This document shows, in pieces, positions 1 to 64,000 of a DNA stretch of 64,000 nucleotides. Within the stretch, counting starts at the first letter, position 1. Every line of letters starts with the position of its first letter. The stretch is from a virus (taxonomy: Duplodnaviria > Caudoviricetes): IMG/VR virus record IMGVR_UViG_3300020037_006332, positions 1-64,000 of that record; one strand, written 5' to 3'. The notes below the pieces were generated by a model, which saw only the letters and a program-made list of their open reading frames with translations, did not search any database and was not told the origin of the DNA. The translations under genes and the position numbers were made by a program.

Positions 1-459
1 GCCATACAGCAGGTCGATATTCGATAGCTCGAAGATCAGCGTATCGCCAGCCCCGGGGACGGCTCCGCCGCTCCAATTCGACGCGACGTTAAACTCGTTG
101 GGGCCGCTATTGGGGGTGACGTTGGCGATGCCAATCGCGTGCAGATTGGTGCCGCCGGTTCCCTGGGCCTTGCTGACGGTGATCGCATGGGAGCGGCCGG
201 CGACGCTGGCCGTGCAGTCGACGCGAAGCACGCCTTCGGCAAAGGTGAGTTCGGTGAATTCCGTAATTGTGGAAGCCGCTAGGGCGGCGGCTAACCCGGT
301 GCGGACGCTGGCCGTCGTGGTGGCCGTGGCGGTATAGGTGACGCTCTTGCCGTTGATCGTGACGGTGAACGTGTTGCCAATGGCGACCACGCCCGTGACG
401 GTGATCGTGTCGACTTGGGCGACGGTTGGGGCGTGTCCTAGGAAAGAGACGTTCGCCAT
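1..459 (-). CDS. Tail-region structural protein, runs off the window (MANVSFLGHAPTVAQVDTITVTG...)
   Basis: Hand translation from ATG at 459 is open to base 1. AGGAGG RBS upstream. Thr/Val/Gly-rich beta-type sequence downstream of the tail genes. Absent from the ORF track because there is no stop in the window. Confidence 0.65.
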   Translation of the reverse strand, partial: MANVSFLGHAPTVAQVDTITVTGVVAIGNTFTVTINGKSVTYTATATTTASVRTGLAAALAASTITEFTELTFAEGVLRVDCTASVAGRSHAITVSKAQGTGGTNLHAIGIANVTPNSGPNEFNVASNWSGGAVPGAGDTLIFELSNIDLLYG

Positions 460-506
460 TGTTTTCGGGCCTCCTTGCCCAAACTAGCTTGCGGGGCTCG
501 ATTCTA

Positions 507-2273
507 CTAAAACGCGAGTTTCTTGTCGAATGCGGTGGGTTTGATGGCAAGGCTGTCCATGCTGGCGGTTTCCCACGGGAGTTTGCCAATGGCGATTTTC
601 TCGCCGTCCCGGTAGGGCCTGTCGATGCCGTGGGTGTACTCCACTTCAAGGTGGTAGCGGCGGGTTTTCTTGTCGGCGGTATAGGTCGAATTGGCCACGA
701 TTTCGCTTTCGCCAATCAGCCGGATATGCCGGGCATTGGAAAAAATGTTCGTGGGCGGCGGGAGCTGGGGCCACTCGCCGTATCGCTCGGCGATGATTTT
801 GATGGTGCGGGCCTGGGTTTTGGGGGCCAGCACGACAAACCGGCTCGTGCGGGTCTGCTGGGATTCCTGGCTGGTCGGTGGGTTCCCGGAAACCGGGACT
901 TGCACGGTTTGATGCCGGGTCATAATCGACGTCGATAGCTCATAGAATTCGTAGCGGGTAGCGTTGGCGTCGAAATTGATGGTTACGTCTTTGGCGGCTT
1001 CGGCCTTGCCTTCGGAAATCGTGACTTTCGTGTCTTCGCCCTTGGTGCTCTTTTCTTCCTTGGTGGGCTTGTCGGTGACCTTGGCCATCCAGTGGTTTTG
1101 ATTGCACGGGCTTTGTAGGTAGCTGACGAATAGGCCCGTCATAGTGGCGGTTCCGTAGGCCGGCATCACGGGGTTGGTGTCCGGCTTGTAGTCGGGGACG
1201 CCGGTTTTCATGCTGGCCAGCCGCTCGGTGGGGAAGCCAAGGGCGGCCACGTTGTCGTTTTTGCCTTCCAGGGAGCCCCGGATCGTGCGGAGCCGCATGT
1301 CGATTTTGTTTTCGTCCAGGTAGCTGATAATGCTGGCCTGCTGGACGGTGTTGACCGACTTGCCTTTCTGGAGCCCTAGGCGTTGTTCTGAGACTAGGGC
1401 GGCGACGCGGATCAGCTCCAGCTTGGGCGTGTACTTGTCGCCCCAGACGGTAATCTGGAATTCCTCAAACACGCTGCTGCCGTCTTCGGAAATGGCGGCG
1501 TGTTGGCCGGTCCACTTGATAGCCGGGTCCGGTGGGCTGGCCACGGTTTCCTGGTCGGTGACGGTGTACTCCAGGGTCAGCCCGTCGGCGGTCGTGGCGA
1601 TATCAATGCTTTGGCGTTTGAAACCGGACTGGAGCGGCGGGACCACCCACCCGCGAAATGACTGGGGGTTAAGAATCGGATTCGTGACGCGGAGCCGGCC
1701 CGTGATCGTGCGGGTAGTTAGCCAGAATTCGTCGATCATGTCCCGGACGCTCCAGCGATTATTCAGCACGCCGGACTGGTTGGCGTTGGAGCTGGGGCAA
1801 TCCAGGCAATGTAGCTCGATGGTGAATTCGACCACCATGAGCGAGCTACCGATGATATTCGAGACGGTCACGCTGGTGGGCTTGGGGCCGTTGTTCAGGT
1901 CCGCCAGCCAAGTCCCGTCGGAAATGATTTTCGGGTGCGGTGAGGCTTGGGCCGGATAGAACGTGCCGGGGTCGTGGGCGGCCTTCACGTGCAGCAGAAT
2001 GCTCTCGCCGACGGTCATCTTAAACTCGCGGCGGGGCTCGGACAGTGCTTGGCGGATGGCGATTTCGGTTTCGGCCACGCCTAGCTGATTGATGGGCGTG
2101 ACGTCCTGGTTCGTGATCGGGCTAACGTAGCCGTGGACGTAGCCCCGGACGCTGATGGTGAACTTGTGAAACAGCAGGTCGGTGCGGGAATCGTCATACT
2201 CGCAAGTCTGGTCGAACTTGCGAGTCAGCACGTTCCGCATGGTGACCCCGTTATAGATCAGCGTGGTGGCCAT
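507..2273 (-). CDS. Putative tail tip/hub protein (588 aa)
   Basis: Long ORF translationally coupled (TAATG) to the tape-measure-like gene; function inferred from position only. Confidence 0.5.
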   Translation of the reverse strand: MATTLIYNGVTMRNVLTRKFDQTCEYDDSRTDLLFHKFTISVRGYVHGYVSPITNQDVTPINQLGVAETEIAIRQALSEPRREFKMTVGESILLHVKAAHDPGTFYPAQASPHPKIISDGTWLADLNNGPKPTSVTVSNIIGSSLMVVEFTIELHCLDCPSSNANQSGVLNNRWSVRDMIDEFWLTTRTITGRLRVTNPILNPQSFRGWVVPPLQSGFKRQSIDIATTADGLTLEYTVTDQETVASPPDPAIKWTGQHAAISEDGSSVFEEFQITVWGDKYTPKLELIRVAALVSEQRLGLQKGKSVNTVQQASIISYLDENKIDMRLRTIRGSLEGKNDNVAALGFPTERLASMKTGVPDYKPDTNPVMPAYGTATMTGLFVSYLQSPCNQNHWMAKVTDKPTKEEKSTKGEDTKVTISEGKAEAAKDVTINFDANATRYEFYELSTSIMTRHQTVQVPVSGNPPTSQESQQTRTSRFVVLAPKTQARTIKIIAERYGEWPQLPPPTNIFSNARHIRLIGESEIVANSTYTADKKTRRYHLEVEYTHGIDRPYRDGEKIAIGKLPWETASMDSLAIKPTAFDKKLAF

Positions 2274-3331
2274 TAGCCTACAGTCTCCCCGGGCTTGCGG
2301 CGGTTTCGGCCGCCGCCGTTACCCTTACGGCGTTCGGTCTGGCGTTCGTTGAAGTCTCGGCGGTAGTCCCGCGATAGGTCGTTAATCCAGGTCTGGGCCA
2401 TATTGGCCTGGGGGTTTTTCTTGGTTTCGCCCCAAATTAGTTCGTAAAGGGTGGTGACAATCCCGAAGCCCTTCACGAGCACGGTCATAATGTTGATCGC
2501 GTAGCGGCCCAGCGTGTTCCCTAGGTTGCTCATCATGTTTTTGATGGGCTGGATTTCGTCGCGGAACGTGTCCACGGCTCCAACTAGGGCGGTGGCCGAT
2601 TCGCTGGTGGCTCCGGCGGCGGAGTAGTTCCGGCGAACTTGCTTCAGGTTGCTCATGGCGTAGGCTTGGCCAATCGAGCCATTATAGAGCGATAGCGATT
2701 TGTTAGACTCGTAGAGCCCGTCCGCCAGCTTCTTGCCGGCCATCGCCACGCCTACAAATGCCCCGATAACTCCAGCCGGGCCGCTGATGCCGGACTTTAA
2801 GAGGTCCATCGCATTGCCAAGCTGGGGAATCGCATCCTTCAGCCGCTCGGCTTGCTCGGTGTTGTCGGCGGCCTTGTCTTGAGCCTGCTGGGGAGTGATC
2901 TTGCCGCCTAGCAGGTCGCCAAAGGTCTGCCCGTTGTTGGCGGCGGCGGTGGTGACCGGCGGGGGCGGTCCCGGGGGAGCCGGCTGGGACTGGGGCCCCA
3001 TAAACGCCTCGCGTAGGCCCCCCATTGCCCGCTGGGCGAACGTCCGGCGGGGTTTGAGTGGCGTAGGGGGCGGAGCCGGAGCGGGGCCCTGAGCGGACGC
3101 CACGCCTTCAGGCTGGTTAAATCCGGGCTTGGTCCAGTCGGTGATACGGGTGCTGGGGCCGGCTTGGTGCTTACTGAAGCCGCTGGCGGCGGACTTCACT
3201 AGGCTGCCTAGGTCATCGGTTTTGCTGGCGGCGGAGCCGGCGGCCCGGGCGGCCGAACGGGCGGCGACGGCTCGCCCCACTCCGCTGGCGAGTAGCCGCC
3301 CTAACACTCCAAGCAAGACGGGTGCCGGCAT
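2273..3331 (-). CDS. Tape-measure-like protein, unusually short (352 aa)
   Basis: Ala/Gly-rich and helical-looking; directly follows the G/GT chaperone pair. Confidence 0.6.
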   Translation of the reverse strand: MPAPVLLGVLGRLLASGVGRAVAARSAARAAGSAASKTDDLGSLVKSAASGFSKHQAGPSTRITDWTKPGFNQPEGVASAQGPAPAPPPTPLKPRRTFAQRAMGGLREAFMGPQSQPAPPGPPPPVTTAAANNGQTFGDLLGGKITPQQAQDKAADNTEQAERLKDAIPQLGNAMDLLKSGISGPAGVIGAFVGVAMAGKKLADGLYESNKSLSLYNGSIGQAYAMSNLKQVRRNYSAAGATSESATALVGAVDTFRDEIQPIKNMMSNLGNTLGRYAINIMTVLVKGFGIVTTLYELIWGETKKNPQANMAQTWINDLSRDYRRDFNERQTERRKGNGGGRNRRKPGETVG

Positions 3332-3333
3332 GG

Positions 3334-3615
3334 TTATAGCTCACTCTGCTGGCTGGCTTGGTAGCGGTTAATTTCGGCGGCGGCCTGTTCCTCGCTGTCG
3401 GCGAGTGCCTTGATTAGCTCGGGGTTGACGCTGCCGCTCATGGCTTGGGTAATGCCAGATAGCACGGCTGCGGTGCGTCGGGCCTCGGTGCGTTTCATGT
3501 TGAGCCAGAGTCCTACCCGGCATTCGTAGGCTTCGGCTCCGCCAGCGTTCAGCTCGGCCAAGCTGCCGGCTCCGTAGCATCCGGCTAGGTCGGCTGCCCA
3601 CTGCCATTTTTTTTT
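3334..3615 (-). CDS. Tail assembly chaperone GT extension (-1 frame)
   Basis: The -1 frame reads ...QLKKKWQWAADLAG...QSEL* with no good independent start; entered at the A9 slippery run. Confidence 0.7.
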   Translation of the reverse strand, partial: KKKWQWAADLAGCYGAGSLAELNAGGAEAYECRVGLWLNMKRTEARRTAAVLSGITQAMSGSVNPELIKALADSEEQAAAEINRYQASQQSEL

Positions 3616-3932
3616 AAGTTGTCGACGTACAAAACAAAGTCGTTTAGGACGCCAAGGGTTTCCATTTCGGTGAGCCCCTCGGGCGTGTCTTCGGTCCAGG
3701 CCGGGATGCCGAAAATCTCGCGGGTCGCCTGGACGGAAATCTCGCTGGCTTCGGCCTCCAGCTCGGGCTCGCCGCACACCATATCGGCTAGGTGCCGGTC
3801 GACGTCAAACTTGGGATGGGCGGCCATCTTGCGGATGACGGTCACGGGATCGGCGGAGCGTTCGCGGGTGCCGTCGAAATACTTGAAAATCCGCTGGACT
3901 TTCGGGGCTCGATTGCGGCTGAATAATCGCAT
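3585..3932 (-). CDS. Tail assembly chaperone G
   Basis: 115 aa ORF between tail tube and tape measure, ending in a slippery sequence. Confidence 0.75.
   Translation of the reverse strand: MRLFSRNRAPKVQRIFKYFDGTRERSADPVTVIRKMAAHPKFDVDRHLADMVCGEPELEAEASEISVQATREIFGIPAWTEDTPEGLTEMETLGVLNDFVLYVDNLKKNGSGQPT
3607..3617 (-). other. Programmed -1 ribosomal frameshift site (TTA AAA AAA AAT)
   Basis: A AAA AAA heptamer at the 3' end of chaperone G, in the canonical position between tail tube and tape measure. Confidence 0.8.
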
Positions 3933-3945
3933 GGGGGTTAATTTC

Positions 3946-4431
3946 CTAGCTCGCGGTCGTGTTCCAGAGCGTGCCGCCGACGTTCCAGGCGGTGCCTTCC
4001 AGGCGGAGCGTGGAGAACTTCGTGCCGGCGTTCAGCTCGATGGGGTCGCGGAAAATGACGTAAGGGTAGTTGCGGATTAGGTTGGTGTTGGAAACCAGCA
4101 GGCGGAAATACTTATTTCCGGCCAGCATGAGCGTGCCGGCGGTCGGGATGGTGCCGGCGGTGCCGCCCTTGTGCCGGCTGAGTAGTTTCTGGGCGATGGT
4201 GGCGTCCCACTTGGTTAATTCCAGGGTGATCTGGGCCGTCTCGCCCATATACTGGAGGTCGCACCCCGGGCCGGCTTCGCCGCCGTAGTCATCGCATTTG
4301 ACTTCCGCGAAATAGCCGTCGTGGCGGAGGATGACTCCATCCCGGGTATAGCCAAGGTCTTCCAGGGCGTCGGCGGAGCCGGTGCCGACTTTGATCGTCG
4401 ATAGCCCGGCTACTACGATTGCGATGGCCAT
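3946..4431 (-). CDS. Major tail (tube) protein
   Basis: 161 aa; LGYTRDGV and ITLELTKWD tube-like pattern; position. Confidence 0.7.
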   Translation of the reverse strand: MAIAIVVAGLSTIKVGTGSADALEDLGYTRDGVILRHDGYFAEVKCDDYGGEAGPGCDLQYMGETAQITLELTKWDATIAQKLLSRHKGGTAGTIPTAGTLMLAGNKYFRLLVSNTNLIRNYPYVIFRDPIELNAGTKFSTLRLEGTAWNVGGTLWNTTAS

Positions 4432-4919
4432 TATTGCACTCGATATGGGTAGTAGTTGCGGGTCCGGTCACGGATCAGATTGAGCTGCGTGACGGCGGCC
4501 ACGCTGGGGCGGGTTAATTTCGGGGTGCCGGCGTCAATCACTTTGGTGATATTGAAGACGTTTTCCCCCTTCCTCAATCGCTCCAGGTAGAGGTCATGCA
4601 GGTCCATCTGGGCTTTGTAGTCGTCCACTGAGTAGGTTGGTTTGATCGCAAATAGGTAGGCCATTGCGATTTCGCAAACCATATGCTTCAGGTGGGCGGC
4701 TGAATTGCCCGTTAGGGCGGCTAGGTCGCCGGGGTCATACCGGCCAGCCTGGAGTAGTGCGGCGTCGATAGCTCCGCTCGCACTCTCCAAAGCGGCCAGT
4801 ACCTTGTCGTCCGTGGCCAAAGCCCCGGCCGACACGGCGGTGCCGTTCTCACTTACAAGCTGGCCGATGGTCAGCTCGCTTTTGCGTAGCAGTAGATCGG
4901 CCGGGGTAGCGTAAGCCAC
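4431..4919 (-). CDS. Head-tail adaptor, Mu gp36/DUF1320-like
   Basis: MAYATPADL...AALESASGAIDAAL..GRY..L...VCEIA pattern; follows the capsid gene. Confidence 0.8.
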   Translation of the reverse strand: MAYATPADLLLRKSELTIGQLVSENGTAVSAGALATDDKVLAALESASGAIDAALLQAGRYDPGDLAALTGNSAAHLKHMVCEIAMAYLFAIKPTYSVDDYKAQMDLHDLYLERLRKGENVFNITKVIDAGTPKLTRPSVAAVTQLNLIRDRTRNYYPYRVQ

Positions 4920-4935
4920 GGGCTAACCCTCCGAT

Positions 4936-5985
4936 TTACATGGCACCCGTGAACAAATAGCCGCTAATGCCGGCGGTGAGTTTCGGGGTGCAGTTGTCCA
5001 CGACGCGGACCACGGTTTTGCGGTTGTCGGCGTCGTACTTGGTTTCGACCGTCATGTCGTCGCCTTGGTAGACGAAAAGCGTGCAGGTCGAGAAGCTCGG
5101 GCCGCCGTACTTGCCCACCAGTGAGCCCGGGCGGGCCGTGATAAAGGGCGTCGAATCCCCCAGCACAAAGCTGCTGGCGAACGTGGCTCCCTTTTTGTTG
5201 GTGGTCTTTACGGCGTCTTCGACCACGATTTCCACGCCTGCGTAGGTGCTGGGCAGGCCGTAGAGCACGTCGCGGAATTCGCCTTCGCTCGTGTCGGCCC
5301 GGATGAAACGCAAGGCGTCCGGGCTGCTCTTGAGGTAGTCCACCATTTCCTGGCTTTCGGCCATTGCCTTCGCCAGATTCGGGTTGACTACCAGCTTGAG
5401 GTCACGGGCTTTGACCACGCCGCCGGTGCTCTTGAGAATCTGAGTAATGGCGGCGTCAATCGACTTCTTGATATAGAGGTTGGCCGTGGTGGCCGCACTC
5501 CACTGGCCGCCGGCGAGGGCGGTCGTGGTGCTCGTGTGAGCACTGGCCCAGTTGCCGCTGGTGGTCAATTCGCTGACCACAAGCTGCGTGCGGCTGGTCA
5601 TGGCCTGCTGGGCCTTGATTTCCGTGTGCTGGCCAATGATATCCCACGCGGCTTGGTCGGTGGCCAGCTTGCCCAGCGAGACGGGGTACACGTATCGCTT
5701 GCAGGTGAAGGGCAGGAATTCAAACGATTCCGCCCCCTCGTTGCCGTGCGGGGCATCCGCACCATCCGGCCACTGGTGGTCGGTGAGCGTGGTTGAGAGG
5801 ATTCGCATTCGTTCCTCGACCGTCATTTTCGTGTAGTAGCCCACCATTTCCGGGCAGGGCACCAGCGAAATGTAGCGGTTGAGGCTGAAGTCCCGGGGGT
5901 TACGCGAGAAGTCCACCAGCAGACGCTTGGACCCCTCCAGACTCGGGATAAACGTGTTGTACTGTCCGGGGAAAATAGCGGCCAT
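4936..5985 (-). CDS. Major capsid protein
   Basis: 349 aa, downstream of protease/scaffold and decoration gene; strong RBS. Confidence 0.8.
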   Translation of the reverse strand: MAAIFPGQYNTFIPSLEGSKRLLVDFSRNPRDFSLNRYISLVPCPEMVGYYTKMTVEERMRILSTTLTDHQWPDGADAPHGNEGAESFEFLPFTCKRYVYPVSLGKLATDQAAWDIIGQHTEIKAQQAMTSRTQLVVSELTTSGNWASAHTSTTTALAGGQWSAATTANLYIKKSIDAAITQILKSTGGVVKARDLKLVVNPNLAKAMAESQEMVDYLKSSPDALRFIRADTSEGEFRDVLYGLPSTYAGVEIVVEDAVKTTNKKGATFASSFVLGDSTPFITARPGSLVGKYGGPSFSTCTLFVYQGDDMTVETKYDADNRKTVVRVVDNCTPKLTAGISGYLFTGAM

Positions 5986-6041
5986 GAGTTAGCATCCTTG
6001 CTAGTGGAGTTCGGGAATTCAGTCCGTGCCGGCGGCGTGGT

Positions 6042-6476
6042 TTACTGGGCCTGCCACGTGATCGGATGGATGTAAATTTGGATTTTCGTACCGTCGGCAC
6101 CCGCCTGGAGGGCGATGCCGCCGACGAAATCCTCGTCGGCACTGGCCACGACGGCTTTGCCGTTGGCGTCGCTCTTGACCCACGCCCCGGCGGTGACGGT
6201 GCCGCCGCACTCGACTAGGGCGACTTCACCCGGGCCGAAAACGCGGAGCTGGTCGCCAGCCACGGCGGCGGTGCTGGTGCTCCAGAGGCCGGTGCCTTCC
6301 TGGGACACGCCGATAACGCGGTCGCCCTTGCTCGACGTGCCGGCCGTGGCGGGCCAGACGGTGAAATCCGCCGACGGCGTGGTCGTGCCGGAGTACAGCA
6401 GGGGAACCATCGTGACAAAGCGGCACGGGTTGATCGTTCCGCCCGCGACAAAAGTGGCATTACTGAGGGTGGGCAT
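6042..6476 (-). CDS. Capsid cement/decoration protein (DUF2190-like)
   Basis: GEVALVECGGTVTAGAWVKSDANGKAV motif; between scaffold and capsid genes. Confidence 0.75.
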   Translation of the reverse strand: MPTLSNATFVAGGTINPCRFVTMVPLLYSGTTTPSADFTVWPATAGTSSKGDRVIGVSQEGTGLWSTSTAAVAGDQLRVFGPGEVALVECGGTVTAGAWVKSDANGKAVVASADEDFVGGIALQAGADGTKIQIYIHPITWQAQ

Positions 6477-6537
6477 GATTTAGCATCCTTGCTAGTTCGG
6501 TGAGTTTCTTAGTCCCGGGCGGGGGTTAATTTCGGCC

Positions 6538-8115
6538 TTAGCCCGCGTTGAGTTCTTTGCGGACTTCGTTTTCGATTTCGTCGTAACGCTTGTAGATGCC
6601 CCGGGCCACGTAGCTATTGGCCCGCTGCTCGATCTTGGCGTAGAGGGTCTTTTCGTCGGTGCCTACCTTGCGGGGCTTCGACGTCGGGAGCGGGGCAAAC
6701 CCGGTCGGGTCTTTCTGGTAACGCTCTCGCATCAGCTCCAGGTGGCTGGCAAATTGGTCGTCGTTCATGCCTTCGATGCGGGCATATTCCTCGGCCGGGT
6801 CGTACATGACCACGCCTTGCAGGGCGTCGATCTTGCTGTAACGCTCGGCGAGCGTGTGCCGCTGCTCGATGGCCTTGAGCCGCTTGGAAAGCTCGGCGTT
6901 GTCGGCGGCCAGCTTGCGGTTGTACCGCTCGATCTGGGCATACCGCTGCTGGTCGGCCCGCGTCCGGCGGTAGTCGTCCGTTTTCTTCGTTTCGGGGGCA
7001 TTGGGCATGTCGGTATCCTCGTCTTCGTCGTTTTCGTTGCGGTCCTTCGGGATCGCGTCGGGGTTATCGTCATCGCTGGGGGCCTCGGGGGCTTCGCCCT
7101 CGGGGACGCCAAAGTCGGGTGGGAGGCCGTCGCCGCCGTCGTCGTCGCCTTCGCCGGCTCCCGGGGGCATGTCGCCCATCGGATCGGCTTCGGCTTCGGC
7201 CATCGGATCAGCGGCCGGGGGCATGTCGCCGCCGGGTGCTCCGCCGGGGGCGGCCAGCGGATCGGCTCCGGGCATTCCGGGGGCGGCGGGTGCTCCGCCA
7301 GCCATCGGGTCGCCGGGCATTCCAGGGGCTCCGCCGGGGACTTGGGTGGCAGGGGCCTTGGCCTGCTGCTGCTCCATGAGCTGCTGGACGAATTTCGTCG
7401 TATCGAGTTCCATCACGGCGGCGATGATTTTGTTGATATCCTCGTCGGAAAGACTCATTCCGGTGGCCTCCGTGGCGGGTTGTTCTGGGGTTTCGTAGTG
7501 CTCGGCCTCGTCGGTCGACGTGTTGCCGGGCATAAACGTGTTGGTGGCACTGGGGGCCATTGCGGTGTAGCGGGCCACTTGGGTGCCGCTGTGACGCATC
7601 GAATAGGCCAGCCCTAGGTCGCGGCGGGGCGTTTCGGCTCCCAGCAGGGCGATGGGCTCGATATAGCGTTCGTAGGGGTCGGCTTCCCGCCAGACTTCGA
7701 CGCTGCGGCGGGGGTGCTTACGGGCCCGGTCTACGTCGTCGTGGAAGATGCCCCAGTCCTGAGCGATGATCGCGGCCCGGGGCTGTTTCTCGCCGATGGT
7801 ACCCACGTAAAACGGCCCGCAGAATCCGACTAGCGGCGGCTGGGGGATGCCCCGGCGGCGTTCGTCGGGGGTGGGCGTGTGGCCTAGACAAATGGCGGTA
7901 TAGTCGCCGGTGTTCTCAATGCGGGCGTTCATCGTATCGCACATGGCTTGCAGCACGTCGCGGCTGTAGCGGATGGTGCGATATTCGCTCGGGTTATCCG
8001 GGTCCGGTTCTTCGACTTCGTGCTCGTCGAAAACGGGCACGTCATGCTCGATGCAAAACCGGCTGGGGTCCAGCGGTACGTGGCGAGCGAGTCGATTTAG
8101 TTCGGCGGTTGCCAT
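6538..8115 (-). CDS. Prohead protease fused to scaffolding protein
   Basis: N-terminal domain with GH and ALLG...P motifs, acidic Pro/Gly linker, C-terminal coiled coil; start re-assigned to MATAEL at 8115. Confidence 0.7.
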   Translation of the reverse strand: MATAELNRLARHVPLDPSRFCIEHDVPVFDEHEVEEPDPDNPSEYRTIRYSRDVLQAMCDTMNARIENTGDYTAICLGHTPTPDERRRGIPQPPLVGFCGPFYVGTIGEKQPRAAIIAQDWGIFHDDVDRARKHPRRSVEVWREADPYERYIEPIALLGAETPRRDLGLAYSMRHSGTQVARYTAMAPSATNTFMPGNTSTDEAEHYETPEQPATEATGMSLSDEDINKIIAAVMELDTTKFVQQLMEQQQAKAPATQVPGGAPGMPGDPMAGGAPAAPGMPGADPLAAPGGAPGGDMPPAADPMAEAEADPMGDMPPGAGEGDDDGGDGLPPDFGVPEGEAPEAPSDDDNPDAIPKDRNENDEDEDTDMPNAPETKKTDDYRRTRADQQRYAQIERYNRKLAADNAELSKRLKAIEQRHTLAERYSKIDALQGVVMYDPAEEYARIEGMNDDQFASHLELMRERYQKDPTGFAPLPTSKPRKVGTDEKTLYAKIEQRANSYVARGIYKRYDEIENEVRKELNAG

Positions 8116-8213
8116 CCGTGGCAGTCCTCGAAACCGGGGTCGATAAACGCGAAAAGCCCACGGGCCGCCGTCTTGGCAGCTCATGGGCTTCTGTGTGTCA
8201 GGTAGCCTAGAGG

Positions 8214-8429
8214 TTAATTTTGGGCGTCTTGCGGGCGGTACTTGGTGACCGAAATACTGGGGTCGCCGAACATACCTTGCAGGATCGGAATCCTAATGGT
8301 TAGCTCGCCACGATGGTCCAGCTTCAGGGCGTCGGTGGCGGCGGCTAGTTCCTCGTGGACCCATTCCAGCCGGTCGCGGTTCCGCTGCTTGACTTTGTAA
8401 GCGTAGCTTTCACGTTCTGGGCGTGTCAA
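8214..8429 (-). CDS. Hypothetical protein
   Basis: Co-oriented small ORF. Confidence 0.4.
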   Translation of the reverse strand: MTRPERESYAYKVKQRNRDRLEWVHEELAAATDALKLDHRGELTIRIPILQGMFGDPSISVTKYRPQDAQN

Positions 8430-8598
8430 CAGTAGATTCCCCGTCTTCCTTGTCGGGTTCGTCCTGGTCGCCTTCCTTGGCGGCCTCGGCGGCTTCTTGG
8501 GCCTGAAGTTCTTTGAGATAGTCCGGGTGCAGGCAATCGGCGTGGCTGCCGTCGGGCATTTCGATACGCTGGCCGAAAATCTCTTTAAGGATGCCCAT
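8410..8598 (-). CDS. Hypothetical acidic protein
   Basis: ORF with RBS, downstream of an operator-bearing promoter-like sequence. Confidence 0.5.
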   Translation of the reverse strand: MGILKEIFGQRIEMPDGSHADCLHPDYLKELQAQEAAEAAKEGDQDEPDKEDGESTVDTPRT

Positions 8599-8658
8599 GT
8601 CTATTTTCTCCGGGGGTTAATTCGCTCGCTATATCATAGCTTCGGCAGCTTGGCGAGT

Positions 8659-10725
8659 CTACTGAATTCTGGCGTAGTAGGCTTTGAATTGTTCGGTTAG
8701 GTGCCGGCGGTACTGTTCCACGGCGTCAATGAGGCCCTGTTTTTCCCAGAATGCGTAGCACTTCGGGAATGCCTTCTTTAGGCCCTCTAGCCCCTTGGTT
8801 ACTCCCCAAAATCCATCTGGCTTTTTGTGCGACCACGGTTCGCCGCCGGCGGCCTCGAAAATGGCCCGGCCAAACTCGGCGAAACCTTCCCACGTGCTTT
8901 GAACGGCGTAAGCCGATAGGGGCACGTCGCTGTCTTTGACTTGCTTCCACCAGTCGCTGCGTCCGCCGCTGTTGTTGGCAATGGTCCGGACGGCACTGGT
9001 TTGGATTTCCTCTAGGAATGCTTCTACCCATTCCTGGTTTTTGGATAGCTCGAATTGGCCGGTCCCTCCGCAGTCCAGGGCGTGGGCAAATTCATGGGCA
9101 TAAATTCCTTCATTGCCGGAGCCGGCGACGTTGTGGATCGTGTTGTCGCCAGCCGCGTAGAATCCGCCCACGGTAAACCCGGCGGGCCTGCCGGTGCGTT
9201 TCTCGAATTCGGCTTGCAGGGACTCCCGGTTAGCGTAGGCTTTCATGCCGCCGGCCGTCCCCTTGGCGATGCGTTCCTTAGCCTTGGCTGAAAACCCACG
9301 CATGGATTTTCGCATTCCGGTTTTGTATTGCTCCGGCTTGCGGCCGTAGTTCGGGGCGTACTCGCCAAGGGCTTCGTTCATTTCCTTTTCAAAGTATTCC
9401 CCTAGGATTCGCTGCGTTTCTAGTGATAGCTCGGCACGCTCACGGGGCTGGTTTATAAAGTTAATTCCCCGGGCGTCGGCGGCGGCGTTGACTATCCTTT
9501 GTTGGATTGTGTTCAGGTTCTCGCCGGTATTGAATGCGGCGTGCAGCATGTCGCCGGTAATGCCTAGCGGGGCTAATTTCTTCACCAGCCCGGGCGAGAT
9601 ATCGACTAGATGGAAAGCATACTTGGGGTCTAGTTTGTAGTCGAACCAATCCCGGCGGCTGACGGTATCGACTAGCTCGTCGGTACTGCTGTCGATGGCG
9701 TCGGCCAGCTTCTCCCCCACGGCGACGCGGCTGGTGCCGGTGCTTTCGTCGAAAAGCGATTGCTGGCCCTTGGCGGCCTTGCGTTTGGGTGCGGCGGATT
9801 CTCCGGGCCCGTCCCCAAACTTTCCATCGGCCGCCCGGGGGTGCTTACTTTCGTCCCACGCATAGCGAAACTGGCGGGCGTAGCGGTAGACGGATTCGGC
9901 TCGGCGGAATCGCTGGGCGTATTGTTCCACGGCGTCCACCAGCCCATGCTTGTGCCAATAGGCGTAGCACTGCGGAAACTGAGTTTTGGCGGCCTCGGGG
10001 TCTTCAAATAAAAGCCGGCCAAACTCGGCGAAACCCTCCTCGGATCGCGTGCAGGCGTAGGCCGATAACGGCACTTCCCACGGCACTAGATCGTGCCACC
10101 AGTTATCGAAATTGCCGGAATTAAAGCCGGCTTCCATTGCGTCCAGGACGGTCTGGTTAATTATCTCGGCTCGCCATGCGTCTTCCCACTCGTTCGTTTG
10201 GGAAAACTCATACCGCTTTCCGTTCCAGTCAATCGCGTGGGCAAACTCGTGGGCGTAGCTCCCGGCCTGACCTTCCGTGGCAATGGTTGCTATGTAGCCC
10301 TTACTGCGGTCAAAAAACCCCATCACGCCTGCGTTTTCGGGGAGCCCTGACGCTACCGAAATTTCGGCGGAATCTTCGTAAGCCTCGAATCCATTGGGGC
10401 ACGAATTGCTAATCCGCTCGATGGCCTTGCGGCTGAATCGGTCCAGCACGCTGGCCATCTGCTGGCGGTACGCCTTGACGTTATCCCGGGATAAAAACGC
10501 CTTGCTTTCTTGCCCCGGGAAAGTCTTTAGCTTGTGGGATTGCCGTAGCCGTTCCTCGATGCTCTGGCGGTGGTCGGTTGGTTCAGGGGCCGATGGTTCG
10601 GCTCCGCCGCCCTCGCCAAACTTCCCGTCTTCGGCCCTCGGGTGCTTACTTTCGTCCCACTGGGCGGCGTAGCGGTCCAGGTAGGTGAATTCGGCGAATG
10701 CCAGCCGGTAGGCTAGGTCGTTCAT
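8659..10725 (-). CDS. Putative internal virion protein with two zincin (HEFAH...EGFAE) metallopeptidase-like domains
   Basis: Start re-assigned to MNDLAY (10725). Two HEFAH motifs, each with a downstream LSAYA..EGFAEF; two WDESKHPR motifs. Confidence 0.75.
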   Translation of the reverse strand: MNDLAYRLAFAEFTYLDRYAAQWDESKHPRAEDGKFGEGGGAEPSAPEPTDHRQSIEERLRQSHKLKTFPGQESKAFLSRDNVKAYRQQMASVLDRFSRKAIERISNSCPNGFEAYEDSAEISVASGLPENAGVMGFFDRSKGYIATIATEGQAGSYAHEFAHAIDWNGKRYEFSQTNEWEDAWRAEIINQTVLDAMEAGFNSGNFDNWWHDLVPWEVPLSAYACTRSEEGFAEFGRLLFEDPEAAKTQFPQCYAYWHKHGLVDAVEQYAQRFRRAESVYRYARQFRYAWDESKHPRAADGKFGDGPGESAAPKRKAAKGQQSLFDESTGTSRVAVGEKLADAIDSSTDELVDTVSRRDWFDYKLDPKYAFHLVDISPGLVKKLAPLGITGDMLHAAFNTGENLNTIQQRIVNAAADARGINFINQPRERAELSLETQRILGEYFEKEMNEALGEYAPNYGRKPEQYKTGMRKSMRGFSAKAKERIAKGTAGGMKAYANRESLQAEFEKRTGRPAGFTVGGFYAAGDNTIHNVAGSGNEGIYAHEFAHALDCGGTGQFELSKNQEWVEAFLEEIQTSAVRTIANNSGGRSDWWKQVKDSDVPLSAYAVQSTWEGFAEFGRAIFEAAGGEPWSHKKPDGFWGVTKGLEGLKKAFPKCYAFWEKQGLIDAVEQYRRHLTEQFKAYYARIQ

Positions 10726-10778
10726 GGTGGCATCCTTGCCAGTGGTGGGAATCCCGCTGGCCCATGATACCAAACCGG

Positions 10779-11087
10779 CTAGCGGTTGGTAAACGTCTTG
10801 CCGCGTTTCTTGACTTTGCTGGGGGCTAATTCCTTGGCTGTGGCGGTGCTTTGGCGGATGATCTTGCGGGTGAGCCGGTCCAGCCGCTCGGCTTCGGTTT
10901 CCGGGGCTCGGGGCGGATCGACGGCCCGATAGCGGAGCATGCAACCGGCCCACGGGAATTGCTGGTTGAATCGCACGGCGGGGCGGTTCAGGCGTTCCAG
11001 GTGCGAATCTCGAAGTTCGCGGGTCGGGTAGCTCTTGAACGTCCGCCAGCCGGCTTTTTCGTCGAAGATTTCAATGCTAAAGTTCAT
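10779..11087 (-). CDS. Hypothetical protein
   Basis: Start MNFSIEIF coupled to the upstream ORF. Confidence 0.5.
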   Translation of the reverse strand: MNFSIEIFDEKAGWRTFKSYPTRELRDSHLERLNRPAVRFNQQFPWAGCMLRYRAVDPPRAPETEAERLDRLTRKIIRQSTATAKELAPSKVKKRGKTFTNR

Positions 11088-11337
11088 GCGGTTCCTCGCG
11101 TTCGGCGGCCAGTCCGCCAACTAGGTAATTTCGGATTTCCTCGATAAGCCGATGCCGGCTGCCGTCCGGTATGCCGGGGTGCCCGTGGTCGCATCGGTTG
11201 GAAATCGTGATCGAGCCCGGGAAATCCTGGTCGAACCTGATTGTTTCGCCGGCATCGGTGCGGTCAATTATCGCGTCCACGATTTCGCGGCAAAGCCGGT
11301 TGATCGTTTCGTCGGACTTGACGCCTTTACGGGCCAT
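11077..11337 (-). CDS. Hypothetical protein
   Basis: Co-oriented ORF. Confidence 0.55.
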   Translation of the reverse strand: MARKGVKSDETINRLCREIVDAIIDRTDAGETIRFDQDFPGSITISNRCDHGHPGIPDGSRHRLIEEIRNYLVGGLAAEREEPHEL

Positions 11338-11358
11338 CGCGGGTTAATTCCGGGGGTG

Positions 11359-11402
11359 AAAAAACCGGGGGCAAGGGTAGTGTTAGACCCCTCGCCCCCG
11401 GC
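11359..11402 (-). terminator. Intrinsic terminator
   Basis: GC-rich hairpin CCGGGGGC...GCCCCCGG followed by a T-run on the minus strand. Confidence 0.7.
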
Positions 11403-11443
11403 GGTTCAGGAGGTTGACGCATGAGGTCGCCAACTAGGTGCCC

Positions 11444-11471
11444 ACTATAGCGAGCGGTTTTGGCTTGTCAA
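11444..11471 (-). promoter_or_regulatory. Sigma70-like promoter with TAYAGCGAGCG operator
   Basis: TTGACA-N16-TATAGT with CGCTCGC adjoining the -10. Confidence 0.7.
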
Positions 11472-14400
11472 GCGTACCGCCAGCGGGGCCGGTAGTAGCG
11501 TTCCACGCTGCCGCTGGCGGCGTTGCGGGCTTGGAGGTCTTTTAGGTGCGGGAAGTCTTTGAGGATTTCCTGGGGGATGGTGCCGCCCTGGGCGATGTGG
11601 TCCTTCATGGCGGCCACGTAGTCGCGGTTCGCCTGCTGGACGTCGTAGTCCCCTTTCTTGCCGGCTTTCTGTAGGTGGTGCCACTGGGCCCTGGTGAATC
11701 CCCATTCGTTGGCTGGTCGGCCGCCGCCGGACTTGGGTGGCTCGGGTTTCTTGGGCGGTTCCGGGTCTTTGGGCTCGGGGGTCTTCGCTTCGGGCTGGTT
11801 GGGCTTGCTTTCTTCGGCGGCCTGCTGGGCTTTGCCGATTAGGCCATGCTTCTGCCAAAACGCATAGCACTTGGGGAATTTCTCTTTGGCTAGTTCCTCG
11901 TTCTCGAAAATAAAACGGGCATATTCCGCAAACCCCTCTGAGGCGTTTTTGTTGGCGTATTCGGAAAGTCGGTAGCCATGCTGGCGGCTATATTTGATTT
12001 CATCCTGGTACGCGACTTGCCACTGCGTATCGCTGGATAATTTCGATTCGCTGTAGCGGAATTTAGCATCTAGGATATGGGCTTTCCGCTCCCACGCATC
12101 GCGGTCAAAGTCGATGGCGTGGCCCAGCTCGTGGGCCAGAATCGACGCGGGCCCCATGTCTCCCATGTCCTTTTCGAGTGGCACCACTAGCTCGCCCTTT
12201 TGGCCTGCGAAATAGCCGCCAATGCGGCTGTTTTGCGTGTTGATACGCTGGCGGCTGGCGGCTGCGTAGGCCCGGGTCACTGACAGCGTATCGCTGTGGA
12301 CTTCGATTTTTTGGACGGATTTGCTAATCCGCTCGGCGGATTTCGGGGAGAACGTATTGAGGACGGCCCGGACGGATGCGTTAAAGCCTTGCATTTGCTC
12401 CGGCTTGGCTTTGAAAGCCACCATTTTGCCGGACTGATTGGCCATTTTCTTGACGTCGCCGGGGTTAATTTTGGCGAATGCGGCGGCCACGGTTTTGCGG
12501 AATGGATTATCTGCCGGGTCTTCTTCTTCCGGTTCTGGTTCGGGCTCGGGTGCTTTGGGCGGCTCGGGCTTCTCGGGTGGGCCATCGAATAGCCCCTTCT
12601 GCCCCTTGCTGGGCTTTACCCGGACGTCTTCGGTAGTCGCTCCGCCGCCCTCGCCAAACTTCCCGTCGGCCGCTCGGGGGTGTTTACTTTCGTCCCATTC
12701 GTAGCGGGCCACGTCGCCCCGGCGGGCAAACGGCACGGCGTCCAGTTCCTCGGGGGTGGCGTCGTGCTCGCCCCAGTCTTCCCAGCCGCCGCCCTCGCCT
12801 TCCGGGGCCATCCCGGATTTATTGGCGTTGTACAAGATTTCGGCGGCTTGGCGGATTAGCTTGGGGTCGGTTTTGCTAGGCTTTTCGGGCGGGTTGCGGA
12901 GTAAATCCCAAAGCCGGCCGGCTAGGTCTTCATCGTCGGCATTGGCCCCGCCTTCGTAGCCCCGGCCGATGCCCAGCTCGGGAATGCTGCTGGCCAGCCG
13001 GCGGGCGATATCGTCCAGGCCGGGGACGCTGGCGGCGTCGCCGCCGGTGTTCTCCAGGTGGGCTAGTTGCTTTGGGGTTAGGCCGGTTTGCTTGCGGGCT
13101 TCGGCGATAGCGTCCAGGGTGGGCTGGTAGGCTTCGGCCTTTTCCTGGTAAACGTGGTCCAGGGTTTTGGCTAATTCTTCCGGGTCGACGCCCCAGTCTT
13201 CGGCCTCACGGGCGACTAGCTGGTTCGATAGGTCATCCACCTTTTGGCCACGCATCCGCTCACGCGGGGCCTGGGCGTTGGCGGGCTGCTGGTCGGTGTG
13301 TTTGACGTTGCCGATCTTGGCATTGTTGCGGGCTAGGTATTTCTTGGCCCGGGCGGTCATTTCGTCCTGAATCGCCTTGCGGACGGTGGGGTCGCTGGCG
13401 ATGCCCGGGGCGAGATAGACGTCGGCGTCAATCTTCCCAGTCTGGCCGGTGGCCCGTTTCATTTCAAACGCCCCGGCGACCTTGCTGTCGTGGATCACGG
13501 TGACGGTGACCGTGCCGGTGGCCTTGTCGGTCTTAATGCCCACCTGAAGGGCCTTGCGGACTTGGCTGGCGGTGCCGGCCGTCGGCTTCGGTTTCTCGGG
13601 GGCGGGCTGGGCCTGCCGGGTTTTAGATTCCGCGATAGCGGCCCTGGCTTCGGCCAGTAGGTCCTGCTTCCGCTTGATATCGGCGTCCAGCTTGCTGGGT
13701 TTCTTGCCGGCCTTTCCTTTGGGCTCGGGCTGCTTCTTGTTGATGCTGCTGACGTTCTGGCCGGTTAAATTCTTGGGTCCGGCGTGGATATGGCCGTTGT
13801 CGTCAATCAGCACGGGGGTGCCGCCGTCGCCCTCGTGGGCCCCGATGGTGACCCAGCGGGCGTAACGTAGGATTTTCCCGGGGCGGCGGTTGCGTTCGGT
13901 GTCTGCCTGACGCATCGAAGCCAGAGAAGCCCGGTTCTCGGCTAGGACATTTTCCAGGGCGGCAATCTGTTTCTTGAGCTGCTTCTGCTCTTTTGCGTTC
14001 AGGGTCGGGAGCATGGCCGCCCCACGCTCTAGGGCTTCCTCTAGCTGGCTGTTTTGCTTTTCAAGGTGGGCAATATCTTTGGCAAAGCCGGTTGGCTCGG
14101 CCTTCTCGGCCGGGGCAAAGTCAGCCCGGACGTCTTCCGGGAGTTCAATTCCGTCGTGCTTCGCGTCGCTGATAGCCCCGACGTGCTGGCGATAAGTCGG
14201 TGTGTCAATCTCGTGGCTGCCAATCATCTTATCGACGTCCAGGCTAGAGATATCCAGCCACCCTTGCTTGCCTCCCACAAAGATTTGCAGGCCGTTGCCG
14301 TGGGCCCGGATATGGGCCGGATCGGCGAGCGGCGTGGCTCGCATTTGCGTGGTGTGGTAAACAGTTTCGCCGGATTTGATTTTCTCGGCGATGGCCTTGG

Positions 14401-16354
14401 CCGTAGTCTCGGCCCACTGCTTTTTAGTCCACTTCGTAAGGTCCGGGCGGCTGCCGCCGCTGGAGCCCCCGCCGCTGCCAAACTTCCCATCGGCGTCACG
14501 TGGGTGCTTGTCTTCATCCCATAGGCCCCGCTGGTGGTCGCCGTAGCGGTCTACGTCGCCGCCCCGGGCGTTCCGGCTGGGTTCGGGGATGTTCGACGGG
14601 AATAGCGGGCTGGGGCTGCCGTCATCCGGGTCGTCGTCATCGCCGCCCCCGGGAAACCACCCGTCCCCGTCTTCGGCTTCGGCTTCGCCGCCGGGGTTAA
14701 TTTCGGGGGTGTCTTGGCCCACGGTTTCCTTGAGTTTGGCGAATGCCTTATGGGCGTCGCTGGAGTGGAATTCGCTTACCAGCTTGGCCCGAAGCTGGTT
14801 GGCGGTGGGGTTATTGCTGCCGCTATTGGGGCTCATGCCGGCGGCTTTGGTTAAATCTCCCTGGGGAGCCGTGGCGGCGTTGGGGTCGTTCGGGTCGCCG
14901 CCCTGGCCTTGCATGGCGGCCATTTGCTGCTGGCCGGCGGCCGTGGCCTGGGGGTTTTGCAGGGTGGGCTCGTCGGGTTCGGGGATGGCGGCCCCGATGG
15001 CGTCCAGGACGTCGGACTCTTTCAGGCGGGCCCCCATGTTCCAAGCCTTTTCCATGCCGGCCAGCTTGGCTTCGACGTCGGGTAGCTGGGTCTGAATCAC
15101 AAACCGCATATCGACGTTATGGGCACTGGCGTCGTTATAGATTTTGAGCGGCTTGAGTAGGTCGCGGGTAATCGTTTCTTCCAGATTCGTGGCGTCAAAT
15201 TTGACGATATCGAGCATGGTCTGCAAATGGAGGTCGGCCACGCCGGAGCCCATGCCGGTGGCTTCGGCTTCGCTGGTGAGCACTTGGCCCAAAATGTAGC
15301 GTTTGATGCGGTGGCCAAAGTAGCCGTTTAGCAGGTTCTGGAATGCCTCGATGCCGCCCGGGTTGGGCTCGATGTGCTCGACGCCGTAGGCCATGCTGGT
15401 ATCCCCCAGCGGCTTAGGAAACAGGACGATGGTTTTGCGGCCGTTGCGGTTCTCGGCGGCGTTCTTGACGTCCTGGTAGGCGGAGTCGTTGCCTTCGGGG
15501 TAGTACCAGATTTCAAAGCCTAGGGCGGCTCGCTCCAGAAACTCCAGAAACAGCCCCAGCATTTCCTGCTTCTGAAACCACTCCCAGTAAATCCGGGAGC
15601 GGATACCGACGCCGTGGATGCTGCCGGCGTCCAGCGGGGACTCGTAGGCGGCGTCTTCGATCAGATATTTGTGGATGGCCACCATCGACCGCTCGTGGGG
15701 GGCTAAAAACGTGGCTAGCCCGGCCTCGGTCGGGACCACGACGCGGCCGTCGATCAGGTCGTGGGGCTTGAATTGGGAGCCCACGCGGATGCCCACTTCG
15801 TCGCGGGGGTGTTCGTCGCTGCCGTCATCCTGCCGGAAAACCAGCTTGTCGCCGTTAATGGGGAGCCAATCGTCGACGATGATATCGCGGCCGTTGGGGG
15901 TAATTTTCCAGCCGAAACGGTGCTGGATGGCGTAACGGCCGTACCAAATAGCCTCGGACAGCGTGTAGCGGTACTTGGTAAAATTGCGAGTGGCCCGGAG
16001 GATGTTAGTCATCCGCTCTTGCAGGGCCTTGTGGTGGGGCAGGTCGGGCCCGTCGACTTCGATATGCCAGTCCAGCAGGGCTACGGATCGCATCCGCTGC
16101 TCCAGGCACTCCATCACGCCGATGTCGTTCCTCATGTAGCGGGCGTTATCAAGCGAATGCTTGAGGGCCTCGTCCGGGCTGCGGAACGTCTTGGCGATGG
16201 TCGAAACGATGCCCTGGAACGTGTGGACCGTCGGCATGACCGGGCGGCCCATATTGGGCGGGGCGGCCTTAAACTTCCGGGCGGGATCGCGGCGGTTGGC
16301 GTTGTCGAATTCGTTGCCCTTAGTGGGCCCGCTGCCGGGAGTTTGCTGGATCAT
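11468..16354 (-). CDS. Portal protein (Mu gp29/DUF935-like N-terminal ~500 aa) fused to ~1100 aa of extra modules including a zincin domain
   Basis: N-terminal portal-like motifs (LSEAIWYG, IKRYILGQVLTSE, ADLH..T..DIVKFDA..LEETIT); C-terminal HELGH...LSEYA..EGFAEY; start re-assigned to MIQQ at 16354. Confidence 0.8.
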   Translation of the reverse strand: MIQQTPGSGPTKGNEFDNANRRDPARKFKAAPPNMGRPVMPTVHTFQGIVSTIAKTFRSPDEALKHSLDNARYMRNDIGVMECLEQRMRSVALLDWHIEVDGPDLPHHKALQERMTNILRATRNFTKYRYTLSEAIWYGRYAIQHRFGWKITPNGRDIIVDDWLPINGDKLVFRQDDGSDEHPRDEVGIRVGSQFKPHDLIDGRVVVPTEAGLATFLAPHERSMVAIHKYLIEDAAYESPLDAGSIHGVGIRSRIYWEWFQKQEMLGLFLEFLERAALGFEIWYYPEGNDSAYQDVKNAAENRNGRKTIVLFPKPLGDTSMAYGVEHIEPNPGGIEAFQNLLNGYFGHRIKRYILGQVLTSEAEATGMGSGVADLHLQTMLDIVKFDATNLEETITRDLLKPLKIYNDASAHNVDMRFVIQTQLPDVEAKLAGMEKAWNMGARLKESDVLDAIGAAIPEPDEPTLQNPQATAAGQQQMAAMQGQGGDPNDPNAATAPQGDLTKAAGMSPNSGSNNPTANQLRAKLVSEFHSSDAHKAFAKLKETVGQDTPEINPGGEAEAEDGDGWFPGGGDDDDPDDGSPSPLFPSNIPEPSRNARGGDVDRYGDHQRGLWDEDKHPRDADGKFGSGGGSSGGSRPDLTKWTKKQWAETTAKAIAEKIKSGETVYHTTQMRATPLADPAHIRAHGNGLQIFVGGKQGWLDISSLDVDKMIGSHEIDTPTYRQHVGAISDAKHDGIELPEDVRADFAPAEKAEPTGFAKDIAHLEKQNSQLEEALERGAAMLPTLNAKEQKQLKKQIAALENVLAENRASLASMRQADTERNRRPGKILRYARWVTIGAHEGDGGTPVLIDDNGHIHAGPKNLTGQNVSSINKKQPEPKGKAGKKPSKLDADIKRKQDLLAEARAAIAESKTRQAQPAPEKPKPTAGTASQVRKALQVGIKTDKATGTVTVTVIHDSKVAGAFEMKRATGQTGKIDADVYLAPGIASDPTVRKAIQDEMTARAKKYLARNNAKIGNVKHTDQQPANAQAPRERMRGQKVDDLSNQLVAREAEDWGVDPEELAKTLDHVYQEKAEAYQPTLDAIAEARKQTGLTPKQLAHLENTGGDAASVPGLDDIARRLASSIPELGIGRGYEGGANADDEDLAGRLWDLLRNPPEKPSKTDPKLIRQAAEILYNANKSGMAPEGEGGGWEDWGEHDATPEELDAVPFARRGDVARYEWDESKHPRAADGKFGEGGGATTEDVRVKPSKGQKGLFDGPPEKPEPPKAPEPEPEPEEEDPADNPFRKTVAAAFAKINPGDVKKMANQSGKMVAFKAKPEQMQGFNASVRAVLNTFSPKSAERISKSVQKIEVHSDTLSVTRAYAAASRQRINTQNSRIGGYFAGQKGELVVPLEKDMGDMGPASILAHELGHAIDFDRDAWERKAHILDAKFRYSESKLSSDTQWQVAYQDEIKYSRQHGYRLSEYANKNASEGFAEYARFIFENEELAKEKFPKCYAFWQKHGLIGKAQQAAEESKPNQPEAKTPEPKDPEPPKKPEPPKSGGGRPANEWGFTRAQWHHLQKAGKKGDYDVQQANRDYVAAMKDHIAQGGTIPQEILKDFPHLKDLQARNAASGSVERYYRPRWRYA

Positions 16355-16393
16355 ATTCGCATCCTTGCGGTGGGCTGCTAAAATCGGGCCATC

Positions 16394-16693
16394 ATGGCAC
16401 GGAATGCCCACCAATGTCTGGCGTGTCTGCGGCTCTTAGATGAGACAGCAATTTCGCTGACTGGTGGGGCACGCAAGCATATCTGTTTTGCGTGTTGGAA
16501 AACGCTCCCGAAGTTTAGGCGGATACAGTTGCAGTTGTTTTGCCGAACGGTGCCAGACGGGGGCGTCGGCATCCGGGAATTCCTGCTCCGGCTTGTGGAA
16601 GCGATGGAGCGGGCGGCGGAATACGACGAAACCGATGAGCCCGATGACGATATCGAGCCCGGCGGCCCCGGCTGGAGCCCTCAGTGTAACTAA
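16394..16693 (+). CDS. Possible Zn-finger protein (CxxC...CxxC, acidic tail)
   Basis: Plus-strand ORF filling the gap between portal and HNH; stop overlaps the HNH stop. Confidence 0.4.
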   Translation: MARNAHQCLACLRLLDETAISLTGGARKHICFACWKTLPKFRRIQLQLFCRTVPDGGVGIREFLLRLVEAMERAAEYDETDEPDDDIEPGGPGWSPQCN

Positions 16694-17172
16694 ATCGAGT
16701 GCTTTCGTCTTCGCTGGTTCGCGTTCTGCTCGGATCGTGTAGCCCATCGGCAGTTTTCTGGCGTGTAGTCGCCGTCGTTGTCTATCCGGTCGATGCTGTG
16801 CCGGGGGCTGGGCTTGCGGCCCATGTCGGCCAAGAAATTGGCGTATCCATCGACGCCTAGCCAGCGGTCACAAACGCGGATTCCACGGCCACCCCAGTGC
16901 CTAAATCCCTTTAACTTGGGATTAGTGGTTCTCTGGACCATGCCATTCCAGCTCTGGTATTCCGTTGCGACTTTGCCGTGCGGTGCATCCCCGTGGCGAG
17001 TGTTTGGCGGGCGTTCCGCTCTAATACAGCCGCAACTTTTTGTCATTCCACGCTGGACGTTAAATTTGTCGGCAATCCTGAGCGTTCCGCACGTGCATAG
17101 GAATGCCCATGTCCGTTGCTTTACTGGCCCAATTGCCAGCAGTCGGCCGTAGAGTTTTCCGCGTTCAATCAT
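16690..17172 (-). CDS. Free-standing HNH homing endonuclease
   Basis: CTCG/SCGC, GGRGIRVCDRW, SIDRIDNDGDYTPENCRWAT; start MIERG coupled by ATGA overlap. Confidence 0.85.
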   Translation of the reverse strand: MIERGKLYGRLLAIGPVKQRTWAFLCTCGTLRIADKFNVQRGMTKSCGCIRAERPPNTRHGDAPHGKVATEYQSWNGMVQRTTNPKLKGFRHWGGRGIRVCDRWLGVDGYANFLADMGRKPSPRHSIDRIDNDGDYTPENCRWATRSEQNANQRRRKHSI

Positions 17173-18311
17173 TGGTTTGGCAAGATTGAGCGATATTGAC
17201 GGGCGGAGCGGCCCACGCCTTGCAGCATGGAACGGCCCACAAACTTGCCCGGCCCGGCGGCCCGGCGGGGGACGTAGGTGATCGACGCGACTTTCTTGCC
17301 GGGGAAGGATTGGCCCTGCTGGTACACCCGCTGCACGACGTCGACCACGCTGGCGGCGGAGAGGGAATAATCGTACTGGTGGCCGTAGACCGTCCCGCGA
17401 ATGCGAAGATTGTCCCAAATGGCCTTACCCTTGCTGCTGGCGGCCTGGAGCCGCTTGAAGATGCCCGGCGGGACGTTGTGGTAGTCGTACACGGGGCCCG
17501 GGCCGTGGCGGCGGTTACTGAGGGTCTTGCCTAGCTTGCCACGGGCTCGCCCCCGGCCCTTGTGGCCTCGGCCTTTGATGGAATCGGCGTAGACGGACGT
17601 GGCGAGAAATTGCACTCGGCAGGTGCGGGTATCTGGGTTGTAGCCGATGGCGTAGACGTTGCTGGAGCCCGTCACGATTTGCATCGGGATGTATTGATCG
17701 GACACAAACCGGCCTGTGGGCGGCTGTGGGCCCTGTGGCTGGCCTTGGGCTGGCGGCTGGGTGAATTGACTCCCGCCGGTTCCGGTGCGTGTGGGCTGGC
17801 TCGTGGGGCGGCTAGGCGGGGCTTTGGGCCGGCTGCTGCCGCCGGAGCCTCCCCGGGGCGGCTTCGTGCTGCCGCCGGTGCTGCTGGTGGGCGGGGTGAC
17901 GTTGTAGCCCAGTGAATTCAGCAGGTCCATCGCTGATTTGAGGCTGGCCGGATTCACGTCCCGGCTCTTATCGGATTCGCGGCCGAATAAAAAACCGATG
18001 GCCTTGCCCACGGGGCCCAGTTGGCCCAGCACTTTGCTTAGGATGCCGCCGGTGGCTCCGCCCCGGGCATAGCGGTCGATATCGTTCAGAAATTGGCCGG
18101 CTAGGGTGCCGCCTAGGGCCTGCTTGCGGATTCCCTTCCAGCTCTTGGGTCGTGGTGAATTGGTGAAGCGGGCCAGCTTTTGGGCCTCGCCGCCGAGTAG
18201 CTGGCGGGCTCCCTTGGTGTAAATCTGGCGGTTCCGCTGGGCCTGCGTGATCGCCTTATGGGCCTGTAGGCCAGCGTTGAGGGCGTTTCGCCATGCGTCG
18301 AACGTGGCCAT
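17169..18311 (-). CDS. KTSC-domain protein with low-complexity N-terminal half
   Basis: SSNVYAIGYN...YDYHNVP..IF..L..ASSKG is the KTSC pattern. Confidence 0.65.
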   Translation of the reverse strand: MATFDAWRNALNAGLQAHKAITQAQRNRQIYTKGARQLLGGEAQKLARFTNSPRPKSWKGIRKQALGGTLAGQFLNDIDRYARGGATGGILSKVLGQLGPVGKAIGFLFGRESDKSRDVNPASLKSAMDLLNSLGYNVTPPTSSTGGSTKPPRGGSGGSSRPKAPPSRPTSQPTRTGTGGSQFTQPPAQGQPQGPQPPTGRFVSDQYIPMQIVTGSSNVYAIGYNPDTRTCRVQFLATSVYADSIKGRGHKGRGRARGKLGKTLSNRRHGPGPVYDYHNVPPGIFKRLQAASSKGKAIWDNLRIRGTVYGHQYDYSLSAASVVDVVQRVYQQGQSFPGKKVASITYVPRRAAGPGKFVGRSMLQGVGRSARQYRSILPNQ

Positions 18312-18329
18312 CCTTGGCACCTTGGTGGG

Positions 18330-18662
18330 TTAAAACTGCGGCTGGATCGTTTCGGCTGGCCGGCGGCGGACGTGAGCCCGGCAGGGGTGCGATAGAGGTC
18401 TAAACCGGATTTCATTCTCGGAAATCACGGTGATTTCGGATAGGTCAATCGCAAATAGGTGGCAGAGATAAAGGATGGAACTTAGGTAGTCGTCGTTCAA
18501 ACTTAGCTCGTAGTCTATCCACTGTCCGGCGAACCAGTATTCCACGCGGGTGACCATGTAGCCGTGGCCCTGGTGTTGCTTGAGGTCGTCGCGTAGCTGC
18601 TGGATGCCCGGACCACTGGCCCACTCGGTTACCATGTCGATAGGGTTAATTTCGGTGGTCAT
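18330..18662 (-). CDS. Small protein, EI-x-P-x-DM-xx-EW N-tag family
   Basis: Member of a coupled tandem run. Confidence 0.6.
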   Translation of the reverse strand: MTTEINPIDMVTEWASGPGIQQLRDDLKQHQGHGYMVTRVEYWFAGQWIDYELSLNDDYLSSILYLCHLFAIDLSEITVISENEIRFRPLSHPCRAHVRRRPAETIQPQF

Positions 18663-18970
18663 TGCGGCCTCTGGAGCACTAGCCGGAATCCCAGCCTAGG
18701 GCATGGTTCTGAATCGAGTTCGACATACGCCACGTTTCCGCACTGGCGGACTTCGTGCCTGCCTTGGTTTTTGTACTGGGCCCAGTTGGAATACATGAAA
18801 TCTAGGGCCTCCTGGCCGGTTAGGCCCACGCAATGATTCAGCCATTGGTCGTGTGGGTTGTGCCCCCAGCCAGCCCCGTCGCGGTGGCTGTGACTGACTA
18901 CCTTCCAGCGGAGCGGGTCCAGGGTGTCCTGGAAGTCAGCGATGATCGTGGTGGTGGTTATTTTGCTCAC
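18659..18970 (-). CDS. Small protein, N-tag family
   Basis: GTG start (VSKITTTTIIADF), 4-nt overlap. Confidence 0.6.
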   Translation of the reverse strand: MSKITTTTIIADFQDTLDPLRWKVVSHSHRDGAGWGHNPHDQWLNHCVGLTGQEALDFMYSNWAQYKNQGRHEVRQCGNVAYVELDSEPCPRLGFRLVLQRPQ

Positions 18971-19332
18971 GGCTGGGGCTCGATGGTTAAACGCCAATGG
19001 AACGGATTGGAGCCGGACACAAACTCACAATAGGCTTGCCCGTTAAGCTGATAATAGGCCGTCCCGCCCGGCAGGATTTTCTCGGTAAGTCGCCACGAAA
19101 GCCCCCAGCGGTGTTGCCAGTATTCCAGATGCTCGGCGACGGTCTGCCCGTGGATGCCTACTATTTCGTGGTCGCCGGAAAATCTCCCGGGGGCCATCGG
19201 CGGGTAGCCCACTGACAGTAAGGTCACGCTGGTGATGCGATAGCCTTGGGCTAGGCGTTCCGGGATCGGCTCGCCGCAAACCGAAAAGTCGTGCATGTCT
19301 TCGATCATTTCGCGGACTGTGAATTCGCTCAC
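18967..19332 (-). CDS. Small protein, N-tag family
   Basis: GTG start (VSEFTVREMIEDM), 4-nt overlap. Confidence 0.55.
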   Translation of the reverse strand: MSEFTVREMIEDMHDFSVCGEPIPERLAQGYRITSVTLLSVGYPPMAPGRFSGDHEIVGIHGQTVAEHLEYWQHRWGLSWRLTEKILPGGTAYYQLNGQAYCEFVSGSNPFHWRLTIEPQP

Positions 19333-19637
19333 GGTGGGGCTATCTCCAGCTTCCAGCGGCGTTTCTCGGGTGAGCGGTCTTTGCGTAGTGACACGCTCGT
19401 AAACGCCACGGTGGCCGGGATCGTGTCGGTGCGATACTTGATATCTTCCACCAGCCACCATTGGCGGCGAAATTCGGCTAGCTGCTCGTCCACGGTGGTT
19501 TTGGGCCCATTCCACCAGTAAGTCCAGGCTTCCATGATGGTCTGGCGGTGATACCATCGCTGGATAATCCATTGGCCCGGGGGTGTGATCTCTTTTTGGA
19601 AATCCGCCAGTAGCGTGGCGGTCGTGATTTCGCTCAC
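19329..19637 (-). CDS. Small protein, N-tag family
   Basis: GTG start (VSEITTATLLADF), 4-nt overlap. Confidence 0.6.
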   Translation of the reverse strand: MSEITTATLLADFQKEITPPGQWIIQRWYHRQTIMEAWTYWWNGPKTTVDEQLAEFRRQWWLVEDIKYRTDTIPATVAFTSVSLRKDRSPEKRRWKLEIAPP

Positions 19638-19939
19638 AGCTCTAGCCTCCAGGTGTAGGTGCTGTAGCCGCCCCGGGTGACGTAGGCGTGATCGCCGTAA
19701 AACTTGATAGCGTCGATGCCGATAGTGGGCGTCCAGTGGTGATCGACTTCGGCCAGAAACTCCTGGACGGTCTTCCCGGGGGCTGCCTTGCACCATTTGT
19801 CCGACATAAAGTCGGTTGCCGTGTGCTCGGGTCCGCCGTACCGCACCTGGGCCACGACGGCGGCCCGGATGATGCGTTGCATCGGCTCTAGGTGGCCGGT
19901 GAAATCAGCGATAATGCTATGGGCAGTGATTTCGTCCAT
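19634..19939 (-). CDS. Small protein, N-tag family
   Basis: Start MDEITAHSIIADF. Confidence 0.6.
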   Translation of the reverse strand: MDEITAHSIIADFTGHLEPMQRIIRAAVVAQVRYGGPEHTATDFMSDKWCKAAPGKTVQEFLAEVDHHWTPTIGIDAIKFYGDHAYVTRGGYSTYTWRLEL

Positions 19940-20032
19940 CGGCTCGGCTAAATAGGTGCATGAACTACGCTTGCCATCCTCCGCCCCCGCCCGGCGTAGC
20001 AGCGTTCGCACGCGGGGAGTTGCACGGCCTGT

Positions 20033-20060
20033 AGTATAGCGAGCGAATGCGGCTGGTCAA
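20033..20060 (-). promoter_or_regulatory. Sigma70-like promoter with operator
   Basis: TTGACC-N16-TATACT with CGCTCGC. Confidence 0.65.
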
Positions 20061-22438
20061 GCTCGGCGGGGGCCCTGGAATTGCACGCTCTCGCGGGGCT
20101 TCCAGGGGCGTTGGACGGGCTTCGGGGCGGAGCCGGTGCCCATCTTGTCGCTATAGATCGCGTAGCCCATCGCGTCCAGGGCGTGGTCGTTAAAGTCCAC
20201 GGGACGGTTTTGGGGGTTCCGCTGGCGGCGAGCGGCGTCGCCGGTGCTGGCCCCGGTGGGCTCGGCCCAGTGATAGCCGCGAATCTCGGAAATCAGATTC
20301 TTGCACTTGCTGAGAATGTAGAGCCGGGGGCGGCCGTTGTCGCCCACCAGCATAAGGCTCCGCAGTTCCGAAATCCGGCTATTGACGGGGTACTGGCCGA
20401 AACCTTTATTAGCCCCGGTGCACTTGAGGCCCAGCCGGGTAAATTCGACCATTTGCTGGGGGTCGGCCGTGTCGCAATAGGTTGGCCCGTAGGCGGGGTG
20501 ATCGTATTTCCAATCCCGCTGGTTAATTTTGGCCAAGTGGTAGGCGTTGGGCTTTTGGGTTTCGTAGTGTTCGTCGTAAACGTAGTAGGTGCCGTCTTTG
20601 TCACGGGCCACCCAAACCACGGCAAACGGCGAATTGTAGCCCCAGTCGATGCCCCGGATGTGGAGCCATCCACTGGGGATGCGGCCGGCGTCAAGCTGCT
20701 CGGCCAGCTTCCGCATGGGCTCGGGGAGGGTGGTGCTGGCGGGGTCCAGGACGTGGATGCCCCGGCGGAATTCCTTGAATACCTGTCCCCGGAACGTGGC
20801 GAAATGCCCGGTTTCGCGGGTCATCCGCATATCTTCGTCGGTGGCCTTCAGTCGGCTTTGTACATAGTCCTGGTCGATGTACTGATTGAGGCTGGTGTTT
20901 AGGTGGTAGAATTCCCAGCCGTCGGGGACGTCTTCGTATTTGTCGGGCCACTCGGGGGACACGATTTCGACGGGGGTAAAATCGGCCCAGCCCGGGCTAC
21001 CGTAGTCGCGGCATCGCCACTGGACTTCCTCCACAATCTCGAACGGCACTTCCTCGTTAAACCAGTAGCCGCCGATTGATCGGCCTTGCATATGCTGGCG
21101 GCCCTGGTTGTAGCTCTTGAATTCGATAACCCACCCGATTTTGCTGGGGTTCTTGGGGTGCTTCAGCAGCACGGCGGCGGGCCATGATCGCTGCTTATCG
21201 AACCACGAAATATGGGCAATCTTTTCGGGCGGGATAAACGTGGAGAGTTTTTCCTGCCAGCAAATGCTGCAAACCATGTCGAACGATTGCCCGATAATCC
21301 AGAATGGGCAGTGTTCTCGATAGGGCGGGGTATCGAGCACGTAGCGGGCCGTCTTGTAGGCGGCGGCCACGGTCTTGCCGCTGTTGTGGTGGAAAACCCC
21401 GGCCAGCTCGTAGTTGTGCCACCCGTGGACGGTGAAATCATAGAAGTCCTGGACGCCAATCGGCTCGATCTTGACCACGTGGGCGGTATTGGCTATCGTT
21501 GCCTCCAATGGGTACGTGGAATCGCATAGACTGGCCGGTCGAGAAAATGCGTACTTGGTACGAAGTGGACGGCCTTTCGTGTGCTGAAATTGGGGCCAAG
21601 CTCCAGCAGTCTGGGCGGACTGTGTGGAAAGTTTGCAAGCGGCATGGGTTTCGGATGCGTCCTGTAGGGCCGCCCCGTGGCGAGAAAAACCCGGCCTGGA
21701 AGGGTGGCCGCACGGTCGATAAGGCTGGTTATGTGCTAACGCTTTGCCCGTCGCATCCGCAAGCCAATTCGGGCGGCTATGTCCGGGAGCATCGGCTAAT
21801 CGCCGAACGGCTTCTAGGGCGATATCTGCTCCCGTCGGAAGTGGTTCACCATGTAAACGATGACCCTGCGGATAATCGGCCGGAAAACCTACTGGTGTAT
21901 GCCACAAACGGCTTGCACTTGGCGGACACGCTGCAAGGCAAGTGCCCAAACTGGTCGGACGATGGGCGGGTCCGGATCGCGGCCGGAGTTGCGAAACGTG
22001 CATCCAATCGCCGGAAGCGGTCAAAACCCGGTGGTGCCCAGTCGCCTTAAATGCCTGCCCGTTGCTCATGGTTACGCGATAGAGCATGTCCCGGCCCTTG
22101 CGGAATGGGGCGTTGGCTAGGGCCGGCACGGCTTGCTGGCCATCCCACGCGACCACGTGCCACGGCTCCCGGATTTGGTCCACGCGGCGGTGGTGATTCG
22201 CCACGGGGTCAAAAACAAGCGTATCGCCGGCCACGCATCCGTTGCCCCCTAGGCAAATGGCGAAGTTGGCCTTGCTGTTGACGAATGCGGTTTGTTCGTC
22301 AAAGTTCTCGGGGTTGTCCGGGCGGGGAGTGAACATTTCCAGCGGGGTAAGCCGCTGGTTATATTCCCGGACTAGGCGGCCGTGGCCTGCCTTAATGAGG
22401 GCTTGAATCTGCTGGGGGCTGAATACTTTGGCTGGCAT
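20057..22438 (-). CDS. terL: Terminase large subunit containing an intein
   Basis: Walker A GGNG|SGKT split by the intein; Walker B WFNEE; nuclease GIDWG and NDHALDA; start MPAKVF at 22438. Confidence 0.9.
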   Translation of the reverse strand: MPAKVFSPQQIQALIKAGHGRLVREYNQRLTPLEMFTPRPDNPENFDEQTAFVNSKANFAICLGGNGCVAGDTLVFDPVANHHRRVDQIREPWHVVAWDGQQAVPALANAPFRKGRDMLYRVTMSNGQAFKATGHHRVLTASGDWMHVSQLRPRSGPAHRPTSLGTCLAACPPSASRLWHTPVGFPADYPQGHRLHGEPLPTGADIALEAVRRLADAPGHSRPNWLADATGKALAHNQPYRPCGHPSRPGFSRHGAALQDASETHAACKLSTQSAQTAGAWPQFQHTKGRPLRTKYAFSRPASLCDSTYPLEATIANTAHVVKIEPIGVQDFYDFTVHGWHNYELAGVFHHNSGKTVAAAYKTARYVLDTPPYREHCPFWIIGQSFDMVCSICWQEKLSTFIPPEKIAHISWFDKQRSWPAAVLLKHPKNPSKIGWVIEFKSYNQGRQHMQGRSIGGYWFNEEVPFEIVEEVQWRCRDYGSPGWADFTPVEIVSPEWPDKYEDVPDGWEFYHLNTSLNQYIDQDYVQSRLKATDEDMRMTRETGHFATFRGQVFKEFRRGIHVLDPASTTLPEPMRKLAEQLDAGRIPSGWLHIRGIDWGYNSPFAVVWVARDKDGTYYVYDEHYETQKPNAYHLAKINQRDWKYDHPAYGPTYCDTADPQQMVEFTRLGLKCTGANKGFGQYPVNSRISELRSLMLVGDNGRPRLYILSKCKNLISEIRGYHWAEPTGASTGDAARRQRNPQNRPVDFNDHALDAMGYAIYSDKMGTGSAPKPVQRPWKPRESVQFQGPRRA
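21383..22237 (-). mobile_element. Intein (285 aa) in the TerL P-loop
   Basis: Begins CVAGDTLV, block B TGHH, block F YDFTV, ends HHN followed by Ser; excision restores GGNGSGKT. Confidence 0.9.
21508..22050 (+). CDS. HNH endonuclease encoded antisense inside the intein
   Basis: HTH-like N-terminus, GEKNPAWKGG, GYVREHRLIAE...EVVHHVNDDPADNRPENL. Confidence 0.85.
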   Translation: MGTWNRIDWPVEKMRTWYEVDGLSCAEIGAKLQQSGRTVWKVCKRHGFRMRPVGPPRGEKNPAWKGGRTVDKAGYVLTLCPSHPQANSGGYVREHRLIAERLLGRYLLPSEVVHHVNDDPADNRPENLLVYATNGLHLADTLQGKCPNWSDDGRVRIAAGVAKRASNRRKRSKPGGAQSP

Positions 22439-22784
22439 CCATGCCTCTGCCGAACGGGATGTAAAGGGTGTAATAGCCGGCCTTACGGAGTGCGTCCCGC
22501 ATGGCAATCGCGGCTGGCCCGTTGAAACTGTGCACCACAAACGTCCGCACGTCGGGCTTGTTCATTAGAATCCAGCGGACCACTTCACTGCCGCTATTTT
22601 CTTCGGCGGTGTCTTGATAGTGCTGGCCGCCTAGGTCGTGGTCCAGGTGTACCTCGAACCATGTTTCCGGGCGGCGGAGCTGGTCAATACACTCGCGGGC
22701 CGTGTTGACGATGATGGCGTCGGGTTGCATCCGACGGAAAATCCGGCAGCGGGTGGGGTCATCGTCTAGGAACAAAATGGCCAT
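22392..22784 (-). CDS. Cyclic-phosphate-processing receiver-domain protein
   Basis: ILFLDDD, HLDHDLG, SGSEVVRW, VHSFN motifs. Confidence 0.75.
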   Translation of the reverse strand: MAILFLDDDPTRCRIFRRMQPDAIIVNTARECIDQLRRPETWFEVHLDHDLGGQHYQDTAEENSGSEVVRWILMNKPDVRTFVVHSFNGPAAIAMRDALRKAGYYTLYIPFGRGMDASQSIQPPADSSPH

Positions 22785-23181
22785 GTGTGCGGGCTTCCTT
22801 GCGGATAAATCCAAACTCCATTTCAAACATCGGGGACGCTTGGTGGCTCTTGAATGGTCGCCGCGAGACGTGTGAAAGCTGGTATTCCAGGACCGTCGCC
22901 ACTAATCGCATCCGGGTCGTTAGCTGCTCGTGGTCATCGACGTGGGCCATGTAAATGGCGGTGATCGTGTGCACGTAGGCCAGCACGGTTTCGCGGCTAC
23001 TGAGGCCCAGCGGCCGGGGGCCAACCGACATATCCCACGTGGCTTTTGTAAAAACTCGATTGATACTTTTCCAGGTCCGCCAGTCTTCCCGGAGTTTGGC
23101 CAATAGCTCCCCGTGCTTATGCTCGGCGGCGGCTTGGTGCCCCCAGTCGGTGAACATCGTCACGGGGTCGATTTCGATCAT
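22759..23181 (-). CDS. Small protein, N-tag family
   Basis: MIEIDPVTMFTDW. Confidence 0.55.
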   Translation of the reverse strand: MIEIDPVTMFTDWGHQAAAEHKHGELLAKLREDWRTWKSINRVFTKATWDMSVGPRPLGLSSRETVLAYVHTITAIYMAHVDDHEQLTTRMRLVATVLEYQLSHVSRRPFKSHQASPMFEMEFGFIRKEARTHGHFVPRR

Positions 23182-23507
23182 GCCAAAAGCATCCTAAAGC
23201 GTGAGCGGTAGCCGTTGCTTTCGGTGGCCCAGAGAATCGTTTCGGTGGAGCCGAATTCGAGTCTGATATTAGTGAGCTGGGGCCAGTGGTTGGCAATCCA
23301 GCGGGCGTAGTCGTCGATGGTTTTCGCCCCCATGTATTGTAGGCTGGCGGTGGCGTTTGTCTCGCCATAGCCGGCTGGCTGGCCGCCGGGCGTAAAATCC
23401 TTCCGGTAAACTGCCCGGATTTTTCGGTTCCTGGGGTCCAGGGCGATAGCCCAGTCGGTGACCATATCCTGGGGGTTAATTTCCGGCGTCGGCAGTTTGC
23501 TGCTCAC
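23178..23507 (-). CDS. Small protein, N-tag family
   Basis: PEINPQDMVTDW. Confidence 0.55.
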   Translation of the reverse strand: MSSKLPTPEINPQDMVTDWAIALDPRNRKIRAVYRKDFTPGGQPAGYGETNATASLQYMGAKTIDDYARWIANHWPQLTNIRLEFGSTETILWATESNGYRSRFRMLLA

Positions 23508-24552
23508 GGCTGGCCTCGGCGATGATCTTCTTGACCTTGGCAGGTTTCATCCGAACATCACGGGCGATAGCCACGACGTCGTTGCCCTGCTGGAATAGCT
23601 CCAGGACACGCTGCTCCGGGGTGAGCGGTTCAGCGGGTTCCTCGTATTCTACAGCGAGCGAAGCAATTTCCAACTCCATTTCCGGCATCGCGGGTCGGGT
23701 CGGGAGCGGGGCGTCCACGACGTCCTGGCCAAACTGCTTGGCGGCGAAGTCCTGGCCGGCTTCGTTCAGTAGCTCCTGGGCATTATTAGCAATATCATCA
23801 ATTCCCATAAGTTCCGCTAATACTGCGGCCAGCTCGGCCCAGCGGGCGTCTGCCAGCCACGGGCTCCCCTCGTCTTCGCGGGCTCCGTATTGGGCGGATT
23901 TGATGCGGGCGATTTGCTCGATGGGCACCCGCTGGCGGATCAGGGTTTCCAGGTCGTCAATGCGGGTGGGGATTTCGGGGGCCGGGACGGGCTCGCCGCT
24001 GTCGGGGTCGACTTCCGGGGTTTCGGGGCTGAGATAGCCCATCATTTCCAGGTCGTAGTGATAGCGGGCTTCGATGGCGGCTGGGGTTAATTCTGACCCC
24101 GGCTTGTCAATCTCGCGTTGGACTCGCTCGATATCGGGGAGCGGGTTGTCGCCGGGCTGAAACCATCGCCATTCATTGGCGATAATGCGAAGCGGCACCT
24201 TTTCGGCGTGCATTTCGGTGGGCGTTTTGCGTTCGATACGCGGGGGCGGGTCCAGCAGGCATTGCCGGCGGGCCTCGTCGCGGGCGTGCCAGAATGAGAC
24301 GGGGGGCTCGGCTTCGCCGGTGGCGTTAAACTCGGCGTAGGCTTGGGCCAGCTTTCGCATCGCTTGGCTGGCGATGGGCAGGGCGAATTGATCGTAGCCC
24401 CGGAGCCACGCTTCCAGGGGCCGCCAGTAGCGGGCGTCGGGCGGGACGCTGGTGCCGTCATCGTTAAACAGCTCTAGGGCTTCGTAGGCTTCGTGCTCGG
24501 CGGCGGATAGGTCGCGGATTTCGGTAACGGTAATGCGTTCGGCGGCATCCAT
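23476..24552 (-). CDS. Hypothetical acidic protein with C-terminal HTH-like segment
   Basis: Long ORF; C-terminal VLELFQQGNDVVAIARDVRMKPAKVKKII. Confidence 0.6.
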   Translation of the reverse strand: MDAAERITVTEIRDLSAAEHEAYEALELFNDDGTSVPPDARYWRPLEAWLRGYDQFALPIASQAMRKLAQAYAEFNATGEAEPPVSFWHARDEARRQCLLDPPPRIERKTPTEMHAEKVPLRIIANEWRWFQPGDNPLPDIERVQREIDKPGSELTPAAIEARYHYDLEMMGYLSPETPEVDPDSGEPVPAPEIPTRIDDLETLIRQRVPIEQIARIKSAQYGAREDEGSPWLADARWAELAAVLAELMGIDDIANNAQELLNEAGQDFAAKQFGQDVVDAPLPTRPAMPEMELEIASLAVEYEEPAEPLTPEQRVLELFQQGNDVVAIARDVRMKPAKVKKIIAEASREQQTADAGN

Positions 24553-24845
24553 GTATTTCGCTCCAGGACTCGAAAGTAGGCTTTCCATAATTGGCGGCGG
24601 TGCAAGTCTACCAGATGGTTACAAAGGGAGTGCACCGCTCGCAAGTTAGTTAGATCGTTGGTGCCGCCGTCCTGCAAGGCGACGATATGGTCGACGGTCA
24701 CGAAATGCTCGGGGCGTCGGTCGTGCAGGTGCAGGTGCCGGCCGCAAATTTCGCATTTGCCTAGCTGGCGGACCACCAGTTTAAGTAGTTTGCGGCGGGC
24801 GGCTCGACGCATGGCCCGGACGTAACGGCTTCGGTTTGTGGCCAT
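24474..24845 (-). CDS. Small HNH endonuclease near terminase
   Basis: CEICG...TVDHIVALQDGGTNDLTNLRAVHSLCN. Confidence 0.8.
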   Translation of the reverse strand: MATNRSRYVRAMRRAARRKLLKLVVRQLGKCEICGRHLHLHDRRPEHFVTVDHIVALQDGGTNDLTNLRAVHSLCNHLVDLHRRQLWKAYFRVLERNTWMPPNALPLPKSATYPPPSTKPTKP

Positions 24846-25308
24846 TTTTGGGGGCCTTAGCCGGGGTGGGTGGCGGAGTGGTCGGGGTGGCGGCGGCCAG
24901 CTTGGTTAGCTTGTCTTCCAGCTCGGTGGCGATATCGGCCAGCGGGCGGTCATCGCCATAGGGCTTTTCTTTGGCCTGAAATTTGGTCCGGTAGTTGGTG
25001 GCAAAGTGCCGGGGGTTGCGACGCTCCAGAATCCAGGCGAGGGCTTGCCACGGCCCGGGCTTGCCCTGGACGGCGTAGGTCCGCAGTTGCTCCAGGTCTT
25101 CGACTTCGGCCTGGGCCCGGGCTTTGGTGACGTCCTGGTAGAATCTGGCGTAGGTGGGGTGCCCCTTCTTTCCCTTGGCCAGCCAGCGGCGGACGGTGAT
25201 ACCCGCGATGCCGCAGCACTGGGCGGCGGTCGTGACGAAATTGCCTTTGCGGACAAAATCCACGATCAAGTCGTGGGTGGCTTGGTCTAGCAGTAGCTTG
25301 CGGGCCAT
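24781..25308 (-). CDS. Terminase small subunit-like protein
   Basis: N-terminal HTH (AAQCCGIAGITVRRW) and WQALAWILERR pattern. Confidence 0.7.
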   Translation of the reverse strand: MARKLLLDQATHDLIVDFVRKGNFVTTAAQCCGIAGITVRRWLAKGKKGHPTYARFYQDVTKARAQAEVEDLEQLRTYAVQGKPGPWQALAWILERRNPRHFATNYRTKFQAKEKPYGDDRPLADIATELEDKLTKLAAATPTTPPPTPAKAPKNGHKPKPLRPGHASSRPPQTT

Positions 25309-25315
25309 GACTGGC

Positions 25316-25585
25316 TTACTCGTGGCCTACGATTCCGGTGGCCGTGGTGCCGGTCGCCCGGACGTAGGAAATCCGGCATTTGATTTTTTCGCCCACGGTT
25401 AAAAACGTAAGGGTGCGGTCGGCACTCTTGCCGTAGGGGCGGAACGTGACCGTGCCCACTGCCCCCCGGCACTCGATTTGCCGCACGGGCGGGTCCAGGG
25501 GGTTGGTATCGTGCGGGGTGATCGGCATGATATCCAGGGCGACTTGCGTGATATCGCCGTAGCTGCCTGGGAATTCGTTGGCCAT
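25316..25585 (-). CDS. Head spike base protein (Rcc01079-like)
   Basis: ITPHDTNPL...G.VTF.....VRATGTTATGIVG pattern. Confidence 0.7.
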   Translation of the reverse strand: MANEFPGSYGDITQVALDIMPITPHDTNPLDPPVRQIECRGAVGTVTFRPYGKSADRTLTFLTVGEKIKCRISYVRATGTTATGIVGHE

Positions 25586-25614
25586 CCTTGGCCTCCTTTT
25601 TCAAGTCGAGAGGG

Positions 25615-27303
25615 TTAAATTCCTAGTCCTAGGCCGGTCGATAGCCCGGGCTCGTCGTCCCTGGGGTAGAGCGTGTTGAGTAGTTCCCGGCGGGCCAGTG
25701 CTTTCCAGCTACTCGCGTCGGTCGTGTAGTATTTAGTAACCGTTTCGGCCGTGATAATCTGCCCATTGGTGGTGCTGTTAATGCCGTCTAGGCGGATGTA
25801 AATACGGCGGCCGTCGACGCTGTAGATGATGAGCCACGTCTGGGCTAGCGAGTAGCCTTGCAGCATCATAAATAGGGCCATCTGGCCAGTCGTCGGGCTC
25901 CACTGGGCAATTGCCACGGTCCCCTGGTCGCACGTGAAATCGGACGCTGAGACGGTCGAGTCGTGCAGCGTGTTGCCGTTAATGTCAAAGGCTACGAAAT
26001 CGGCAAACCCTGCCGGCCGGCTGGTGCGAATGTAAGCCGGATTGATGGTGCGGCCATCGTTGCGACGCTGGAGCGTAATAAGGGCCTGACGCGAGTTCGC
26101 GGTGAGGGTCGAGACTTCGGTGTGGTAGAACGAAACCCCTAGCTCGGTCGTGCGAGTCGTGCGGATCGACGTGGTGGCTTCGTAAAGCTGGCCGTTGCTG
26201 TAATTCACGGCGGCGGCCCCGTCTAGCGAAATAGTGAACGACGTGAGTGTCTCGTTTTTGTGTGGGCCGCCGCACCAGCCAGCGGACCCACCTAGGTAAT
26301 CGGTAGACACTCCATCGTTAATTACGACGCCTTCATCGCCTTCAGCTCCGGCGGCGGTCTGGGCTGTTACCCGCTGGCCGTTGTACCAGATGCAGTATGG
26401 CGAGCCGCATAGATCGACGGCCGGGTTGTAGTGCAGCGTACCGACTTTTAGCTCGCTACTGCCGCTGATTCCAGAGAGTGACAGCGGCCATTCTGCCAGC
26501 CACTCGGCGACGGCGGCGTCGCCGGGGTAGTCGGAATAAATGGCTCCGGTGATAAATTGGCCGGGGAAAAATTGGGTGGTAAAGTCGGCCCGATTCAGCA
26601 GGATCGTGTTGTAGGCCGCATTGCCCACGTAGGGCGTGCCGGAGACTTGGCCGTAGCATTTCCGGCCCTGGCCTACGCGGGCCCACGATAGCCCGGTTGG
26701 CTGAATGTAGCCCATGAAAACCATCGGGCTCGGCACGAGCTGATAAAGGTCGTCTTCCAGGTATAGGTCGATCAGCGGCGTAGCGTTAGCGTTTTTGATA
26801 TCGACGCGGGCCACGCTGCCGCTGGTCTTGCGGTAAATTCCGCCGGTCGAGACGCCGCTAACAAACCCCTGCGTGGATAGCCCGAAACCCTGGTTAGCGG
26901 TGGCCGTAGAGGTCAAGCTGACGTGGTTCGTGATAATCGGCCGGGTGGTGACCATGCCTACGGACGGGATAAAAACCGTCACGAAAAACATTTTCGGCGT
27001 TTCGTGGATGGCCTTGGCGTAAGACGTGCTATTGTGCCGAAGTCCCCGGGCGGTGGTCCCCTGGGTGCTGAGATACCCGTAGCCGCTGTCTGCCAGCGGG
27101 AAGCGGTATTCTGTGCTGGGGGCGATTGATGGGGCGGTGAAGTTCACGCCAACAATCCCGGTCTGGATCGTCCCCACTAGGTCGCCGGCGGCTGCCGCTG
27201 CTCCGCCGTCGCTGTTGTTTCCCTTGAAGTATCGGGACGGCTGGGCCGCCTGCGACGGGATGTAAAACAGCAAGTTTGGGTGGGAATTGGGGTCGAATGT
27301 CAT
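25615..27303 (-). CDS. Putative head spike/fibre protein
   Basis: Thr/Gly/Ser-rich beta-type 562 aa next to the spike base; start MTFDP. Confidence 0.55.
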   Translation of the reverse strand: MTFDPNSHPNLLFYIPSQAAQPSRYFKGNNSDGGAAAAAGDLVGTIQTGIVGVNFTAPSIAPSTEYRFPLADSGYGYLSTQGTTARGLRHNSTSYAKAIHETPKMFFVTVFIPSVGMVTTRPIITNHVSLTSTATANQGFGLSTQGFVSGVSTGGIYRKTSGSVARVDIKNANATPLIDLYLEDDLYQLVPSPMVFMGYIQPTGLSWARVGQGRKCYGQVSGTPYVGNAAYNTILLNRADFTTQFFPGQFITGAIYSDYPGDAAVAEWLAEWPLSLSGISGSSELKVGTLHYNPAVDLCGSPYCIWYNGQRVTAQTAAGAEGDEGVVINDGVSTDYLGGSAGWCGGPHKNETLTSFTISLDGAAAVNYSNGQLYEATTSIRTTRTTELGVSFYHTEVSTLTANSRQALITLQRRNDGRTINPAYIRTSRPAGFADFVAFDINGNTLHDSTVSASDFTCDQGTVAIAQWSPTTGQMALFMMLQGYSLAQTWLIIYSVDGRRIYIRLDGINSTTNGQIITAETVTKYYTTDASSWKALARRELLNTLYPRDDEPGLSTGLGLGI

Positions 27304-27305
27304 GG

Positions 27306-27614
27306 CTATGGCGTTCGCTTCTCTTTGATTTCGGCCCGTAGGTCTGTGATTTGCTGCTGGACGTTGACTAGCTGCTGGCGAATCTCGGCGGCCAGTACAG
27401 CACTGGAGCGGATTTCGCTTTGGTGGGTGTCCACAATCCTGGTCTGGGTGGCAAGAATGCTTTCCATGACGGCCATCCGGCCGTTGAGGGTCCAGGCCCA
27501 GCCGAAAATCGAGACAGCGGGCAGGATCACGAAGGCGGCGAAAGCCATCCATTCGCGGACGCCAAACTCTACCCGTTGCGGGTGGCCACTGTCGCCGGGT
27601 GCGGTAACGTGCAT
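27306..27614 (-). CDS. Single-TM membrane protein with coiled coil (holin-like candidate)
   Basis: Hydrophobic WMAFAAFVILPAVSIFGWAW followed by heptads. Confidence 0.55.
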   Translation of the reverse strand: MHVTAPGDSGHPQRVEFGVREWMAFAAFVILPAVSIFGWAWTLNGRMAVMESILATQTRIVDTHQSEIRSSAVLAAEIRQQLVNVQQQITDLRAEIKEKRTP

Positions 27615-27850
27615 CGCATAGCGTCCCTGCTTGCTGTCGTGTGATTAAATGCCCCGCAAGCCCGGGGGATCGGCGTCATTGCCTGCCGGGCTTGCGGGGT
27701 TAGCGTCCATGCTTTGGGGTTTGATTTGATAGGCGGGGCCGCCGGCCGGAGTTTAGTAACCGGCGGCCCCGTGGGCTGAAACCCTGGCCCAGTCGCCGGG
27801 CGAAAGGAACAAACTCCCGGCGGTGGGTTCAGGCTTCAGAGGCGGACGGT

Positions 27851-28354
27851 TTAGCGGGTCGTGGTTTTGCTGACAGCGAAGCTCCGGCTAGTCGTGGTCT
27901 GGCCACGGCCTCGGAAAACGCGAGTCAGCAAACCGCCGCCGCTGCTGGCACTGGCATTGCAATTGCCGGTGGGACAAACGGGGACGGCGGCGACGAAAGC
28001 GGGCTGGGGCTGGCTGACGATAAACGCCTGGGGCTGGGACTGGGCCACCAGTACCGTAGCCTGGGGAGCCGGCAGCAAGAATGCCGCACTGGAGCTAGCC
28101 GGGGCCAGCGTGGGAGCGGCGGAACTTGCAGCAGCACTTGAGCCGCTGGAAGCACTGGCGGCCGATGCGGCGGCATTCTGGGCCGCACTGGCGTTCAGGG
28201 CCAACTGGCTGGCGATGGCCTGATTCAAATTCAGGTTGGGGACGGCCGAAATAGGGGCATTGCATCCGGCGGCCCCGGCTGGGCACTGGGCAAAGGCGGC
28301 GGCGGGCAGGATCAAGGCGAGTGCGGCGACGGCCGCAAGCAAATAGCGAAACAT
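27851..28354 (-). CDS. Exported Ala/Ser-rich protein
   Basis: Sec-type signal MFRYLLAAVAALALILPAAAFA; CPAG..GC and CPTGNC motifs. Confidence 0.6.
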   Translation of the reverse strand: MFRYLLAAVAALALILPAAAFAQCPAGAAGCNAPISAVPNLNLNQAIASQLALNASAAQNAAASAASASSGSSAAASSAAPTLAPASSSAAFLLPAPQATVLVAQSQPQAFIVSQPQPAFVAAVPVCPTGNCNASASSGGGLLTRVFRGRGQTTTSRSFAVSKTTTR

Positions 28355-28536
28355 AACAAACCTCCGTGTGTGCGGTTTCGTGACCATTGGCAAAGCTGGT
28401 CGGTCTGGTCGTAAGCGTAGCAAATTGGCGGGCGGGCTGGCTAGGTCACTCCGGCGGAACGTGGTAAAGCACGGCTAAAATTGCGATTGCGGCGGCGATA
28501 ATGGCGATTTGGAGCCAGAGGGCTGGCGGCATGGGG

Positions 28537-29490
28537 TTAAAAACGCACCCGGTCCAGGACTCCGGCCACGTCGTTGTAGATGCGATAATCGTTGCGTTTC
28601 TCGGGTGGCAAGGTGAGTAGGGCCCGGCCAAACTTGTCGAAAAAACTGGCCCAGAGGGCGGAGCCTCCATTTAGGGCCATCCGGGCTTGGGCGTAGGCTT
28701 CGGCCCAGAAATCGGCCCCGGCGGCGACTTGGCCCCGCTGGGCCCGGCTGGCAAAGCTCCGCAAGCTGCCGGCCACGATCTGGCAATCGGCTTGCAGCTC
28801 GGCGTTCGTGCGGCCTCGGCCGGTGGGAATCCAGGCGAGGACGTTCCGCTCTAGCTCGGCCTGCCGCTGTTCTTCGCGGGTGCGTGGGTTCTCGTGGGGC
28901 CCTGGTGGCGGCGGAGAGGGCGTCCCCTGCTGGATCACTGGCGGCGATGGCATCGCGGGCATGGCGGCGGCCGGCTGCTGTTGTGGGGCCTGCTGGGGCT
29001 GTTGGGCGGGCTGCTGCTGGGGGACTTCGACAAACTGTGGTTCCAGAATCTCAAACTCCCATTGATCGGTGGCGAGCCCCTTGGGTCCGCTTACGCTCAC
29101 GCCGATTAAGTAGCGGCCGGGCTGGCGATTCGTGAATACGGCGGACTGGTTCCCTTTCATGGGGACTAGGCCGGTGACGTCGGTATCAAGCCGGGGGCGG
29201 CCGTCCTGGTCCAGCACGAAAGCGGTGGCGGTCCAGACTGTAAACTCGATAACCCCGGTGGTGTCCAGGGTGAACGTGTTTTGGTCGCCTAGCTCGGCGT
29301 CGCGGGGGCCCTGGATGCTGACGGTGACGGGATCATTGGCGGCCAGCCGGGCGGCCTCTTGGGCCTGGATGGCCAGCTCCCGGGCGAGAATGGCGGCACG
29401 CTCGTCGGCCGTCACGGTGGGGGCCGTGTCGGCTGTTTCGTCGGGTGGCTGGCCGGTGAGGGCTGCCGCGATAATGAGGATCGCCAGCAT
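28537..29490 (-). CDS. Exported hypothetical protein
   Basis: Hydrophobic N-terminus; Gln/Pro linker. Confidence 0.65.
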   Translation of the reverse strand: MLAILIIAAALTGQPPDETADTAPTVTADERAAILARELAIQAQEAARLAANDPVTVSIQGPRDAELGDQNTFTLDTTGVIEFTVWTATAFVLDQDGRPRLDTDVTGLVPMKGNQSAVFTNRQPGRYLIGVSVSGPKGLATDQWEFEILEPQFVEVPQQQPAQQPQQAPQQQPAAAMPAMPSPPVIQQGTPSPPPPGPHENPRTREEQRQAELERNVLAWIPTGRGRTNAELQADCQIVAGSLRSFASRAQRGQVAAGADFWAEAYAQARMALNGGSALWASFFDKFGRALLTLPPEKRNDYRIYNDVAGVLDRVRF

Positions 29491-29493
29491 GGT

Positions 29494-29880
29494 CTACGCT
29501 TCCCTGTAAACCCAAACCCGGGAGCCGCATTCTTTGCGGATGGCTTCGGCAATCTCGGCGGGTTCGATATCGGGCACGAGCCACGTGCTGCGGTCCAGGG
29601 TGGCTTGCCCGTTGGTCCAGTATACAGCTTGGCCGATGAGAATCCGCCGGGGCTTCCCGTCGCGGCCTTTGGTCATGCTGTGGCCGATGAGGATTTCCAG
29701 GGTGGCCGGGCAATCCAGCTCGGCGGCCATCGCGTCGCATCCCTTGGCCCACGCCTTGATATGCTTCCAGTGTTTTTCAGGGGGCTGGCACTGGGCAAAT
29801 AGCTCGGCCACGGGGCCAATGGCCACGCTCCCGGCGACGGCGGTGGCGGACGCGAGAAACTTGCGACGGTCTTCGATCAT
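29494..29880 (-). CDS. Protein with twin-arginine (Tat)-like signal
   Basis: MIEDRRKFLASATAVAG. Confidence 0.6.
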   Translation of the reverse strand: MIEDRRKFLASATAVAGSVAIGPVAELFAQCQPPEKHWKHIKAWAKGCDAMAAELDCPATLEILIGHSMTKGRDGKPRRILIGQAVYWTNGQATLDRSTWLVPDIEPAEIAEAIRKECGSRVWVYREA

Positions 29881-29905
29881 GGCAAACCTCCGTGTGGGTC
29901 AACGA

Positions 29906-29935
29906 AAACGCCCGGGGGTTAATTCCCGGGCGTTT
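29906..29935. terminator. Perfect 11-bp hairpin with GGTTAATT loop
   Basis: AAACGCCCGGG-GGTTAATT-CCCGGGCGTTT. Confidence 0.55.
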
Positions 29936-30035
29936 AGTATAGCCAGCGGTCGGTGGTTGCCTAGATGCTGGGGCGAGCGACTTCACAAAGTCGAGCCTGT
30001 TCGCGTCGTCGCCGCCCCAGCGAGGGCACCCCGGT

Positions 30036-30362
30036 TTAGTATTCGCCGCTGTAGGCGTATTCGCCGTGGTCCACGCTTTGGTAGTCTTCGACGGCCTGCT
30101 CGCCAAGGATGGTGTCGTTCAGGTGCTTGTCGTTCCGCAGATAGGCCAGAATCTCGGCCTTGTACTCGGGATGATCGACAAGCGGGACTTCGACGCCCCA
30201 GCGGTCGCCGTAGGTAATGACGGCTTCCAGGTCGACTAGCTCGACGTCGGAAATCTCGTGGTTGTGGACCTTGTAGCGTACCGAAACCCGGTAGCAGTTG
30301 TAGGGGCCGCCTAGGTCGGAATCGGGCTCGTAGTCGTAGGTGAATTCGTAGCGGTGGATCAT
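30036..30362 (-). CDS. Hypothetical protein
   Basis: ORF with AGGAG RBS. Confidence 0.6.
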   Translation of the reverse strand: MIHRYEFTYDYEPDSDLGGPYNCYRVSVRYKVHNHEISDVELVDLEAVITYGDRWGVEVPLVDHPEYKAEILAYLRNDKHLNDTILGEQAVEDYQSVDHGEYAYSGEY

Positions 30363-30461
30363 GGTAAAAACTCCTGTGCGATTTTTGAAACGGTCGAATG
30401 CAGCTTGGGGGGCGTCGGTTAGTGCTCCGCCTAGAGCACTTCCCGGGCCCTAGGTTAAAAA

Positions 30462-30707
30462 TCAGCCTTCGATATCGACGTAAGCCCAGCGGTTGCCGCC
30501 GCTGGTCATGCCTTCATAGCCGGCCGGCAGGCGAAGGTCGCCGTCGGCTGAGTGGAGCGTGTACTGCTGGAATGGTTCGCACGGGCGGCCCATTTCGTCG
30601 CGGTTGTACCACTGGACGTTGGAGACTTCACAGCGGCACCCCCAGAGATAGATCACGTCGCCATTCTTGACGTCCAGGGCAGTCGTGCGTTTGGTCGTGG
30701 TGGTCAT
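30462..30707 (-). CDS. Hypothetical protein
   Basis: Start MTTTTK downstream of a promoter. Confidence 0.6.
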   Translation of the reverse strand: MTTTTKRTTALDVKNGDVIYLWGCRCEVSNVQWYNRDEMGRPCEPFQQYTLHSADGDLRLPAGYEGMTSGGNRWAYVDIEG

Positions 30708-30756
30708 GTTTCGTTTCCTTTGCGATTTTTTGGTTTCGTTTCCGCCTGACCCTTGC

Positions 30757-30784
30757 ATTCTATCGTCTATTCGCTCGCTGTAAA
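30757..30784 (-). promoter_or_regulatory. Sigma70-like promoter with operator
   Basis: TTTACA-GCGAGCG..(N16)-TAGAAT. Confidence 0.65.
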
Positions 30785-30994
30785 TAGACAAAATCCAAAA
30801 TGGCCCGATAGAGGGGGGTGCGGTGGCTATAGAAAAAGCCCCGTAGCTGCTGCCCACGGGCGGGGGGCGGCGTTCGGCTTGCTTATATCAAGCCGGAGCT
30901 ACGGGGCTCGTGTTCGTGGCGTGGCAGCCCCGGCTTACGGCACTCGCCTTTGACGGCGTTCACGGTTCGCCGGGGCTGGTTAGTCCACGCCTGC

Positions 30995-31276
30995 TTAGTT
31001 GTGCTTGTGCCGGCCTTCGGCGATTTGCTCGTTAATTTCGTTCTCCAGGTCGGGGAAGAAATTCGCCAGCTCGGTCGCTAGGGCCTCGGCGTTCTCGTCG
31101 TCCTGCTGGGCCACCAGTCGCTTACGGTAGCTGTTGGCGGCGGCTGCGGACAAGATCAGCCCGATGTAGGCAAACGGCCACCATCGGCGGTCCCACGGGT
31201 TCCAGAGGGCAGCGATAGCCCCGGCCAGTAGCGTCCACTGGAGTACCCAAAGGCGTTTGATGGTCAAGATTCGCAT
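30995..31276 (-). CDS. Small membrane protein
   Basis: Two hydrophobic segments. Confidence 0.5.
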   Translation of the reverse strand: MRILTIKRLWVLQWTLLAGAIAALWNPWDRRWWPFAYIGLILSAAAANSYRKRLVAQQDDENAEALATELANFFPDLENEINEQIAEGRHKHN

Positions 31277-31584
31277 GGGGGCGGGTTCCTTCCCTGGCGG
31301 TAGTCGCGGATGGCCTGGAATGAATAGGCAATAACTAGCGTGCGGCCGGGGAGGGCCACTCCCACAAACCAAAACCACGCTAGGAAGCTGTGGCCAGCGG
31401 CCTCGATGGTGTGCCATTCCCTGGTGAGCATGTCGGGGATTGTGAGCACGGCGACGGGCAGCAGGATCAGCCCCACGATGGCCCGGAGCCGTGGCAGGTA
31501 GCTCCCCAGCGGCGATATCAGCAGGCCGGTGACGAAACCGGCCACCAGCCACCACCATAGCGGTCTTTCGGGCAGGCCCATCAT
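31264..31584 (-). CDS. Small membrane protein
   Basis: Three hydrophobic segments. Confidence 0.5.
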   Translation of the reverse strand: MMGLPERPLWWWLVAGFVTGLLISPLGSYLPRLRAIVGLILLPVAVLTIPDMLTREWHTIEAAGHSFLAWFWFVGVALPGRTLVIAYSFQAIRDYRQGRNPPPCES

Positions 31585-31585
31585 G

Positions 31586-31900
31586 CTAGTTAATATCCCC
31601 GTCCCGGACCACGGACGTCTTGCAAGGCAGGTGGGGAAAGTTCTCGGTAAGGGTTCGCATTAGCAGCTCGGCCACGCGAATTTGATCGGCCTGAGTGGGC
31701 CTAGGCACGTCCACGTCACGATTCTCGAATGCCCCGGAGATTTGGGTAGCCATCGAAATGCAAGCCCCCACGAAGCCTAGGGCGTATTTTACGCGGTGTT
31801 CTTCGGGGACTTCCTGGCCGATGCTCTCGAACATCGTTTGCAGGGCTTCGCTAATTACGCGGGTTTCGGCGTAGGTGCTGGATTCCTTGGGCTCGTGCAT
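31586..31900 (-). CDS. Hypothetical protein
   Basis: ORF with AAGGA RBS. Confidence 0.55.
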   Translation of the reverse strand: MHEPKESSTYAETRVISEALQTMFESIGQEVPEEHRVKYALGFVGACISMATQISGAFENRDVDVPRPTQADQIRVAELLMRTLTENFPHLPCKTSVVRDGDIN

Positions 31901-31952
31901 GGGCTGGACTTCCTTGATGGTTTGGCTGGTATTCGCCTTCGCGGGTTAATTT

Positions 31953-32462
31953 TCAGAATAGGCCGGCTGGCTGCGGGGTGTGGGCTGCCACGGTCTTGGA
32001 TAGTCGCTTGTGCTTGGCTTTGCAGCATAACGTGCAAAGCGGGTGGAAGTCATTTGGTAACTCATTCCCTAGGCGTTCCGTCGTGCGGTGGAACGGCTTC
32101 AAGGGCCCGGCCTTATTGCAGTCCGCACAGCGGTTGCCCCACGCGGCGGCCACGGCCTCGAATCGCTGCTTGAAATCGTGTGTTTCGTAGTAGTCGGCCA
32201 GCTCCGCCGGGGGCGTGTATTTGCCGGCTCCGTGGCCTCCGCTGACAGCTCCGATCAAGCCCCGGCGGCGAAAGTTGCCGGCTTGCCTGATTAGGGTCGC
32301 GTCGTCCAGGTGGGAGTAGTCTGGGCCAAGCTCTCGCCAAACCCGTGCCCAGTCGTCGGCCCCTAGGTTCTCGACGGTGCGGCCGGCGGCTTCGCATACT
32401 GATTGCAGAATCGGGACTAGGATTTTGGCGGGGACTTTGGTGACGGGGCGGCGGCGTTTCAT
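31953..32462 (-). CDS. Protein with degenerate C-terminal HNH-like Zn-binding domain
   Basis: CADC...H..Y/T.RLGNE...D..PLCTLC. Confidence 0.5.
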   Translation of the reverse strand: MKRRRPVTKVPAKILVPILQSVCEAAGRTVENLGADDWARVWRELGPDYSHLDDATLIRQAGNFRRRGLIGAVSGGHGAGKYTPPAELADYYETHDFKQRFEAVAAAWGNRCADCNKAGPLKPFHRTTERLGNELPNDFHPLCTLCCKAKHKRLSKTVAAHTPQPAGLF

Positions 32463-32668
32463 GTTAGAAATTCCTCGAATGTGGCACTGACGGCTTCCAG
32501 CCCAGTGCGGGCGGCGAGCACGGCCTGGAGTTCGTAGGCGTCGCTGGGGTGCATTAGGATCGGCTCGCGGCGGCCCTTGAGGGTTAATTTCCAGCGGTAG
32601 CCGCCTTTGCCGGGCGGGTCCAGCTTTACGATCATGCTCAAGTCCCACCCGCAGTAGATGCCATCCAT
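32459..32668 (-). CDS. Hypothetical protein
   Basis: Coupled small ORF. Confidence 0.5.
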   Translation of the reverse strand: MDGIYCGWDLSMIVKLDPPGKGGYRWKLTLKGRREPILMHPSDAYELQAVLAARTGLEAVSATFEEFLT

Positions 32669-32793
32669 GTCGCCCCCGCTAAATCGAACCGCCGCCGGGT
32701 GAGTTGATCCCGTGAGGGCACCCGGCGGCGGAATCGACTAACCAACCCTCGGGCCGGGTTCACTACGAGCTAGCCCGGCCACTCTCACGGCTT

Positions 32794-32821
32794 ACTATAG
32801 CGAGCGGTATGCGGGCGTCAA
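32794..32821 (-). promoter_or_regulatory. Sigma70-like promoter with operator
   Basis: TTGACG-N16-TATAGT with CGCTCGC. Confidence 0.7.
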
Positions 32822-32828
32822 GCGGGCC

Positions 32829-33572
32829 CTAGATTTTACTAGCCCAGTAGTTAATTTCGTCCCGGGCGGCTACCTTGTGGAATTCAGGCTTACCTTTCAG
32901 CAGCGGGGCCAGTTGCTCCAGGACGTCGGCCATCGCTTCAGCTATCACTTTCTTCAGGTGGCCCAGCTCGTTGGGTGCTGGCGGCGGGGTCGGTTTAAGT
33001 GGCTTAGGATTCTTGGCGGCTAACTGCCGCTTGGCCTCTGGGATGGTGAGCGTGCCGGCTAGGACTTGCTCGGCTAGTTCAGGGGCCAGCTTTTCGAGCT
33101 TCACGGCGTCGGCCACGTACTGCCGGTTCGTGTTGGTTAGCTTGGCGGCTTGCGTGGTCGCCTTGCCGTTGTCGGAAACCCTAGGCAATTCTTTGCCTAG
33201 GGTTTTGCCACGCCCGCCGGAGCCGTTGGCCCCCTTGCCGGCCTTCATCCGCTCGGCGGCTTGCTCGGCCAGCATGGGAACGTACTTGGCAGCGATTTGG
33301 GCCCACTGGGATTTATTCAAATGCCTGCGGTGCAGGTTCAGGCTAATCACGTAGGCAATCGGGTCTTCGCATTCCTCCATTTCCCCGAAGTCCGGCTCGA
33401 TGCCCAGCTCCAGGCAGGCCCGATAGCGGTTGCGGCCGTCCAGAATCTGGTCTTTCAGTAGCACGATGGTTTCCCGCTGGCCGTGCTTTTTAATGTCCGC
33501 CTTGAGTGCGGCAAATGCCTCGTCGGCCATCATGGGGAAGATCGCGGCGGCGGGGTGGGTTTCGTACTGCAT
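32829..33572 (-). CDS. ParB/Srx N-terminal domain protein
   Basis: HPAAAIFP...LKADIKKHGQ...ILDGRNRYRAC...NLHRRHL. Confidence 0.8.
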   Translation of the reverse strand: MQYETHPAAAIFPMMADEAFAALKADIKKHGQRETIVLLKDQILDGRNRYRACLELGIEPDFGEMEECEDPIAYVISLNLHRRHLNKSQWAQIAAKYVPMLAEQAAERMKAGKGANGSGGRGKTLGKELPRVSDNGKATTQAAKLTNTNRQYVADAVKLEKLAPELAEQVLAGTLTIPEAKRQLAAKNPKPLKPTPPPAPNELGHLKKVIAEAMADVLEQLAPLLKGKPEFHKVAARDEINYWASKI

Positions 33573-33575
33573 AGC

Positions 33576-34940
33576 CTACTCCATTGTGCTTGACATGACG
33601 CGGCCCCAGCTCGATAGAAAATCAGCCCGTTCCACCAGCAGCATTTGCGGGCCTTCGCTATTGCACTCCGCGAACACCAGAATCCCCATCGCCACGGCGT
33701 AGAGTGCTTGGCGGTTCTTTGGGTTCCTAATGCTGGCGATATAGGGGTTCGCCTCGTTTAGCAATATCGCCTTACGTTCGGCGTCGAATACACCTATAAC
33801 GTCGGGGTCGCGTCGGGTCCAGTCTACTTGGATGCCGTTTTTCCTGCCGCTGCCGTTTACTTGGATATTGCCGTTAGGGTCGAGCGTGTATTTCTTGGCC
33901 TTTGTTCGCGGGCCTTTCTTGCCGGTGCTAGTGTGGGTGCCGGTGTGGTTTTCTGGTGAGTTCCGTTTCTCGCGGGCAGTTGTGGTAGTGGCGGCCTTCA
34001 TTCCACTATTCACCAGCTCGGTAAGTTCGGTGCGGAGTTCCTTGCTTTCAATATCCTCGGTGAGCCGGCTGGCCTTTTCGCATAGGTGGGCAATTCGCTG
34101 ATTGATGGCGGCCCCTAGTTCGTCGGCTAGGTCGGCAAAGTCATCCTTGTTCTTGGTTAATTTCCAGCCCTTCCCTAGCTTAATCGTGCCGGCCATCCCG
34201 GCGGCACTGGCGTCCCCAGCTCCGACGGTGGTATTCTTGATAACACGGTGTCCGTAGCAAACCAAAAAACCGCTTTGCGTGGCGGATTCCCGGTCTTTAA
34301 TGATGCCGATTTCGATTTCGACTTGCTTGCCGTCTACGTCAAAAGAGTCGCGGACGGTATCGGTTAGCTCGGGCAGCTTGTAGGGTTTTAATAGCTCTCT
34401 GATCTTACCGGCGACAACGATTTGCCGCTGGCTTTCCAGGGCTGGCATGAATGTCTCGCCTAGCCTAGTGATGGTGTCCTTAGTTGCCTTTTTCTTGGCG
34501 AGATTACTGATAACGATTCGCGTACCTTTCTCGCCGGGCAGGCTTGGGCGGTCGATAGGGTCCGGGCCTTCCCAGCGGCCATTGATCTGCTTAATATCGT
34601 CTGGCACTTTGACCCTGAGCGTGGAGGTAGTGCCGTTGTGCGTGGTGGTGATTTCGATGGTATCCCCGGCCCATAGCCACGCCTCCTTAACGCCCACGCC
34701 GTAGGTGCCTAGTGCGGTCGTGGAGTGCTTTTTGTGGTCGCCGAAGCGGACCATGCTCCCGATATCAGCGGCCCCGGTTCCGTCGTCGCTGATCGCCACG
34801 CTCCGGCCATGAAACTCGATAATCACTTGCATGGCCCCGGCGTCGAAAGAGTTGTCAATCAGTTCGGCTAGGGCGTTGTGCCAGCCCAGCATTGAATTAC
34901 GCTGGGACTCCAGGAAATGCGGGTCGGGGGTGTAGTCCAT
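33576..34940 (-). CDS. GHKL (MORC/HATPase_c-like) ATPase
   Basis: ALAELIDNSFDA, ISDDGTG, GTYGVG Bergerat-fold motifs. Confidence 0.8.
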   Translation of the reverse strand: MDYTPDPHFLESQRNSMLGWHNALAELIDNSFDAGAMQVIIEFHGRSVAISDDGTGAADIGSMVRFGDHKKHSTTALGTYGVGVKEAWLWAGDTIEITTTHNGTTSTLRVKVPDDIKQINGRWEGPDPIDRPSLPGEKGTRIVISNLAKKKATKDTITRLGETFMPALESQRQIVVAGKIRELLKPYKLPELTDTVRDSFDVDGKQVEIEIGIIKDRESATQSGFLVCYGHRVIKNTTVGAGDASAAGMAGTIKLGKGWKLTKNKDDFADLADELGAAINQRIAHLCEKASRLTEDIESKELRTELTELVNSGMKAATTTTAREKRNSPENHTGTHTSTGKKGPRTKAKKYTLDPNGNIQVNGSGRKNGIQVDWTRRDPDVIGVFDAERKAILLNEANPYIASIRNPKNRQALYAVAMGILVFAECNSEGPQMLLVERADFLSSWGRVMSSTME

Positions 34941-35016
34941 CCGTGCGGCTCCGTGGCGAGTGGGTTAAATATCGCCAGCATAGCGAGCGGATGGCGGGCC
35001 GGGAATGGGGCGGCCG

Positions 35017-35211
35017 TCAATCCCCTAGGAAAATCTCGTCGAATGCCCGCATAGCCAGCCAGTCGGTGCGTGCGTTGGGGTAAATTTCGCGGTCTACCAG
35101 TCGCGTAACCCACGGGCTGACCTTGACGCTCCAGAAACGCGGGGAGTTCTCCCGGACGTCCAGGGCTTCGGTGAGGTCGATTCGGACGCCAAAAAAGCTG
35201 GTTACGATCAT
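35017..35211 (-). CDS. Small protein, C-terminal DEIFLG tag family
   Basis: Ends FDEIFLGD. Confidence 0.55.
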   Translation of the reverse strand: MIVTSFFGVRIDLTEALDVRENSPRFWSVKVSPWVTRLVDREIYPNARTDWLAMRAFDEIFLGD

Positions 35212-35408
35212 GGCAGGAAAATCCGCTCATAGGCGGCTTCAGCGGTCTGTTGCCGCTCGAATTCGGCCAGCTCGGCTAGCTGCTCGGGAGTGTAGACGTA
35301 ATAGGCCCCCTGGGCGTCGAGGATAAGGGAAATCTGCCCGTGCTGGCCCATGACTTGGTAGGGGGCGACGGGCCAGCTTTGGCCAGGGAAAACGAAATCG
35401 TCGCCCAT
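35208..35408 (-). CDS. Small protein, C-terminal tag family
   Basis: Start MGDDF; ends YERIFLP. Confidence 0.55.
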   Translation of the reverse strand: MGDDFVFPGQSWPVAPYQVMGQHGQISLILDAQGAYYVYTPEQLAELAEFERQQTAEAAYERIFLP

Positions 35409-35860
35409 TAGAGTTGCCGGACTGGTACCCCGTCGGTCGGTGCAAAGGACCACGCGAGACAAAGTACCCAAACCACAAACGTCCAGCCGAAAACGATGTT
35501 GATGATAAACAGCATTTGCACGGTGCGGACGCCCCGGACCACGGCGATGATCGTGGGCAGCATGTAGGCCGAAAATCCGATCATGGCACAAATGACTAAA
35601 AACAGCTTGCCCAGCGGGGTGTCGATGCCCCGGACGGGCTCGGCGGCGGCCACGGTGACGGGCTCGGGGAACGGGTCCGGCTGGGGAGCGGTGGTTAAAA
35701 CCACGGCCAGCATGAGTAGGGCCACGGCGGCCACGCCGGCGATGATGCCCACGGTAGCGGCCAGATTGTAGCGTGGCTTGGGCTTAATGCGGTAGATCGT
35801 GTGCCGGGGGACGGCTTGGGGGTTCAGGCCGTCGAATTGGATTGGGGGTTGGTCGGTCAT
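35408..35860 (-). CDS. Superinfection immunity protein (T4 Imm-like C-terminal domain)
   Basis: YMLPTIIA...FIINIVFGWTFVVWVLCLAWS. Confidence 0.75.
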   Translation of the reverse strand: MTDQPPIQFDGLNPQAVPRHTIYRIKPKPRYNLAATVGIIAGVAAVALLMLAVVLTTAPQPDPFPEPVTVAAAEPVRGIDTPLGKLFLVICAMIGFSAYMLPTIIAVVRGVRTVQMLFIINIVFGWTFVVWVLCLAWSFAPTDGVPVRQL

Positions 35861-36219
35861 GGCTTGGCTCTTACGGGTTCGCGGTTGGGGTCGCCAAACT
35901 TCTGCGTGGCGTATTGGACCCACTGTTTTTCGGTTAATTCCAGGATGCCGCCAAAGTGCCTGATAAAAATCCCGGTTCCCGGGCTGGGCTGCTGGCTGGT
36001 GCAGGGCTCCATGAGAAACCATTTTTGGATGGCTAACAGCCAGTCGGCCCGGCATTCCTTGCAAACGTGCAGCGTGTAGGGCTCGCCGGCTCCGCCGCCG
36101 GCAAACGGGACGCCTTGTAACTCGCTCATGTCGTAGCCGCAAGCCATGTGCAGCGTGCGGCCGTCGCCGTCTAGGGCTTGCTTGCAGCGGTCGCATATCT
36201 GGGGCTTAGGTGTGTTCAT
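35857..36219 (-). CDS. Hypothetical Zn-binding protein
   Basis: CDRC...CKEC; first gene after a promoter. Confidence 0.55.
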   Translation of the reverse strand: MNTPKPQICDRCKQALDGDGRTLHMACGYDMSELQGVPFAGGGAGEPYTLHVCKECRADWLLAIQKWFLMEPCTSQQPSPGTGIFIRHFGGILELTEKQWVQYATQKFGDPNREPVRAKP

Positions 36220-36225
36220 GCCCCT

Positions 36226-36254
36226 AGATATAGCCAGCGGTTAATTCCCTGTCA
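36226..36254 (-). promoter_or_regulatory. Sigma70-like promoter with variant operator (CGCTGGC)
   Basis: TTGACA-N17-TATATC. Confidence 0.55.
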
Positions 36255-36339
36255 AGGTTTCAGGGTGGCGGCTCTAGGGCGATAGTGAGCCCGATGACTC
36301 CGCCTAGAATCCAGGTGACCACTAGCACGGCGATGATGA

Positions 36340-36579
36340 TCATGCTTTGGCCTTGCGGGGTGGTCCAGGGCCTTTGGGTGGCACCCCGGAATGACTGGGG
36401 CCGTCGATTTCGCGGGCGTCGCGGGCTACGGCCTGCTCGTAGGCTCGCATCGCTTGCCGCTCGAAAGCGAGCCAATGGCCTCGGGCGTCGTTAAGGGCCC
36501 GAAGCACGTCCACGGGCTTGCGGAATGCTTGCAGGGCTTCCAGCTCGGTCGCTAGGGCGTCTTCGATAGCCTTGCTCAT
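36340..36579 (-). CDS. Hypothetical protein
   Basis: Coupled small ORF. Confidence 0.5.
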   Translation of the reverse strand: MSKAIEDALATELEALQAFRKPVDVLRALNDARGHWLAFERQAMRAYEQAVARDAREIDGPSHSGVPPKGPGPPRKAKA

Positions 36580-37607
36580 GGTCCGCCGGTGGTGGTCGTG
36601 GTGGGGTAGAGGATCATGGTGCCATCGGGATAATTTCCGCCCCGGGCGTCCTTAATGGCGTCTTCGTCGTAGTTGACGGTTTTCGTGAAAACTCGCACGT
36701 CGGCGTCGTAGTATTCGGCTTCGATGCCGGGCGTGTAGTTAATTTTGCAGCGGGTGAACGTGAAATCGACGGTTCCTGAGCCGGAAAAATACCAGTTCGT
36801 GCCTAGTGCTGCAATCCGGGGGCAGCCATACGCTCCGCCCGCATAGACTACCCGCTGGCCGATAACGTCGACTTCGCAATCAGTGAGGGTCGTGGAGCCC
36901 AGTTTGTTGACGGCCACGGTGAGCACTCCGCCGGTGTCCGGGCTGGGCCCGCTGGACGTGCCCAGACTAGTGGAGCCATTGGCGTCGCCATAAAATCGCG
37001 TGCCGCTCACGATGATGGTTTGATCGGCTCCGCCGCCGCCGCCGGCTAGTGAAATGAATTGCCGGCAGAATCGCCCGATGCCGCCGGTCATGGTCACGCT
37101 TCGGGTGGTGTTTTCCCAGCTATAGATGCCCCAGTCGTGGCGGCTGGAGTCGATTTCGCAATTGACTAGCTCCAGCTCGCCGGGGTCGTTGTTCTCGCCC
37201 TTCCAGCCCATTAGGCCGCCGTCTTCATCGGCATCCCAGCAAACCCCGCCCAAATAGAAATTCTCAAAGCGTTGGAACGTCCCCAGACAAAACCCGGGGG
37301 TGGCGTCGCCCTTGGTGTAGCCGTCCAGGGTCGAGCCGTCGATGCGAACGTCGGTGGTCCAGCGGGCGGGGTTCGCTCGGCTGACACTGCGGAACGTGCA
37401 GGACGGGAGGACTAATTCCCGGGAGCGGCCAAAGTCGGCTCGGCCGGCACAGATAAAAACGTCGGTGTCTTCGACTTCATCCCAGAGGCCGGTGAAAACG
37501 GTGCGGATTTGCTCGGCGGCGAGCGTGGGCCGGGGGGAAAGATAATAGGGCGGGTGGACGTTCACCCCGTTGCGGGTGAGCGTGATCGACGATGGTTGGC
37601 GGGTCAT
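36576..37607 (-). CDS. Hypothetical beta-rich protein (possible beta-helix)
   Basis: 343 aa Gly/Thr/Asp-rich; RBS in a hairpin loop. Confidence 0.6.
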   Translation of the reverse strand: MTRQPSSITLTRNGVNVHPPYYLSPRPTLAAEQIRTVFTGLWDEVEDTDVFICAGRADFGRSRELVLPSCTFRSVSRANPARWTTDVRIDGSTLDGYTKGDATPGFCLGTFQRFENFYLGGVCWDADEDGGLMGWKGENNDPGELELVNCEIDSSRHDWGIYSWENTTRSVTMTGGIGRFCRQFISLAGGGGGADQTIIVSGTRFYGDANGSTSLGTSSGPSPDTGGVLTVAVNKLGSTTLTDCEVDVIGQRVVYAGGAYGCPRIAALGTNWYFSGSGTVDFTFTRCKINYTPGIEAEYYDADVRVFTKTVNYDEDAIKDARGGNYPDGTMILYPTTTTTGGP

Positions 37608-37634
37608 AATGCGAAATCCTTTTCGCGGGGTGGG

Positions 37635-37886
37635 TTAGTCCTGTTTCTTACACTTCCCTTGGCAGCAGCTCGTGGGGCTGGACTGTCGCCGAAATCGTTC
37701 GCGGCGGGCCTCCATTGTGAAATCCAGGATCATGTCGTTTACGCGGCTGATGCTGTAGGTGATATCGTCCGGGGTGGCCGTTTTATAGGCGTCCTGGAGT
37801 TTCTGGAGCATGTCACCGATAGCGGCCTCGATGGTCTTGTGCTCGCCTTCGCTGGCGGTGGCTTCGACTTCCTTGTCTTCGCTCAT
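37635..37886 (-). CDS. Hypothetical protein
   Basis: Small ORF. Confidence 0.5.
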   Translation of the reverse strand: MSEDKEVEATASEGEHKTIEAAIGDMLQKLQDAYKTATPDDITYSISRVNDMILDFTMEARRERFRRQSSPTSCCQGKCKKQD

Positions 37887-37904
37887 GGGAGCCTCGGGGC
37901 GGTG
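37887..37904. repeat. 18-bp direct repeat, copy 1 (GGGAGCCTCGGGGCGGTG)
   Basis: Identical to 38714-38731. Confidence 0.9.
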
Positions 37905-37910
37905 CGGTGG

Positions 37911-38708
37911 TTAAAACAGGACTTCCTGAGCCAGTCTGTTGGCGGCAATCTCGCAATAGCGTTCACTGACGTCTATACCGATGGCCTTTCGGCCTAGGTC
38001 TTTCGCGGCCCGAAGCGTGGTTCCGCTGCCCATGAATGGGTCCAGGATCATATCCCCTTCATTCGACCAACTGCGGATGTGGTCCGCCGCAAGTCGCTCT
38101 GGAAACTGTGCCGGGTGCTTTCGGTTTATGCTGCTCATTTCTGGGCTGATTTCCCAGATATTAAAGCGTATGCCGTAATCGCCTAGCGGCTTCCCCTTGT
38201 GTGGCTTTCGGATCAATTCGCCGCCCTTGGTCCTGATGGTTGCGGATTTCCCATTAGCTCCGGCCTTGCGGTTTAGTCGATCCCTGATTGGGTTGAATGT
38301 CTTCGGCTTTCCAGCCGACAGAATAAACATGAATTCGGAGACTGGGCCGTATCTTACGCTCGTTGAGCCTACTGCCGTAAACCCCCCTTTGCTCCATATC
38401 ATTGTATCGTGCAGCCGATACCCTAATTCCTTGAAACGCAACGCCTGTTTGAAGCTGCTGCCGGTTTTATCGCCGTCTTTGGTCTCGTCGTTGACTATCC
38501 AAACGGTAACTCCCCCAGCCGCTAATGCCGTCAACAGCGGGATGGCAATTCCGTCGAAATCCCATTGATATCCGTCGTAATCACGAATGTTGTCGTAGGG
38601 CGGTGAAGTGACGGCAAGGTCTATCGTTGCTGGCGGTAGTCCGGCCACAATTTCCCGGCAATCCCCGTGGTAAATCGTGATTCCTTCGTGCTCATAATAC
38701 GGCTTCAT
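37911..38708 (-). CDS. DNA methyltransferase (N6-adenine/N4-cytosine, beta class)
   Basis: TSPPY catalytic motif before DPFMGSGTT; HPAQFP. Confidence 0.9.
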   Translation of the reverse strand: MKPYYEHEGITIYHGDCREIVAGLPPATIDLAVTSPPYDNIRDYDGYQWDFDGIAIPLLTALAAGGVTVWIVNDETKDGDKTGSSFKQALRFKELGYRLHDTMIWSKGGFTAVGSTSVRYGPVSEFMFILSAGKPKTFNPIRDRLNRKAGANGKSATIRTKGGELIRKPHKGKPLGDYGIRFNIWEISPEMSSINRKHPAQFPERLAADHIRSWSNEGDMILDPFMGSGTTLRAAKDLGRKAIGIDVSERYCEIAANRLAQEVLF

Positions 38709-38709
38709 C

Positions 38710-39768
38710 CTACGGGAGCCTCGGGGCGGTGACGTTGGGGTAGGTCGGGCTTTTGGTGGCGTCGCGGAGCAAGGCAATTACAGCCTGTTCATCGGCCGGG
38801 GTCCAGCCCTGGGGGTTAATTCGGCGGTCGATAAATTCGTCCCGCTGGTTGCTGAAGCCAATCGCCCCGCCCACGTTGTAATGCCGGACCACGCGGGCAA
38901 GGTCGGGCATTCGGCCATTGTGGGCATATGGGGCAGTCTTGGCCAGCTCGGCCCACGTGGCGGTTTTGAAGGCCCGGACGTTGGGGGCGGTGCTGACCAC
39001 GTTGGCCCGGCCTAGGTCGGTGCTGGCTCCCTTGGTCGCCAGCTCCATGCCGTTATTGTGGAAAGCGTAGTCGGTGAAAAATGGGGGCGTGTGGCAGGTA
39101 TAGCAGCGGGCCCGGGTGGTCAACTGGAAGCCGCGTTCCTGCTGGGGCGTGAGGGCCTCCAGGTCGCCCCGTAAACGCTTGTGGAGCGGCGTGTCGAAGT
39201 TCCATACCAGCGTCGTCTGGAAGCTGGCTAGAGCGTGCCCGAAACGGTCCTGGTCGATAGGGCTGAGTCCGTTGGCCTTCATGCCGTACGCTTCGGCGAA
39301 AAGCACGTTGTAGCCGAAATTGCGGCGGAGCCGGTTAATTACGTCCTGGAGGCTTTGGTCGCCCATTTCCAGGTTGTTGGCCACGGGCAGTAGGGCTTGG
39401 TCGGCGAGCCCGATGGTGCGTCCATCGTGGAATAGCAGGGGGCTATAGGCGGCGTTCAGGATCGTGGGGCTGTGGCGGTTGCCGGTGCGGCCCAGAATGC
39501 CCACGGCCTCGGCGAGCGGCTGGGCAAAGCCAAACCGGGGATCGTGGCAGGTGCTACAGCTTACGGTGAATAGCCGCTGTCCGCCCACGTCGACCGGGGC
39601 GGATAGGCGGGGATCGAAAAACAGCTTGCGGCCCAGCTCGACGCGGGGGCCGGTGACCGGGACGTTTAACGGCGGGGCGATAGGGGGCTGGGCTGAAACG
39701 TGTGGCGACACAATCACGGCCCAAACCACGGCTACCGCCGCCGCCGTCAAACCTAGAGCCTGTCGCAT
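38710..39768 (-). CDS. Di-heme cytochrome c peroxidase/MauG-family protein
   Basis: Signal peptide; LGRKLFFDPRLS; CSTCH and CYTCH; NEM and APYAHNG motifs. Confidence 0.9.
   Translation of the reverse strand: MRQALGLTAAAVAVVWAVIVSPHVSAQPPIAPPLNVPVTGPRVELGRKLFFDPRLSAPVDVGGQRLFTVSCSTCHDPRFGFAQPLAEAVGILGRTGNRHSPTILNAAYSPLLFHDGRTIGLADQALLPVANNLEMGDQSLQDVINRLRRNFGYNVLFAEAYGMKANGLSPIDQDRFGHALASFQTTLVWNFDTPLHKRLRGDLEALTPQQERGFQLTTRARCYTCHTPPFFTDYAFHNNGMELATKGASTDLGRANVVSTAPNVRAFKTATWAELAKTAPYAHNGRMPDLARVVRHYNVGGAIGFSNQRDEFIDRRINPQGWTPADEQAVIALLRDATKSPTYPNVTAPRLP
38714..38731. repeat. 18-bp direct repeat, copy 2
   Basis: Identical to 37887-37904. Confidence 0.9.
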
Positions 39769-39821
39769 CCTAATCGCCCTCCGATGGCTAAAGCCGGGCG
39801 GGGCGGTTGGGAGAACGGCCC

Positions 39822-40418
39822 TTAGACCGGCAATCCTAATAGCTTCTTGATGGCCGCCAGAATGATCGGCACGAGTTGCGGCCCCAGCTCATTTGCGAAT
39901 TGTAGCAAAAGATTGACCACGGCCTCCCAGATTGCCGTATCCGGGAGCGTGCCAACAGCTTCGGCCTGGGCAGTGTAGGCCGCCTTGGTTTCGCTGGTGG
40001 CGGGGACGTGGCGGGACTGGAGGGCCTTGGCGTAGCTGTAGGGGTCATGGGCTCCGCGAATGGCCACGGCCTGGGCGGCTCCCATCTGGCCCAGATACTT
40101 GGTGAGCAATTGTAGCAGCAGGGGCAGGGCCACGGGGCCGGCTTCCGCAATCAGCTTGCCGATCATTTCGCTGATGCCGCCCTTGAGGGCGTCCAGGATC
40201 GGGCGGGGCTTGGGCGGGGCGTTGGGGTCGGCCGGCGGGCGGGGGAAGAAAATCCCCAAAGCCTCGACTAGCTCGCCGTCGGTCATTTCGTGCGGTGCTC
40301 GGGTGAAGTCCAGTGGCTCGGCCGGCAGTTGGGCCGGCTCGATGGCTTCGACTTCGGGCAGGTTCTCGTGTTGGTCGTTGGGCTTGCTGTGCTTGGCGTT
40401 CATGTTGCATCGCTCCAT
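39822..40418 (-). CDS. Hypothetical protein with amphipathic helices
   Basis: ORF coupled to the subtilase. Confidence 0.55.
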   Translation of the reverse strand: MERCNMNAKHSKPNDQHENLPEVEAIEPAQLPAEPLDFTRAPHEMTDGELVEALGIFFPRPPADPNAPPKPRPILDALKGGISEMIGKLIAEAGPVALPLLLQLLTKYLGQMGAAQAVAIRGAHDPYSYAKALQSRHVPATSETKAAYTAQAEAVGTLPDTAIWEAVVNLLLQFANELGPQLVPIILAAIKKLLGLPV

Positions 40419-41491
40419 GCTTTGGAATCGGGAAGTGGCACCCCCGTTAGTGTCCAGCGGTGGCCCAGAAAATCAATGGGGCCTAGGGTCTGAGTTTCGC
40501 CGGGCTGGGGATCGGCCGGGAGGGTTGGGATCGGGGTAGTCGGGGGCGGGGCGGCGTCCTGGATGTATTTCAGGGCGTTGACCACGCCATAGCCCCAGTC
40601 TTGGCTGGGGAGGGTTCCGCCGGTGAGCGGCGTGGCGGTGCCGGTCATAAGCCGCTCAAACTCGCCTTGGGTTAATTTCTTGCCGGTCGAACGGAGTAGG
40701 GCGGCGACGCCTGCGATAAACGGGGTGGCCATGCTCGTGCCGTCCAGGTAGGCGTATTTTCCGCCGGGCCAGCAGGATAGCACTTGCACGCCGGGAGCCA
40801 TCACGTCGACCTGGGGGCCACGGCTGGAGAAGCTGGCCACGCGACGCTGTTTGTCGATAGCTCCCACGCCTAGGGCCAGTGAGCCCCATGCGGCCGGATA
40901 TCCGATAGTGCTGATCGTGTGGCCGGTGCGGGGGTCCACGACTTTGCCGTCATTGCCCACGGCACAAACCACCAGAATGCCGGCCTGGATACATTGCACC
41001 AGCTCGGCCTGGATTTCGGGGCTGGGGTCGGGGCTGCCTAGGCTCATGCTGACCACGTGGCACCCGTCCTGGCGAGCGAAGCGGAGCCCTTCGGCAATCC
41101 AGCTCCATGAGCCTGAGCCATCATTGCCCAGCACTTTGTAGATCGCTAGCTCGCACTTGGGGGCCACGCCTTTGATGCCCCGGCCGTTATCGCGGCTGCC
41201 GATGGTGCCGGCGGTATGGGTGCCGTGTCCGTTGACGTCGGTGACGTCTTTGGGGCCGCCGCTAGAGGTTAAATTCCGGGCGACGGCAATGGCCCCCTGG
41301 AAATCCGGGTGATTCGTGTCGATGCCGGTGTCCAGGACTCCCACGCGGCAATTCTCGCCCCGGTAGGTCATGCCCCACGCGGCTTCGACGCCTAGCTCGG
41401 CGATGCCCCACGGGTTGACTTCGCCCACTTGCTGGGCGGTGGCGGTGGCGGAGACGGTAAAGGCGGGTAGCTTCCAGCTCATGGGTGCCAT
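40400..41491 (-). CDS. Subtilisin-like S8 serine protease
   Basis: Triad VLDTGID, HGTH, GTSMATP. Confidence 0.92.
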   Translation of the reverse strand: MAPMSWKLPAFTVSATATAQQVGEVNPWGIAELGVEAAWGMTYRGENCRVGVLDTGIDTNHPDFQGAIAVARNLTSSGGPKDVTDVNGHGTHTAGTIGSRDNGRGIKGVAPKCELAIYKVLGNDGSGSWSWIAEGLRFARQDGCHVVSMSLGSPDPSPEIQAELVQCIQAGILVVCAVGNDGKVVDPRTGHTISTIGYPAAWGSLALGVGAIDKQRRVASFSSRGPQVDVMAPGVQVLSCWPGGKYAYLDGTSMATPFIAGVAALLRSTGKKLTQGEFERLMTGTATPLTGGTLPSQDWGYGVVNALKYIQDAAPPPTTPIPTLPADPQPGETQTLGPIDFLGHRWTLTGVPLPDSKAWSDAT

Positions 41492-41510
41492 CCTTGACGG
41501 GTGCGGTGGG

Positions 41511-41756
41511 TTAGCCGGGTAGCATATCAGTTTCGGGCAGAAAAATCCCCTCCAGTGTGCTGGCGAATTCGCGGCGGTCGAGCATGTCCTGGACGACTTT
41601 GCGAAACTGGTCGGCACCTTCTTGGACTGCCGGCCAGCCGGCATGTTGGATATACCCCGCCGGGCTGTTGACGTATTCCAGCCGGCCATGCTTGAGGAAA
41701 GCCCTCCAGCCGGGGAAATCGGGATGCGTCACGAATTCAGATAGCAGGATGCTCAC
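41511..41756 (-). CDS. Small protein, C-terminal tag family
   Basis: LEGIFLP near the end. Confidence 0.55.
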   Translation of the reverse strand: MSILLSEFVTHPDFPGWRAFLKHGRLEYVNSPAGYIQHAGWPAVQEGADQFRKVVQDMLDRREFASTLEGIFLPETDMLPG

Positions 41757-41906
41757 GGCGTTCGGCCTTCAGGCGTTTGATTTCGCGGGTTAAAACGCGG
41801 GTGCTGCTCACACAAATGCGGCGGACGGCCTCGTGGTAGGTGTTCGGCCGGAGCCGGTATCCCTCGCGGGTCGCGGCGTGGATCACTTTCGCGGCTTGGC
41901 GGAGTT

Positions 41907-42146
41907 TCATGGGGTGACTCCCTTGTTCAGCACGTCCACGGCCTGCTGGATGACGTTCCAGGTCGCTGGCTGCTGGGTGCTTTGCTGGACGTAACTCAAA
42001 ATCCGTAGTGCCTCGTGGATCGCTTCCCCACGCTTCACTGACTCGCTCCAGGCTGCCGCTGCTCTAGCTTCTGCATCGTGGACGGCTTCGCGGTAGCCCT
42101 GTTCTTTGCACTGTCGGCAAATGGCGTCGTATTCGACTAAATTCAC
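41907..42146 (-). CDS. Hypothetical protein
   Basis: Small ORF with CxxC. Confidence 0.5.
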   Translation of the reverse strand: MNLVEYDAICRQCKEQGYREAVHDAEARAAAAWSESVKRGEAIHEALRILSYVQQSTQQPATWNVIQQAVDVLNKGVTP

Positions 42147-42211
42147 GGCTTGGCCCTCTAGGGTTAAAATCCAGCCCCAGCAGCGGCCGGTAGGGCCGTG
42201 GGCACAGATAC

Positions 42212-42607
42212 CTACTCGGGTCGCTGCTGGGGTTCTGGGGTGTCGTGGGGTGCGTAAGCGGCCACCATCGTGGCCTGGATGTAGCCGGCCTTGAAAGCCT
42301 TGGCAATCAGGTCGTGGACGTCGGGGGCGTAGCGGTTGGGGTGTATCTTCTGCTGCTTACACCACTCGGTATAAAGTTCGCTGATCTTCGGGCGTTGTTC
42401 GCTAGTCGGCCCCTGGATTGCAAGCCGTTTAGCCTGCGACCGGGAAACCGCTGGCGGATAGGTCATTTCGATGAGTTTAGCGGTTTTCTCGGTAACGGCG
42501 GGGTGGCTGCTCTCGCTCGCGGCTGCCTCGCATCGCTTGCGAAATTCAGCTCTCTGCTCGGCGGGGTAAATTTCCAGGACTCGGCAGGCTTGGGGTTCCC
42601 AGTTCAT
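42212..42607 (-). CDS. Hypothetical protein
   Basis: Start MNWEP coupled by overlap. Confidence 0.5.
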   Translation of the reverse strand: MNWEPQACRVLEIYPAEQRAEFRKRCEAAASESSHPAVTEKTAKLIEMTYPPAVSRSQAKRLAIQGPTSEQRPKISELYTEWCKQQKIHPNRYAPDVHDLIAKAFKAGYIQATMVAAYAPHDTPEPQQRPE

Positions 42608-42969
42608 GGGCTCGGGGCTCCTAAAAACAGCTCGTCGAACGTCTGTTGGATGTTCATGTCGTGGAATTTCTCTTGCCACGCGGGCGGGAGTTTGTCGACG
42701 AAAAACCACCATGTCTGGACTTCCAGGGCGGTGAGTCGGGCGGCGAGCACAATCTGCCGGCCGTCGTCTCGGCCGCCGTCGTCGTCATAGCTGGCTGTGG
42801 CCAGCAGTGCCATGCGGGGGTAGTTGAAAAACGTGCGTTCATCGTTCGCTGGGTCGCTCGGCGTCCAGTGCTCGATTCGCTTGCTGGGGTAAAGCTGCTT
42901 GATCTTATGGCGTAGGTCCGGGATGTGCTCGACTCGCTGCATGGACGTGGGGCGGTAGTACTGGATCAT
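42604..42969 (-). CDS. Small protein, C-terminal tag family
   Basis: Ends FDELFLGAPSP. Confidence 0.6.
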   Translation of the reverse strand: MIQYYRPTSMQRVEHIPDLRHKIKQLYPSKRIEHWTPSDPANDERTFFNYPRMALLATASYDDDGGRDDGRQIVLAARLTALEVQTWWFFVDKLPPAWQEKFHDMNIQQTFDELFLGAPSP

Positions 42970-43295
42970 GCTCGGCCCTTTCGGCGGCGTCGGCGGCGGT
43001 TGGTGTCCATCGGCTGGGTTCTCGGCTCGGGCTCGGGCTGGACCCCTAGGAAAATCTCGTCGTAGTTGGCCTGGGCGGCGTCTCGGCTAGCCAGCTCATT
43101 CACGCGGCCCTGGATTTGGTCCAGCTTGAGCCGCGATTCGCTGGCCAGCTCGGAATGCTTGAACTGCCGTTCCGCTAGATGGCTGTTGGCTTCGACTAGG
43201 GCCTTGAATAGAGCGTATTTCATGGCCACGGCCACAAAGCAAAATACGGTCAAGCCGGTTAGCCAAACGGTGAGCACGATTTCGATGGCTGTCAC
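42966..43295 (-). CDS. Small TM/coiled-coil protein, C-terminal tag family
   Basis: GTG start; YDEIFLG. Confidence 0.55.
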   Translation of the reverse strand: MTAIEIVLTVWLTGLTVFCFVAVAMKYALFKALVEANSHLAERQFKHSELASESRLKLDQIQGRVNELASRDAAQANYDEIFLGVQPEPEPRTQPMDTNRRRRRRKGRA

Positions 43296-43666
43296 TGGGG
43301 TGCCCCTAGGAAAATGCGTTCCAATGTCTCGTCCAGCACGCCGGGCCGGAATTGGGTGGGCACTTCGTCGGCTTTGAACCACCATGTCCGCACGGCCAGC
43401 ACTTCGCCCTTGACGGTGGTTAGGCGTCCCATGAGGTAATTCGTGCCTATCCCGGTTAGGTTCGGGGCAGTCGCTAAAGCCTCGATTTTCACGCCCCTGG
43501 TCGGTCGCCAAAATTCCAGCACGGCCTGCTTATAGTTGGCCATGCTGGGCGGGCTCCAGTGCAGGATTCTGGCCCTGGGGTAAAGTCTGGTTAGTTGCTG
43601 GTGTAGCTGCTTGGTGGAGGCGTATGGCGTCACGGCTGGCATTCCGCAAATCTCGGTCTGGATCAT
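43292..43666 (-). CDS. Small protein, C-terminal tag family
   Basis: Ends LERIFLGAPQ. Confidence 0.6.
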   Translation of the reverse strand: MIQTEICGMPAVTPYASTKQLHQQLTRLYPRARILHWSPPSMANYKQAVLEFWRPTRGVKIEALATAPNLTGIGTNYLMGRLTTVKGEVLAVRTWWFKADEVPTQFRPGVLDETLERIFLGAPQ

Positions 43667-43844
43667 GGCCCGGGCTCCCGCTTTGGGGGTTCGGGCGACA
43701 ATTGCTCACGGGCCCAGCGGTGCCACTCGGCGTCCCATTTGGCGTCGGGCTCGTCGCTGGCGGGGAGCTGGCTTTCGTCGATGATCTTGCCCACCTTGAA
43801 GTATGGCAATCGCGGGGGCTGCGGCTGGCGTTCGTCGGGCATGG

Positions 43845-44276
43845 CTAGTGGTCCCGTTTCTTGGCTTTCATGGTTTCCAGGATCGTGATTAGCTGCTGCT
43901 TCATGGCTGCCACGGCGGCGGTGATTTGCTCGCCGCTCATGCCCATCATTTGCATCGCGGCCCTGGTCTTAAAGGCCGATTCCGGGTGCAGAATGTTGGT
44001 CGAAACCAGCATAAAACTTTCGTTGGGCGTGGTGCCGGCCTCAAACTCGGCTACGGTCTTCTCCCCCCATGCGTCGGTTTGCTGTTCGGCTTCTTCGCCG
44101 GTCTTGGCCACGCAGATGAGTTTCACGCGGTCGGTATAGATCACGAGCCCGGCCCAGATTTCGCCCCACTTCTCGCGTCCGATTTCCAGGATTTTGCGGC
44201 TATCGCCTTCCTCGATGGCCTGCTCTAGCTTGCTGGTCTTGGAATTGGCAAACCAGCGTTTCAGGAACGTGCTCAC
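43845..44276 (-). CDS. Hypothetical protein
   Basis: First gene after a promoter. Confidence 0.6.
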   Translation of the reverse strand: MSTFLKRWFANSKTSKLEQAIEEGDSRKILEIGREKWGEIWAGLVIYTDRVKLICVAKTGEEAEQQTDAWGEKTVAEFEAGTTPNESFMLVSTNILHPESAFKTRAAMQMMGMSGEQITAAVAAMKQQLITILETMKAKKRDH

Positions 44277-44321
44277 GTCTATTGCCCCCTTTTTTTATAT
44301 AGTTATTTTGGTCTGTCGCTG

Positions 44322-44349
44322 ATTATATAGCGAGCGTACTTAGATGCAA
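44322..44349 (-). promoter_or_regulatory. Sigma70-like promoter with operator
   Basis: TTGCAT-N16-TATAAT with CGCTCGC. Confidence 0.7.
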
Positions 44350-44354
44350 GATGG

Positions 44355-44597
44355 TTAATTCCCGGGCTGGCCTAGGAACGTGTCCTCTAGGGTCTGGTCG
44401 AATAGCTGGCGGCGGGCGTATTCGGCTAAATGGGGCTCAATAATGGCTTTCCAGCCCTCGTCGAGCCTGACCGGCTCCTGGATGCCTGGAATCCAAAGCT
44501 GGTACTGCCGGCCGTGGGTTCCGGTTTCCACGGGGGCGGCAAAGGCGATGCGGGCGGGGTCCAGGAAAACGCCTTTTCCTAGGTCAATGAGGGGCAT
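44355..44597 (-). CDS. Small protein, C-terminal tag family
   Basis: LEDTFLG. Confidence 0.55.
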   Translation of the reverse strand: MPLIDLGKGVFLDPARIAFAAPVETGTHGRQYQLWIPGIQEPVRLDEGWKAIIEPHLAEYARRQLFDQTLEDTFLGQPGN

Positions 44598-44967
44598 TTT
44601 GGCCTCGATTCGTTAGGAAAATCTGGTCGAACACTTGGCCGCAAGTGAGGTCGTCCATCTTGCGAAGCGTGATTCCGGGCGGGGCTGGGGACGTTTTCAG
44701 CCAAACCCACCATCCCCGGATGGTCTTTGTTTCGTGGCGAATGCAAGCCACTAGGTAGGCCGGGCCGGCGGCACCGCCGGTGACGTCGGGGGCCGTGTGC
44801 ACGATCACGTATTCAGGCTGGCCGGGGGCCAGCCAAAATAGCTCGTTCAGGTCCAAGCGGTTGCCGCCCGGCAATCCCCTCCAGACGCCTACCCAATGTT
44901 CGTATCGGTAGCCCGGGTGCAAGCCGACTAGGTGGTCGATGGCTCGGTCCATGTCGCTTTTGCTCAT
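44584..44967 (-). CDS. Small protein, C-terminal tag family
   Basis: FDQIFLT. Confidence 0.55.
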   Translation of the reverse strand: MSKSDMDRAIDHLVGLHPGYRYEHWVGVWRGLPGGNRLDLNELFWLAPGQPEYVIVHTAPDVTGGAAGPAYLVACIRHETKTIRGWWVWLKTSPAPPGITLRKMDDLTCGQVFDQIFLTNRGQNAPH

Positions 44968-45311
44968 GCCTGCCCCCCTAAGAAAATGGCGTCATAGGCT
45001 TGCTCTAGTGCCTCGCTGGGGGCTTTATGCTCCTGGATGATCGGGTCGGTTCGCCGGCTGGCTCCCTCAGTAACCCACCAGAAGTCCGTGCGGCTGCCGT
45101 TGGCGGTGGCCATGAGGTACTGGGGGACTTCTTCGTCGGTGGCCGCAATCAGCGTGGTCCGGCCCGGGGCGGGGTGATTCAGCACGGTGTCAGTGTGCAC
45201 AAACCGGCCGACGGGGAAACGCTTCCGCAAACCCGCGATGGCCTTGTCCGATTGTTCCTCGATGCGTGTGACACGCAAGCCGGGGACTAGGGCGTAGGTG
45301 AATTCGCTCAT
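44964..45311 (-). CDS. Small protein, C-terminal tag family
   Basis: YDAIFLG. Confidence 0.55.
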   Translation of the reverse strand: MSEFTYALVPGLRVTRIEEQSDKAIAGLRKRFPVGRFVHTDTVLNHPAPGRTTLIAATDEEVPQYLMATANGSRTDFWWVTEGASRRTDPIIQEHKAPSEALEQAYDAIFLGGQA

Positions 45312-45673
45312 AGGAAAATCCGCTCCAGCTCCCGGGTGAAGTCTACGGCGTGCAGGTCAAGTTCCCGGATCGGCGGATAGGCGGCTACGTCGGGGTGTGT
45401 TTCGTGGTCGGTGTAGTAGCTGACGTCGCAATAGCCTACCCGGTGGACGCGGATATAAATCGGGTAGTCGGCGTGCATGTTGGCCCCCGGGTGCACGGCC
45501 CGGTAGCCTGTGAGCCGGTAGTAGGTAAATGGCCCCTGTCTCGCTGGTTCCTTTTGGTAAAAAAAATAGTCGCTATGCTTGGCCCATTCGAGATAGACCA
45601 TTGCGACGCGAAGGGCCTTTCGCAGAATGTCCACGAATTCAGCGTTTTGGTCTTTGGTGTGAATGAGTGGCAT
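45308..45673 (-). CDS. Small protein, C-terminal tag family
   Basis: Ends LERIFL. Confidence 0.55.
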   Translation of the reverse strand: MPLIHTKDQNAEFVDILRKALRVAMVYLEWAKHSDYFFYQKEPARQGPFTYYRLTGYRAVHPGANMHADYPIYIRVHRVGYCDVSYYTDHETHPDVAAYPPIRELDLHAVDFTRELERIFL

Positions 45674-45676
45674 TGG

Positions 45677-46159
45677 TTAAAATTCCCAGCCGGGGACGGC
45701 TTTGCTGAAAAATCCCGCTAGGGCTCGATAGGCTTTTTCGTCGATCACTACCAGCTTGACGGCGGGGTGATACTTGGCCATGCGTTTGATCTTGGTTTTA
45801 CTGCGGCCGTCCATGTGGCCTTTGACTTCGTGAAACTCGACGCGGCCGTCGGGTAGGGTGACTTTGAAATCGGGCAGGTAGCTGACGCATCCCCGTTTGA
45901 CTCCGGCAAACCAAAATGTTTCGGGCTCGTGGGCCCAGTCCTGGATATCGCCACGTTGCTTTTGCCACTCCAGATAGCGGGCGTAGTTGGCTTCCCATTT
46001 GGATCGGTAATATTTCTTTTGGCCTCCAATCTCTTGCCACGACGCTCGCCACTTTCGGGCCGCTGGGGATTTCGGGGGCGGTGCCTTGCGGGCCTCGGTT
46101 AATTTCCGGGCCAGCTCGGCGGCGTCCAGGCTAGGCGTCGGGGCTTTCTTCTTGGTCAT
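45677..46159 (-). CDS. PD-(D/E)xK endonuclease (DUF1064-like)
   Basis: SKWEANYARYL...YLPDF...EVKG. Confidence 0.75.
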   Translation of the reverse strand: MTKKKAPTPSLDAAELARKLTEARKAPPPKSPAARKWRASWQEIGGQKKYYRSKWEANYARYLEWQKQRGDIQDWAHEPETFWFAGVKRGCVSYLPDFKVTLPDGRVEFHEVKGHMDGRSKTKIKRMAKYHPAVKLVVIDEKAYRALAGFFSKAVPGWEF

Positions 46160-46691
46160 CGCGGGGGCCTTCCGTGGCTGGCTCCTTGGGTTCGGTCAAG
46201 TGGTCCAGCTTGGCCTGGAGTTGCTCGACTTGAAACTCCAGGCTTTTCAGTCGGGCTAAAACCACGCCGGTGGCAAAGCAAAGCCGGTCCATCGCGTCGG
46301 CCTTTGGATCGTCGTCCGGGCTGTTGCTGTAGGTGTGCAGCTCGACGCGGCGGGCGAGCCATGTTATCCGGTCTTGGAGGACTTCAATATCGCCGGTTTC
46401 GAGGACTGCGGAATCGAGTGGCATAGGGTCGGGCTCTTTCTTGTAGGTGGTGGTGGTTTTGGTTTCGGTGAATCGCGGTTCTTCGTTGGCGGCGTAGGCC
46501 CGGGTGGTTTCTCGCCAACTGGCTAGGGTGTCTTGCTCGTGCTGGCGGCCGTCGGCTCGGGCCAGCCGGAGGATCAATAGAAATAGGGCCATGCCGGTGA
46601 GTAGGCCGGCGATGGCGTAGGAAACCCCGTGGGGGTCGTTCTGGTGGAGCCACGCGGGCCACTGGTGCCAGTCGGCGGGGAGTGGTGTCAT
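46131..46691 (-). CDS. Single-TM protein with coiled coil
   Basis: Hydrophobic AIAGLLTGMALFLLIL. Confidence 0.5.
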   Translation of the reverse strand: MTPLPADWHQWPAWLHQNDPHGVSYAIAGLLTGMALFLLILRLARADGRQHEQDTLASWRETTRAYAANEEPRFTETKTTTTYKKEPDPMPLDSAVLETGDIEVLQDRITWLARRVELHTYSNSPDDDPKADAMDRLCFATGVVLARLKSLEFQVEQLQAKLDHLTEPKEPATEGPRDDQEESPDA

Positions 46692-47074
46692 CGGGCGGCC
46701 TTGGCCTTTCGTTTGACGTTCTTGGCCTCGGGATTGCCCACGACGTAGCCCAGCCGGGCGATGGTCCGATTCCAGCAGGCGGCCAGCTCTCGGGGCCGGT
46801 TCTCGCGGTCGTCGTTAATCTGCACGACGCTGGGGAAACGGTGGTAGTAGTTCATGCTGACCCCGCAGCTCCGAAGCCCCATTCTTTCGGCCTCGGCAAA
46901 TAATCGCTTTTCCAGGGATGCAGCTAGCGGGCTATCCCAGCCCACGCATTCCAGGACCCATCCACTGAGACAATGCCGCCGGCCCTCGCCATATTCGTTG
47001 CGGATAATGTCACTGCTTTCCAGGACGGGCATGGTGTCCGGGTATTTCCGTAGGTTCTTTTTGATCTTCTTCAT
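46688..47074 (-). CDS. Hypothetical protein
   Basis: Coupled ORF. Confidence 0.55.
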   Translation of the reverse strand: MKKIKKNLRKYPDTMPVLESSDIIRNEYGEGRRHCLSGWVLECVGWDSPLAASLEKRLFAEAERMGLRSCGVSMNYYHRFPSVVQINDDRENRPRELAACWNRTIARLGYVVGNPEAKNVKRKAKAAR

Positions 47075-47520
47075 GGGTTTCCCTTTCCTAAAAAAATCTC
47101 GTGTAGGTTGTGATTGACGGGGGTGAAAACGTGGTGCTCGCTGCCATATCGGACTAGCTCGTCAATTCGCTGGCGGGTGCGGGGGTTGCGTTTGGCTAGC
47201 GTTTCCAGGACTCCCTGCCAGCCGTTGTGGTGCGGCCGGTCTTCGTGCAGGTAGGACGTTATGAATAGTTTTCGCGGGGCCCGGGCGGTGGGTGTGAATT
47301 GCAGCTTCCCCACGGCTAGCATCCAGCTCCCGAAGTTGTGTGAGCAATAGGCATGGGCCGTTCGCACGGGACTGAGGGGATCGAAATATCTCACCAGCGA
47401 AATCGACGAACAAAGGGGCCCTATGCTTTCCGCGAATGTCCAGCCATCCACCACGAATTGGATTTTCTCGCCGGGGTATAACTCCCGGAATGTCTCCAGC
47501 GGTAGGGTGCTAGTTCTCAT
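47071..47520 (-). CDS. Small protein, C-terminal tag family
   Basis: LHEIFLG. Confidence 0.55.
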   Translation of the reverse strand: MRTSTLPLETFRELYPGEKIQFVVDGWTFAESIGPLCSSISLVRYFDPLSPVRTAHAYCSHNFGSWMLAVGKLQFTPTARAPRKLFITSYLHEDRPHHNGWQGVLETLAKRNPRTRQRIDELVRYGSEHHVFTPVNHNLHEIFLGKGNP

Positions 47521-47846
47521 GGCAGAAAAATCTCGTCCATCGTTTTCTGGATTCGCATATCGGCTAATTGCTTCTGGAGCCGCTCGCGTAGGTTCTTATT
47601 GAGTTGCTTTAGGCTCCAGTCGCCATTGTCGACCACGCGGGCCCAAACGGTTTTGGTGTCATGGTTGACGCGGATAATGACAAGCCCACCTTCCGGCCGC
47701 TCGTAGATTTCAAAGGCTTCCAGCGGGGCGTTTAGGAAAGCCCGGCGGGCCATAAAAACGCGATAGGTGTAGCCGGGGTATCTCCGGCGGGCGATGGTGG
47801 CCAGTCTTTCGACGTAGAAATCTCGCATGGTCGGCAATCCTATCAT
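47517..47846 (-). CDS. Small protein, C-terminal tag family
   Basis: Ends MDEIFLP; true start may be MRDF at 47828. Confidence 0.55.
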   Translation of the reverse strand: MIGLPTMRDFYVERLATIARRRYPGYTYRVFMARRAFLNAPLEAFEIYERPEGGLVIIRVNHDTKTVWARVVDNGDWSLKQLNKNLRERLQKQLADMRIQKTMDEIFLP

Positions 47847-47867
47847 CCGCTCGCTATACTTGCAAGC

Positions 47868-48716
47868 CTAGGGGGCCCAGTCGATGCCTCGGTTCCAGGC
47901 GTCCAGGTCTTCGTTGAAGTTGGCCGGCTTGGGGGGCTGGTAGTGCTCCATCCAGCACGTGAGGTCGTGGACGCTCTCCTTGGAGAATCCGGGGCAGATT
48001 CTCATTTTCTTGGGATCGTATAGCAGGGGCTTGTCGGTGGCATATTGGCCCGTGTTCTTGTCGTAGCCGCCCCGGCTGTAGCCCTCGTGCCGGTCGCCGG
48101 CCTTACACGGGCAGCGGATGGCCACGCGGTAAAGGCCCCGGCCGGGGAAGGTTAATTTCTTGTCCTTGGCGAGTTTCATGCTGCTCATTCGCCAGACTTC
48201 GACTAGGCCCACGTCGCGGCAATCCAGGCAGGCGTAGCGGTGTTCCGTTTCGGGATCGAGTGGCATTAGCTCGGCGGCCAGCTCGTGGGGATCGTCGCCG
48301 GCCTCGGCGGCCTGGACTAGCTTGCCCATGATCGCCTTGCTATCCCAGTCGGCCGGGTTCGCGGGCGGGGTGGCCAGCTCGTTGTAGTCCACTTGCGGCA
48401 GGTTGGAGCGGAATCGCTCACCCTCTAGAATCGCACACAATCGCTTGTAATGCGTCGGTGTCATGGCCCGGTCTTTCGGGTCAACCGGATCGAAAGAGCC
48501 GCTTAGGATGCGTCTGGTGGCTTCCAGGGCATCGTCTAGGGTGCACTGCTCCAGGACTGGATACCATTTGGCCAAGAAACTTCGGTAGCGGGGGTCTTTC
48601 TCGCGTTCGGCTTGCTCCATGCCGGCGGTTTCGGTGCTTTCGTTGATGAAAGCGGCGGCCTGGGGGAACGTGCTGCAATGATCGGCAAGCCACTTGATAA
48701 ACTCTTGCTTGGTCAT
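47868..48716 (-). CDS. Replication-associated protein (position of helicase loader/partner)
   Basis: Follows the initiator; C-terminal CLDC...CPC. Confidence 0.5.
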   Translation of the reverse strand: MTKQEFIKWLADHCSTFPQAAAFINESTETAGMEQAEREKDPRYRSFLAKWYPVLEQCTLDDALEATRRILSGSFDPVDPKDRAMTPTHYKRLCAILEGERFRSNLPQVDYNELATPPANPADWDSKAIMGKLVQAAEAGDDPHELAAELMPLDPETEHRYACLDCRDVGLVEVWRMSSMKLAKDKKLTFPGRGLYRVAIRCPCKAGDRHEGYSRGGYDKNTGQYATDKPLLYDPKKMRICPGFSKESVHDLTCWMEHYQPPKPANFNEDLDAWNRGIDWAP

Positions 48717-48719
48717 GGG

Positions 48720-49499
48720 TTAAAACTCCTGCTCTAGCGATGGGACGGAGTAGTCGCGGCGGCTGTTTTTCTGGAAAAGCTGGCCCTGGGGCCGCCGGTC
48801 TTGCTGCTTCGATAGCCAGTTATTCAAAAAACGCGGGATATTCACGGGCCTTTCGCTCGGATTGTCGATGCACCATTGGCGGGCCTTGCGGCATTCCGCC
48901 AGCACGTTCACGCCGGGATAGGCTTCGGCGTACTCGTCGATCTTGGATTGGCGGAGTAGGTAAACCCCGGCCTTTTGGTTCTTTGAACCTGAGTGGGCAA
49001 TTTCGAGAATCACGGGATCGGGATTAATTTCTGGCGTTCCGGTTGTATGGGTCTGGTTCTGGTGTGGGTCTGGTGTGGTGTGGGTCTGGTGTGGGTCTAG
49101 CGTAACGTTTTCGTTACGGGCCCGGCCCGTATCCGTAACGCTTTCGGGAAGTGGTTGCGGGAAAACAACTTGCGGCTTTACGTCTTTCCTTAGCGTCTTG
49201 TACACGTCGACCAGCTCGACGTATGCGTCTCCGTTGATGCGATACCTCTGGAGTAGCCCCACGGCGGCCAGTTCGGCAATCCAGGATTCGACGTCTTTGG
49301 CGGTGACTTGACCGGCGACCATGCGGGCCGTGTATAGCCTCGCCATTACCCATTTTGCGTCGCCGTAGTACCTTCCCGCGTCGTCGCTGGCGGCAATCAG
49401 CCGGGTGTAGAGCGTTTCGGCTCCGATGCTAACGGCGTTCACCTTGTCGCTGTCCGGGTAGCTCTTTAAGAGGGGGTTATACGCTTCCCTGCGTGCCAT
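48720..49499 (-). CDS. Phage replication initiator-like protein
   Basis: N-terminal winged-helix pattern (AETLYTRLIAASDDAGR), repetitive linker, C-terminal FLNNWL. Confidence 0.65.
   Translation of the reverse strand: MARREAYNPLLKSYPDSDKVNAVSIGAETLYTRLIAASDDAGRYYGDAKWVMARLYTARMVAGQVTAKDVESWIAELAAVGLLQRYRINGDAYVELVDVYKTLRKDVKPQVVFPQPLPESVTDTGRARNENVTLDPHQTHTTPDPHQNQTHTTGTPEINPDPVILEIAHSGSKNQKAGVYLLRQSKIDEYAEAYPGVNVLAECRKARQWCIDNPSERPVNIPRFLNNWLSKQQDRRPQGQLFQKNSRRDYSVPSLEQEF
49047..49140. repeat. Iteron-like repeats, candidate origin inside the initiator gene
   Basis: Four TGGGTCT(G/A)G copies, then the CGTAAC-N6-GTTACG inverted repeat and a third CGTAAC. Confidence 0.5.
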
Positions 49500-50061
49500 C
49501 CTTGGGCTCCTTGATTTTTTTCCAGCAAACGCCGCAAAAGTACCGCCAAGTCTTATCGTCGTAGTGCGGCCAGTGCGGCGGCATCCTGACGAAAGCGATA
49601 TCAATCGAGTCGAGTATTTCCGCCTCCGGTAAGCGGCGTAGGAACGTCTTTAGGGTCTGCTCGCGGTCCCTGTCTGCGTGCGTTCCTTCAGCCCATCCGC
49701 AGTTCGCTGTCCAGTGCTGCCAGAGTCGCCGCACGGAGTTGATTTCTGCTTCGCGTAGCTCTAGCAAAAGGTCGTTGTATGCCCGGGTCTGCTCTTGGCG
49801 TTCCTGGCGTTCCTTGGATTGGTCGGCCAGCGACCTAGGGACCATTGACAGCGGAACGGCCGCCTTGCCGCGATTACAGTCCTGGCAGGCGGTCAATAAG
49901 TTTCGCTCATGGTCTTCGCCGCCCTCCGCCAGTGGCACGATATGATCGGCTTCCAAGATGACAGCCGGCGGCGATTTGCCGCAATATTGGCAACTAAACC
50001 TATCCCTCTTGAATACTTCAAACCGCTGTCGCTTTGATAGTCCCTTGCGTGGCTTTGCCAT
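49477..50061 (-). CDS. HNH endonuclease
   Basis: RFEVFKRDRFSCQYCG...DHIVP..GG..NLLTACQDCNRGK. Confidence 0.85.
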   Translation of the reverse strand: MAKPRKGLSKRQRFEVFKRDRFSCQYCGKSPPAVILEADHIVPLAEGGEDHERNLLTACQDCNRGKAAVPLSMVPRSLADQSKERQERQEQTRAYNDLLLELREAEINSVRRLWQHWTANCGWAEGTHADRDREQTLKTFLRRLPEAEILDSIDIAFVRMPPHWPHYDDKTWRYFCGVCWKKIKEPKDGTQGSV

Positions 50062-50084
50062 ATGGGTGGCCTCCCGTGGTCCAA

Positions 50085-50122
50085 CAAAAACGCCCCCGGG
50101 CACGGTCTTGTGCTCCGGGGGC
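50085..50122 (-). terminator. Intrinsic terminator
   Basis: GCCCCCGG(A/G)GCAC hairpin followed by a T-run on the minus strand. Confidence 0.65.
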
Positions 50123-50174
50123 ATGATCTTGGCGAAGTGCCGTGGTCACTGTCAAGCTACTGCGAGCGTACCCG

Positions 50175-50687
50175 CTATTTAGTGGCCGTCCCGTTTGCTA
50201 GCACTGCCAATAGTTCCCCGGCGGCGGTGTAGCTGCCGCACTCGTCGGCTAGTCGCTTGGCCATGAAAACCACGCGGGCGGGGCCTTCCAGCATGGATAC
50301 AATCCCGTCGGCGGCCCGGACTAGGATCACGTCTTTGGGCTCCTTGTCGACGCGGGTGGTGACGGTCACGGCCTTGCCCTTGGGCTTGTTCTTGGCCCCC
50401 TTGGGGCGGCCGACGGCCTTCTTGGCCTTGAGCGGCCCGGCGGGCCGGAGAATCCCGCCCAGCGTGCCGGGCTTGGCCTTGGGTAGCTTCAGCTTGGGGA
50501 CGGTCTTGGCCTTCTCGGTCTTGCCCAGCAGGCCCCGGCGGACTTGATAGATCAAGGCCGGCGAGCACGGGATGCCCTCGGCTTGCAGCGTGGCGGCGAT
50601 GCCGGCGGCGGGGGCCTTGGGATCGGCGGTTAGCAGTTCGCGGATACGCTCGCTGCGGCTGCTGGTCTGGTCGGTCGTGGTGCTCAT
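50175..50687 (-). CDS. Basic putative DNA-binding protein
   Basis: HTH-like N-terminus; Lys-rich middle. Confidence 0.55.
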   Translation of the reverse strand: MSTTTDQTSSRSERIRELLTADPKAPAAGIAATLQAEGIPCSPALIYQVRRGLLGKTEKAKTVPKLKLPKAKPGTLGGILRPAGPLKAKKAVGRPKGAKNKPKGKAVTVTTRVDKEPKDVILVRAADGIVSMLEGPARVVFMAKRLADECGSYTAAGELLAVLANGTATK

Positions 50688-50747
50688 AGCGGTAAACTCC
50701 AGTTTTGGTTAAATCCGTTCGGGTTGAAAATGTCCGCCCAGCGGACA

Positions 50748-51866
50748 CTAAAATGGGATATCGTCGTGTGTGGGGAATGCCTGTTTCTGTTCGGGCGGGG
50801 CGGCCGGCTTGGGGTCGGCTTTCTTGGCGGCCTTCTTTTCGGCGGCGGCCATTTCCTTGGCCTCGCGGGCCTTGCCGGCTTGGTCCAGGTTAATTTTCTG
50901 GGTCTGCTCGGTGGCTCGCATGGCTAGCTCGCCCTGGGTCTGGTCGAATAGCTCCCGGAGGTCGTGGGGGGCTAGGCTGGTGTCGACGGCTTTGATCTGG
51001 CTGCCGAATTCTTGCACGGCGTCGTGCACGGCTCCCCGGGTCTGGGCCCGTTCGATCTGTTGGGTGGCGGCCTCGATGATTTCCCCCAGCTTGGCCTCGA
51101 CGGCTATCACGTCGATTTCGGGCCGCTCGGGTACGGGGCTGCTCTCGACGTCGATCACTTCCTCGGGCCGGCTGGCCTTGCGGCCCTTGCGTAGCTTGGC
51201 GGTGGCGGCCTGGAGCGTGGCGGCCGGTGCCGGCAGGTTGGCGGCGGCCCGGCTTTCGTTGATCTGCTCCATGTCTTCCTCGGTGACCACGCCGAGAATG
51301 ATTTCGGGAGCGTGCCGGCGGGCCCATTTGATCGCCCCAGTGTAGGTGATTTTCTGCTGGGGGTCTTTCTTCCAGGCGTCGTTAGTGGTCCTGTGATCGC
51401 CCACCCGGGCGGTGACGGTGCGGTCGAAATCCTCTCCCTCGAAGCGGCCGGAGACGGTGACGGTGAGGTCGTCGCCGGTGCCGGTGTAGTCGTACCGCAA
51501 GCGGCCCACTAGGCCAGCTCGGGCGTTGATAACCCCGGCCACCAGTTTGCCCTGGAAAGCCAGCTTTCCGCCCACGACGTAGGTTTCGGGGGTGAGGCTA
51601 AACGGGTCCATTTGCCAGCGGAATGCCTGTGAGCAAATGAGGAAACAGTTACCTACCACTTCCTCGAATTCAAACCGCCGTTCTTTATTGCGGGTCAAGT
51701 GGTCCGGCAGCACGGACGCCGATGCCATGATCTTGGCCACGCGGTAGAGGGCGTTATAGCGGTCGGTGTCCAGCAGGTAGCCCAGCGGGCTGTCGTCTTT
51801 GTTGACACTCAGCCGGCGGGGCTCGGGGACGGTGACGGCGGTGCTAGGCTGGGGCTCGGTGCTCAT
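50748..51866 (-). CDS. RecT-like ssDNA annealing protein
   Basis: Follows YqaJ; MDPF..TYVVGGKL motifs; acidic DDIPF C-terminus. Confidence 0.7.
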   Translation of the reverse strand: MSTEPQPSTAVTVPEPRRLSVNKDDSPLGYLLDTDRYNALYRVAKIMASASVLPDHLTRNKERRFEFEEVVGNCFLICSQAFRWQMDPFSLTPETYVVGGKLAFQGKLVAGVINARAGLVGRLRYDYTGTGDDLTVTVSGRFEGEDFDRTVTARVGDHRTTNDAWKKDPQQKITYTGAIKWARRHAPEIILGVVTEEDMEQINESRAAANLPAPAATLQAATAKLRKGRKASRPEEVIDVESSPVPERPEIDVIAVEAKLGEIIEAATQQIERAQTRGAVHDAVQEFGSQIKAVDTSLAPHDLRELFDQTQGELAMRATEQTQKINLDQAGKAREAKEMAAAEKKAAKKADPKPAAPPEQKQAFPTHDDIPF

Positions 51867-52019
51867 GGGTTTCCTTTTCTGCGGCGTCTGCGGCCATTAG
51901 CGATAGCTTGGCGTAGAGCTGGGCTAGCGGCCTGACTTCTGGGTAGTCTTTTCCGTAAACGGCTTCTAGGGCTTCCAGCAGGATTCTGATTTCTTCGCAC
52001 GATAGCACTGTCGAATCTC

Positions 52020-52970
52020 CTACTCTAGTGCCTTTAGTATTTTCTTGGTCGCGGACTCGCCGACTTTCCGAAGCGTGCGAATCGACTTAGGGGCCACGGT
52101 GAAACCGGCCCGGTCGCTGGTCTTCCAGGCGTAGAGCGAGCCATCCGGGAGCCGGGCGTAGGTGTTATCCCCTAGGGCGGCCTTGACGGTGTTCTCGAAT
52201 AGCTCGATATCCTTTTCCAGCTCTTTGATCTGGGCCCGGGCCTCGTCGGCCTTGCTGGCCATATCGGCCGGGATGCTGGTCACTTCTACCAGTAGCCCGT
52301 TATCGCGGGGGTGCAGTTGGGTTAAAACTCGGCTGGTTAATTCGCTGTCATCGGCCGGCGGCATTTTGTTGTTTTGAACATACCACCAGAATTTTGCGGC
52401 CGATTCCAGCATGGCCTCGATAAACTCGTCGTCCCGCTGGACGTCGTACCAGACTAGCCGCTGGCCTCCGATCAAGGCGGCGAGCGTGCCCCACGTGCAT
52501 CCCGTGCAAGCCAGTTCGGCCTGCACTTGGATTTGATACTGGAGCGGGATGCTGGCTTCCTCCTTCCAGTGCTTGCCCATCATTTCGTTGGTGGTCTTCA
52601 CTTGCAGCACGCCGACTAGCGGGTTCGGCTCGATTTGCTGCCATGCGTCCGGGGTACAGCCCAGAAATGGGTAGTCCGGGTGCTGGTGCACGGTGAACGG
52701 CGGGGCGGCCTGGACTAGCCGGCCCGTCCGCTCGGCAAACTCGTCGATGATCGGGCCCTCGAATCGTTGCCCCCAGCGGATACGCTCGTGGAGGGCGGCT
52801 AGGTCTTCGGCCGGCAGGTTGCCGGTCTTCTCGGCCCAAACGGCGACGGGGCTTTTCCAGGGTGAAAACCCTAGGGCGGCGGCGATATCACTGGCCCCTA
52901 GTAGACTGCGGCGGGCCAGCAGCCACGCCTCGCGGCTACTGTAGGCGGTTGGTGCGGGGTGGCGTGTCAT
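52020..52970 (-). CDS. YqaJ-like viral recombinase/exonuclease
   Basis: WL..RR..LGASD, WG..FE, TPD, QVKT, YQIQVQ. Confidence 0.88.
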   Translation of the reverse strand: MTRHPAPTAYSSREAWLLARRSLLGASDIAAALGFSPWKSPVAVWAEKTGNLPAEDLAALHERIRWGQRFEGPIIDEFAERTGRLVQAAPPFTVHQHPDYPFLGCTPDAWQQIEPNPLVGVLQVKTTNEMMGKHWKEEASIPLQYQIQVQAELACTGCTWGTLAALIGGQRLVWYDVQRDDEFIEAMLESAAKFWWYVQNNKMPPADDSELTSRVLTQLHPRDNGLLVEVTSIPADMASKADEARAQIKELEKDIELFENTVKAALGDNTYARLPDGSLYAWKTSDRAGFTVAPKSIRTLRKVGESATKKILKALE

Positions 52971-53445
52971 CGTCTTTCTGGTCCTGGAGGGCGTCGGTTA
53001 ATTCCTTCATCAGCTCGCGGATCGCGTCTTTGCTCTCGGGGAGCCCTTTGGTCACAATCGGGAAAATCGCGTCTTGCATGGCGTGCATAAGCGTGTTCGT
53101 CATGCGGTTGCAATCGTCGATGGCGTCGTCGCCGGAGCACTTCACTTCGGCCATGAGCCGGGCGGCGGTGCGTAGCAGGGCCCGGACCATTGCCGCCGAG
53201 TGGTTGGTGAACCGTAGGCTAGTGGCCTTGATATCGTCCATGCTCGTGGTTTCCGGGTCGGGTAGTCCGTCGGGGAATGCGTTGGCGGTTAAATACCCGT
53301 TGGCGGCCTCGATTATGAAATCGAATGCCTTTTTCTCCAGGGCGATAACCTGGAGCATTTCCGGCATCTTTTCCTGGGCCTCGGCCTTGGTGGCCTTTTC
53401 GCGGATCGAGTCTGAGAAGTCTTTCCAAAAATCTTCGGGCTTCAT
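52936..53445 (-). CDS. Hypothetical protein
   Basis: Co-oriented ORF. Confidence 0.55.
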   Translation of the reverse strand: MKPEDFWKDFSDSIREKATKAEAQEKMPEMLQVIALEKKAFDFIIEAANGYLTANAFPDGLPDPETTSMDDIKATSLRFTNHSAAMVRALLRTAARLMAEVKCSGDDAIDDCNRMTNTLMHAMQDAIFPIVTKGLPESKDAIRELMKELTDALQDQKDDDTPPRTNRLQ

Positions 53446-53456
53446 GCGTCGGGCTC

Positions 53457-53750
53457 CTAGGTTAATTTTGCGAGTGCGGTGCGGGGTCGGGTGTAGTACA
53501 CAAACCCGGCGATTTCGATGCCGTTCGGGTGCAGTATGTAGGGCGTTCCTGGCCAGTGGGTGCGGTGCATGTGTAGGGGCCCCCAGTGCTTGGTGGCGGC
53601 CCGGCCTACTATGGATTCTTCGGCGGCCCGGGCTCGCCAGCCGTCACGGTTTGCTCGGCGGATGGTGGTGGTAAACTCGCCAGTTATCTCAGTGGGCTCG
53701 TGGGTGGCCCACTCGAAAACCATGTCCTGGGGTGTGATTTCAGGCGGCAT
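53457..53750 (-). CDS. Small protein, N-tag family
   Basis: MPPEITPQDMVFEW; directly downstream of csrA. Confidence 0.55.
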   Translation of the reverse strand: MPPEITPQDMVFEWATHEPTEITGEFTTTIRRANRDGWRARAAEESIVGRAATKHWGPLHMHRTHWPGTPYILHPNGIEIAGFVYYTRPRTALAKLT

Positions 53751-53922
53751 TGACCTTGGCCTCTGCGGCTAGTCGGGCCTTAACTTCGCTGCGGTGCACG
53801 GTGACGTCGCGGGGGGCCTCGATGCCCAGCTTAACGCGGCCGTCGCGGGCCTCCAGGACGCGGATCACGATGTTCTCGCCGACAATCACGTCTTCGCCAT
53901 TCTTCCGGGTTAAAACCAGCAT
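53740..53922 (-). CDS. csrA: Carbon storage regulator CsrA/RsmA homolog (60 aa)
   Basis: MLVLTRKNGEDVIVGENIVIRVLEARDGRVKLGIEAPRDVTVHRSEV; AAGGA RBS. Confidence 0.95.
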   Translation of the reverse strand: MLVLTRKNGEDVIVGENIVIRVLEARDGRVKLGIEAPRDVTVHRSEVKARLAAEAKVNAA

Positions 53923-54025
53923 GTGGAAATTCCTTTTCTGTGGGTTGCATCCATTCGTTTGAAAGATGCCCGGCGGCTGGAAATCGCGTAACCAGCCGCC
54001 GGGGCTAACGTGGGGCGGTGGAACC

Positions 54026-55450
54026 TTACGAAGTTCCGCCAGCACGTTTGTCGGGGAGCATTTCGACCACCTGAATCCAGGCCGGGATTTTTCCCTGCTT
54101 GGGGCGGGTGAGGCAAGCCACGACCGGGATGCCGACGTCCTGGTCGGGCCAGCCGGTGTAGCCGTCGGTGCAGACTAGGATTACCTGTGGCTTTTTGCGG
54201 CCCCCCTTGCCACCCCGTAGGATTTCCTCGTCGGTCGCGGCCTGGATGATGGCCCGGCTCATGTCGGTGCCGCCGCCGCCCATCACTTCCAGGGTTTCCG
54301 GGCGGAGCACGGTTTGCACGCTAGCGGCGGACGTGTCCGCACAAACCACCTTAATGCCATCCCGGCAGCGGTAGGCGTCCAGGACTTGTCCGATCATGCC
54401 CAGCGATAGCGAAATATCGGCGTGGTCCATGCTGCCGCTGGTGTCCACGATCACGGTCACGCGGGGCACGGGCTGGACGTTGCTCGGCAGCAGAATATCG
54501 GTCCGTGGGTTGCGGCGGTTCGGGCGGCGGTAGCTGTAGTCCCCCTGGCCTTGCGTGACTTCCACGCAATGGCGGACGGCTCGCCGGAGAATCGTGCGGG
54601 GGTCGACCTTGGGCTCGATTAGCTCCCTGGCCCACGCTCGCATTCTGCCGGCCATCTTGCCTACCCGCTTTTCGTGCTCCAGGATTTTTTCGGCAATCTC
54701 GCGGCGGATCATTTCTTGTTCGGCGTCGTCCAGGCCGTGGCGGCCGTCCCCGTCTGGTCCGTCGCTGCCTTCCTCGGTGCCGTGCTGCTCCCATTCCTTG
54801 GGGATACCATCGCACGCGGAGCCGGCCAGCGATGGATCAAACTTGCCTTGTCCCTTGCCTTTGCCCTGTTTGTCCCCGGGTTGGCCTTCGCCGTCCCCGT
54901 CCCCGGGTTGGCCTTCGCCGTCCCCGTCCCCGTCTTCATCGCCGTCCCCGCCTTCGCTCTCGGGCGGCATCATTTTTCGCAGTTCGTAGTCGTAGAAATC
55001 GGCGGTTTCTTCTTCGACTAGGCCGTAGTCGGCCGGCTTGTGGGCGTCTTCCGGGAGACTCACGCCGGAGGCCAGCAGGTTGCTGTTCGCGGCCAGCTCA
55101 CTGGCCAGTTGCCAGCGTTTCATGTCCGACTTTTTGGGATTGCTGCCCAAAATTTGGGCCCCACGCTTGGGATGGCGAAATAGCAGGCGGGCCACGTCTC
55201 GCAAGATCATGCCGGCCACGTCGTCGGTGCGGGCGGCCTTGATGGCCTCGGGATTGAAGTGTAGCCGCCAAGTGCTGTCACAAGCCACGGGCCCCGGGAG
55301 CCGGGGGTTTTCCACGGCCATCAGGGTTAAAATCATATAGGTCGCGTAGGGCCATTTTTGACAAGCCAAAATGCGAGCCTTGACTAGCTCCTGGCACTGG
55401 TGTCGGCCGGGGCGGCTGGTGCCGCCCTGGCTAATCGCTTGCGTGGTCAT
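54026..55450 (-). CDS. DUF2201-like protein: peptidase-like N-terminal domain plus vWA domain
   Basis: MIDAS VDTSGSM, GGGGTDM, TDGY; N-terminal PGPVACDSTWRLHFNP. Confidence 0.8.
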   Translation of the reverse strand: MTTQAISQGGTSRPGRHQCQELVKARILACQKWPYATYMILTLMAVENPRLPGPVACDSTWRLHFNPEAIKAARTDDVAGMILRDVARLLFRHPKRGAQILGSNPKKSDMKRWQLASELAANSNLLASGVSLPEDAHKPADYGLVEEETADFYDYELRKMMPPESEGGDGDEDGDGDGEGQPGDGDGEGQPGDKQGKGKGQGKFDPSLAGSACDGIPKEWEQHGTEEGSDGPDGDGRHGLDDAEQEMIRREIAEKILEHEKRVGKMAGRMRAWARELIEPKVDPRTILRRAVRHCVEVTQGQGDYSYRRPNRRNPRTDILLPSNVQPVPRVTVIVDTSGSMDHADISLSLGMIGQVLDAYRCRDGIKVVCADTSAASVQTVLRPETLEVMGGGGTDMSRAIIQAATDEEILRGGKGGRKKPQVILVCTDGYTGWPDQDVGIPVVACLTRPKQGKIPAWIQVVEMLPDKRAGGTS

Positions 55451-55501
55451 CGGTAAGGTTTCCTTTTCGTCGGGTGCGATTTTGTAAACTCCACTCGCTT
55501 G

Positions 55502-55529
55502 ATTATAGCGAGCGGACAAGCGGCGTCAA
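55502..55529 (-). promoter_or_regulatory. Sigma70-like promoter with operator
   Basis: TTGACG-N16-TATAAT with CGCTCGC. Confidence 0.75.
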
Positions 55530-55538
55530 GCGTTCTTT

Positions 55539-55934
55539 CTATCGGGCCGGGGCGATGCTCAGATTGAGCCTTTCCACGCTCATGCCTAGGTCACGCATCA
55601 CGGCGGCTAGCCGGTCTTCCTGGGCGGCCAGCCTGGCCTCCAGCTCGGCGACGCGGGTTTCCAGCTCGGCGGTCGCGGCGGAGCCGTGACGGGCCCGGGG
55701 GCGGGTGTACTGCTCGGGGTCGATAGTCTGGAGGTCTTTCAAGACGCCCCGGATCATAGCCGGGGTGATTCGGCTCGCGTCTTTCAGGGCGGGAATCTTG
55801 ATAGCGTTGACCAGCTCGGCCAGCTCGCCGTCGCCCATCCCCTTGGCGACAATCCAGTCCTGCCAGTTAGCTTTCATGGTGTCCATGAGGCTGATGGCGT
55901 GGACGCGGTTAAATTTGTGGGTTCTCTTGGCCAT
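55539..55934 (-). CDS. Hypothetical protein with C-terminal coiled coil
   Basis: AAGGA RBS. Confidence 0.6.
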   Translation of the reverse strand: MAKRTHKFNRVHAISLMDTMKANWQDWIVAKGMGDGELAELVNAIKIPALKDASRITPAMIRGVLKDLQTIDPEQYTRPRARHGSAATAELETRVAELEARLAAQEDRLAAVMRDLGMSVERLNLSIAPAR

Positions 55935-56050
55935 TGCAAGGTTTCCTTTTGCTTGCGATTTCAGGTGGTTAAAACAAGCCGCCGGGCTAGGTACTAGGAT
56001 TGCTAGAGTGAATCCATCCTAGCCCGGGCGGCCCGTGACAAGGGCGGGAG

Positions 56051-57157
56051 TTATGCTCCTACCAGGGCGGTCAACTTGCTCTTACGCTTCTTCGGGGTGT
56101 AGCCGACCGGCTTGATCTTCCAAAGCGAGCCGTGTGCGGCCTGGGCGATTTCGGGAATCTGGCTGTGAACGTGTTCCAGGACGTCGAAACCGGCTTCCCA
56201 GCGGTCGGGCGTGTTGTCGTGCTGGATGCGATTCCAAACGCTGGCCACAATCGCCATTGCGTGATCGCCACGCTTGGGCAGGTTCAAGCTGGTGGGGTCG
56301 TTCAGGATGGCCTCGGGGTCCGGCAGGTCTTGCTTGGAAAGCCACGTCAAAAACTCGGTCCCGGCGGCCTGTCCGACGCATCCCCAAACCAGCTTACTGC
56401 GAACTTCGTTGTTTGCTCCCACGCTCTCGGCGGCCCCCAGCAGCTTGATTACGTTCGTCCAGCTCCGGGGCGTCGGGTAGGGCTCGGTGGCCTTGTGGGC
56501 GTCTTTGGGGTACTTCTCAATCAGGGTGGGGATGGCGTCGGCAAACTTGTCCATCAGGGCCCCCCACTTCGCACAGTAGTTCCGCCAGTCGGCCGGCAGG
56601 ATCGGTAGGCTGGGGGCGGGGAAATCCAGGTTATCCCGCCAGCCCTGGCGAATGCTCTTGAGGTCGGTTTCCCACTCCAAGATGCACAAGCGGTTCACCA
56701 TCGGCGGGGCCAAGTCGACGCCGGCAGCGGCCTTGTCGACGGGGTTGGCGGCGGAGAAAATCCAGCAGGATTCGATGCCTTCGGCCATGAGCTGAAGGGC
56801 CGACGCCTGAGTCGCGTGGCCGGTGTTCGTCAGCTCGTCAATCAGCAGGACGCTGGGCTCCAGCTTGCAGCGGACAAACCGCTCGTCGTGCACCCGGGCC
56901 ATAACCTTGTAGTGGTGGCCCGTGGTGGGGTCCAGGTGGTCCGGTAATTCTTGGACGGTTGGGTAGCCGCCAAGGTCTTCGGGGAGCACTTGGTCAAGAC
57001 ACACTGAGCGGAAATGCCGGCCGACGGCGGCGGCTAAAGCCCGATGCGTTTCGGTTTTGGCCACGCCTGGGATGCCCAGCGACAGCGGGATAACTCCCGC
57101 TTGGCCGGCAATAAAGTGGGCCCAGTTGACTTGGCTGATTGCTCGTTTAGCTGACAT
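56051..57157 (-). CDS. MoxR-family AAA+ ATPase
   Basis: GIPGVAKT, LLIDE, AANP, NRL. Confidence 0.85.
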   Translation of the reverse strand: MSAKRAISQVNWAHFIAGQAGVIPLSLGIPGVAKTETHRALAAAVGRHFRSVCLDQVLPEDLGGYPTVQELPDHLDPTTGHHYKVMARVHDERFVRCKLEPSVLLIDELTNTGHATQASALQLMAEGIESCWIFSAANPVDKAAAGVDLAPPMVNRLCILEWETDLKSIRQGWRDNLDFPAPSLPILPADWRNYCAKWGALMDKFADAIPTLIEKYPKDAHKATEPYPTPRSWTNVIKLLGAAESVGANNEVRSKLVWGCVGQAAGTEFLTWLSKQDLPDPEAILNDPTSLNLPKRGDHAMAIVASVWNRIQHDNTPDRWEAGFDVLEHVHSQIPEIAQAAHGSLWKIKPVGYTPKKRKSKLTALVGA

Positions 57158-57254
57158 GCGATTTTTTTCCTTCTGTTGAGTCTGAAAATCCGTAGGTTAA
57201 AAATGCCTTCTCTGTCCGGCCACGTGGGGTCCGTTTCACTTCCTTCTGGGCCTG

Positions 57255-57282
57255 AGTATAGCGAGCGTATCGACTACTGCAA
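57255..57282 (-). promoter_or_regulatory. Sigma70-like promoter with operator
   Basis: TTGCAG-N16-TATACT with CGCTCGC; AT-rich upstream. Confidence 0.7.
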
Positions 57283-57307
57283 GCCCTATTCTAGAAATTA
57301 TTTATTC

Positions 57308-58201
57308 CTAGCTGAATAGGGTATGGAAGTGTTCTTTGTCTTCGATCTGGGCTAGTGCGGCGGTGACTTCCATTTCAGCGGCGGCGATGGTTTCGTGTAG
57401 GGCGGTGAGGGCTTCGCCTAGGATTTCCTCGTAGCGGCTAACCCGGGTGTGTAGCGTGCCGGCGGCGGCCTTCCGGCGGGTAAGGGCCGATTCGCCTAGC
57501 TCGTTGGCGGCCAGCTCGGTTCGCATTGCTTCAGCGGCGGCGGTGACTTCGGCGACAATCGCGTCTTTCACGGCCCGGACGGTCCCCTCGTCGATCAGGG
57601 TGCTGACGCGGTAGACCGTGCTGGCGTTAAGCCGGCCGTCCACGGGGGTCTGGCTGGCGGCCTCGACGGCGGCGGCCAGTTTATCCAGGGTGGCCCGGTG
57701 GTGCTCGGGCACCCAATAGACTCCGCCGTGGGCCCGCAAAACCACTCCCTCCAGGTCGTTCTCAATGATCGAAATCAGGGACTTCGCCACGCTGTTGGCG
57801 GGGGCCACGCGGCGGGCCCTTTCGTAGAGCATTTGCAGGCCGCTGACTCCGCTGGGGAATTCGCCCCGGGTGATTTCCACAAACCCGCCCGTGTTGATCT
57901 TCACCGAAAAGTCGTGGCTGACTTCGTTTTCTTCGGCCCCGCGTTTGACGTTGCGGACTTCGTAGCCGTCTAGGGCGGAGTTCTCTAGCTCCAGGATGAT
58001 TTTGTCGAATTTGCGGCCCCGGTTGCCGGCAATGGTCATGCGGATGGCGGCCTTGAGGGCGGCGGAGTCGGTGCGGGGTGCGACCATGTACCGCTCGAAA
58101 CCTAGGTCGGCTAGGCGGGCGTTGATCGCGGCCCGGTCGGTGTCGTGCAGTTGCCAGTAGACCACGGCCCCGCTGGCGGAAATTGCGTGCGTGCTGTTCA
58201 T
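57308..58201 (-). CDS. DUF6744-like protein commonly found beside MoxR/vWA pairs
   Basis: GAVVYW...PR...ALKAA and RAHGGVYWVP motifs; family call from memory. Confidence 0.55.
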   Translation of the reverse strand: MNSTHAISASGAVVYWQLHDTDRAAINARLADLGFERYMVAPRTDSAALKAAIRMTIAGNRGRKFDKIILELENSALDGYEVRNVKRGAEENEVSHDFSVKINTGGFVEITRGEFPSGVSGLQMLYERARRVAPANSVAKSLISIIENDLEGVVLRAHGGVYWVPEHHRATLDKLAAAVEAASQTPVDGRLNASTVYRVSTLIDEGTVRAVKDAIVAEVTAAAEAMRTELAANELGESALTRRKAAAGTLHTRVSRYEEILGEALTALHETIAAAEMEVTAALAQIEDKEHFHTLFS

Positions 58202-58384
58202 GGTAGTGGGTTCCCTTCGTTGAGTAGTGCGGCGATTTTTCAGGTTTGGAAAGCGGTGCAAGGGGCTCGATTTGTTTATTTGGCCAGCGGGGTTTGCGGT
58301 CCCGTCGGTAGCCGTCCATCCTAGGATTGGCCGGGGGTTAGCCCGGTAGACGCTCGAACCATCTTGCAAGCGGCTAGCCAGTAG

Positions 58385-58410
58385 CCGGCCCGGGGTTAAT
58401 TCCGGGCCGG
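58385..58410. terminator. Perfect 9-bp hairpin with GGTTAATT loop
   Basis: CCGGCCCGG-GGTTAATT-CCGGGCCGG. Confidence 0.5.
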
Positions 58411-58426
58411 TTCGCTGGGCAGTCGC

Positions 58427-58750
58427 TTACGCTCCGACGTAGTGATAGTAGCCCTTGCTGGTCACGACGTAGCAAGGCATATCGCTGGGAACGTGGGGCG
58501 TTGTGCAGTCGTGAAACTCATGGCCGCCCATGTAGAAATCCACGGCGGCGGCATACTCGCGGGCCAGTGCTTCGCTGGCAAACGCGGCCGGGTGCATCGC
58601 ACGCTTCCAGTTGTCGCGGTCCTGGTAGGTGTTGACGATAGCCTTCATGGCCTCGCTGGGCTCGGTGATCGGGCCCACGGGGACGGCCGCCAAGATAATT
58701 CCGCCGTCTTCGGTCGGCAGGGTGATCGTTTTGGTTTCGACTTTCGGCAT
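58427..58750 (-). CDS. Hypothetical protein
   Basis: AAGGA RBS, after a promoter. Confidence 0.6.
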   Translation of the reverse strand: MPKVETKTITLPTEDGGIILAAVPVGPITEPSEAMKAIVNTYQDRDNWKRAMHPAAFASEALAREYAAAVDFYMGGHEFHDCTTPHVPSDMPCYVVTSKGYYHYVGA

Positions 58751-58811
58751 GGCTTAGGTTCCTTTCAGGTTTGCGATTTTTCAGGGCAGCAACTTGCTGC
58801 GTCTGGGTGTG

Positions 58812-58839
58812 ATTATAGTCGGCATCCGCTCGCTGTAAA
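58812..58839 (-). promoter_or_regulatory. Sigma70-like promoter with operator
   Basis: TTTACA-GCGAGCG..(N16)-TATAAT. Confidence 0.75.
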
Positions 58840-58958
58840 CCCCAGAAATAAATAATTTCCGAAATGGCTCGATAGCGGGGGGTTCCTCGCGGGGTCGGGT
58901 TAAAAACGCTAGCCGGTAGCCCCCACGGTTTCCCGTGGGGGTTGGCCGGGCAGCGTTC

Positions 58959-59666
58959 CTAGGCCCACGAGTGTTCGACGTTCGGCTGCCGGTTGTCCAT
59001 TTCGGCCTGGGCGTATTCGGCTTCCGGGCAGTCCTGGTTGGCGGGCTCCAGGGCGGCCGGGGCGGCCTTGCCCCATGCTAGGCCGTAGTTCTTGGCACAA
59101 ACCGGCCCGTAGCCCACGCCGGTGCTCTTGGCGTCGGTGAGGGTCTTCTGGCAAAAGCAGCAGTTGCCCGTGGTGCGGCCGTACTTGGCAGCGTAGCCGG
59201 CGGGGTCGGCGGCAAACTGTTGCAGCACTTCGGTGATCGCGTCGGTGGCGTCGCGGCCAGCTTCAAACTTCCCGTCCCGGTGAATCCGGCCAAACCACTG
59301 ATTGTCCCCGTAGCGGCCCCCGTCGGTGACGTTGATCGTGCCGGGGAACTTGGCCCGGTCGCCGGCCTTGGCCAGTTGAATCTTGCCACCATCGGCGGCG
59401 GCGAAGACGATCTTCGGGAACTTGAGTTTCTGGCCCGCGATGACAAACAACGCGGCGATGGCGGCGAAGTTGTTAATTTCCACTTCGCGGCGGACGGCTG
59501 GGGCGGCCAGCTTGAAAACCCAATGGAGCTGTTTGTCCGAGAGGCCCCGGGTGCGGAATCGCTGGACTAGCGAGCGAGCGAAGTCGGCCGAGTTGCCCAG
59601 CGTGTCGGTGGCGAGTTTGCTTTCCAGGGCTTCGATGGCGGCGGCGATTTCGGCGGCGGTCTTCAT
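58959..59666 (-). CDS. DUF6011-like Zn-ribbon domain protein
   Basis: CCFCQKTLTDAKSTGVGYGPVCA. Confidence 0.7.
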   Translation of the reverse strand: MKTAAEIAAAIEALESKLATDTLGNSADFARSLVQRFRTRGLSDKQLHWVFKLAAPAVRREVEINNFAAIAALFVIAGQKLKFPKIVFAAADGGKIQLAKAGDRAKFPGTINVTDGGRYGDNQWFGRIHRDGKFEAGRDATDAITEVLQQFAADPAGYAAKYGRTTGNCCFCQKTLTDAKSTGVGYGPVCAKNYGLAWGKAAPAALEPANQDCPEAEYAQAEMDNRQPNVEHSWA

Positions 59667-59728
59667 GGCGGGGTTCCTTTTCTAGTTTTGCGATTTTCTG
59701 GCCGGCATTCGTGTCGGCCATGAGCATT

Positions 59729-59756
59729 ACTATAAAGGTTATCCGCTCGCTGTAAA
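59729..59756 (-). promoter_or_regulatory. Sigma70-like promoter with operator
   Basis: TTTACA-GCGAGCG..(N16)-TATAGT. Confidence 0.75.
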
Positions 59757-59813
59757 TGGGGGCTGGAGTATTTTTCTACAAATAGTTTCAAAATAGACCA
59801 CTAGAGGGGGTGG

Positions 59814-60059
59814 CTATTCAGTCGGGTTATTTTTGGCCGCTAGGGCGGCGGCCTTGGCCCGCTTGGTAGCCCATGCCTTGTGGGCCCGGTTGACGGCTTG
59901 CTCGCTGCCGGCCGGGACTTTTTGGGCTAGGCTCCGCATTAGCTCGGATCGCTGCTTGGGGTCGGTGCTTTCGCATAGGCGTTGCCAGCGAAGCCGGCCG
60001 AGTTCAGCGGCGTCGGGGTCGGGCGTGGTGGGGGTGGCGGTGCGGCGGCGTGACATGGT
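59814..60059 (-). CDS. Small basic protein (PD.A.LGRLRW motif)
   Basis: Start MSRRR with GGAG RBS. Confidence 0.6.
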   Translation of the reverse strand, partial: TMSRRRTATPTTPDPDAAELGRLRWQRLCESTDPKQRSELMRSLAQKVPAGSEQAVNRAHKAWATKRAKAAALAAKNNPTE

Positions 60060-60127
60060 GGCTGCTCCCTGGTGGATCGTGGTGACTCCTTTGCGTTGGC
60101 GAATGGCAGTCCTGCCTCTCACTGCCC

Positions 60128-60199
60128 ATCTTACCATGCCGCTCGCTGTAGGCAAACAGTCGGATTCGAGTTGACGGCCCTGGATACGCTCGCTATAGT
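60128..60199. promoter_or_regulatory. Divergent promoter pair, each with an operator
   Basis: Minus: TTGCCT-N16-TAAGAT (60128-60155). Plus: TTGACG-N17-TATAGT (60171-60199). Confidence 0.7.
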
Positions 60200-60247
60200 T
60201 GGGTGTCCGTAAGTCGCCCCAAAATCGCACTCGCCAAGGAAATTGCA

Positions 60248-60760
60248 ATGATTGCCGTCCCTCGCAAGGATCGCCGCCCCCGGCTCGAACGTATTACCGA
60301 AGCGGTTAAAAACAGCACTGGCGGGGAGCTGCCGCCGGAGGTCGTGGGCCAGCTTGCGGAAGCGATTGATAAGATGGTCCCGGCGGGCTACGATCTGCAC
60401 AAACTCAAGGCCACGACGGTTGATATTGCCGATTCCCTGGAGGGGGTGGCGGTCGCCGATATGGCCCGGATTTTGAATGCCACCATGAAATGCCTGGGGA
60501 TGGTGCTGCCGAAAATCGCCAATAGCTCGGCGGTCTACAGCACGGTTTGCGACGTGGCTCGGCGGAAAGTCGAGAAACTCCACGCCAAACTGGGCAGCAA
60601 AACCTACCTGGAAACCATGAATGCCTGCCTTGAGAAAACCCCCGATGGGGCCTCGCCTGAAAACGTCGCCCTCATGCTCACGCAATGCTACCTTCTCGAA
60701 ATGGAACGGCTCGCGGCGGTCGCGGTCCAGGCCAGCAAGAAACCGGCCGATAAAGGTTAA
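60248..60760 (+). CDS. Plus-strand hypothetical protein, candidate regulator
   Basis: AAGGA RBS before ATG 60248; helical. Confidence 0.65.
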   Translation: MIAVPRKDRRPRLERITEAVKNSTGGELPPEVVGQLAEAIDKMVPAGYDLHKLKATTVDIADSLEGVAVADMARILNATMKCLGMVLPKIANSSAVYSTVCDVARRKVEKLHAKLGSKTYLETMNACLEKTPDGASPENVALMLTQCYLLEMERLAAVAVQASKKPADKG

Positions 60761-60791
60761 TTTTACGGCGGCTAGGATGCCGTTGATAGGG

Positions 60792-60965
60792 TCGATAGAT
60801 ATGCCACGTAAACCAAAGCCGGAAGCGGAAGCCGGCCCGGAAACTCCAGATACGGCCGCCGGCCGGCTCTCACGAAAGCGATGGGAAAAATGGAAACGGG
60901 ATCAAGCGAAGAAAGAGGCGGCGAAGGCCAAGCGGGCGGCCAGTCGCCGGAAGGGGAAGCCCTGA
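60792..60965 (+). CDS. Small basic protein, similar to 59814-60059
   Basis: PETPDTAAGRLSRKRW, Lys/Ala tail. Confidence 0.5.
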   Translation, partial: SIDMPRKPKPEAEAGPETPDTAAGRLSRKRWEKWKRDQAKKEAAKAKRAASRRKGKP

Positions 60966-61225
60966 CGTGTGTAGCCTATCGGGTCGACCACGCGGGGGCG
61001 TTTAGCGTCCCGGGCTGCTCCGTGCGGCGGTGCTCGGACTGCGGGGCTGAGACGTGCCTAGCCCCCAGCAGTGTCGCCGAAATGGCCAAGCGGCCGGGCA
61101 GTAACGTGATCTGCCACGAATGCTTTAGCCGGCACTTGCTGGCGGGCCTGGATTCGGCGGTCAAGCCCATGACGCCCCAGCAGGCGGCCGAAATTCTGGC
61201 CTCGCTGGCGGCCCCCAACAATTGA
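60881..61225 (+). CDS. Possible Zn-finger protein
   Basis: CSDC...CHEC; start uncertain. Confidence 0.4.
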   Translation: MGKMETGSSEERGGEGQAGGQSPEGEALTCVAYRVDHAGAFSVPGCSVRRCSDCGAETCLAPSSVAEMAKRPGSNVICHECFSRHLLAGLDSAVKPMTPQQAAEILASLAAPNN

Positions 61226-61331
61226 TAAAATCCCCATTGCACTGCTGTAGCTTAACGGGCCAATGTCCCACCTAAAGCGGCGGGCCTTGATAACCCGCAT
61301 GGATGCCGGTTGATCCGGCCAGTGGTGCGTT

Positions 61332-62441
61332 TTACACGAAATTCGCGTCCGGCGGGGCCGGGTCCACGGCGTAGGCCATCGCCTGATTCTGGGCGTTGAA
61401 CGGGCAGCGTTCGCATCCCGTGGCGTCAAAGTCGGCCATCCCGGCCTGAGACTCTTTCCAGAGGTCGCGGAAGCGTTTCCCTTCCAGGCTGCCAATCAGC
61501 CCGGAATCGTTGTAGGCCAGCGTGCAGCAGCGGTATACGTTCAGGTCGCCGCCGACATAGGTGTTAGCCTGTTGATACCAGCAGCGGTGGTAGTCGGGGC
61601 GGCCTTGCTGGAGGTCACTGTAGCGGCTACCGAAGTTATTCAGCACGGCAAACGTGCCGGGGACGTCGCGGGTTTGGGCGGCCTCTAGTAGCTCGTGGAT
61701 TTCGTCTAGCAGGCCAGCGTAGTATTGAGCCCCGTCGGGCTGGAAATAGGCCCCCAGCCGGATATTGTCGGCCCCGGCCTCTTTGGCTCGGTCGACGGCC
61801 AGCAGGATTTCGCGGTAGTTTTCGCGGGTGACCACGAAGCTAACCCCTAGGCGGAGTTTGGTCCCCATGCCGTTTTTCTTGTCGGCCAGCATGGCCACGT
61901 TCCGCCAAGCGGCCTCGAAGTGTTGGGTGCTGACGTTGCGGGTCACGGCGTAGGTTTCGGGCTTCCCGGCGTCGATGCTGACGCGGACCCACTTGGCAAA
62001 AACTAGGGCCTGGAGCGTGTCGGCATTCCAGCGGACCCCATTCGAGACTAGGGCTAGGTCCATATTGCGATGGTGCACGGCCTCGAAAATCTCGACGTGG
62101 TGCGGGTGCACGGTAGGCTCGCCGCCGCCGGTGATCTGGATCGCTTTGACCCCCATTTGCTGGCAGTCTTCCAGGATTTCGATAACCTTGCCTAGCGGGA
62201 TTTTCCGGTTGGGGTTATTGTTGACCACGCCGAAAGCGTTGGTTTCCCCGAAGCGTTGATTAGAGCTGTAGCCGGGCATTCGGAAAGCACAGAATCCGCA
62301 GCTTTGGTTGCAGAGGTCGCTGATAACTAGCTGGACTTGCACGGGGGCGGCGGTCTTGCCGGCTCGCCATGCCTTCACGCGGTCGGGGTGGTGGATGATC
62401 TTTAGCGGCGAGTAGGGGCTGGCCGGGTGAGGTCGTTCCAT
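61332..62441 (-). CDS. Radical SAM/SPASM-type protein
   Basis: CNQSCGFC, GGGEPT, C-terminal Cys cluster. Confidence 0.9.
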   Translation of the reverse strand: MERPHPASPYSPLKIIHHPDRVKAWRAGKTAAPVQVQLVISDLCNQSCGFCAFRMPGYSSNQRFGETNAFGVVNNNPNRKIPLGKVIEILEDCQQMGVKAIQITGGGEPTVHPHHVEIFEAVHHRNMDLALVSNGVRWNADTLQALVFAKWVRVSIDAGKPETYAVTRNVSTQHFEAAWRNVAMLADKKNGMGTKLRLGVSFVVTRENYREILLAVDRAKEAGADNIRLGAYFQPDGAQYYAGLLDEIHELLEAAQTRDVPGTFAVLNNFGSRYSDLQQGRPDYHRCWYQQANTYVGGDLNVYRCCTLAYNDSGLIGSLEGKRFRDLWKESQAGMADFDATGCERCPFNAQNQAMAYAVDPAPPDANFV

Positions 62442-63169
62442 TGCTTACGCTCCATCGCTTGTAGGATTGTGGCCGTCCTGGCGTCCTGTTTGGCGGTTAA
62501 TTTTCCACGCTTGGCGACGGGCTTATACATGGTCGCGGCGAGTTCATACCAGCCGGTATCTGTGGGGCCTCGATTGCAGTTTTGGCCGTGGGCGTAGCCG
62601 GTATGCCAGCCCATCACGTAGCTGCAAGTTTCGGGGGTCGGGCAGGGGTCGCCGATGCTGGCGGCTTCCCGGCTGAGTCGGCCGATAAGCTGGAGGTCGA
62701 AATCGGCTTGGTCGGTGACCGGCCAGCCGCCTACCCGCTGGATTAGCTCTTTGCGGAATGCCAGCGACGAATGGAAGCGGGGGCCGGCGGTTTCGGCCTG
62801 GAGCTGGCCCGGGCCCGGGTAGTCGGTCAAGATCGTGCTAGGCTTCGATAGCTCGTGGGTCTGGAGTTGCTCGACGTGCTGGCTGATGTAGGTCGGGCAA
62901 TAAATGTCGTCGTCTTCCCAAACCAGATACGCCTGATTCCGTAGCGGGGCGACGCATCGCATGAAATTGTACTTGGACGGTAGGCTCGGGAATCGCTCCG
63001 TGCTGAATAGCCGCCAGTTGGGCCCCTGCTGGTCGTCGAACGTGCCGCCGTCGTCGTGGATGATTAGATAGCGTTGGTCGGCCGGATAGTCCTGCTGGTC
63101 CCAGAGCCAGAGGGTATTTTCTAGCAGGTCCGGGTGGCGGAACGTGGGGCACAGTGCGGTTATAAACAT
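62402..63169 (-). CDS. GT-A (GT2-like) glycosyltransferase
   Basis: ALCPTF, IHDDG, WEDDDIY. Confidence 0.8.
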   Translation of the reverse strand: MFITALCPTFRHPDLLENTLWLWDQQDYPADQRYLIIHDDGGTFDDQQGPNWRLFSTERFPSLPSKYNFMRCVAPLRNQAYLVWEDDDIYCPTYISQHVEQLQTHELSKPSTILTDYPGPGQLQAETAGPRFHSSLAFRKELIQRVGGWPVTDQADFDLQLIGRLSREAASIGDPCPTPETCSYVMGWHTGYAHGQNCNRGPTDTGWYELAATMYKPVAKRGKLTAKQDARTATILQAMERKQWNDLTRPAPTRR

Positions 63170-63687
63170 AGCCGTTCCAGGATCGTTAGGCCGTAGTTAT
63201 TGGTGAAGTGCTCGATAATCCGAAATTCCCCGGCGGCAATAAGTTCCCCGATGGCTTTCCACATGCTGGTTTCGTGGCTGCCGCAAACCGGGTGCGTGTC
63301 GTGCAGGGCGATATACTTGCTGACCTTGGGGGCGTGGCGGGTTAATTCTCGGGCTAGATGATCGTAGCTATGGTCGCTGTCGATAAATAGCAGGTCCGTG
63401 GGCTCGATGTCGATTTCGGCGGAGTTGGCTTGGTAGAAAACGAAATTCGTTTCCGGGCCCACCAGCTTTTGCAGCTCGACAATTACTGGGCAGGGCATGA
63501 TATCGACGCTGGTGAGCCGGCGGGGCTCGGCGGCCAGAAATGCCGTGGTGGAGTTGCCGGTGCGGACGCCAAACTCGGTGATCGTCTGGCACTTGCAGGC
63601 CAGCCGGTGTAGGGTTTCCAGGTGCTCGTTAATTTCTCCCGGGCGGGCAATGAGTAGCCGGAGCCGGTTTTCTAGGGCTTGGTTCAT
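63160..63687 (-). CDS. Class I SAM-dependent methyltransferase (Methyltransf_24-like)
   Basis: EFGVRTGNST, LFIDSDHSY, LHDT. Confidence 0.85.
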   Translation of the reverse strand: MNQALENRLRLLIARPGEINEHLETLHRLACKCQTITEFGVRTGNSTTAFLAAEPRRLTSVDIMPCPVIVELQKLVGPETNFVFYQANSAEIDIEPTDLLFIDSDHSYDHLARELTRHAPKVSKYIALHDTHPVCGSHETSMWKAIGELIAAGEFRIIEHFTNNYGLTILERLCL

Positions 63688-63998
63688 AGGTGCTTTACGC
63701 CTTTGGCCTTGAGCTTGGCGAGTACGTCCACGGTGCGGCTATCGTAGGCCGGTTTGGCGGGGCCCCACTGGATCGGCTGGACGGCTTGGGCGTAACGCTC
63801 GTACCATCCAAGGTCATTCAGGTCGTTGGTGTAGACGGTACTGGAATGCGTGTAGCCGGTGCCGGAGTAGCCCATAACATACTGGCAATCTTCATCGGTG
63901 TCCCACGGCTCGACGGAGCCCCCGGAAACCGTGGTCGCGGCGTCCCGGAATAACATATCGAAATTCCCCACGGGTTCCACGGGGTAGCCGCTGATTCG
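63684..63998 (-). CDS. C-terminal part of a second glycosyltransferase paralog, runs off the window
   Basis: RISGYP...FDM...YVMG...GWYE aligns with RVGGWP...FDL...YVMG...GWYE of 62402-63169. Confidence 0.65.
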   Translation of the reverse strand, partial: RISGYPVEPVGNFDMLFRDAATTVSGGSVEPWDTDEDCQYVMGYSGTGYTHSSTVYTNDLNDLGWYERYAQAVQPIQWGPAKPAYDSRTVDVLAKLKAKGVKHL

Positions 63999-64000
63999 GT

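Follow-up and report, generated by a model that had tools for sequence, protein, structure and literature searches.

A csrA gene carried by a phage, together with short hairpins that display GGA at the translation starts of its late genes, raises the question whether these hairpins are operators through which a CsrA-family protein would act on the phage's own virion genes. We analyzed a window of 64,000 nucleotides from an uncultured ~72-kb phage whose hosts are Planctomycetota. Genes were called with our own heuristic, which placed almost all of the roughly 101-104 genes on the minus strand; the start caller scored SD words only and never pairing. Late mRNAs are GC-rich (61%).

The complete csrA gene of the original prediction was confirmed, and the following features belong to it or resemble its ribosome site:

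53740..53922, minus strand: csrA, intact, 60 amino acids (translation and Pfam PF02599 match)
53927..53938, minus strand: GAA-AAGGAA-UUU, a weak, mostly A-U-stemmed hairpin at the ribosome site of csrA itself (dG 0 for the isolated fold)
55502..55529, minus strand: sigma-70-like promoter TTGACG-16-TATAAT (11/12, consensus match only), heading a DUF2201-csrA unit
50694-50705, 47079-47096, and 45315-45326, minus strand: weak sites like csrA's own

The phage protein matches PF02599 (CsrA) with an E value of 3e-22 and 78.7 bits against a cutoff of 27 bits. It aligns without gaps to E. coli CsrA (1Y00) over residues 1-56 and is 49-60% identical to host-type Planctomycete CsrAs, whose VHR motif it retains. 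The aligned positions hold L2, L4, R6, K7, V40, V42, H43, R44, and V47, which we take to be the RNA-binding determinants. The sigma-70-like promoter and the early-type ribosome site support placing csrA in a putative early-type unit, in line with the early CsrA that had been proposed, and the plain (A)AAAGGAA ribosome sites expected of early genes were borne out at 59.7-51.8 kb. The weak A-U-stemmed sites, csrA's own and the three like it, may be due to chance. In one close relative, the csrA island is hypervariable, with 65% identity compared to 80-100% for the flanking genes, a pattern typical of host-interaction genes. Since the Planctomycetota hosts carry 7-17 csrA paralogues each, the hairpins could just as well be read by a host CsrA.

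The hairpins form a family of short ribosome-site cassettes, and because A(N)GGA(U) or AUG is displayed in the loop of a 3-7-pair stem, we regard them as putative CsrA/Rsm-type operators:

464..483, minus strand: UUUGGGC-AAGGAG-GCCCGAA, 7 pairs, dG -9.2 kcal/mol, preceding a 407-aa gene (cut at the window start; full copy at 70993-72216 of the record)
5990..6003, minus strand: UAGC-AAGGAU-GCUA over the SD of the major capsid gene 4936-5985 (MCP by phrog_1005)
6481..6494, minus strand: UAGC-AAGGAU-GCUA, identical to the capsid hairpin, over the SD of the scaffold-like gene 6042-6476
8110..8123, minus strand: UGCC-ACGGAU-GGCA, AUG within the loop, 525-aa head-module gene 6538-8115
10728..10741, minus strand: UGGC-AAGGAU-GCCA over the SD of the 688-aa gene 8659-10725
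16358..16369, minus strand: CGC-AAGGAU-GCG over the SD of the 1628-aa portal fusion gene 11468-16354 (portal by phrog_113)
18307..18318, minus strand: GCC-AAGGAU-GGC, AUG within the loop, KTSC-domain gene 17169-18311 (PF13619)
22434..22445, minus strand: GGC-AUGGAU-GCC, AUG within the loop, TerL gene 20057-22438
25580..25593, minus strand: GGCC-AAGGAU-GGCC, AUG within the loop, 89-aa gene 25316-25585, with an AAGGAGG SD just upstream
27620..27631, minus strand: AGC-AGGGAC-GCU, preceding the 102-aa gene 27306-27614
31283..31294, minus strand: GGG-AAGGAA-CCC, preceding the 93-aa gene 30995-31276 (new here)
37611..37626, minus strand: GCGAA-AAGGAU-UUCGC, preceding the 343-aa gene 36576-37607, middle region
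41487..41498, minus strand: GUC-AAGGAU-GGC, preceding the subtilase gene 40400-41482 (PF00082), middle region
46167..46178, minus strand: GCC-ACGGAA-GGC, preceding the DUF1064 gene 45677-46159 (new here)
62447..62458, minus strand: GCG-AUGGAG-CGU, preceding the radical-SAM gene 61332-62441 (new here)

The 14 hairpins listed in the original prediction all read as described on the mRNA (minus) strand, but those at 28360-28369 and 29886-29895 have two closing pairs only, and the site given as 467-480 is really the 7-pair hairpin at 464-483. As had been noted, the hairpins overlap the SD or the AUG, and four loops contain the AUG itself (8110, 18307, 22434, and 25580). Family matches upheld the gene names MCP, portal, TerL, and KTSC; the supposed decoration gene matches a head scaffolding protein family (phrog_673, E 6e-18), and no clear family was obtained for the genes called protease, internal protein, spike base, and tail gene. 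Folding energies are weak, mostly -1 to -5 kcal/mol, and GGA is left unpaired, so that the hairpins alone cannot occlude the SD. The capsid hairpin has a dG of -3.1 kcal/mol and a closing-pair probability of 0.93 in its -45..+25 context. In the predicted minimum-free-energy structure, A1 pairs with U6 and the loop becomes a tetraloop.

For counting, a ribosome-site GGA was defined as GGA at -17..-2 of a start and a hairpin as an NNGGAN hexaloop on a stem of at least 3 pairs. Such hairpins occur at 20 of 82 ribosome-site GGAs compared to 35 of the 1171 other GGAs of the mRNA strand (odds ratio 10.5, p 1.7e-11), whereas the remaining three hexaloop registers, with 1-2 of 82 each, are unenriched. 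Loop sizes 4 and 8, and more weakly 7, are also enriched; these are nested versions of the same hairpins, centered on the same GGA. Given a closing pair, 3 or more pairs are reached at 20/38 ribosome sites versus 35/318 background sites (p 1e-8), and permuting the 3' flanks among ribosome sites yielded 4.3 ± 1.9 hairpins (maximum of 12 in 5000 permutations). The commonest form is C-AAGGAU-G, and eight of nine ribosome-site AAGGAT hexamers lie in hairpins; U6 of this loop contributes nothing to SD pairing, and hairpin-free ribosome sites of the same phage use AAGGAA or GGAG(G). Furthermore, CANGGANG occurs 36 times on the mRNA strand versus 6 times on the other, 21 of the 36 copies lying at most 25 nt upstream of a start. 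In two host chromosome samples, ribosome-site hairpins were not enriched (6/132 and 1/64). The pattern at the phage's ribosome sites is far beyond chance.

Hairpins are present on about twenty genes, chiefly those for major virion and packaging functions. Of the 39 late genes, only 11 have one, which does not fit the proposed gate on the whole packaging and morphogenesis regulon. The predicted late-versus-early contrast is weak for all hairpins (p 0.12); among genes with a real leader it amounts to 10/19 late versus 4/28 early or middle genes (p 0.009), and a post hoc test showed a late-gene bias of the strict A[ACT]GGAU class (8/39 versus 2/65, p 0.005). A second GGA within ±65 nt is not in excess on hairpin leaders (1.05 upstream and 0.75 downstream compared to 0.81 and 0.73 for other genes), and three of these leaders have none, which means that the usual dual-site architecture is absent. 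A search of the phage for a sponge RNA, a clustered multi-site RNA, or an Rfam match found none. The flagellin leader is a classic CsrA target in the FliW-type system; the host flagellin leaders examined had no hairpin of the phage type.

In several related lineages, orthologous leaders of the capsid, scaffold, TerL, portal, and KTSC genes keep the loop on quite different stems, so that the stem variation noted between genes extends to orthologues. MCP leaders have the stems UAGC/GCUA, UUUUUUC/GAAAAAA, ACGC/GCGU, and UUGUGA/UCACAA; TerL orthologues have AACC-AAGGAU-GGUU (G026) and CGC-ACGGAU-GCG (G019), and the KTSC orthologue of G038 has GCAUC-AAGGAU-GGUGC. In L233, a relative with 98% MCP identity, the 8110..8123 hairpin is identical, and the counterpart of 10728..10741 retains the GGC/GCC stem with a loop of 7 nt. 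In close relatives, the hairpin cassette and a different ribosome-site cassette interchange at the same gene: the 98%-MCP relative has a AGGAAUUUAACCC cassette in place of the scaffold-gene hairpin but has acquired one elsewhere, on another gene, which means that a hairpin is not strictly required at any single gene. csrA is present in both of the informative hairpin-rich lineages closest to the question (G000 with L233/L238; the G026/G027 clade). Co-occurrence is otherwise loose, which weakens the suggested link with the csrA of the phage itself. Unenriched csrA-positive relatives number at least seven (G004, G013, G016, G036, G037, G043, and G010), and G019 is weakly enriched, while the csrA-negative G038 (96% complete) is enriched (7/48). 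The csrA copy of G010 may be a host gene at a provirus edge. The cultured csrA-positive phages phi297, PSTCR8lys, and 219E41.2 were likewise unenriched, and most csrA-positive relatives, as well as most relatives of the same GC range, are without the hairpins.

Could the pattern arise from chance, composition, or start calling? The gene calls are heuristic, 11 of the 20 stems have 3 pairs only, and four are weak (A-U pairs plus one G-U, dG 0). Yet a single register is enriched, the 20 observed hairpins exceed every permutation, pairing played no part in start calling, and the trait recurs on orthologous genes of independent lineages but is absent from host DNA and most relatives under the same analysis; this explanation is already disfavored and very improbable. 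What we consider the best explanation, tentatively and from sequence, is that a CsrA-family protein binds the hairpin loops and competes with the 30S subunit. Either the phage's early CsrA or a host paralogue might be the reader, or the two together; in this view, the most heavily expressed virion and packaging genes (capsid, scaffold, head-module, portal, KTSC, and TerL) would be translated less or later, and the block would ease once late mRNA outnumbers the protein or the protein is otherwise antagonized. We counted in its favor the intact CsrA and its early-type context, the register-specific enrichment, the match to the SELEX core, the stem variation, the lack of enrichment in the two host chromosome samples, the late-leader bias, the csrA-positive state of the closest informative hairpin-rich lineages, the weakness of hairpins that leave GGA unpaired, and the preference for AAGGAU although U6 adds no SD pairing. 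Counted against it were possible selection of U6 for nothing more than its pairing with A1, the lack of a second-GGA excess and of a sponge RNA, the loose linkage of csrA and hairpins, the cassette exchange, and the hairpin-free flagellin leaders. The original interpretation is partly supported overall.

Several of these observations would also suit a CsrA-independent cassette whose short stem holds the SD or AUG open and insulates it from long-range pairing in GC-rich mRNA, standardizing or raising initiation on highly expressed genes, with csrA an unrelated accessory gene acting on host mRNAs. Weak hairpins with unpaired GGA, their concentration on the most highly expressed virion genes with real leaders, their exchange for another ribosome-site cassette, their presence in G038 without csrA and absence from many csrA-positive phages, and the missing dual-site architecture all agree with this, and the SAS element GGGATAGGAGCCC at mycobacteriophage starts is a published parallel (PMC3203893). 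But the loops prefer AAGGAU over the better SD matches GGAGG and AAGGAG used elsewhere in the phage, four display the AUG rather than the SD, and the predicted A1-U6 pair would shrink the loop to four bases; host genes of similar or higher GC, and most relatives within the same GC range, do without such a device. We rate this possibility as rather unlikely. More doubtful still is a decoy role, in which abundant late mRNAs with high-affinity sites would sequester host CsrA paralogues in the late phase of infection, with host translation reprogrammed as a result and the phage CsrA serving another purpose such as replacing or competing with host CsrA. The identical 14-mers, the best sites, do lie on the transcripts expected to be most abundant (MCP and scaffold), and both the host paralogues and the hypervariable csrA island are compatible with it, but there is one site per leader rather than a clustered multi-site RNA, and all sites overlap starts, a placement that a pure decoy would not require.

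Compared to known systems, the phage sites share with SD-hairpin repression by CsrA/RsmA/RsmE (RsmE-hcnA, PDB 2JPP; CsrA-glgC) the GGA in a short-hairpin loop over the SD or start and the C-G closing pair, as well as a genome that also encodes a protein of the cognate family. The CsrA SELEX consensus is RUACARGGAUGU with GGA in a hairpin loop (PMC4347634), and C-AAGGAU-G and C-ACGGAU-G equal its CARGGAUG core, so that the predicted match to CsrA/RsmE site architecture, GGA in a hexaloop included, held. Unlike in those systems, the sites stand on virion-gene leaders, one per leader without a second GGA partner, there is no sponge RNA, and a host paralogue is also a candidate reader. In cluster K mycobacteriophages, SAS/ESAS is a repeated motif with an SD core 3-7 nt from many start codons, with symmetric outer bases (GGG...CCC), lineage-specific and rare in the host, its function and reader being unknown (PMC3203893). 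The phage hairpins resemble it in all these features of the motif, but SAS keeps one 13-nt sequence throughout and accompanies non-structural genes, whereas the hairpins vary the stem freely, keep the loop, favor virion genes, and come with an encoded candidate reader, CsrA. Phage csrA genes are already published: phage- and plasmid-borne copies are described, in about 1.2% of phage genomes, among them Pseudomonas rsmM-type phages, and in the Bcep22-like phage JC1 csrA (gp47) lies between portal and capsid; INPHARED holds 88 records. These genes likewise encode a small intact CsrA, but the papers on them describe no set of cis sites on the phage's own genes, and the host phylum here is Planctomycetota. 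Phage translational operators read by RNA-binding proteins include the MS2 coat protein-replicase hairpin, the targets of T4 RegA, and the GGAG in early SDs cleaved by T4 RegB. They, too, pair a phage-encoded RNA-binding factor with short motifs or hairpins that lie at ribosome sites within one temporal gene class, but with other protein families and motifs and at one operator (MS2) or on early genes (RegA and RegB), whereas the candidate system of this phage combines a bacterial global regulator family with a late-biased hairpin set.

A genome-wide census of the mRNA (minus) strand revealed 1263 NNGGAN hexaloops, 56 of which were closed by at least three base pairs. Where the GGA lay 2 to 17 nt before a called start, it was held in such a hairpin in 20 of 82 cases, compared to 35 of 1171 elsewhere (odds ratio 10.5, P = 1.7e-11), while each of the remaining hexaloop registers yielded 1 or 2 of 82. 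Loop sizes of 4 and 8, and more weakly 7, were also enriched and centered on the same GGA, i.e., they are nested forms of the same hairpins. Given one closing pair, the stem reached three or more pairs at 20 of 38 ribosome sites versus 35 of 318 background positions (P = 1e-8). Permutation of the 3' flanks among ribosome sites gave 4.3 ± 1.9 hairpins (maximum of 12 in 5,000 permutations) versus the 20 observed, which bears out the excess over shuffled sequence anticipated in the original prediction. With a single register enriched and this outcome of the flank permutation, chance or base composition was rejected as an explanation. With arms of 3 to 4 bp, an asymmetric spacer, and a strict confinement to the mRNA strand at starts, a protein-binding palindrome at the DNA level is likewise unlikely.

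All fourteen RNA sites that had been listed as hairpins at translation starts were found to read as written. Stem sequence varies between genes (UAGC twice, UGGC, CGC, UGCC, GGC, GGCC, GCC, GUC, GCGAA, UUUGGGC, AGC, and others). Among the ribosome-site hexamers, AAGGAT was part of a hairpin in 8 of 9 cases versus 2 of 12 for AAGGAA. The AUG itself is located inside the loop at four sites; otherwise, the first G of the GGA lies 10 to 15 nt from the start. With folding energies of mostly -1 to -5 kcal/mol, the hairpins are weak, and they leave the GGA exposed rather than buried.

The IMG/VR record comprises 72,560 bp, with the window as its first 64 kb. The record ends overlap (window 1-804 versus record 71758-72560, L002:8758-9560; 96.6% identity, one indel), and the contig thus closes on itself into a circle of about 71.8 kb, probably the complete genome. 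The mismatch level in the overlap suggests that two strain variants were merged at assembly. The genome harbors about 101 to 104 genes, nearly all on the minus strand.

Gene regions of the phage genome
About 28.4 kb down to 0.5 kb, continuing past the joined record ends to about 64.9 kb (minus strand): genes for virion and packaging
About 64.9 to 60.9 kb: unnamed ORFs, a methyltransferase-like gene, and a radical-SAM gene
About 60 to 47 kb: early region with DUF6011, DUF6744, an AAA ATPase, a DUF2201 metallopeptidase/VWA protein, CsrA, YqaJ, and RecT
Middle region: many small genes, a subtilase, a MauG-like di-haem peroxidase, and a HATPase protein

The virion and packaging block encodes TerS, TerL, a KTSC-domain protein, a portal fusion, a 525-aa head protein, a scaffold-like protein, the major capsid protein (MCP), a Mu gp36-like protein, and tail proteins. 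The portal (11468-16354) is part of a 1628-aa fusion in which about 1100 aa belong to extra modules. In the 793-aa TerL ORF (20057-22540), PHROG TerL matches start only from residue 350, which is consistent with an intein. Several consecutive small genes (35017-45311) share C-terminal codons for ...IFL(G/P) (GATTTTCCT...). The subtilase (S8), the MauG-like di-haem cytochrome c peroxidase, and the radical-SAM enzyme (38710-41482, 61332-62441) form a set that is unusual for a phage and possibly has a role in peptide or protein maturation; a hairpin is present on the subtilase leader.

The original prediction described plain ribosome sites in the early genes and a translational gate on the whole morphogenesis regulon. 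The former is correct, the early sites being (A)AAAGGAA; the latter does not hold, as just 11 of 39 late genes carry a hairpin. Also, the excess of late over early genes is not significant when all 20 hairpins are counted (11 of 39 late versus 9 of 65 early/middle genes, P = 0.12) and sharpens in two post hoc comparisons, for late genes with a real leader (10 of 19 versus 4 of 28, P = 0.009) and for the strict A[ACU]GGAU class (8 of 39 versus 2 of 65, P = 0.005). The early-gene leaders have AAAATCGCA in common, about 15 to 30 nt upstream of the (A)AAAGGAA site (54000-59700, 30363-30400, 30708-30740). One of these leaders is preceded by a near-consensus sigma-70 promoter (55502-55529), and AAAATCGCA is probably the common 5' end of early transcripts made by the host RNA polymerase.

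The csrA gene reported for the early region is intact (53740-53922, minus strand) and lies downstream of a sigma-70-like promoter. Its product belongs to Pfam family CsrA (PF02599; E = 3e-22, 78.7 bits versus a cut-off of 27), with residues 1 to 50 on profile positions 1 to 50 of 53. Proteins of the CsrA/RsmA family form a domain-swapped homodimer that binds GGA-loop RNA. The phage protein aligns without gaps to E. coli CsrA (1Y00) and carries L2, L4, R6, K7, V40, V42, H43, R44, and V47, in agreement with the RNA-binding residues of the E. coli protein, which we take to be L2, L4, R6, R7, V40, V42, R44, and I47 (regions 2-7 and 40-47). The same aligned residues are retained in the 65% identical CsrA of a close relative, in which the locus is syntenic. 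There, csrA is part of a hypervariable island (window 52936-53922 versus L238:10001-11337 of the relative) flanked by genes of 80 to 100% identity. Two of the three genes downstream of csrA are 34 to 52% identical, and the third has no match in the window phage (G000). Despite this variability, CsrA keeps residues 1-7 and most of positions 37-47. A strong GC-rich inverted repeat (CCGGCGGCTGG ... CCAGCCGCCGG; 53970-54002) is located just upstream of csrA, in the 103-nt gap to the DUF2201 gene, and could be a terminator, attenuator, or processing hairpin.

Several features of the hairpins fit a CsrA operator. The 20 ribosome-site hexaloops, each with three or more pairs, display GGA in the loop, as in the consensus (A/U)CANGGANG(U/A), and overlap the SD or the initiation codon; in 11 of the 20, an A[ACU]GGA(U/G) loop is combined with a C-G closing pair. 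In the CsrA SELEX consensus, RUACARGGAUGU, the GGA is located in a hairpin loop (PMC4347634). The form seen most often in the phage (C-AAGGAU-G or C-ACGGAU-G) matches the core of this consensus, CARGGAUG, and it also has the architecture of the RsmE-hcnA complex. The U following GGA brings no gain in SD pairing and is rare at the hairpin-free sites of the phage; it could, however, simply pair with A1. A constant loop on a freely varying stem is as predicted for an RNA-binding factor that reads the loop. Leaders of well-studied CsrA targets typically contain two or more GGA sites at a spacing that a single dimer can bridge. Second GGAs are as dense in the hairpin leaders as in other genes and in the genome on average, and three hairpin leaders are devoid of any second GGA within ±65 nt.

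A search for relatives in INPHARED by nucleotide or capsid-protein sequence revealed no cultured phage. Metagenomes contained 647 capsid relatives, and an alignment-based scan of IMG/VR yielded 80 loci. Among species genomes, capsid matches occurred on 25 contigs, nearly all from metagenome-assembled genomes (MAGs) of Planctomycetota (Pirellulales, Planctomycetaceae, Thermoguttaceae). Several are located inside contigs of 0.15 to 2.4 Mb, and those copies are thus prophages. From these relatives we infer Planctomycetota as the host phylum. Each of five Planctomycete MAGs (G044-G048, loci L200-L211) encodes 7 to 17 CsrA paralogues over the Pfam cut-off, a very large family for CsrA. The phage CsrA is of this host type, with 49 to 60% identity to the Planctomycete paralogues and a retained VHR motif; the 60-aa CsrA sequences show 35 to 60% identity. 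Two of the host MAGs have a csrA no more than about 1 kb away from a flagellin gene (G046:C10, G045:C10). The flagellin leaders of these hosts, which served as a putative control for CsrA sites, carry no C-AAGGAU-G hairpin, a result that is not counted as negative evidence.

Two 200-kb samples of Planctomycete chromosome subjected to the same analysis were at background (6 of 132 and 1 of 64), so the trait is not a host-wide ribosome-site design. One host sample (G045:C2:1000001-1200000; L212-L221) contains a phage-type hairpin, GGC-AAGGAU-GCC with the AUG inside, at the start of a helix-turn-helix ORF (MPNLSKKYKVALSPEIRAELEAIARK...). This element is repeated in three copies (offsets 174114 and 179870, plus strand; 157917, minus strand), with two full ORFs of 114 to 129 aa and one cut short at 44 aa, and its repeat structure and sequence read as those of a putative insertion-sequence transposase.

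The comparison covered 26 related phage records in full plus about 75 structural-module loci. Hairpin enrichment was restricted to a few lineages: the window phage and its 98%-MCP relative (L233), the phages of L232 (68% MCP identity) and L003/L004 (62%), the G024/G026/G027 clade (43 to 44%), G028, and, more weakly, G038. Most relatives, including L235-L237 (60 to 62% identity) and all prophage copies, had none. Where present, the hairpins occupy the leaders of the same orthologous genes with unrelated stems.

Hairpins on orthologous leaders of enriched phages
MCP: UAGC-AAGGAU-GCUA (window), UUUUUUC-AAGGAU-GAAAAAA (L232), ACGC-AAGGAA-GCGU (L003), UUGUGA-AAGGAU-UCACAA (G026 clade)
Scaffold: stems UAGC..., UUUUUUC..., AGUGA...
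TerL: GGC-AUGGAU-GCC, AACC-AAGGAU-GGUU, CGC-ACGGAU-GCG
KTSC-domain protein: GCC-AAGGAU-GGC, GCAUC-AAGGAU-GGUGC
Portal: CGC-AAGGAU-GCG, ACUC-AUGGAA-GAGU

At the scaffold gene of the 98%-MCP relative, a AGGAAUUUAACCC ribosome-site cassette takes the place of the hairpin, and the reverse exchange is seen at a 55-aa tail-region gene, with near-identical flanks. The hairpin is thus a mobile, interchangeable module rather than a fixed need of a given gene. A second ribosome-site or intergenic cassette, (A)GGAAWTTAACCC, precedes many starts (3933-3945, 8550-8570, 11340-11355, and many others; L233:9480-9500 in the relative); it swaps with the hairpin cassette between close relatives and overlaps a strand-polarized WTTAACC motif.

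We consider it possible, at slightly less than an even chance, that the hairpins are operators for a CsrA-family protein, of phage or host, that would compete with the ribosome on major virion-gene leaders. Within this reading, roughly half falls to the phage's own CsrA as the main reader; with 7 to 17 paralogues per host MAG, a host protein is at least as plausible. The start caller scored SD words only and never pairing, so the hairpin test is not circular; that the pattern is an artefact is very improbable. A module that displays or insulates the SD independently of CsrA is a rather unlikely alternative. Co-occurrence of csrA and hairpins, which the original prediction had expected, was not demonstrable as an association across the 26 relatives. 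Of 43 related records, 10 contain csrA, as do 4 of the 10 that are near complete, and the L233 phage encodes a CsrA protein. At least seven csrA-positive relatives lack hairpin enrichment, and G038 (96% complete) is csrA negative yet enriched; G024 and G028 are hairpin rich, but their contigs stop short of the syntenic csrA region. Hairpins were at background (3 to 6%) in three cultured phages that carry csrA and infect Pseudomonas, Providencia, and Vibrio.

Titration of host CsrA by the late mRNAs is improbable. Such a role would draw on the many host paralogues; among sponge-like features, a search for a CsrB/RsmZ-type RNA, a noncoding RNA rich in GGA loops, gave no Rfam match at gathering score, and no intergenic GGA cluster was found, the maximum of 5 ANGGA per 200 nt lying in coding sequence. 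Returning to the operator reading, its fullest form would be a private posttranscriptional circuit, in which the phage's own early CsrA binds loop-displayed AAGGAU operators on virion-gene leaders (capsid, scaffold, portal, terminase, and others) and times or doses late protein synthesis, a design that would have arisen repeatedly in unrelated phage groups. In this complete form we regard it as unlikely.

If the circuit exists, a translational layer from a borrowed bacterial global regulator would join the mostly transcriptional picture of phage late-gene control, and CsrA biology would be opened up in Planctomycetota. If the hairpins work without CsrA, they would still offer a small, transferable ribosome-site module that is of practical use in GC-rich expression systems. 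Phage csrA genes have been catalogued for years without a known target or role, and with a candidate set of cis sites defined on the phage's own virion-gene leaders, such a role can be tested directly using a few RNAs and a single protein of 60 aa. Published work places csrA in about 1.2% of phage genomes and, in Bcep22-like phages, between portal and capsid, and explicitly describes its function as untested; 88 INPHARED records carry csrA. Our literature search found no paper in which a phage carries a set of CsrA-type sites on genes of its own. The present analysis adds a Planctomycete host setting rich in csrA copies, a comparison of orthologous leaders across lineages, a control on host chromosomes, the exchange of cassettes, and the lack of enrichment in cultured csrA-positive phages. 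Among published start-linked repeated elements, the closest analogue is the SAS of Cluster K mycobacteriophages, a fixed 13-nt GGGATAGGAGCCC located 3 to 7 nt upstream of starts (PMC3203893). In contrast to the SAS, the stems of the phage hairpins vary (UAGC, UGGC, CGC, GGCC, GCGAA, and others) and the loop alone is kept, which makes them an analogue of the SAS and not a member.

Follow-up and report, generated by a model that had tools for sequence, protein, structure and literature searches.

The window analyzed here covers the initial 64 kb of a 72.5-kb contig (72,560 bp) from an uncultured phage, the hosts of which are probably planctomycete bacteria. Genes on its minus strand include the phage's own recombination module, a RecT annealase and a YqaJ exonuclease (50748–52970), with an HNH endonuclease beside it (49477–50124; Pfam HNH, 4.6e-12), a replication initiation protein (48720–49604), a beta-class N6/N4 DNA methylase (37911–38777; Pfam, 3.8e-38), and a gene pair encoding a ParB-like protein and a GHKL (MORC/MutL-like) ATPase (32829–34940). 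The endonuclease family is widespread and commonly functions in packaging or recombination, and the methylase comes from a family widespread in phages; the two enzymes are only candidates for a nickase and a one-strand modifier, respectively, as the gene pair is for a DNA-handling module. One well-supported gene lies on the plus strand (60203–60760), and its ortholog (P0122) was called on the same strand. The octamer GGTTAAWW recurs about once per kb on a single strand, with 61 copies on the plus strand of the window and 0 on the minus strand; about 60 had been estimated by eye, and every coordinate given then was correct.

All sites below are on the plus strand and read GGTTAATT unless another form is named. 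Intergenic sites were found at 3936–3943 (4 nt before a minus-strand start codon), 6524–6531, 8615–8622 (adjoining a TATAGCGAGCG box), 11342–11349 (5 nt before a minus-strand start codon), 31944–31951, and 36239–36246, as GGTTAAAT at 34963–34970 and 50707–50714, and as GGTTAAAA at 30453–30460, 42162–42169, 55967–55974 (missing in the sister genome), 57195–57202, and 58898–58905. The word supplies the TAA stop of minus-strand genes at 8212–8219 (gene 8214–8429), 23474–23481 (23476–24588, overlapping the start region of the next gene), and 44353–44360 (44355–44597), as GGTTAAAT at 25613–25620 (25615–27552), and as GGTTAAAA at 18328–18335 (18330–18662), 28535–28542 (28537–29490), 37909–37916 (the DNA methylase), 45675–45682 (45677–46159, 1 nt before the next ATG), and 48718–48725 (the replication initiator, between a Shine-Dalgarno sequence and the next ATG).

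Within minus-strand genes, the site is read in the Leu-Thr frame at 4213–4220 (gene 3946–4431; missing in the sister genome), 4512–4519 (4431–4919; Val-Asp or Val-Ala in relatives), 24085–24092 (23476–24588), 32582–32589 (32459–32668), 34155–34162 (GHKL ATPase), 35932–35939 (35857–36219), 40670–40677 (subtilase), 46097–46104 (45677–46159), and 48150–48157 (47868–48716), as GGTTAAAT at 13763–13770 and 14849–14856 (portal-fusion gene 11468–16414; the latter is GGTTAG in the sister genome) and 41267–41274 (subtilase), and as GGTTAAAA at 25397–25404 (25316–25585) and 41788–41795 (41737–41910). The x-Asn-x frame is used at 3366–3373 (ORF 3334–3777), 10155–10162 (8659–10953), and 12463–12470 and 14695–14702 (portal fusion), and by GGTTAAAT at 3115–3122 (2273–3331); the large terminase gene has Ile-Asn-Gln at 20521–20528, where relatives have Val-Tyr-His or Val-Glu-Gln. 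Further genic sites lie at 18644–18651 (18330–18662), 38814–38821 and 39333–39340 (both 38710–39768), and 50888–50895 (RecT), and as GGTTAAAA at 35693–35700 (minus-strand ORF 35408–36196), 53908–53915 (CsrA), and 55325–55332 (VWA/DUF2201). A GGTTAAAA site in the YqaJ gene (52320–52327) and a GGTTAATT site (52335–52342) form a pair 15 bp apart that is kept in the sister genome (L006, 1205/1220). The remaining sites are at 52996–53003 (missing in the sister genome), 53460–53467, 62495–62502, and 63340–63347, and as GGTTAAAT at 53287–53294 and 55907–55914. Two variants, both in minus-strand genes, carry the core GGTTAA with another tail, GA at 1667–1674 (gene 507–2273, xTT-AAC-C frame) and AC at 18985–18992 (within gene 18659–18997).

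The one-strand pattern is real and is stronger than first described. Dinucleotide shuffles of the window gave 4.46 ± 2.19 copies of GGTTAAWW on both strands together (maximum 10). Across the whole contig the core GGTTAA was counted 74 times on the plus strand and 0 times on the minus strand, so the absence of plus-strand TTAACC noted by eye holds for the entire contig; Markov models predict 16 (order 1), 9 (order 2), or 24 (order 3) plus-strand copies. GGTTAATT was seen 37 times compared with 0.7 expected (order 2), and the word is the most over-represented in the genome, ranking first at k = 6, 7, and 8. GC content was measured at 61% rather than the 63% originally estimated. Genes contain 46 copies, whereas shuffling synonymous codons leaves 12.9 ± 3.2 and permuting codons 9.6 ± 3.0, so neither codon nor dinucleotide models explain the word. 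The zero minus-strand copies are weak evidence of avoidance by themselves, since just ~3–5 would be expected there.

The site is sharply defined, with a strict six-base core and a tail of TT, AA, or AT; the tail TA was found 0 times compared with ~10 expected, and one-mismatch variants of the word were near expectation. The sites are spaced somewhat more evenly than chance predicts (CV 0.75, P = 0.006), in line with the regularity originally proposed, and 2 gaps were shorter than 100 bp where 7 were expected. Two GGTTAATT sites occupy hairpin loops, as had been noticed by eye, at 29917–29924 (perfect 11-bp stem) and 58394–58401 (9-bp stem), and the former looks like a terminator because a T run comes after it on the minus strand. 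The sites do not in general form hairpins. A role as promoter was rejected, as host-type promoters are distinct elements.

Selection acts on the DNA rather than on the protein, as the original prediction held. Of the 74 sites, 32 are read as TTA-ACC (Leu-Thr), 16 as xTT-AAC-C, and 8 as TAA stops of minus-strand genes, which are the readings first described, and 16 are intergenic; the plus-strand gene holds one internally and one as its stop codon, for 9 TAA stops in all. ACC comes next after 31 of 85 TTA codons, and at some sites, at tolerant positions, the encoded residues differ from those of relatives. The orientation of the word was likewise claimed to follow the genome and not transcription, and the plus-strand gene bears this out. 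Substitutions relative to the sister genome pile up at its third codon positions (82, compared with 44 and 37), so the gene is real, and it carries the word unflipped, internally as GGTTAAAA (60304–60311; missing in the sister genome) and as GGTTAATT at its stop codon (60755–60762; conserved at L006 10493). As this gene keeps the orientation of the genome and not its own, the polarity of the DNA is decisive. A flip had been suggested as a check at a putative origin near 49.1 kb; across the whole contig, neither word polarity nor GC skew flips at ~49 kb, where the replication initiation protein is encoded, or elsewhere.

The sister genome (~84% nucleotide identity) shows the same bias, with 47 copies on one strand and 0 on the other in 37 kb. 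Of 37–40 alignable sites 28 are shared, whereas random hexamers are shared at a rate of 44% (P = 1e-3 to 1e-4), and many of the 21 lineage-specific sites are 2–5 bases off the word; sites are conserved above background, yet some have been gained and lost. At ~95 loci of more distant relatives the word was not enriched and no equivalent word was found; the word is restricted to this clade. In five genomes of the candidate host phylum, Planctomycetota, all with related prophages, its frequency did not exceed that of a control word. As neither set shows enrichment, the word does not belong to the Chi or KOPS sequences of a host, and this part of the original prediction was not supported, the constant polarity and the phage's RecT and YqaJ also weighing against it. 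Phages saturated with Chi typically lack a recombination module of this kind, whereas this phage has its own (PMC12315714).

The closest resemblance is to the nick sites that coliphage T5 and Pseudomonas phage tf and ~60 of its relatives have on one strand. T5 is likewise nicked on one strand. In phage Rembedalsseter, the 13 copies of WACTRTGAC all share a strand, and every copy coincides with a physical nick; across 61 tf-like phages this word is ~13-fold enriched, mostly within genes (PMC11780129). Nicking, which was absent from the functions originally listed, is the closest documented precedent. Our best explanation, tentative and rather doubtful as it is, is that the word is the target of a strand-specific enzyme encoded by the phage, most likely a nickase as in these phages. 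The sharp site, strict core, missing TA tail, and unenriched variants point to an enzyme target, and the HNH endonuclease next to RecT and YqaJ, which could be that enzyme, is consistent with nicking. The strong enrichment on a single strand, the independence of frame and gene direction, the conservation with turnover, and the restriction to the clade also speak for this reading. Against a nickase, GGTTAAWW is ~3.5 times denser than the word of tf-like phages and unrelated to it, the endonuclease family often has other roles, nicking both members of the conserved pair at 52320/52335 would release a short oligonucleotide, and ~70 nicks have no evident use; to our knowledge, the nicks of T5 and tf have no known function either. 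A replication signal would account for the even spacing and the composition-skewed strand no less well than a nickase, and priming signals, a private Chi-like signal, a one-strand methylation site, and a polar loading site are further rivals.

The word is under positive selection, placed roughly once per kb where the proteins can accommodate it, and confined to this phage and a single sister genome. It may be a signal for packaging or replication, or a site at which a phage protein binds, nicks, or modifies the DNA. If it is a nick site, we infer that an enzyme encoded by the phage would recognize GGTTAA followed by TT, AA, or AT, act on that strand alone, and leave single-strand interruptions in the mature DNA. 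Restriction of the word to one strand would then keep the opposite strand continuous.

GGTTAAWW was found 61 times on the plus strand of the window and not once on the minus strand, compared with 4.5 ± 2.2 copies in shuffled sequences, which bears out the original prediction of a strand-polarised octamer recurring about once per kb. In the whole contig, the core GGTTAA is distributed 74:0 between the strands. Exact k-mer counts placed the word at the top of the over-representation ranking at k = 6, 7 and 8, and its 37-copy form, GGTTAATT, was expected 0.7 times. Within genes, 46 copies were counted against 12.9 ± 3.2 after synonymous-codon shuffling, a null model that is conservative because the TTA codons made by the word itself are retained. 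These shuffle and expectation counts rule out chance, dinucleotide, Markov and codon models as the cause of the enrichment. Codon-pair preference was ruled out because the word occurs in two frames, at stop codons and between genes, and a phage tRNA for TTA was ruled out because the phage has no tRNA genes. A sequencing or assembly artefact was likewise ruled out, as the word is present in two independent assemblies (JGI and Logan), its positions differ between the genomes and the proteins are intact. A literature search for the word returned nothing relevant.

The word is sharply delimited. No conservation was seen 5' of the GG. The core GGTTAA is followed by TT (37 sites), AA (20) or AT (15) and never by TA, which was expected about 10 times; in effect, the word is GGTT plus an A-tract that contains no TpA step. 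Beyond this tail, the sequence continues with T, C or A and then with C or T. One-mismatch variants of the core occur near expectation, which marks the word as a sharp site of the kind seen in enzyme targets and Chi, and unlike a binding motif with graded variants. The two perfect hairpins that were reported to carry the word in their loops do so, and the association is not general: only these two are good hairpins, and stems flanking the word are no longer than those at control positions. No match to a known RNA family was found in Rfam. Comparison with the CtrA half-site (TTAACCAT) and with IHF and Fis consensus sites was dropped, since the flanks do not fit.

Placement of the word within and between genes indicates selection on DNA and not on protein, as had been proposed. 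The 74 sites comprise 32 read as TTA-ACC, 16 read as xTT-AAC-C, 8 TAA stop codons of minus-strand genes, 2 in a plus-strand gene (one of them its stop codon) and 16 between genes; the use of two frames, of stops and of intergenic DNA, together with the excess over codon shuffles, argues for this reading. TTA accounts for 85 of the 1,579 Leu codons and is followed by ACC in 31 of these, and TTAACC spells 31 of the 126 Leu-Thr pairs. Where sites could be aligned with relatives, they fall at variable protein positions, and residues are sometimes altered by the word; at the terminase site, for example, this phage encodes Ile-Asn-Gln and relatives encode Val-Tyr-His or Val-Glu-Gln. Density is approximately uniform along the genome, with long genes holding about one internal copy per kb, and the regular spacing that had been suggested was confirmed as more even than random (CV 0.75, P = 0.006), with 2 gaps shorter than 100 bp against 7 expected. 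Intergenic density is about twice the intragenic density, and 23 of the 74 copies are found in the 50 nt that precede a start codon (4.2 ± 2.0 expected). Because the word stands anywhere from 2 to 48 nt from the start codon, without a favoured distance, this excess was read as placement at the lowest cost to protein. A pair of plus-strand copies 15 bp apart in the YqaJ exonuclease gene (window 52320-52342) is kept as a pair in the closest relative (locus L006, 1205-1227).

The genome in which the word occurs is about 71.7 kb and is represented by a single contig of 72,560 bp, of which the window forms the first 64 kb. Window positions 1-490 repeat contig positions 71758-72250 with 11 mismatches in about 490 bp, an imperfect overlap that indicates a circular or terminally redundant genome, assembled from two close, slightly different variants. 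A codon-usage gene finder placed about 83 genes on the minus strand and two small ORFs on the plus strand. Gene products include a large terminase interrupted by an intein (20057-22540), whose Pfam Intein_splicing domain separates the N-terminal region from Terminase_6N, a Mu-type portal fused to extra modules, the major head protein, RecT, a YqaJ exonuclease, an HNH endonuclease, a replication initiator, a beta-class DNA methylase and CsrA, and the gene for a ParB-like protein adjoins that for a GHKL ATPase. An ORF of 183 aa (21499-22050) lies on the strand opposite to the terminase. Pfam, PHROG and NCBIfam scans of about 75 ORFs, many of which encode uncharacterised proteins, revealed no recognisable polymerase, helicase or primase. 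Structure models of the DUF6011 and DUF6744 proteins were unusable (pLDDT 41 and 44), protein-atlas look-ups returned the same DUF families only, and comparison of the initiator and two unknown proteins with solved structures gave no match. Searches for the methylase and HNH endonuclease in four long related viral contigs and one MAG gave weak domain-level matches only. A set of accessory genes unusual in a phage (window 38710-41689 and 61332-62441; contig 64863-66803) encodes a MauG-like di-haem cytochrome c peroxidase, a subtilase, a radical-SAM/SPASM enzyme, a class I methyltransferase and a 647-aa family-2 glycosyltransferase. For the subtilase, no close ortholog exists in the closest relative of the phage; the best relatives of this protein, at about 50% identity, are on other phage-sized contigs.

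No nucleotide or capsid-protein match was found among 50,697 phage records, and no close relative was found in phage records or IMG/VR. The nearest capsid relatives within bacterial genomes are in Planctomycetota MAGs (Pirellulales, Pirellulaceae and Planctomycetaceae; loci L155-L162), and two of these relatives are embedded in contigs of 328 kb and 1.1 Mb and are therefore true prophages. The head type is thus that of a family of Planctomycetota (pro)phages, and the host is probably a planctomycete.

The closest relative, JGI Ga0558126_02847 (71,249 bp; hereafter the sister genome), has a capsid protein 98% identical to that of this phage and a nucleotide identity of about 84%. In the 37 kb of it that were read, the word is conserved at 47:0 on the same strand. 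Of the sites that could be aligned between the two genomes, 28 are common to both, while the sister has 12 of its own and this phage 9, corresponding to a conservation of 70-76% compared with 44% for random hexamers (P = 1e-3 and 1e-4). Sites that are not shared often differ from the word at 2-5 positions, which exceeds simple decay, so sites have been gained as well as lost. Such conservation and turnover fit a model in which density is selected for and each site is itself under moderate selection. In about 95 loci of more distant relatives (capsid identity 37-71%; from IMG/VR, metagenomes and MAGs), the word occurs 0-7 times in either orientation and no equivalent word of comparable strength was identified; the word is therefore private to a small clade. 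Some of these relatives carry other over-represented sequences. Single palindromes are in excess in L007, L008, L115 and L001 (CTGCAG, 14-18 against 1-2 expected; CTCGAG, 47 against 12; GATATC, 13 against 2), and modest one-strand words are present in others, namely AGGCCCTC at 14:1 in L078, CCTCCAGC at 9:0 in L054, and GCGTGACA in L043 and L048.

The word follows genome polarity, not transcription, as originally proposed. The plus-strand ORF at 60203-60760 qualifies as a genuine gene: gene calling placed the sister's ortholog on the same strand, and the two genomes differ by 82 substitutions at third positions against 44 and 37 at the other positions, with no such bias in the overlapping minus-strand frame. 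Within this gene, the word stands unflipped at 60304 and at the stop codon at 60755; the latter site is kept in the sister, and the flipped form is absent from the gene in both genomes. Taking about one site per kb under either model, genome polarity is favoured over transcript polarity by roughly 100 to 1, on the strength of two or three sites. When the putative origin at about 49 kb was examined for a flip, both the word and the GC skew were found to keep their sign throughout the genome, and the switch at origin and terminus that typifies KOPS/FtsK-type signals was seen nowhere. Transcription signals were found in a different element, the TAYAGCGAGCG box, of which 14 copies occur in the window (8633, 11446, 20035, 23650, 30782, 32796, 44326, 47858, 55504, 57257, 58837, 59754, 60150 and 60197). 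In either orientation, this box is part of consensus sigma-70-like promoters for the minus strand (TTGACA or TTTACA, a 16-17 bp spacer, and TATAAT or TATAGT) and overlaps the -35 element (TTTACA) or the -10 element (TATAGT); two copies lie in the divergent region beside the plus-strand gene. TAYAGCGAGCG looks like an operator built into promoters. As these consensus host-type promoters are separate from the word, a promoter role for the word itself was ruled out.

Presence of the word is accompanied by an unusual strand composition. At fourfold-degenerate sites on the coding strand, C makes up 54-57% and G 27% in this phage and its sister, a skew of -0.34 (+0.34 on the word-bearing strand), compared with about 40-45% C and 34-38% G in relatives, two of which have skews of -0.07 and -0.09. 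GC skew of the whole locus lies nearly 4 SD outside 86 relatives and shows no gradient along the genome. In plus-strand genes, the preference for C over G is gone in this phage (74:74) and reversed in the sister (60:116); the preference thus belongs, at least in part, to the strand and not to codon choice. The word-bearing strand is rich in G and T, as is characteristic of strands exposed for a time in single-stranded form, and one-directional replication would fit. Another influence may be extreme avoidance of restriction sites, which may distort codon choice and hence strand skew. GCGC is absent from this phage (about 380-800 expected) and from 37 kb of the sister. Of the 64 six-base palindromes, 28 do not occur, including CCGCGG, GGATCC, CTGCAG, CTCGAG, GAGCTC, CAGCTG, CCATGG, CGATCG, TCGCGA and GTTAAC, and the Type IIS-like words CTCTTC/GAAGAG, GAGGTG/CACCTC and GGTCTC are missing on both strands. 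Other palindromes are enriched (GCCGGC, 141 copies; CGGCCG, 116; TGGCCA, 66; CCTAGG, 47), and relatives avoid other words, such as GATC in L001 (1 against 65 expected). Codon usage in the minus-strand genes has further peculiarities. CTA supplies 378 of the 1,579 Leu codons, which is odd at 61% GC, and often occurs as GCC-CTA-G, with CGCCCTAG distributed 19:0 by strand; CTG and ACC are the most frequent codons, yet CTG-ACC encodes just 3 of the 126 Leu-Thr pairs; and GCCGAGC is distributed 57:0 by strand.

These properties call for a reader that recognises a strict, asymmetric site of 8-10 bp, is sensitive to orientation genome-wide, gains from coverage of about one site per kb and is specific to the lineage. 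Coliphage T5 carries one-strand nicks. In tf-like Pseudomonas phages, the motif WACTRTGAC / TACTRTGMC is strict, restricted to one strand, 13-fold enriched across the clade and intragenic, and physical nicks were detected by nanopore coverage (PMC11780129). The present word shares with the tf/T5 motifs a strict 8-9 bp asymmetric form, confinement to one strand in both this phage and its sister, clade-wide and clade-limited enrichment of more than 10-fold, and mostly intragenic positions regardless of frame. It differs in that both its sequence and the phage lineage are unrelated to theirs (WACTRTGAC included), its density is about 1 per kb compared with 0.2-0.3 per kb for known nick motifs, its copies are spread evenly round the genome and not bunched at one end, and it is known from sequence alone. 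Because the tf/T5 motif is the best documented match, site-specific nicking is tentatively ranked first by analogy, with the HNH endonuclease a possible nicking enzyme. It is less likely that the word starts complementary- or lagging-strand synthesis, a primase reading the displaced or single strand during one-directional replication by a rolling circle or strand displacement, such that the primer on 5'-GGTTA-3' would start with AACC. The gp4 primase of T7 recognises 5'-(G/T)(G/T)GTC-3' sites, for example 5'-GGGTC-3', and to our knowledge these are not confined to one strand genome-wide. Like them, the word would be a short template sequence with 5' G residues, read on one strand at Okazaki-scale spacing; its even spacing of about 1 kb and its single polarity round the whole circle favour this reading, as does the G/T-rich composition of its strand, where loss or reversal of the C preference in plus-strand genes points to a strand effect like that expected of a strand long exposed as single-stranded DNA. 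T7, however, encodes its primase, and here the only recognisable replication protein is the initiator; host DnaG-type primases require just a trinucleotide, the ban on TpA in the tail suggests readout of double-helix shape instead of single-strand reading, and the skew lacks a gradient and could partly be a side effect of restriction-site avoidance. A polar, Chi-like signal, as the original prediction envisaged, would tame a helicase-nuclease or mark recombination hotspots, whether for host RecBCD/AddAB or for the phage's own HNH-YqaJ-RecT proteins, and would shield the tails of rolling circles, or packaging ends accessible from a single side. We consider it rather improbable. Chi-saturated phages that lack a recombination module, namely coliphage LLS (20:3) and Pseudomonas phage MD8 (32:0, with 32 GCTGGCGC one way), likewise hold an octamer in a single orientation genome-wide (PMC12315714). 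The strictness of the present octamer and selection on its density, with individual positions turning over, also match. In LLS and MD8, however, the sites cluster near one end and are the host's Chi, common in the host, whereas in five Planctomycetota genomes with related prophages, taken as candidate hosts, the word has 27-251 copies per 5-7 Mb, divided equally between the strands and with no excess over a control word, so in those genomes it is not a host Chi, KOPS or uptake word. In addition, this phage has its own RecT, YqaJ and HNH proteins, known Chi words are G-rich and not A/T tracts, and no phage-encoded helicase-nuclease was found. The single orientation and rarity in candidate host-phylum genomes also differ from uptake sequences (DUS/USS), which are abundant in the host and present in both orientations.

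About on a par with a Chi-like role, and equally improbable, is a polar site for the binding or loading of a protein with directional action on duplex DNA, such as the terminase, a sliding ParB/GHKL clamp or a one-way roadblock to forks or polymerases like Tus-Ter or the L5 stoperators; in the terminase variant, the word would provide many co-oriented packaging starts and would also mark phage DNA as self. GGTT with an A-tract lacking TpA resembles a duplex site read by both base and groove shape, the density of the word in the phage exceeds that in candidate host-phylum genomes more than 20-fold, which could allow it to mark self, the ParB-like protein and GHKL ATPase are encoded as neighbours, and the doubled intergenic density agrees. 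Set against this, no terminase or ParB with about 70 dispersed asymmetric sites is known, and binding sites usually form a graded family of variants, which the word does not. Stoperators of L5 and other cluster A mycobacteriophages are similar in being dozens of dispersed copies of one asymmetric site, but they are intergenic and oriented with transcription, whereas 58 of the 74 word sites overlap coding sequence or stop codons and those in the plus-strand gene are unflipped; TAYAGCGAGCG fits the stoperator role better. Somewhat less probable still is modification of a base on one strand, for example N6-adenine methylation by the small beta-class N6/N4 methylase (37911-38777), which is distantly similar to M.MboIIA, DpnA and CcrM. 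M.MboIIA and other enzymes of this class methylate one strand of an asymmetric site, and the word is a sharp asymmetric site with adenines to methylate; being a target, however, would not account for a 10- to 50-fold enrichment or for even spacing, methylases of this family are common among unrelated phages (46-50% identity) and not specific to the clade, and the genome relies on wholesale avoidance of restriction sites. Evasion of type III restriction, as by the EcoP15I sites of T7 (CAGCAG, all 36 one way), is comparable in that one strand carries an asymmetric hexamer which the other lacks, in a genome otherwise purged of restriction sites; it accounts for the missing orientation but not for the enrichment, the rare codon or the even spacing. 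A role in RNA, transcription or translation (promoter, pause, processing site or translation enhancer), in which polarity would follow from 97% of genes sharing a strand, is very unlikely. Copies are concentrated upstream of start codons, several lie between the Shine-Dalgarno sequence and the ATG, and one of the two hairpins that hold a copy is terminator-like. Nevertheless, the plus-strand gene keeps the genome orientation in both genomes, long genes carry internal copies, promoters are separate elements, Rfam gave no match, and an excess near starts is expected from free placement in unconstrained DNA. The readings therefore rank as nicking, then priming, then a Chi-like signal and polar loading together, then methylation and finally an RNA role. 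Bridging nicking and priming, and a speculation that we hold less firmly than nicking itself, is a private, strand-specific code for replication, of recent origin in one lineage: the strand that is single-stranded in one-directional replication would carry the word as its mark, new synthesis would start there by priming or by nick-primed strand displacement coupled to HNH-YqaJ-RecT, and the same change in replication style would have produced the strand composition.

Phage words enriched on one strand are already known as nick sites or as borrowed host Chi; the word described here is new and belongs to a new lineage, and it stands out for its high density, even spacing, recent origin and the accompanying shift in strand composition. 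This phage offers one of the densest and cleanest cases, in a narrow lineage for which both close and distant relatives are available for comparison. As a strict and rare sequence, the word could serve as a metagenome marker for the lineage. The phage group is tied to the Planctomycetota, and finding the reader of the word would explain either the nicking of DNA in some phages or the means by which a phage distinguishes one strand for replication or packaging.

Follow-up and report, generated by a model that had tools for sequence, protein, structure and literature searches.

A class-1 intein in a phage terminase gene carries a predicted HNH endonuclease gene on the opposite strand

The gene for the large terminase subunit (TerL) of a tailed phage is interrupted, within the Walker A motif, by an intein whose central region carries on the opposite strand a gene for an HTH and HNH_3 endonuclease. 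The layout marks a family, not a single case. The same HNH gene, antisense between the intein blocks, and a single stop-free intein ORF were found at 107 loci, corresponding to 95 unique sequences. Intein and nuclease gene probably form a composite (we put the probability at roughly 0.8), in which a spliced mini-intein scaffold and a separately expressed antisense HNH would home as one; transcription, translation, splicing and the cleavage target are what we infer for this model.

The window, i.e. the whole stretch of DNA analyzed, measures 64,000 nt. Features are listed below by position in the window.

20057–22540, minus strand: large terminase (TerL) ORF including the intein, 827 aa; matches to Terminase_6N, Terminase_6C and phrog_2
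22238–22249, minus strand: end of the N-extein, four codons (GGNG), first half of Walker A
21383–22237, minus strand: class-1 intein, from C1 to HHN, 285 aa; Intein_splicing match, invariant catalytic residues, HINT fold
21974–22237, minus strand: intein N-lobe, residues 1–88, blocks A and B; pLDDT 86–98, beta strands
21488–21970, minus strand: in-frame linker of the intein, residues ~90–250; pLDDT 46–54, no secondary structure predicted
21383–21487, minus strand: intein C-lobe, residues 251–285, blocks F and G (DFYDFTV ... VFHHN); pLDDT 93–98
21371–21382, minus strand: start of the C-extein, four codons (SGKT), second half of Walker A
21471–21499, plus strand: candidate sigma-70-like promoter (TTGACC, 17 nt, TATCGT); a consensus match only, and the promoter type of the host may differ
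21508–22050, plus strand: HTH and HNH_3 endonuclease gene, 180 aa and stop; profile matches, homologs, structural model
~21538–21642, plus strand: HTH of the endonuclease
~21679–21939, plus strand: HNH core of the endonuclease

TerL likely starts at the ATG at 22438 (MPAKVF...), and the intein corresponds to TerL residues 102–386. A first-pass annotation of the sequence had described a 285-aa intein splitting Walker A with its splicing motifs intact, and all of these are in place at 21383–22237 (C1, TGHH, DFYDFTV, VFHHN/SGKT). Block A features the Cys nucleophile C1 in CVAGDTLV, block B the TGHH motif (intein residues 66–69, window 22031–22042), blocks F and G the motifs DFYDFTV and VFHHN, the latter followed by S. 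Residues C1, H69, D267, H284 and N285 never vary across 42 diverse relatives. In all relatives the intein is followed by S, T or C at +1; in the window, Ser+1 of the C-extein is the predicted splice nucleophile. The intein lobes were modelled by AF2 as a HINT fold with pLDDT 93–98, and superimpose by Foldseek on the Mtu RecA and Ssp DnaB mini-inteins (E 2e-6, rmsd 1.4–1.5 A over ~90 residues). Since the catalytic residues are intact and the interrupted Walker A motif is essential, the intein is expected to splice. Profile searches found no in-frame endonuclease domain in the intein, and the view that its centre lacks endonuclease motifs and resembles a shadow frame agrees with the low confidence of the model in this region (pLDDT ~50). 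As modelled, the linker has no predicted fold and is a stop-free shadow of the HNH gene. The possibility of a fractured gene with a split intein was rejected: terL is a single ORF (20057–22540), and intein-frame stops are missing in all 95 unique relatives.

The plus-strand ORF spans 21499–22050, with an ATG at 21508. The first reading of 21508–22050 as a complete ORF on the reverse strand of the intein, with an HTH-like and an HNH region, was confirmed, and profile searches identified the HNH domain. This domain scores 35.4 bits against HNH_3 (PF13392; Pfam cut-off 24.8), and the ORF matches the phrog_10730 HNH endonuclease with E 5e-26. No variation was seen across 51 sequences at the catalytic His and metal-binding Asn and His positions (H114, H115, N123, N134 and H137). 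CxxC zinc pairs are absent from the protein. The AF2 model has a pLDDT of 90.7; its best solved match, obtained via a wide search, is I-HmuI, with a middling Z of 6.8 (rmsd 3.4 A, 79 residues), and small HTH domains match it also (Z 6–7). A Foldseek search of the PDB with the model gave no match at E <= 0.001. Homologs are numerous: 978 are reachable by k-mer, hundreds of proteins are 50–73% identical, and the matches with E <= 1e-30 fall into 260 clusters when grouped at 50% identity. No match covering >=80% of the protein was found by tblastn in 50,697 phage records (INPHARED), where full-length relatives are thus missing from cultured phages. Neither an isolate nor an experimental paper was found for the family. 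The closest HNH (P0001, 73% identity) is placed by gene calls just upstream of an intein-bearing, 807-aa terminase. A full-length relative residing outside inteins as a free-standing gene (L137) adjoins an integrase. The phage of the window also hosts a separate, canonical HNH gene (PF01844) at 24474–24845. The second intein at one locus (L106) has an in-frame HNH_3 domain, but this shares the HNH motif alone with the family (E 0.007) and lends no support to the antisense gene having arisen by inversion.

In the window the HNH ORF lies entirely within the intein, in antisense orientation, and both strands are open over 552 nt, in agreement with the >540 nt reported at first. Position 1 of HNH codons is opposite position 1 of intein codons, and HNH position 3 is opposite intein position 2, the pairing that had been noticed for the wobble positions of the HNH. 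The tail of the HNH gene does overlap block B, as had been stated: its final codons cover 22030–22047, TGHH 22031–22042. In the window taken alone, double openness is mildly unlikely and weakly significant, the probability of finding no stop being 0.04–0.10 by synonymous resampling and 0.005 by codon shuffling. Antisense open runs of up to 227 codons occur in other genes of this phage, the G+C content of which is ~60%.

Most pairs of loci in the family share <60% nucleotide identity, and the loci are therefore not assembly duplicates of one sequence. The codon register is identical in all 95 unique sequences, and the HNH ORF lies wholly within the intein in each of the 51 loci examined. Over 18,180 codons, the intein frame of the 95 sequences has 0 stops, where ~426 are expected by synonymous resampling (summed log10 P = -236); the two remaining antisense frames contain 518 and 807 stops at the same loci. 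Free-standing HNH relatives feature 3.3–3.9 stops per 100 codons, with no intrinsic shortage of stops in the frame used by the intein compared to the others. Within HNH codons, the fraction of mismatches is 0.28 at position 1, 0.24 at position 2 and 0.55 at position 3. The excess of substitutions at third positions identifies the HNH frame as the constrained one, and fits the earlier suggestion that only the HNH sequence is under constraint. Distances among HNH proteins and among splicing domains co-vary (Mantel r = 0.62, reached by 0/999 permutations). These comparisons show that both frames are kept open by selection and that purifying selection is carried by the HNH frame. What is selected in the intein frame would be just the splicing lobes and freedom from stops, in the HNH frame the protein sequence.

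Putative expression signals precede the HNH gene. The candidate promoter ends 8 nt before the ATG and has a weak -10 hexamer (TATCGT); no Shine-Dalgarno motif was found upstream of the HNH start in the window. As the promoter candidate lies directly before the ATG, the mRNA would be leaderless, or nearly so. Relatives, L067 and L097 among them, share this promoter geometry. Promoter-like sites were found upstream of the HNH start at 19 of 85 loci, compared to 2 of 255 windows taken inside the ORF; the corresponding figures for SD-like motifs are 43/85 and 34/255.

Members of the family occur at Walker A sites, in uncultured phages and metagenome-assembled genomes (MAGs). The exteins belong to the Terminase_6, Terminase_3, clamp-loader-like, AAA, AAA_25, Sbno-like helicase and SNF2 families, and the host genes cover at least six P-loop NTPase families. 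At 13 of 50 loci, the nearest HNH neighbour resides in a different extein cluster. A sibling locus (L203), the protein of which (P0136) is called from the corresponding region, has a C-extein 94% identical to that of the window, and an uninterrupted CLGGNGSGKT at the exact site of insertion. This terL allele is without the entire insert, intein and HNH alike. Sliding-window comparison of the spliced terL of the window with the empty allele did not reveal a clear change in identity around the insertion site which might mark a co-conversion tract. The composite element proposed at the outset is supported by several lines of comparative data, namely open frames under selection, invariant catalytic residues, co-varying distances, upstream signals and an empty terL allele.

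Other explanations were weighed against the composite. The HNH gene may be a secondary parasite, sheltering in a dispensable loop of the intein and spreading by itself, for example into mini-intein alleles devoid of HNH. It would then not be what drives homing of the intein into the empty P-loop site; as the DNA target of the HNH, either that site or an HNH-less mini-intein allele is conceivable. Full-length free-standing relatives outside inteins, as the one by the integrase (L137), speak for this, and layouts of this kind have been derived from the invasion of inteins by free-standing endonucleases (Dassa 2009, PMC2677866; Gosselin 2025, 10.1101/2025.01.02.630785). The 95 unique sequences, however, share one register, though free-standing relatives have no stop shortage in that frame, and HNH and splicing-domain distances co-vary. 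Moreover, the nearest terL relative lacks intein and HNH together, rather than carrying a mini-intein, and the composite is present in many extein families. We regard an independent parasite as improbable. Terminase-adjacent HNH endonucleases are common in phages (PMC3592412), and the nuclease could be imagined as the terminase-associated HNH of the phage, serving cos cleavage and packaging and located in terL by chance. This is very unlikely, given that the same HNH family is found in inteins of clamp-loader-like, AAA+, AAA_25 and Sbno-like helicase genes, that the gene sits within the intein, its product lacking CxxC pairs, that the PF01844 gene at 24474–24845 already provides a separate HNH, and that the terL of a sibling phage is without this one.

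It is hardly credible, finally, that the ORF is a chance shadow or a decaying relic, be it an HNH pseudogene or part of a fractured terL with a split intein. Long antisense open runs elsewhere in this G+C-rich phage, and the modest P value obtained from the window alone (0.04–0.10), would leave room for chance. Against it, the HNH matches curated families and hundreds of proteins at 50–73% identity, third-position substitutions are in excess, as is typical of a coding frame, and the intein frame is open throughout the 18,180 codons, an openness that a split gene does not need.

Whether such an arrangement had been published was left undecided in the first-pass annotation. It has, antisense or in another frame, for nucleases of other types: LAGLIDADG, VSR-like and endonuclease VII-like. 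Antisense LAGLIDADG endonucleases in contiguous inteins are on record for Synechocystis DnaX and a Chloroflexus SpoVR-like protein (Gorbalenya 1998 and Gogarten 2002, as cited in bioRxiv 10.1101/2025.01.02.630785). That preprint describes antisense VSR-like and frame-3 endonuclease VII-like nucleases in actinobacteriophage inteins, and a +2-frame LAGLIDADG has been reported in a cyanobacterial dnaX intein (bioRxiv 10.64898/2026.09.14.751524). Like these, the inteins described here are contiguous and presumably splice, and a separate endonuclease ORF overlaps the stretch that separates the splicing blocks; no fold is predicted for the in-frame middle, constraint depends on the frame, with the endonuclease frame conserved, and terminase large subunits are also among the hosts. 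In contrast, the nuclease is here of the HTH and HNH_3 (I-HmuI-like) type, which is absent from the antisense list of 10.1101/2025.01.02.630785, and the family is large, with 95 unique loci and 260 clusters, and sits at Walker A sites only, in uncultured phages or MAGs rather than in actinobacteriophages. A literature search of limited coverage turned up no report of an HNH gene antisense to an intein. The family is an HNH version of a layout known from other nucleases.

In canonical bifunctional inteins, the LAGLIDADG or HNH domain is in frame (Dalgaard et al. 1997, as cited in PMC8966425). The family shares with them a HINT domain and a homing nuclease combined in one mobile insert, and insertion into a conserved active-site motif, but the nuclease is outside the intein polypeptide, is encoded by the opposite strand, and has a start and putative expression signals of its own. 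In fractured genes, a free-standing endonuclease gene lies between the halves of a split intein (Dassa et al. 2009, PMC2677866). There, as here, a gene of the free-standing type separates N and C splicing parts, and invasion of an intein is the proposed origin; in the family, in contrast, the host gene is unbroken, and no relative has a stop in the intein frame where it crosses the endonuclease gene. Insertions of the ShiLan type, which reside in phage methylase genes (PMC11855218), similarly conceal an HNH in an alternative frame of an insert left open in the host frame, but have no splicing domain and an HNH on the same strand, whereas an intact intein and an antisense HNH are found here. 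I-HmuI (PDB 1u3e), an HNH_3 enzyme of phage group I introns, ranks first, at a middling score, among structural matches to the HNH core, belongs to the same Pfam family and is likewise modular, made by a nuclease and a DNA-binding domain. It differs in that the DNA-binding module predicted here is an N-terminal three-helix HTH, and the carrier is an intein, not an intron.

According to the composite model, the 855-bp insert would be a two-strand selfish element. The terL strand would encode a class-1 intein, effectively a mini-intein, whose two HINT lobes are linked by a disordered loop of ~160 aa; post-translational self-excision would join GGNG to SGKT and restore the terminase ATPase. The opposite strand within the loop would encode an endonuclease of the free-standing type, with HTH and HNH (His-Me finger, I-HmuI-like) domains. 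A promoter inside the intein DNA would serve this gene alone, in this phage giving a leaderless mRNA. The enzyme would cut or nick the intein-less Walker A coding DNA of a co-infecting relative, recombinational repair would copy intein and HNH gene jointly, and the composite, moving as one, may have entered many P-loop NTPase genes.

All relatives use one codon register, which speaks for a single origin of the composite. A broader reading, for and against which we see even odds, is that the composite arose once and is a generalist P-loop homer, targeting GGn GGn nnn GGn / WSn GGn AAr WCn, which moved among at least six NTPase families, with two terminase types, clamp loaders, AAA+, RecA/DnaB-like ATPases and Sbno/SNF2 helicases as P-loop hosts. 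Antisense placement and a separate promoter, in some cases leaderless, would uncouple the timing of the nuclease from that of a late essential host gene, and the family would be the largest known class of non-canonical inteins, missed by gene callers.

If this holds true, ~540 nt of dual-strand coding would be stably held by two unlike selections, one on a protein sequence, the other on the absence of stops and the splice lobes. The family would provide a large natural data set for the model of intein evolution in which splicing comes first and the endonuclease invades later, and would bear as well on extein switching via shared nucleotide-binding motifs. Gene callers would yield either the terminase or the HNH, never both, and such inteins and nucleases would therefore be mis-called or split in metagenomic phage genomes. 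Mini-intein scaffolds tolerating disordered loops of at least 160 aa, and site-specific HNH enzymes aimed at the Walker A coding sequence, would be candidate tools.

The window covers the initial 64 kb of one contig of 72,560 bp. Its G+C content is about 60%, and the minus strand holds nearly all long ORFs. With genes for a portal of Mu type and for a large terminase, it is a phage genome. Three overlapping features are relevant here:

20057–22540, minus strand: large terminase TerL, 827 aa, matching Terminase_6N, Terminase_6C and phrog_2
21383–22237, minus strand: intein, 285 aa, between GGNG and SGKT of the TerL Walker A motif
21499–22050, plus strand: ORF of the HNH endonuclease, with ATG at 21508 by homology, matching HNH_3 above the Pfam threshold and several PHROG HNH endonuclease families (E down to 5e-26)

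The TerL start is likely the ATG at 22438. Directly upstream, and overlapping the 5' end of terL, resides a gene (22392–22826, minus strand) whose product has a cREC_REC domain (cyclic-phosphate processing receiver; E 3.5e-14). A small terminase might be anticipated at this position; the cREC_REC gene is also present in a sibling phage, L203. The portal domain is found at the N-terminus of a 1648-aa ORF (11468–16414, minus strand), the long C-terminal extension of which has a weak Peptidase_M90-like match, below the Pfam cut-off. The ORF may represent the fusion of a portal to cargo modules.

The TerL insert starts with CVAGDTLV, includes TGHH and DFYDFTV, and ends with VFHHN followed by Ser+1, in keeping with the first-pass annotation, which described an intein with intact splicing motifs splitting Walker A. 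The Pfam Intein_splicing profile matches the insert and leaves a long middle stretch unmatched. In the structural model, two beta lobes (residues 1–88 and 250–285, pLDDT 93–98) superpose on the RecA and DnaB mini-inteins (E 2e-6, rmsd about 1.5 A). Residues about 90–250 have pLDDT near 50 and lack secondary structure; in the earlier view, the central ~160 aa had no endonuclease motifs and looked like a shadow frame. Columns invariant in 42 diverse relatives are C1, the block-B His, the block-F Asp, Tyr276 and the terminal His-Asn, all of them, Tyr276 excepted, splicing catalytic residues.

The antisense ORF encodes a protein modeled confidently by AlphaFold (pLDDT 90.7), with a three-helix HTH at the N-terminus and, behind it, a beta-beta-alpha core. 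The catalytic His and Asn are invariant. Homologs number in the hundreds at 50–73% identity, and a library of 50%-identity clusters contains 260 that match at E <= 1e-30; no full-length relative was found in the cultured phages of INPHARED. HNH third codon positions fall on intein second positions, and the last HNH codons overlap intein block B. Both relationships had been noticed from the sequence and follow from the coordinates. The complete ORF with an HTH-like N-terminus described at that stage is confirmed. A second, canonical HNH gene (24474–24845, minus strand; PF01844, CxxC-type motifs) is located upstream of the packaging genes, and is more likely the terminase-associated or cos-cleavage HNH of the phage.

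Relatives were sought with HNH in viral, metagenome and genome contig collections, and three terminase homologs were added. Every close, full-length relative found is antisense within an intein. The search identified 107 loci (95 unique sequences) with intein N and/or C blocks on the strand opposite HNH, nearly all in one stop-free ORF. One register, in which HNH positions 1 and 3 pair with intein positions 1 and 2, respectively, is common to all 107. Among 18,180 codons of the antisense frame in this register there are 0 stops, and the remaining two antisense frames have 807 and 518; in more distant homologs not found in inteins, the same frame has 3.3–3.9 stops per 100 codons. Resampling synonymous codons from their own usage, with the HNH proteins kept, gives 426 expected stops, and log10 P(no stop) sums to -236. 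P(no stop) is only 0.04–0.10 for the window alone, and the statistical weight for double openness is carried by the family, not by the single locus. Mismatch fractions in pairs that share 60–75% of their nucleotides are 0.28, 0.24 and 0.55 for the first, second and third HNH codon positions. The third-position excess denotes purifying selection on the HNH frame. In the intein-frame loop, stop avoidance seems to be all that is selected. Both frames are real, in different ways.

Some loci deserve separate mention. In the identical loci L084 and L131, from a MAG labelled Mycobacterium, a full-length HNH (2486–2950, plus strand) lies inside a minus-strand ORF (1527–5018) with the antisense frame open. 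The intein C-block match is marginal (E 0.038), and the long ORF may hold this HNH within an intein of divergent type. A free-standing 223-aa full-length HTH and HNH relative (L137, 2459–3130, plus strand), found in a bacterial MAG, adjoins a tyrosine recombinase outside any intein; the corresponding antisense frame has stops, and L137 could be an ancestor-like or escaped copy. A terminase-like gene (L106, 3–3500, minus strand) hosts two inteins. The P-loop intein has the antisense HNH, and the one further downstream an in-frame HNH_3 that has nothing but the HNH motif in common with the antisense family. The closest relative, protein P0001 (73% identity), has its gene call immediately upstream of that of a terminase of 807 aa that bears an intein, and the two genes diverge. 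The terminase may have been shortened by the gene caller at HNH, and a second intein may be present at this locus.

HNH and splicing-lobe distances correlate (Mantel r = 0.62, reached by 0 of 999 permutations), and the HNH ORF is wholly within the intein in all 51 loci with both ends placeable. In free-standing relatives, stops are as many in the intein register as in another antisense frame. A single register that is not intrinsically favoured argues, from sequence comparison, for one origin of the composite and its spread, rather than for repeated invasions. Host genes encode Terminase_6 and Terminase_3 large terminases, clamp-loader-like AAA+ proteins, PF00004 AAA ATPases, AAA_25 proteins, a SNF2-related protein, and Strawberry-notch-like helicases with AAA_34 and Helicase_C_4. 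Insertion is always in Walker A, at G..G|[STC]GK[ST] in most loci, after GK in a few; flanking DNA is conserved at the first two codon positions only. The nearest HNH relative belongs to a different extein cluster in 13 of 50 loci. In L203 (71-kb contig), TerL is 94% identical over the C-extein, and CLGGNGSGKT is uninterrupted exactly at the window insertion point. Flanking codons are GGA|AGC in the occupied allele (window 22238–22240 and 21380–21382) and GGC|TCC in the empty one (L203 around 4198–4203), Gly|Ser in both; the difference may matter for whether the occupied allele is immune to the nuclease.

A sigma-70-like match (TTGACC-17 nt-TATCGT, 21471–21499, plus strand) stops 8 nt short of the HNH ATG, which no Shine-Dalgarno sequence precedes in the window, suggesting a leaderless mRNA. 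Several relatives feature the same geometry, many others clear -35/-10 and GGAGG-type motifs. Promoter-like matches occur upstream of HNH in 19 of 85 unique regions; control windows taken from within the ORF give 2 of 255, and shuffled sequences 3.3. For SD-like matches the counts are 43 of 85 upstream and 34 of 255 in the control windows.

The insert is best viewed, with a probability of about 0.8, as the composite homing element first proposed, in which a splicing intein is combined with an antisense HNH that would cleave empty alleles. The observed anatomy, selection and empty site support this reading. The intein would take the insert out of TerL at the protein level, HNH would be made from its own transcript and would cleave empty alleles during co-infection, and repair would then copy the whole insert. 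The main rival, in which HNH is a parasite of the intein targeting HNH-less inteins, is improbable. A chance shadow ORF is contradicted by the missing stops and the third-position mismatch excess, and a split gene by the intein frame, stop-free across relatives. A cos-cleavage role is contradicted by the same HNH lying antisense in inteins of non-terminase genes and by the separate PF01844 gene. The layout is real and under selection.

Antisense LAGLIDADG nucleases are known in contiguous inteins of Synechocystis DnaX and a Chloroflexus protein (Gorbalenya 1998 and Gogarten 2002, as cited in bioRxiv 10.1101/2025.01.02.630785) and in actinobacteriophages, as are antisense VSR-like and frame-3 endonuclease VII-like nucleases in inteins, terminases included (bioRxiv 10.1101/2025.01.02.630785). 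A +2-frame LAGLIDADG in cyanobacterial dnaX has the same frame-dependent selection pattern as the antisense HNH family (bioRxiv 10.64898/2026.09.14.751524). Related cases are HNH inserts that are hidden out of frame and lack splicing domains (PMC11855218), and fractured genes that carry split inteins (PMC2677866). No account of an antisense HNH in an intein was found in the searchable literature. The element is an HNH version of an already described kind of non-canonical intein, the contiguous intein with an antisense endonuclease. Less the architecture than the family size, the uniform codon register and the range of P-loop genes reached makes it of interest.
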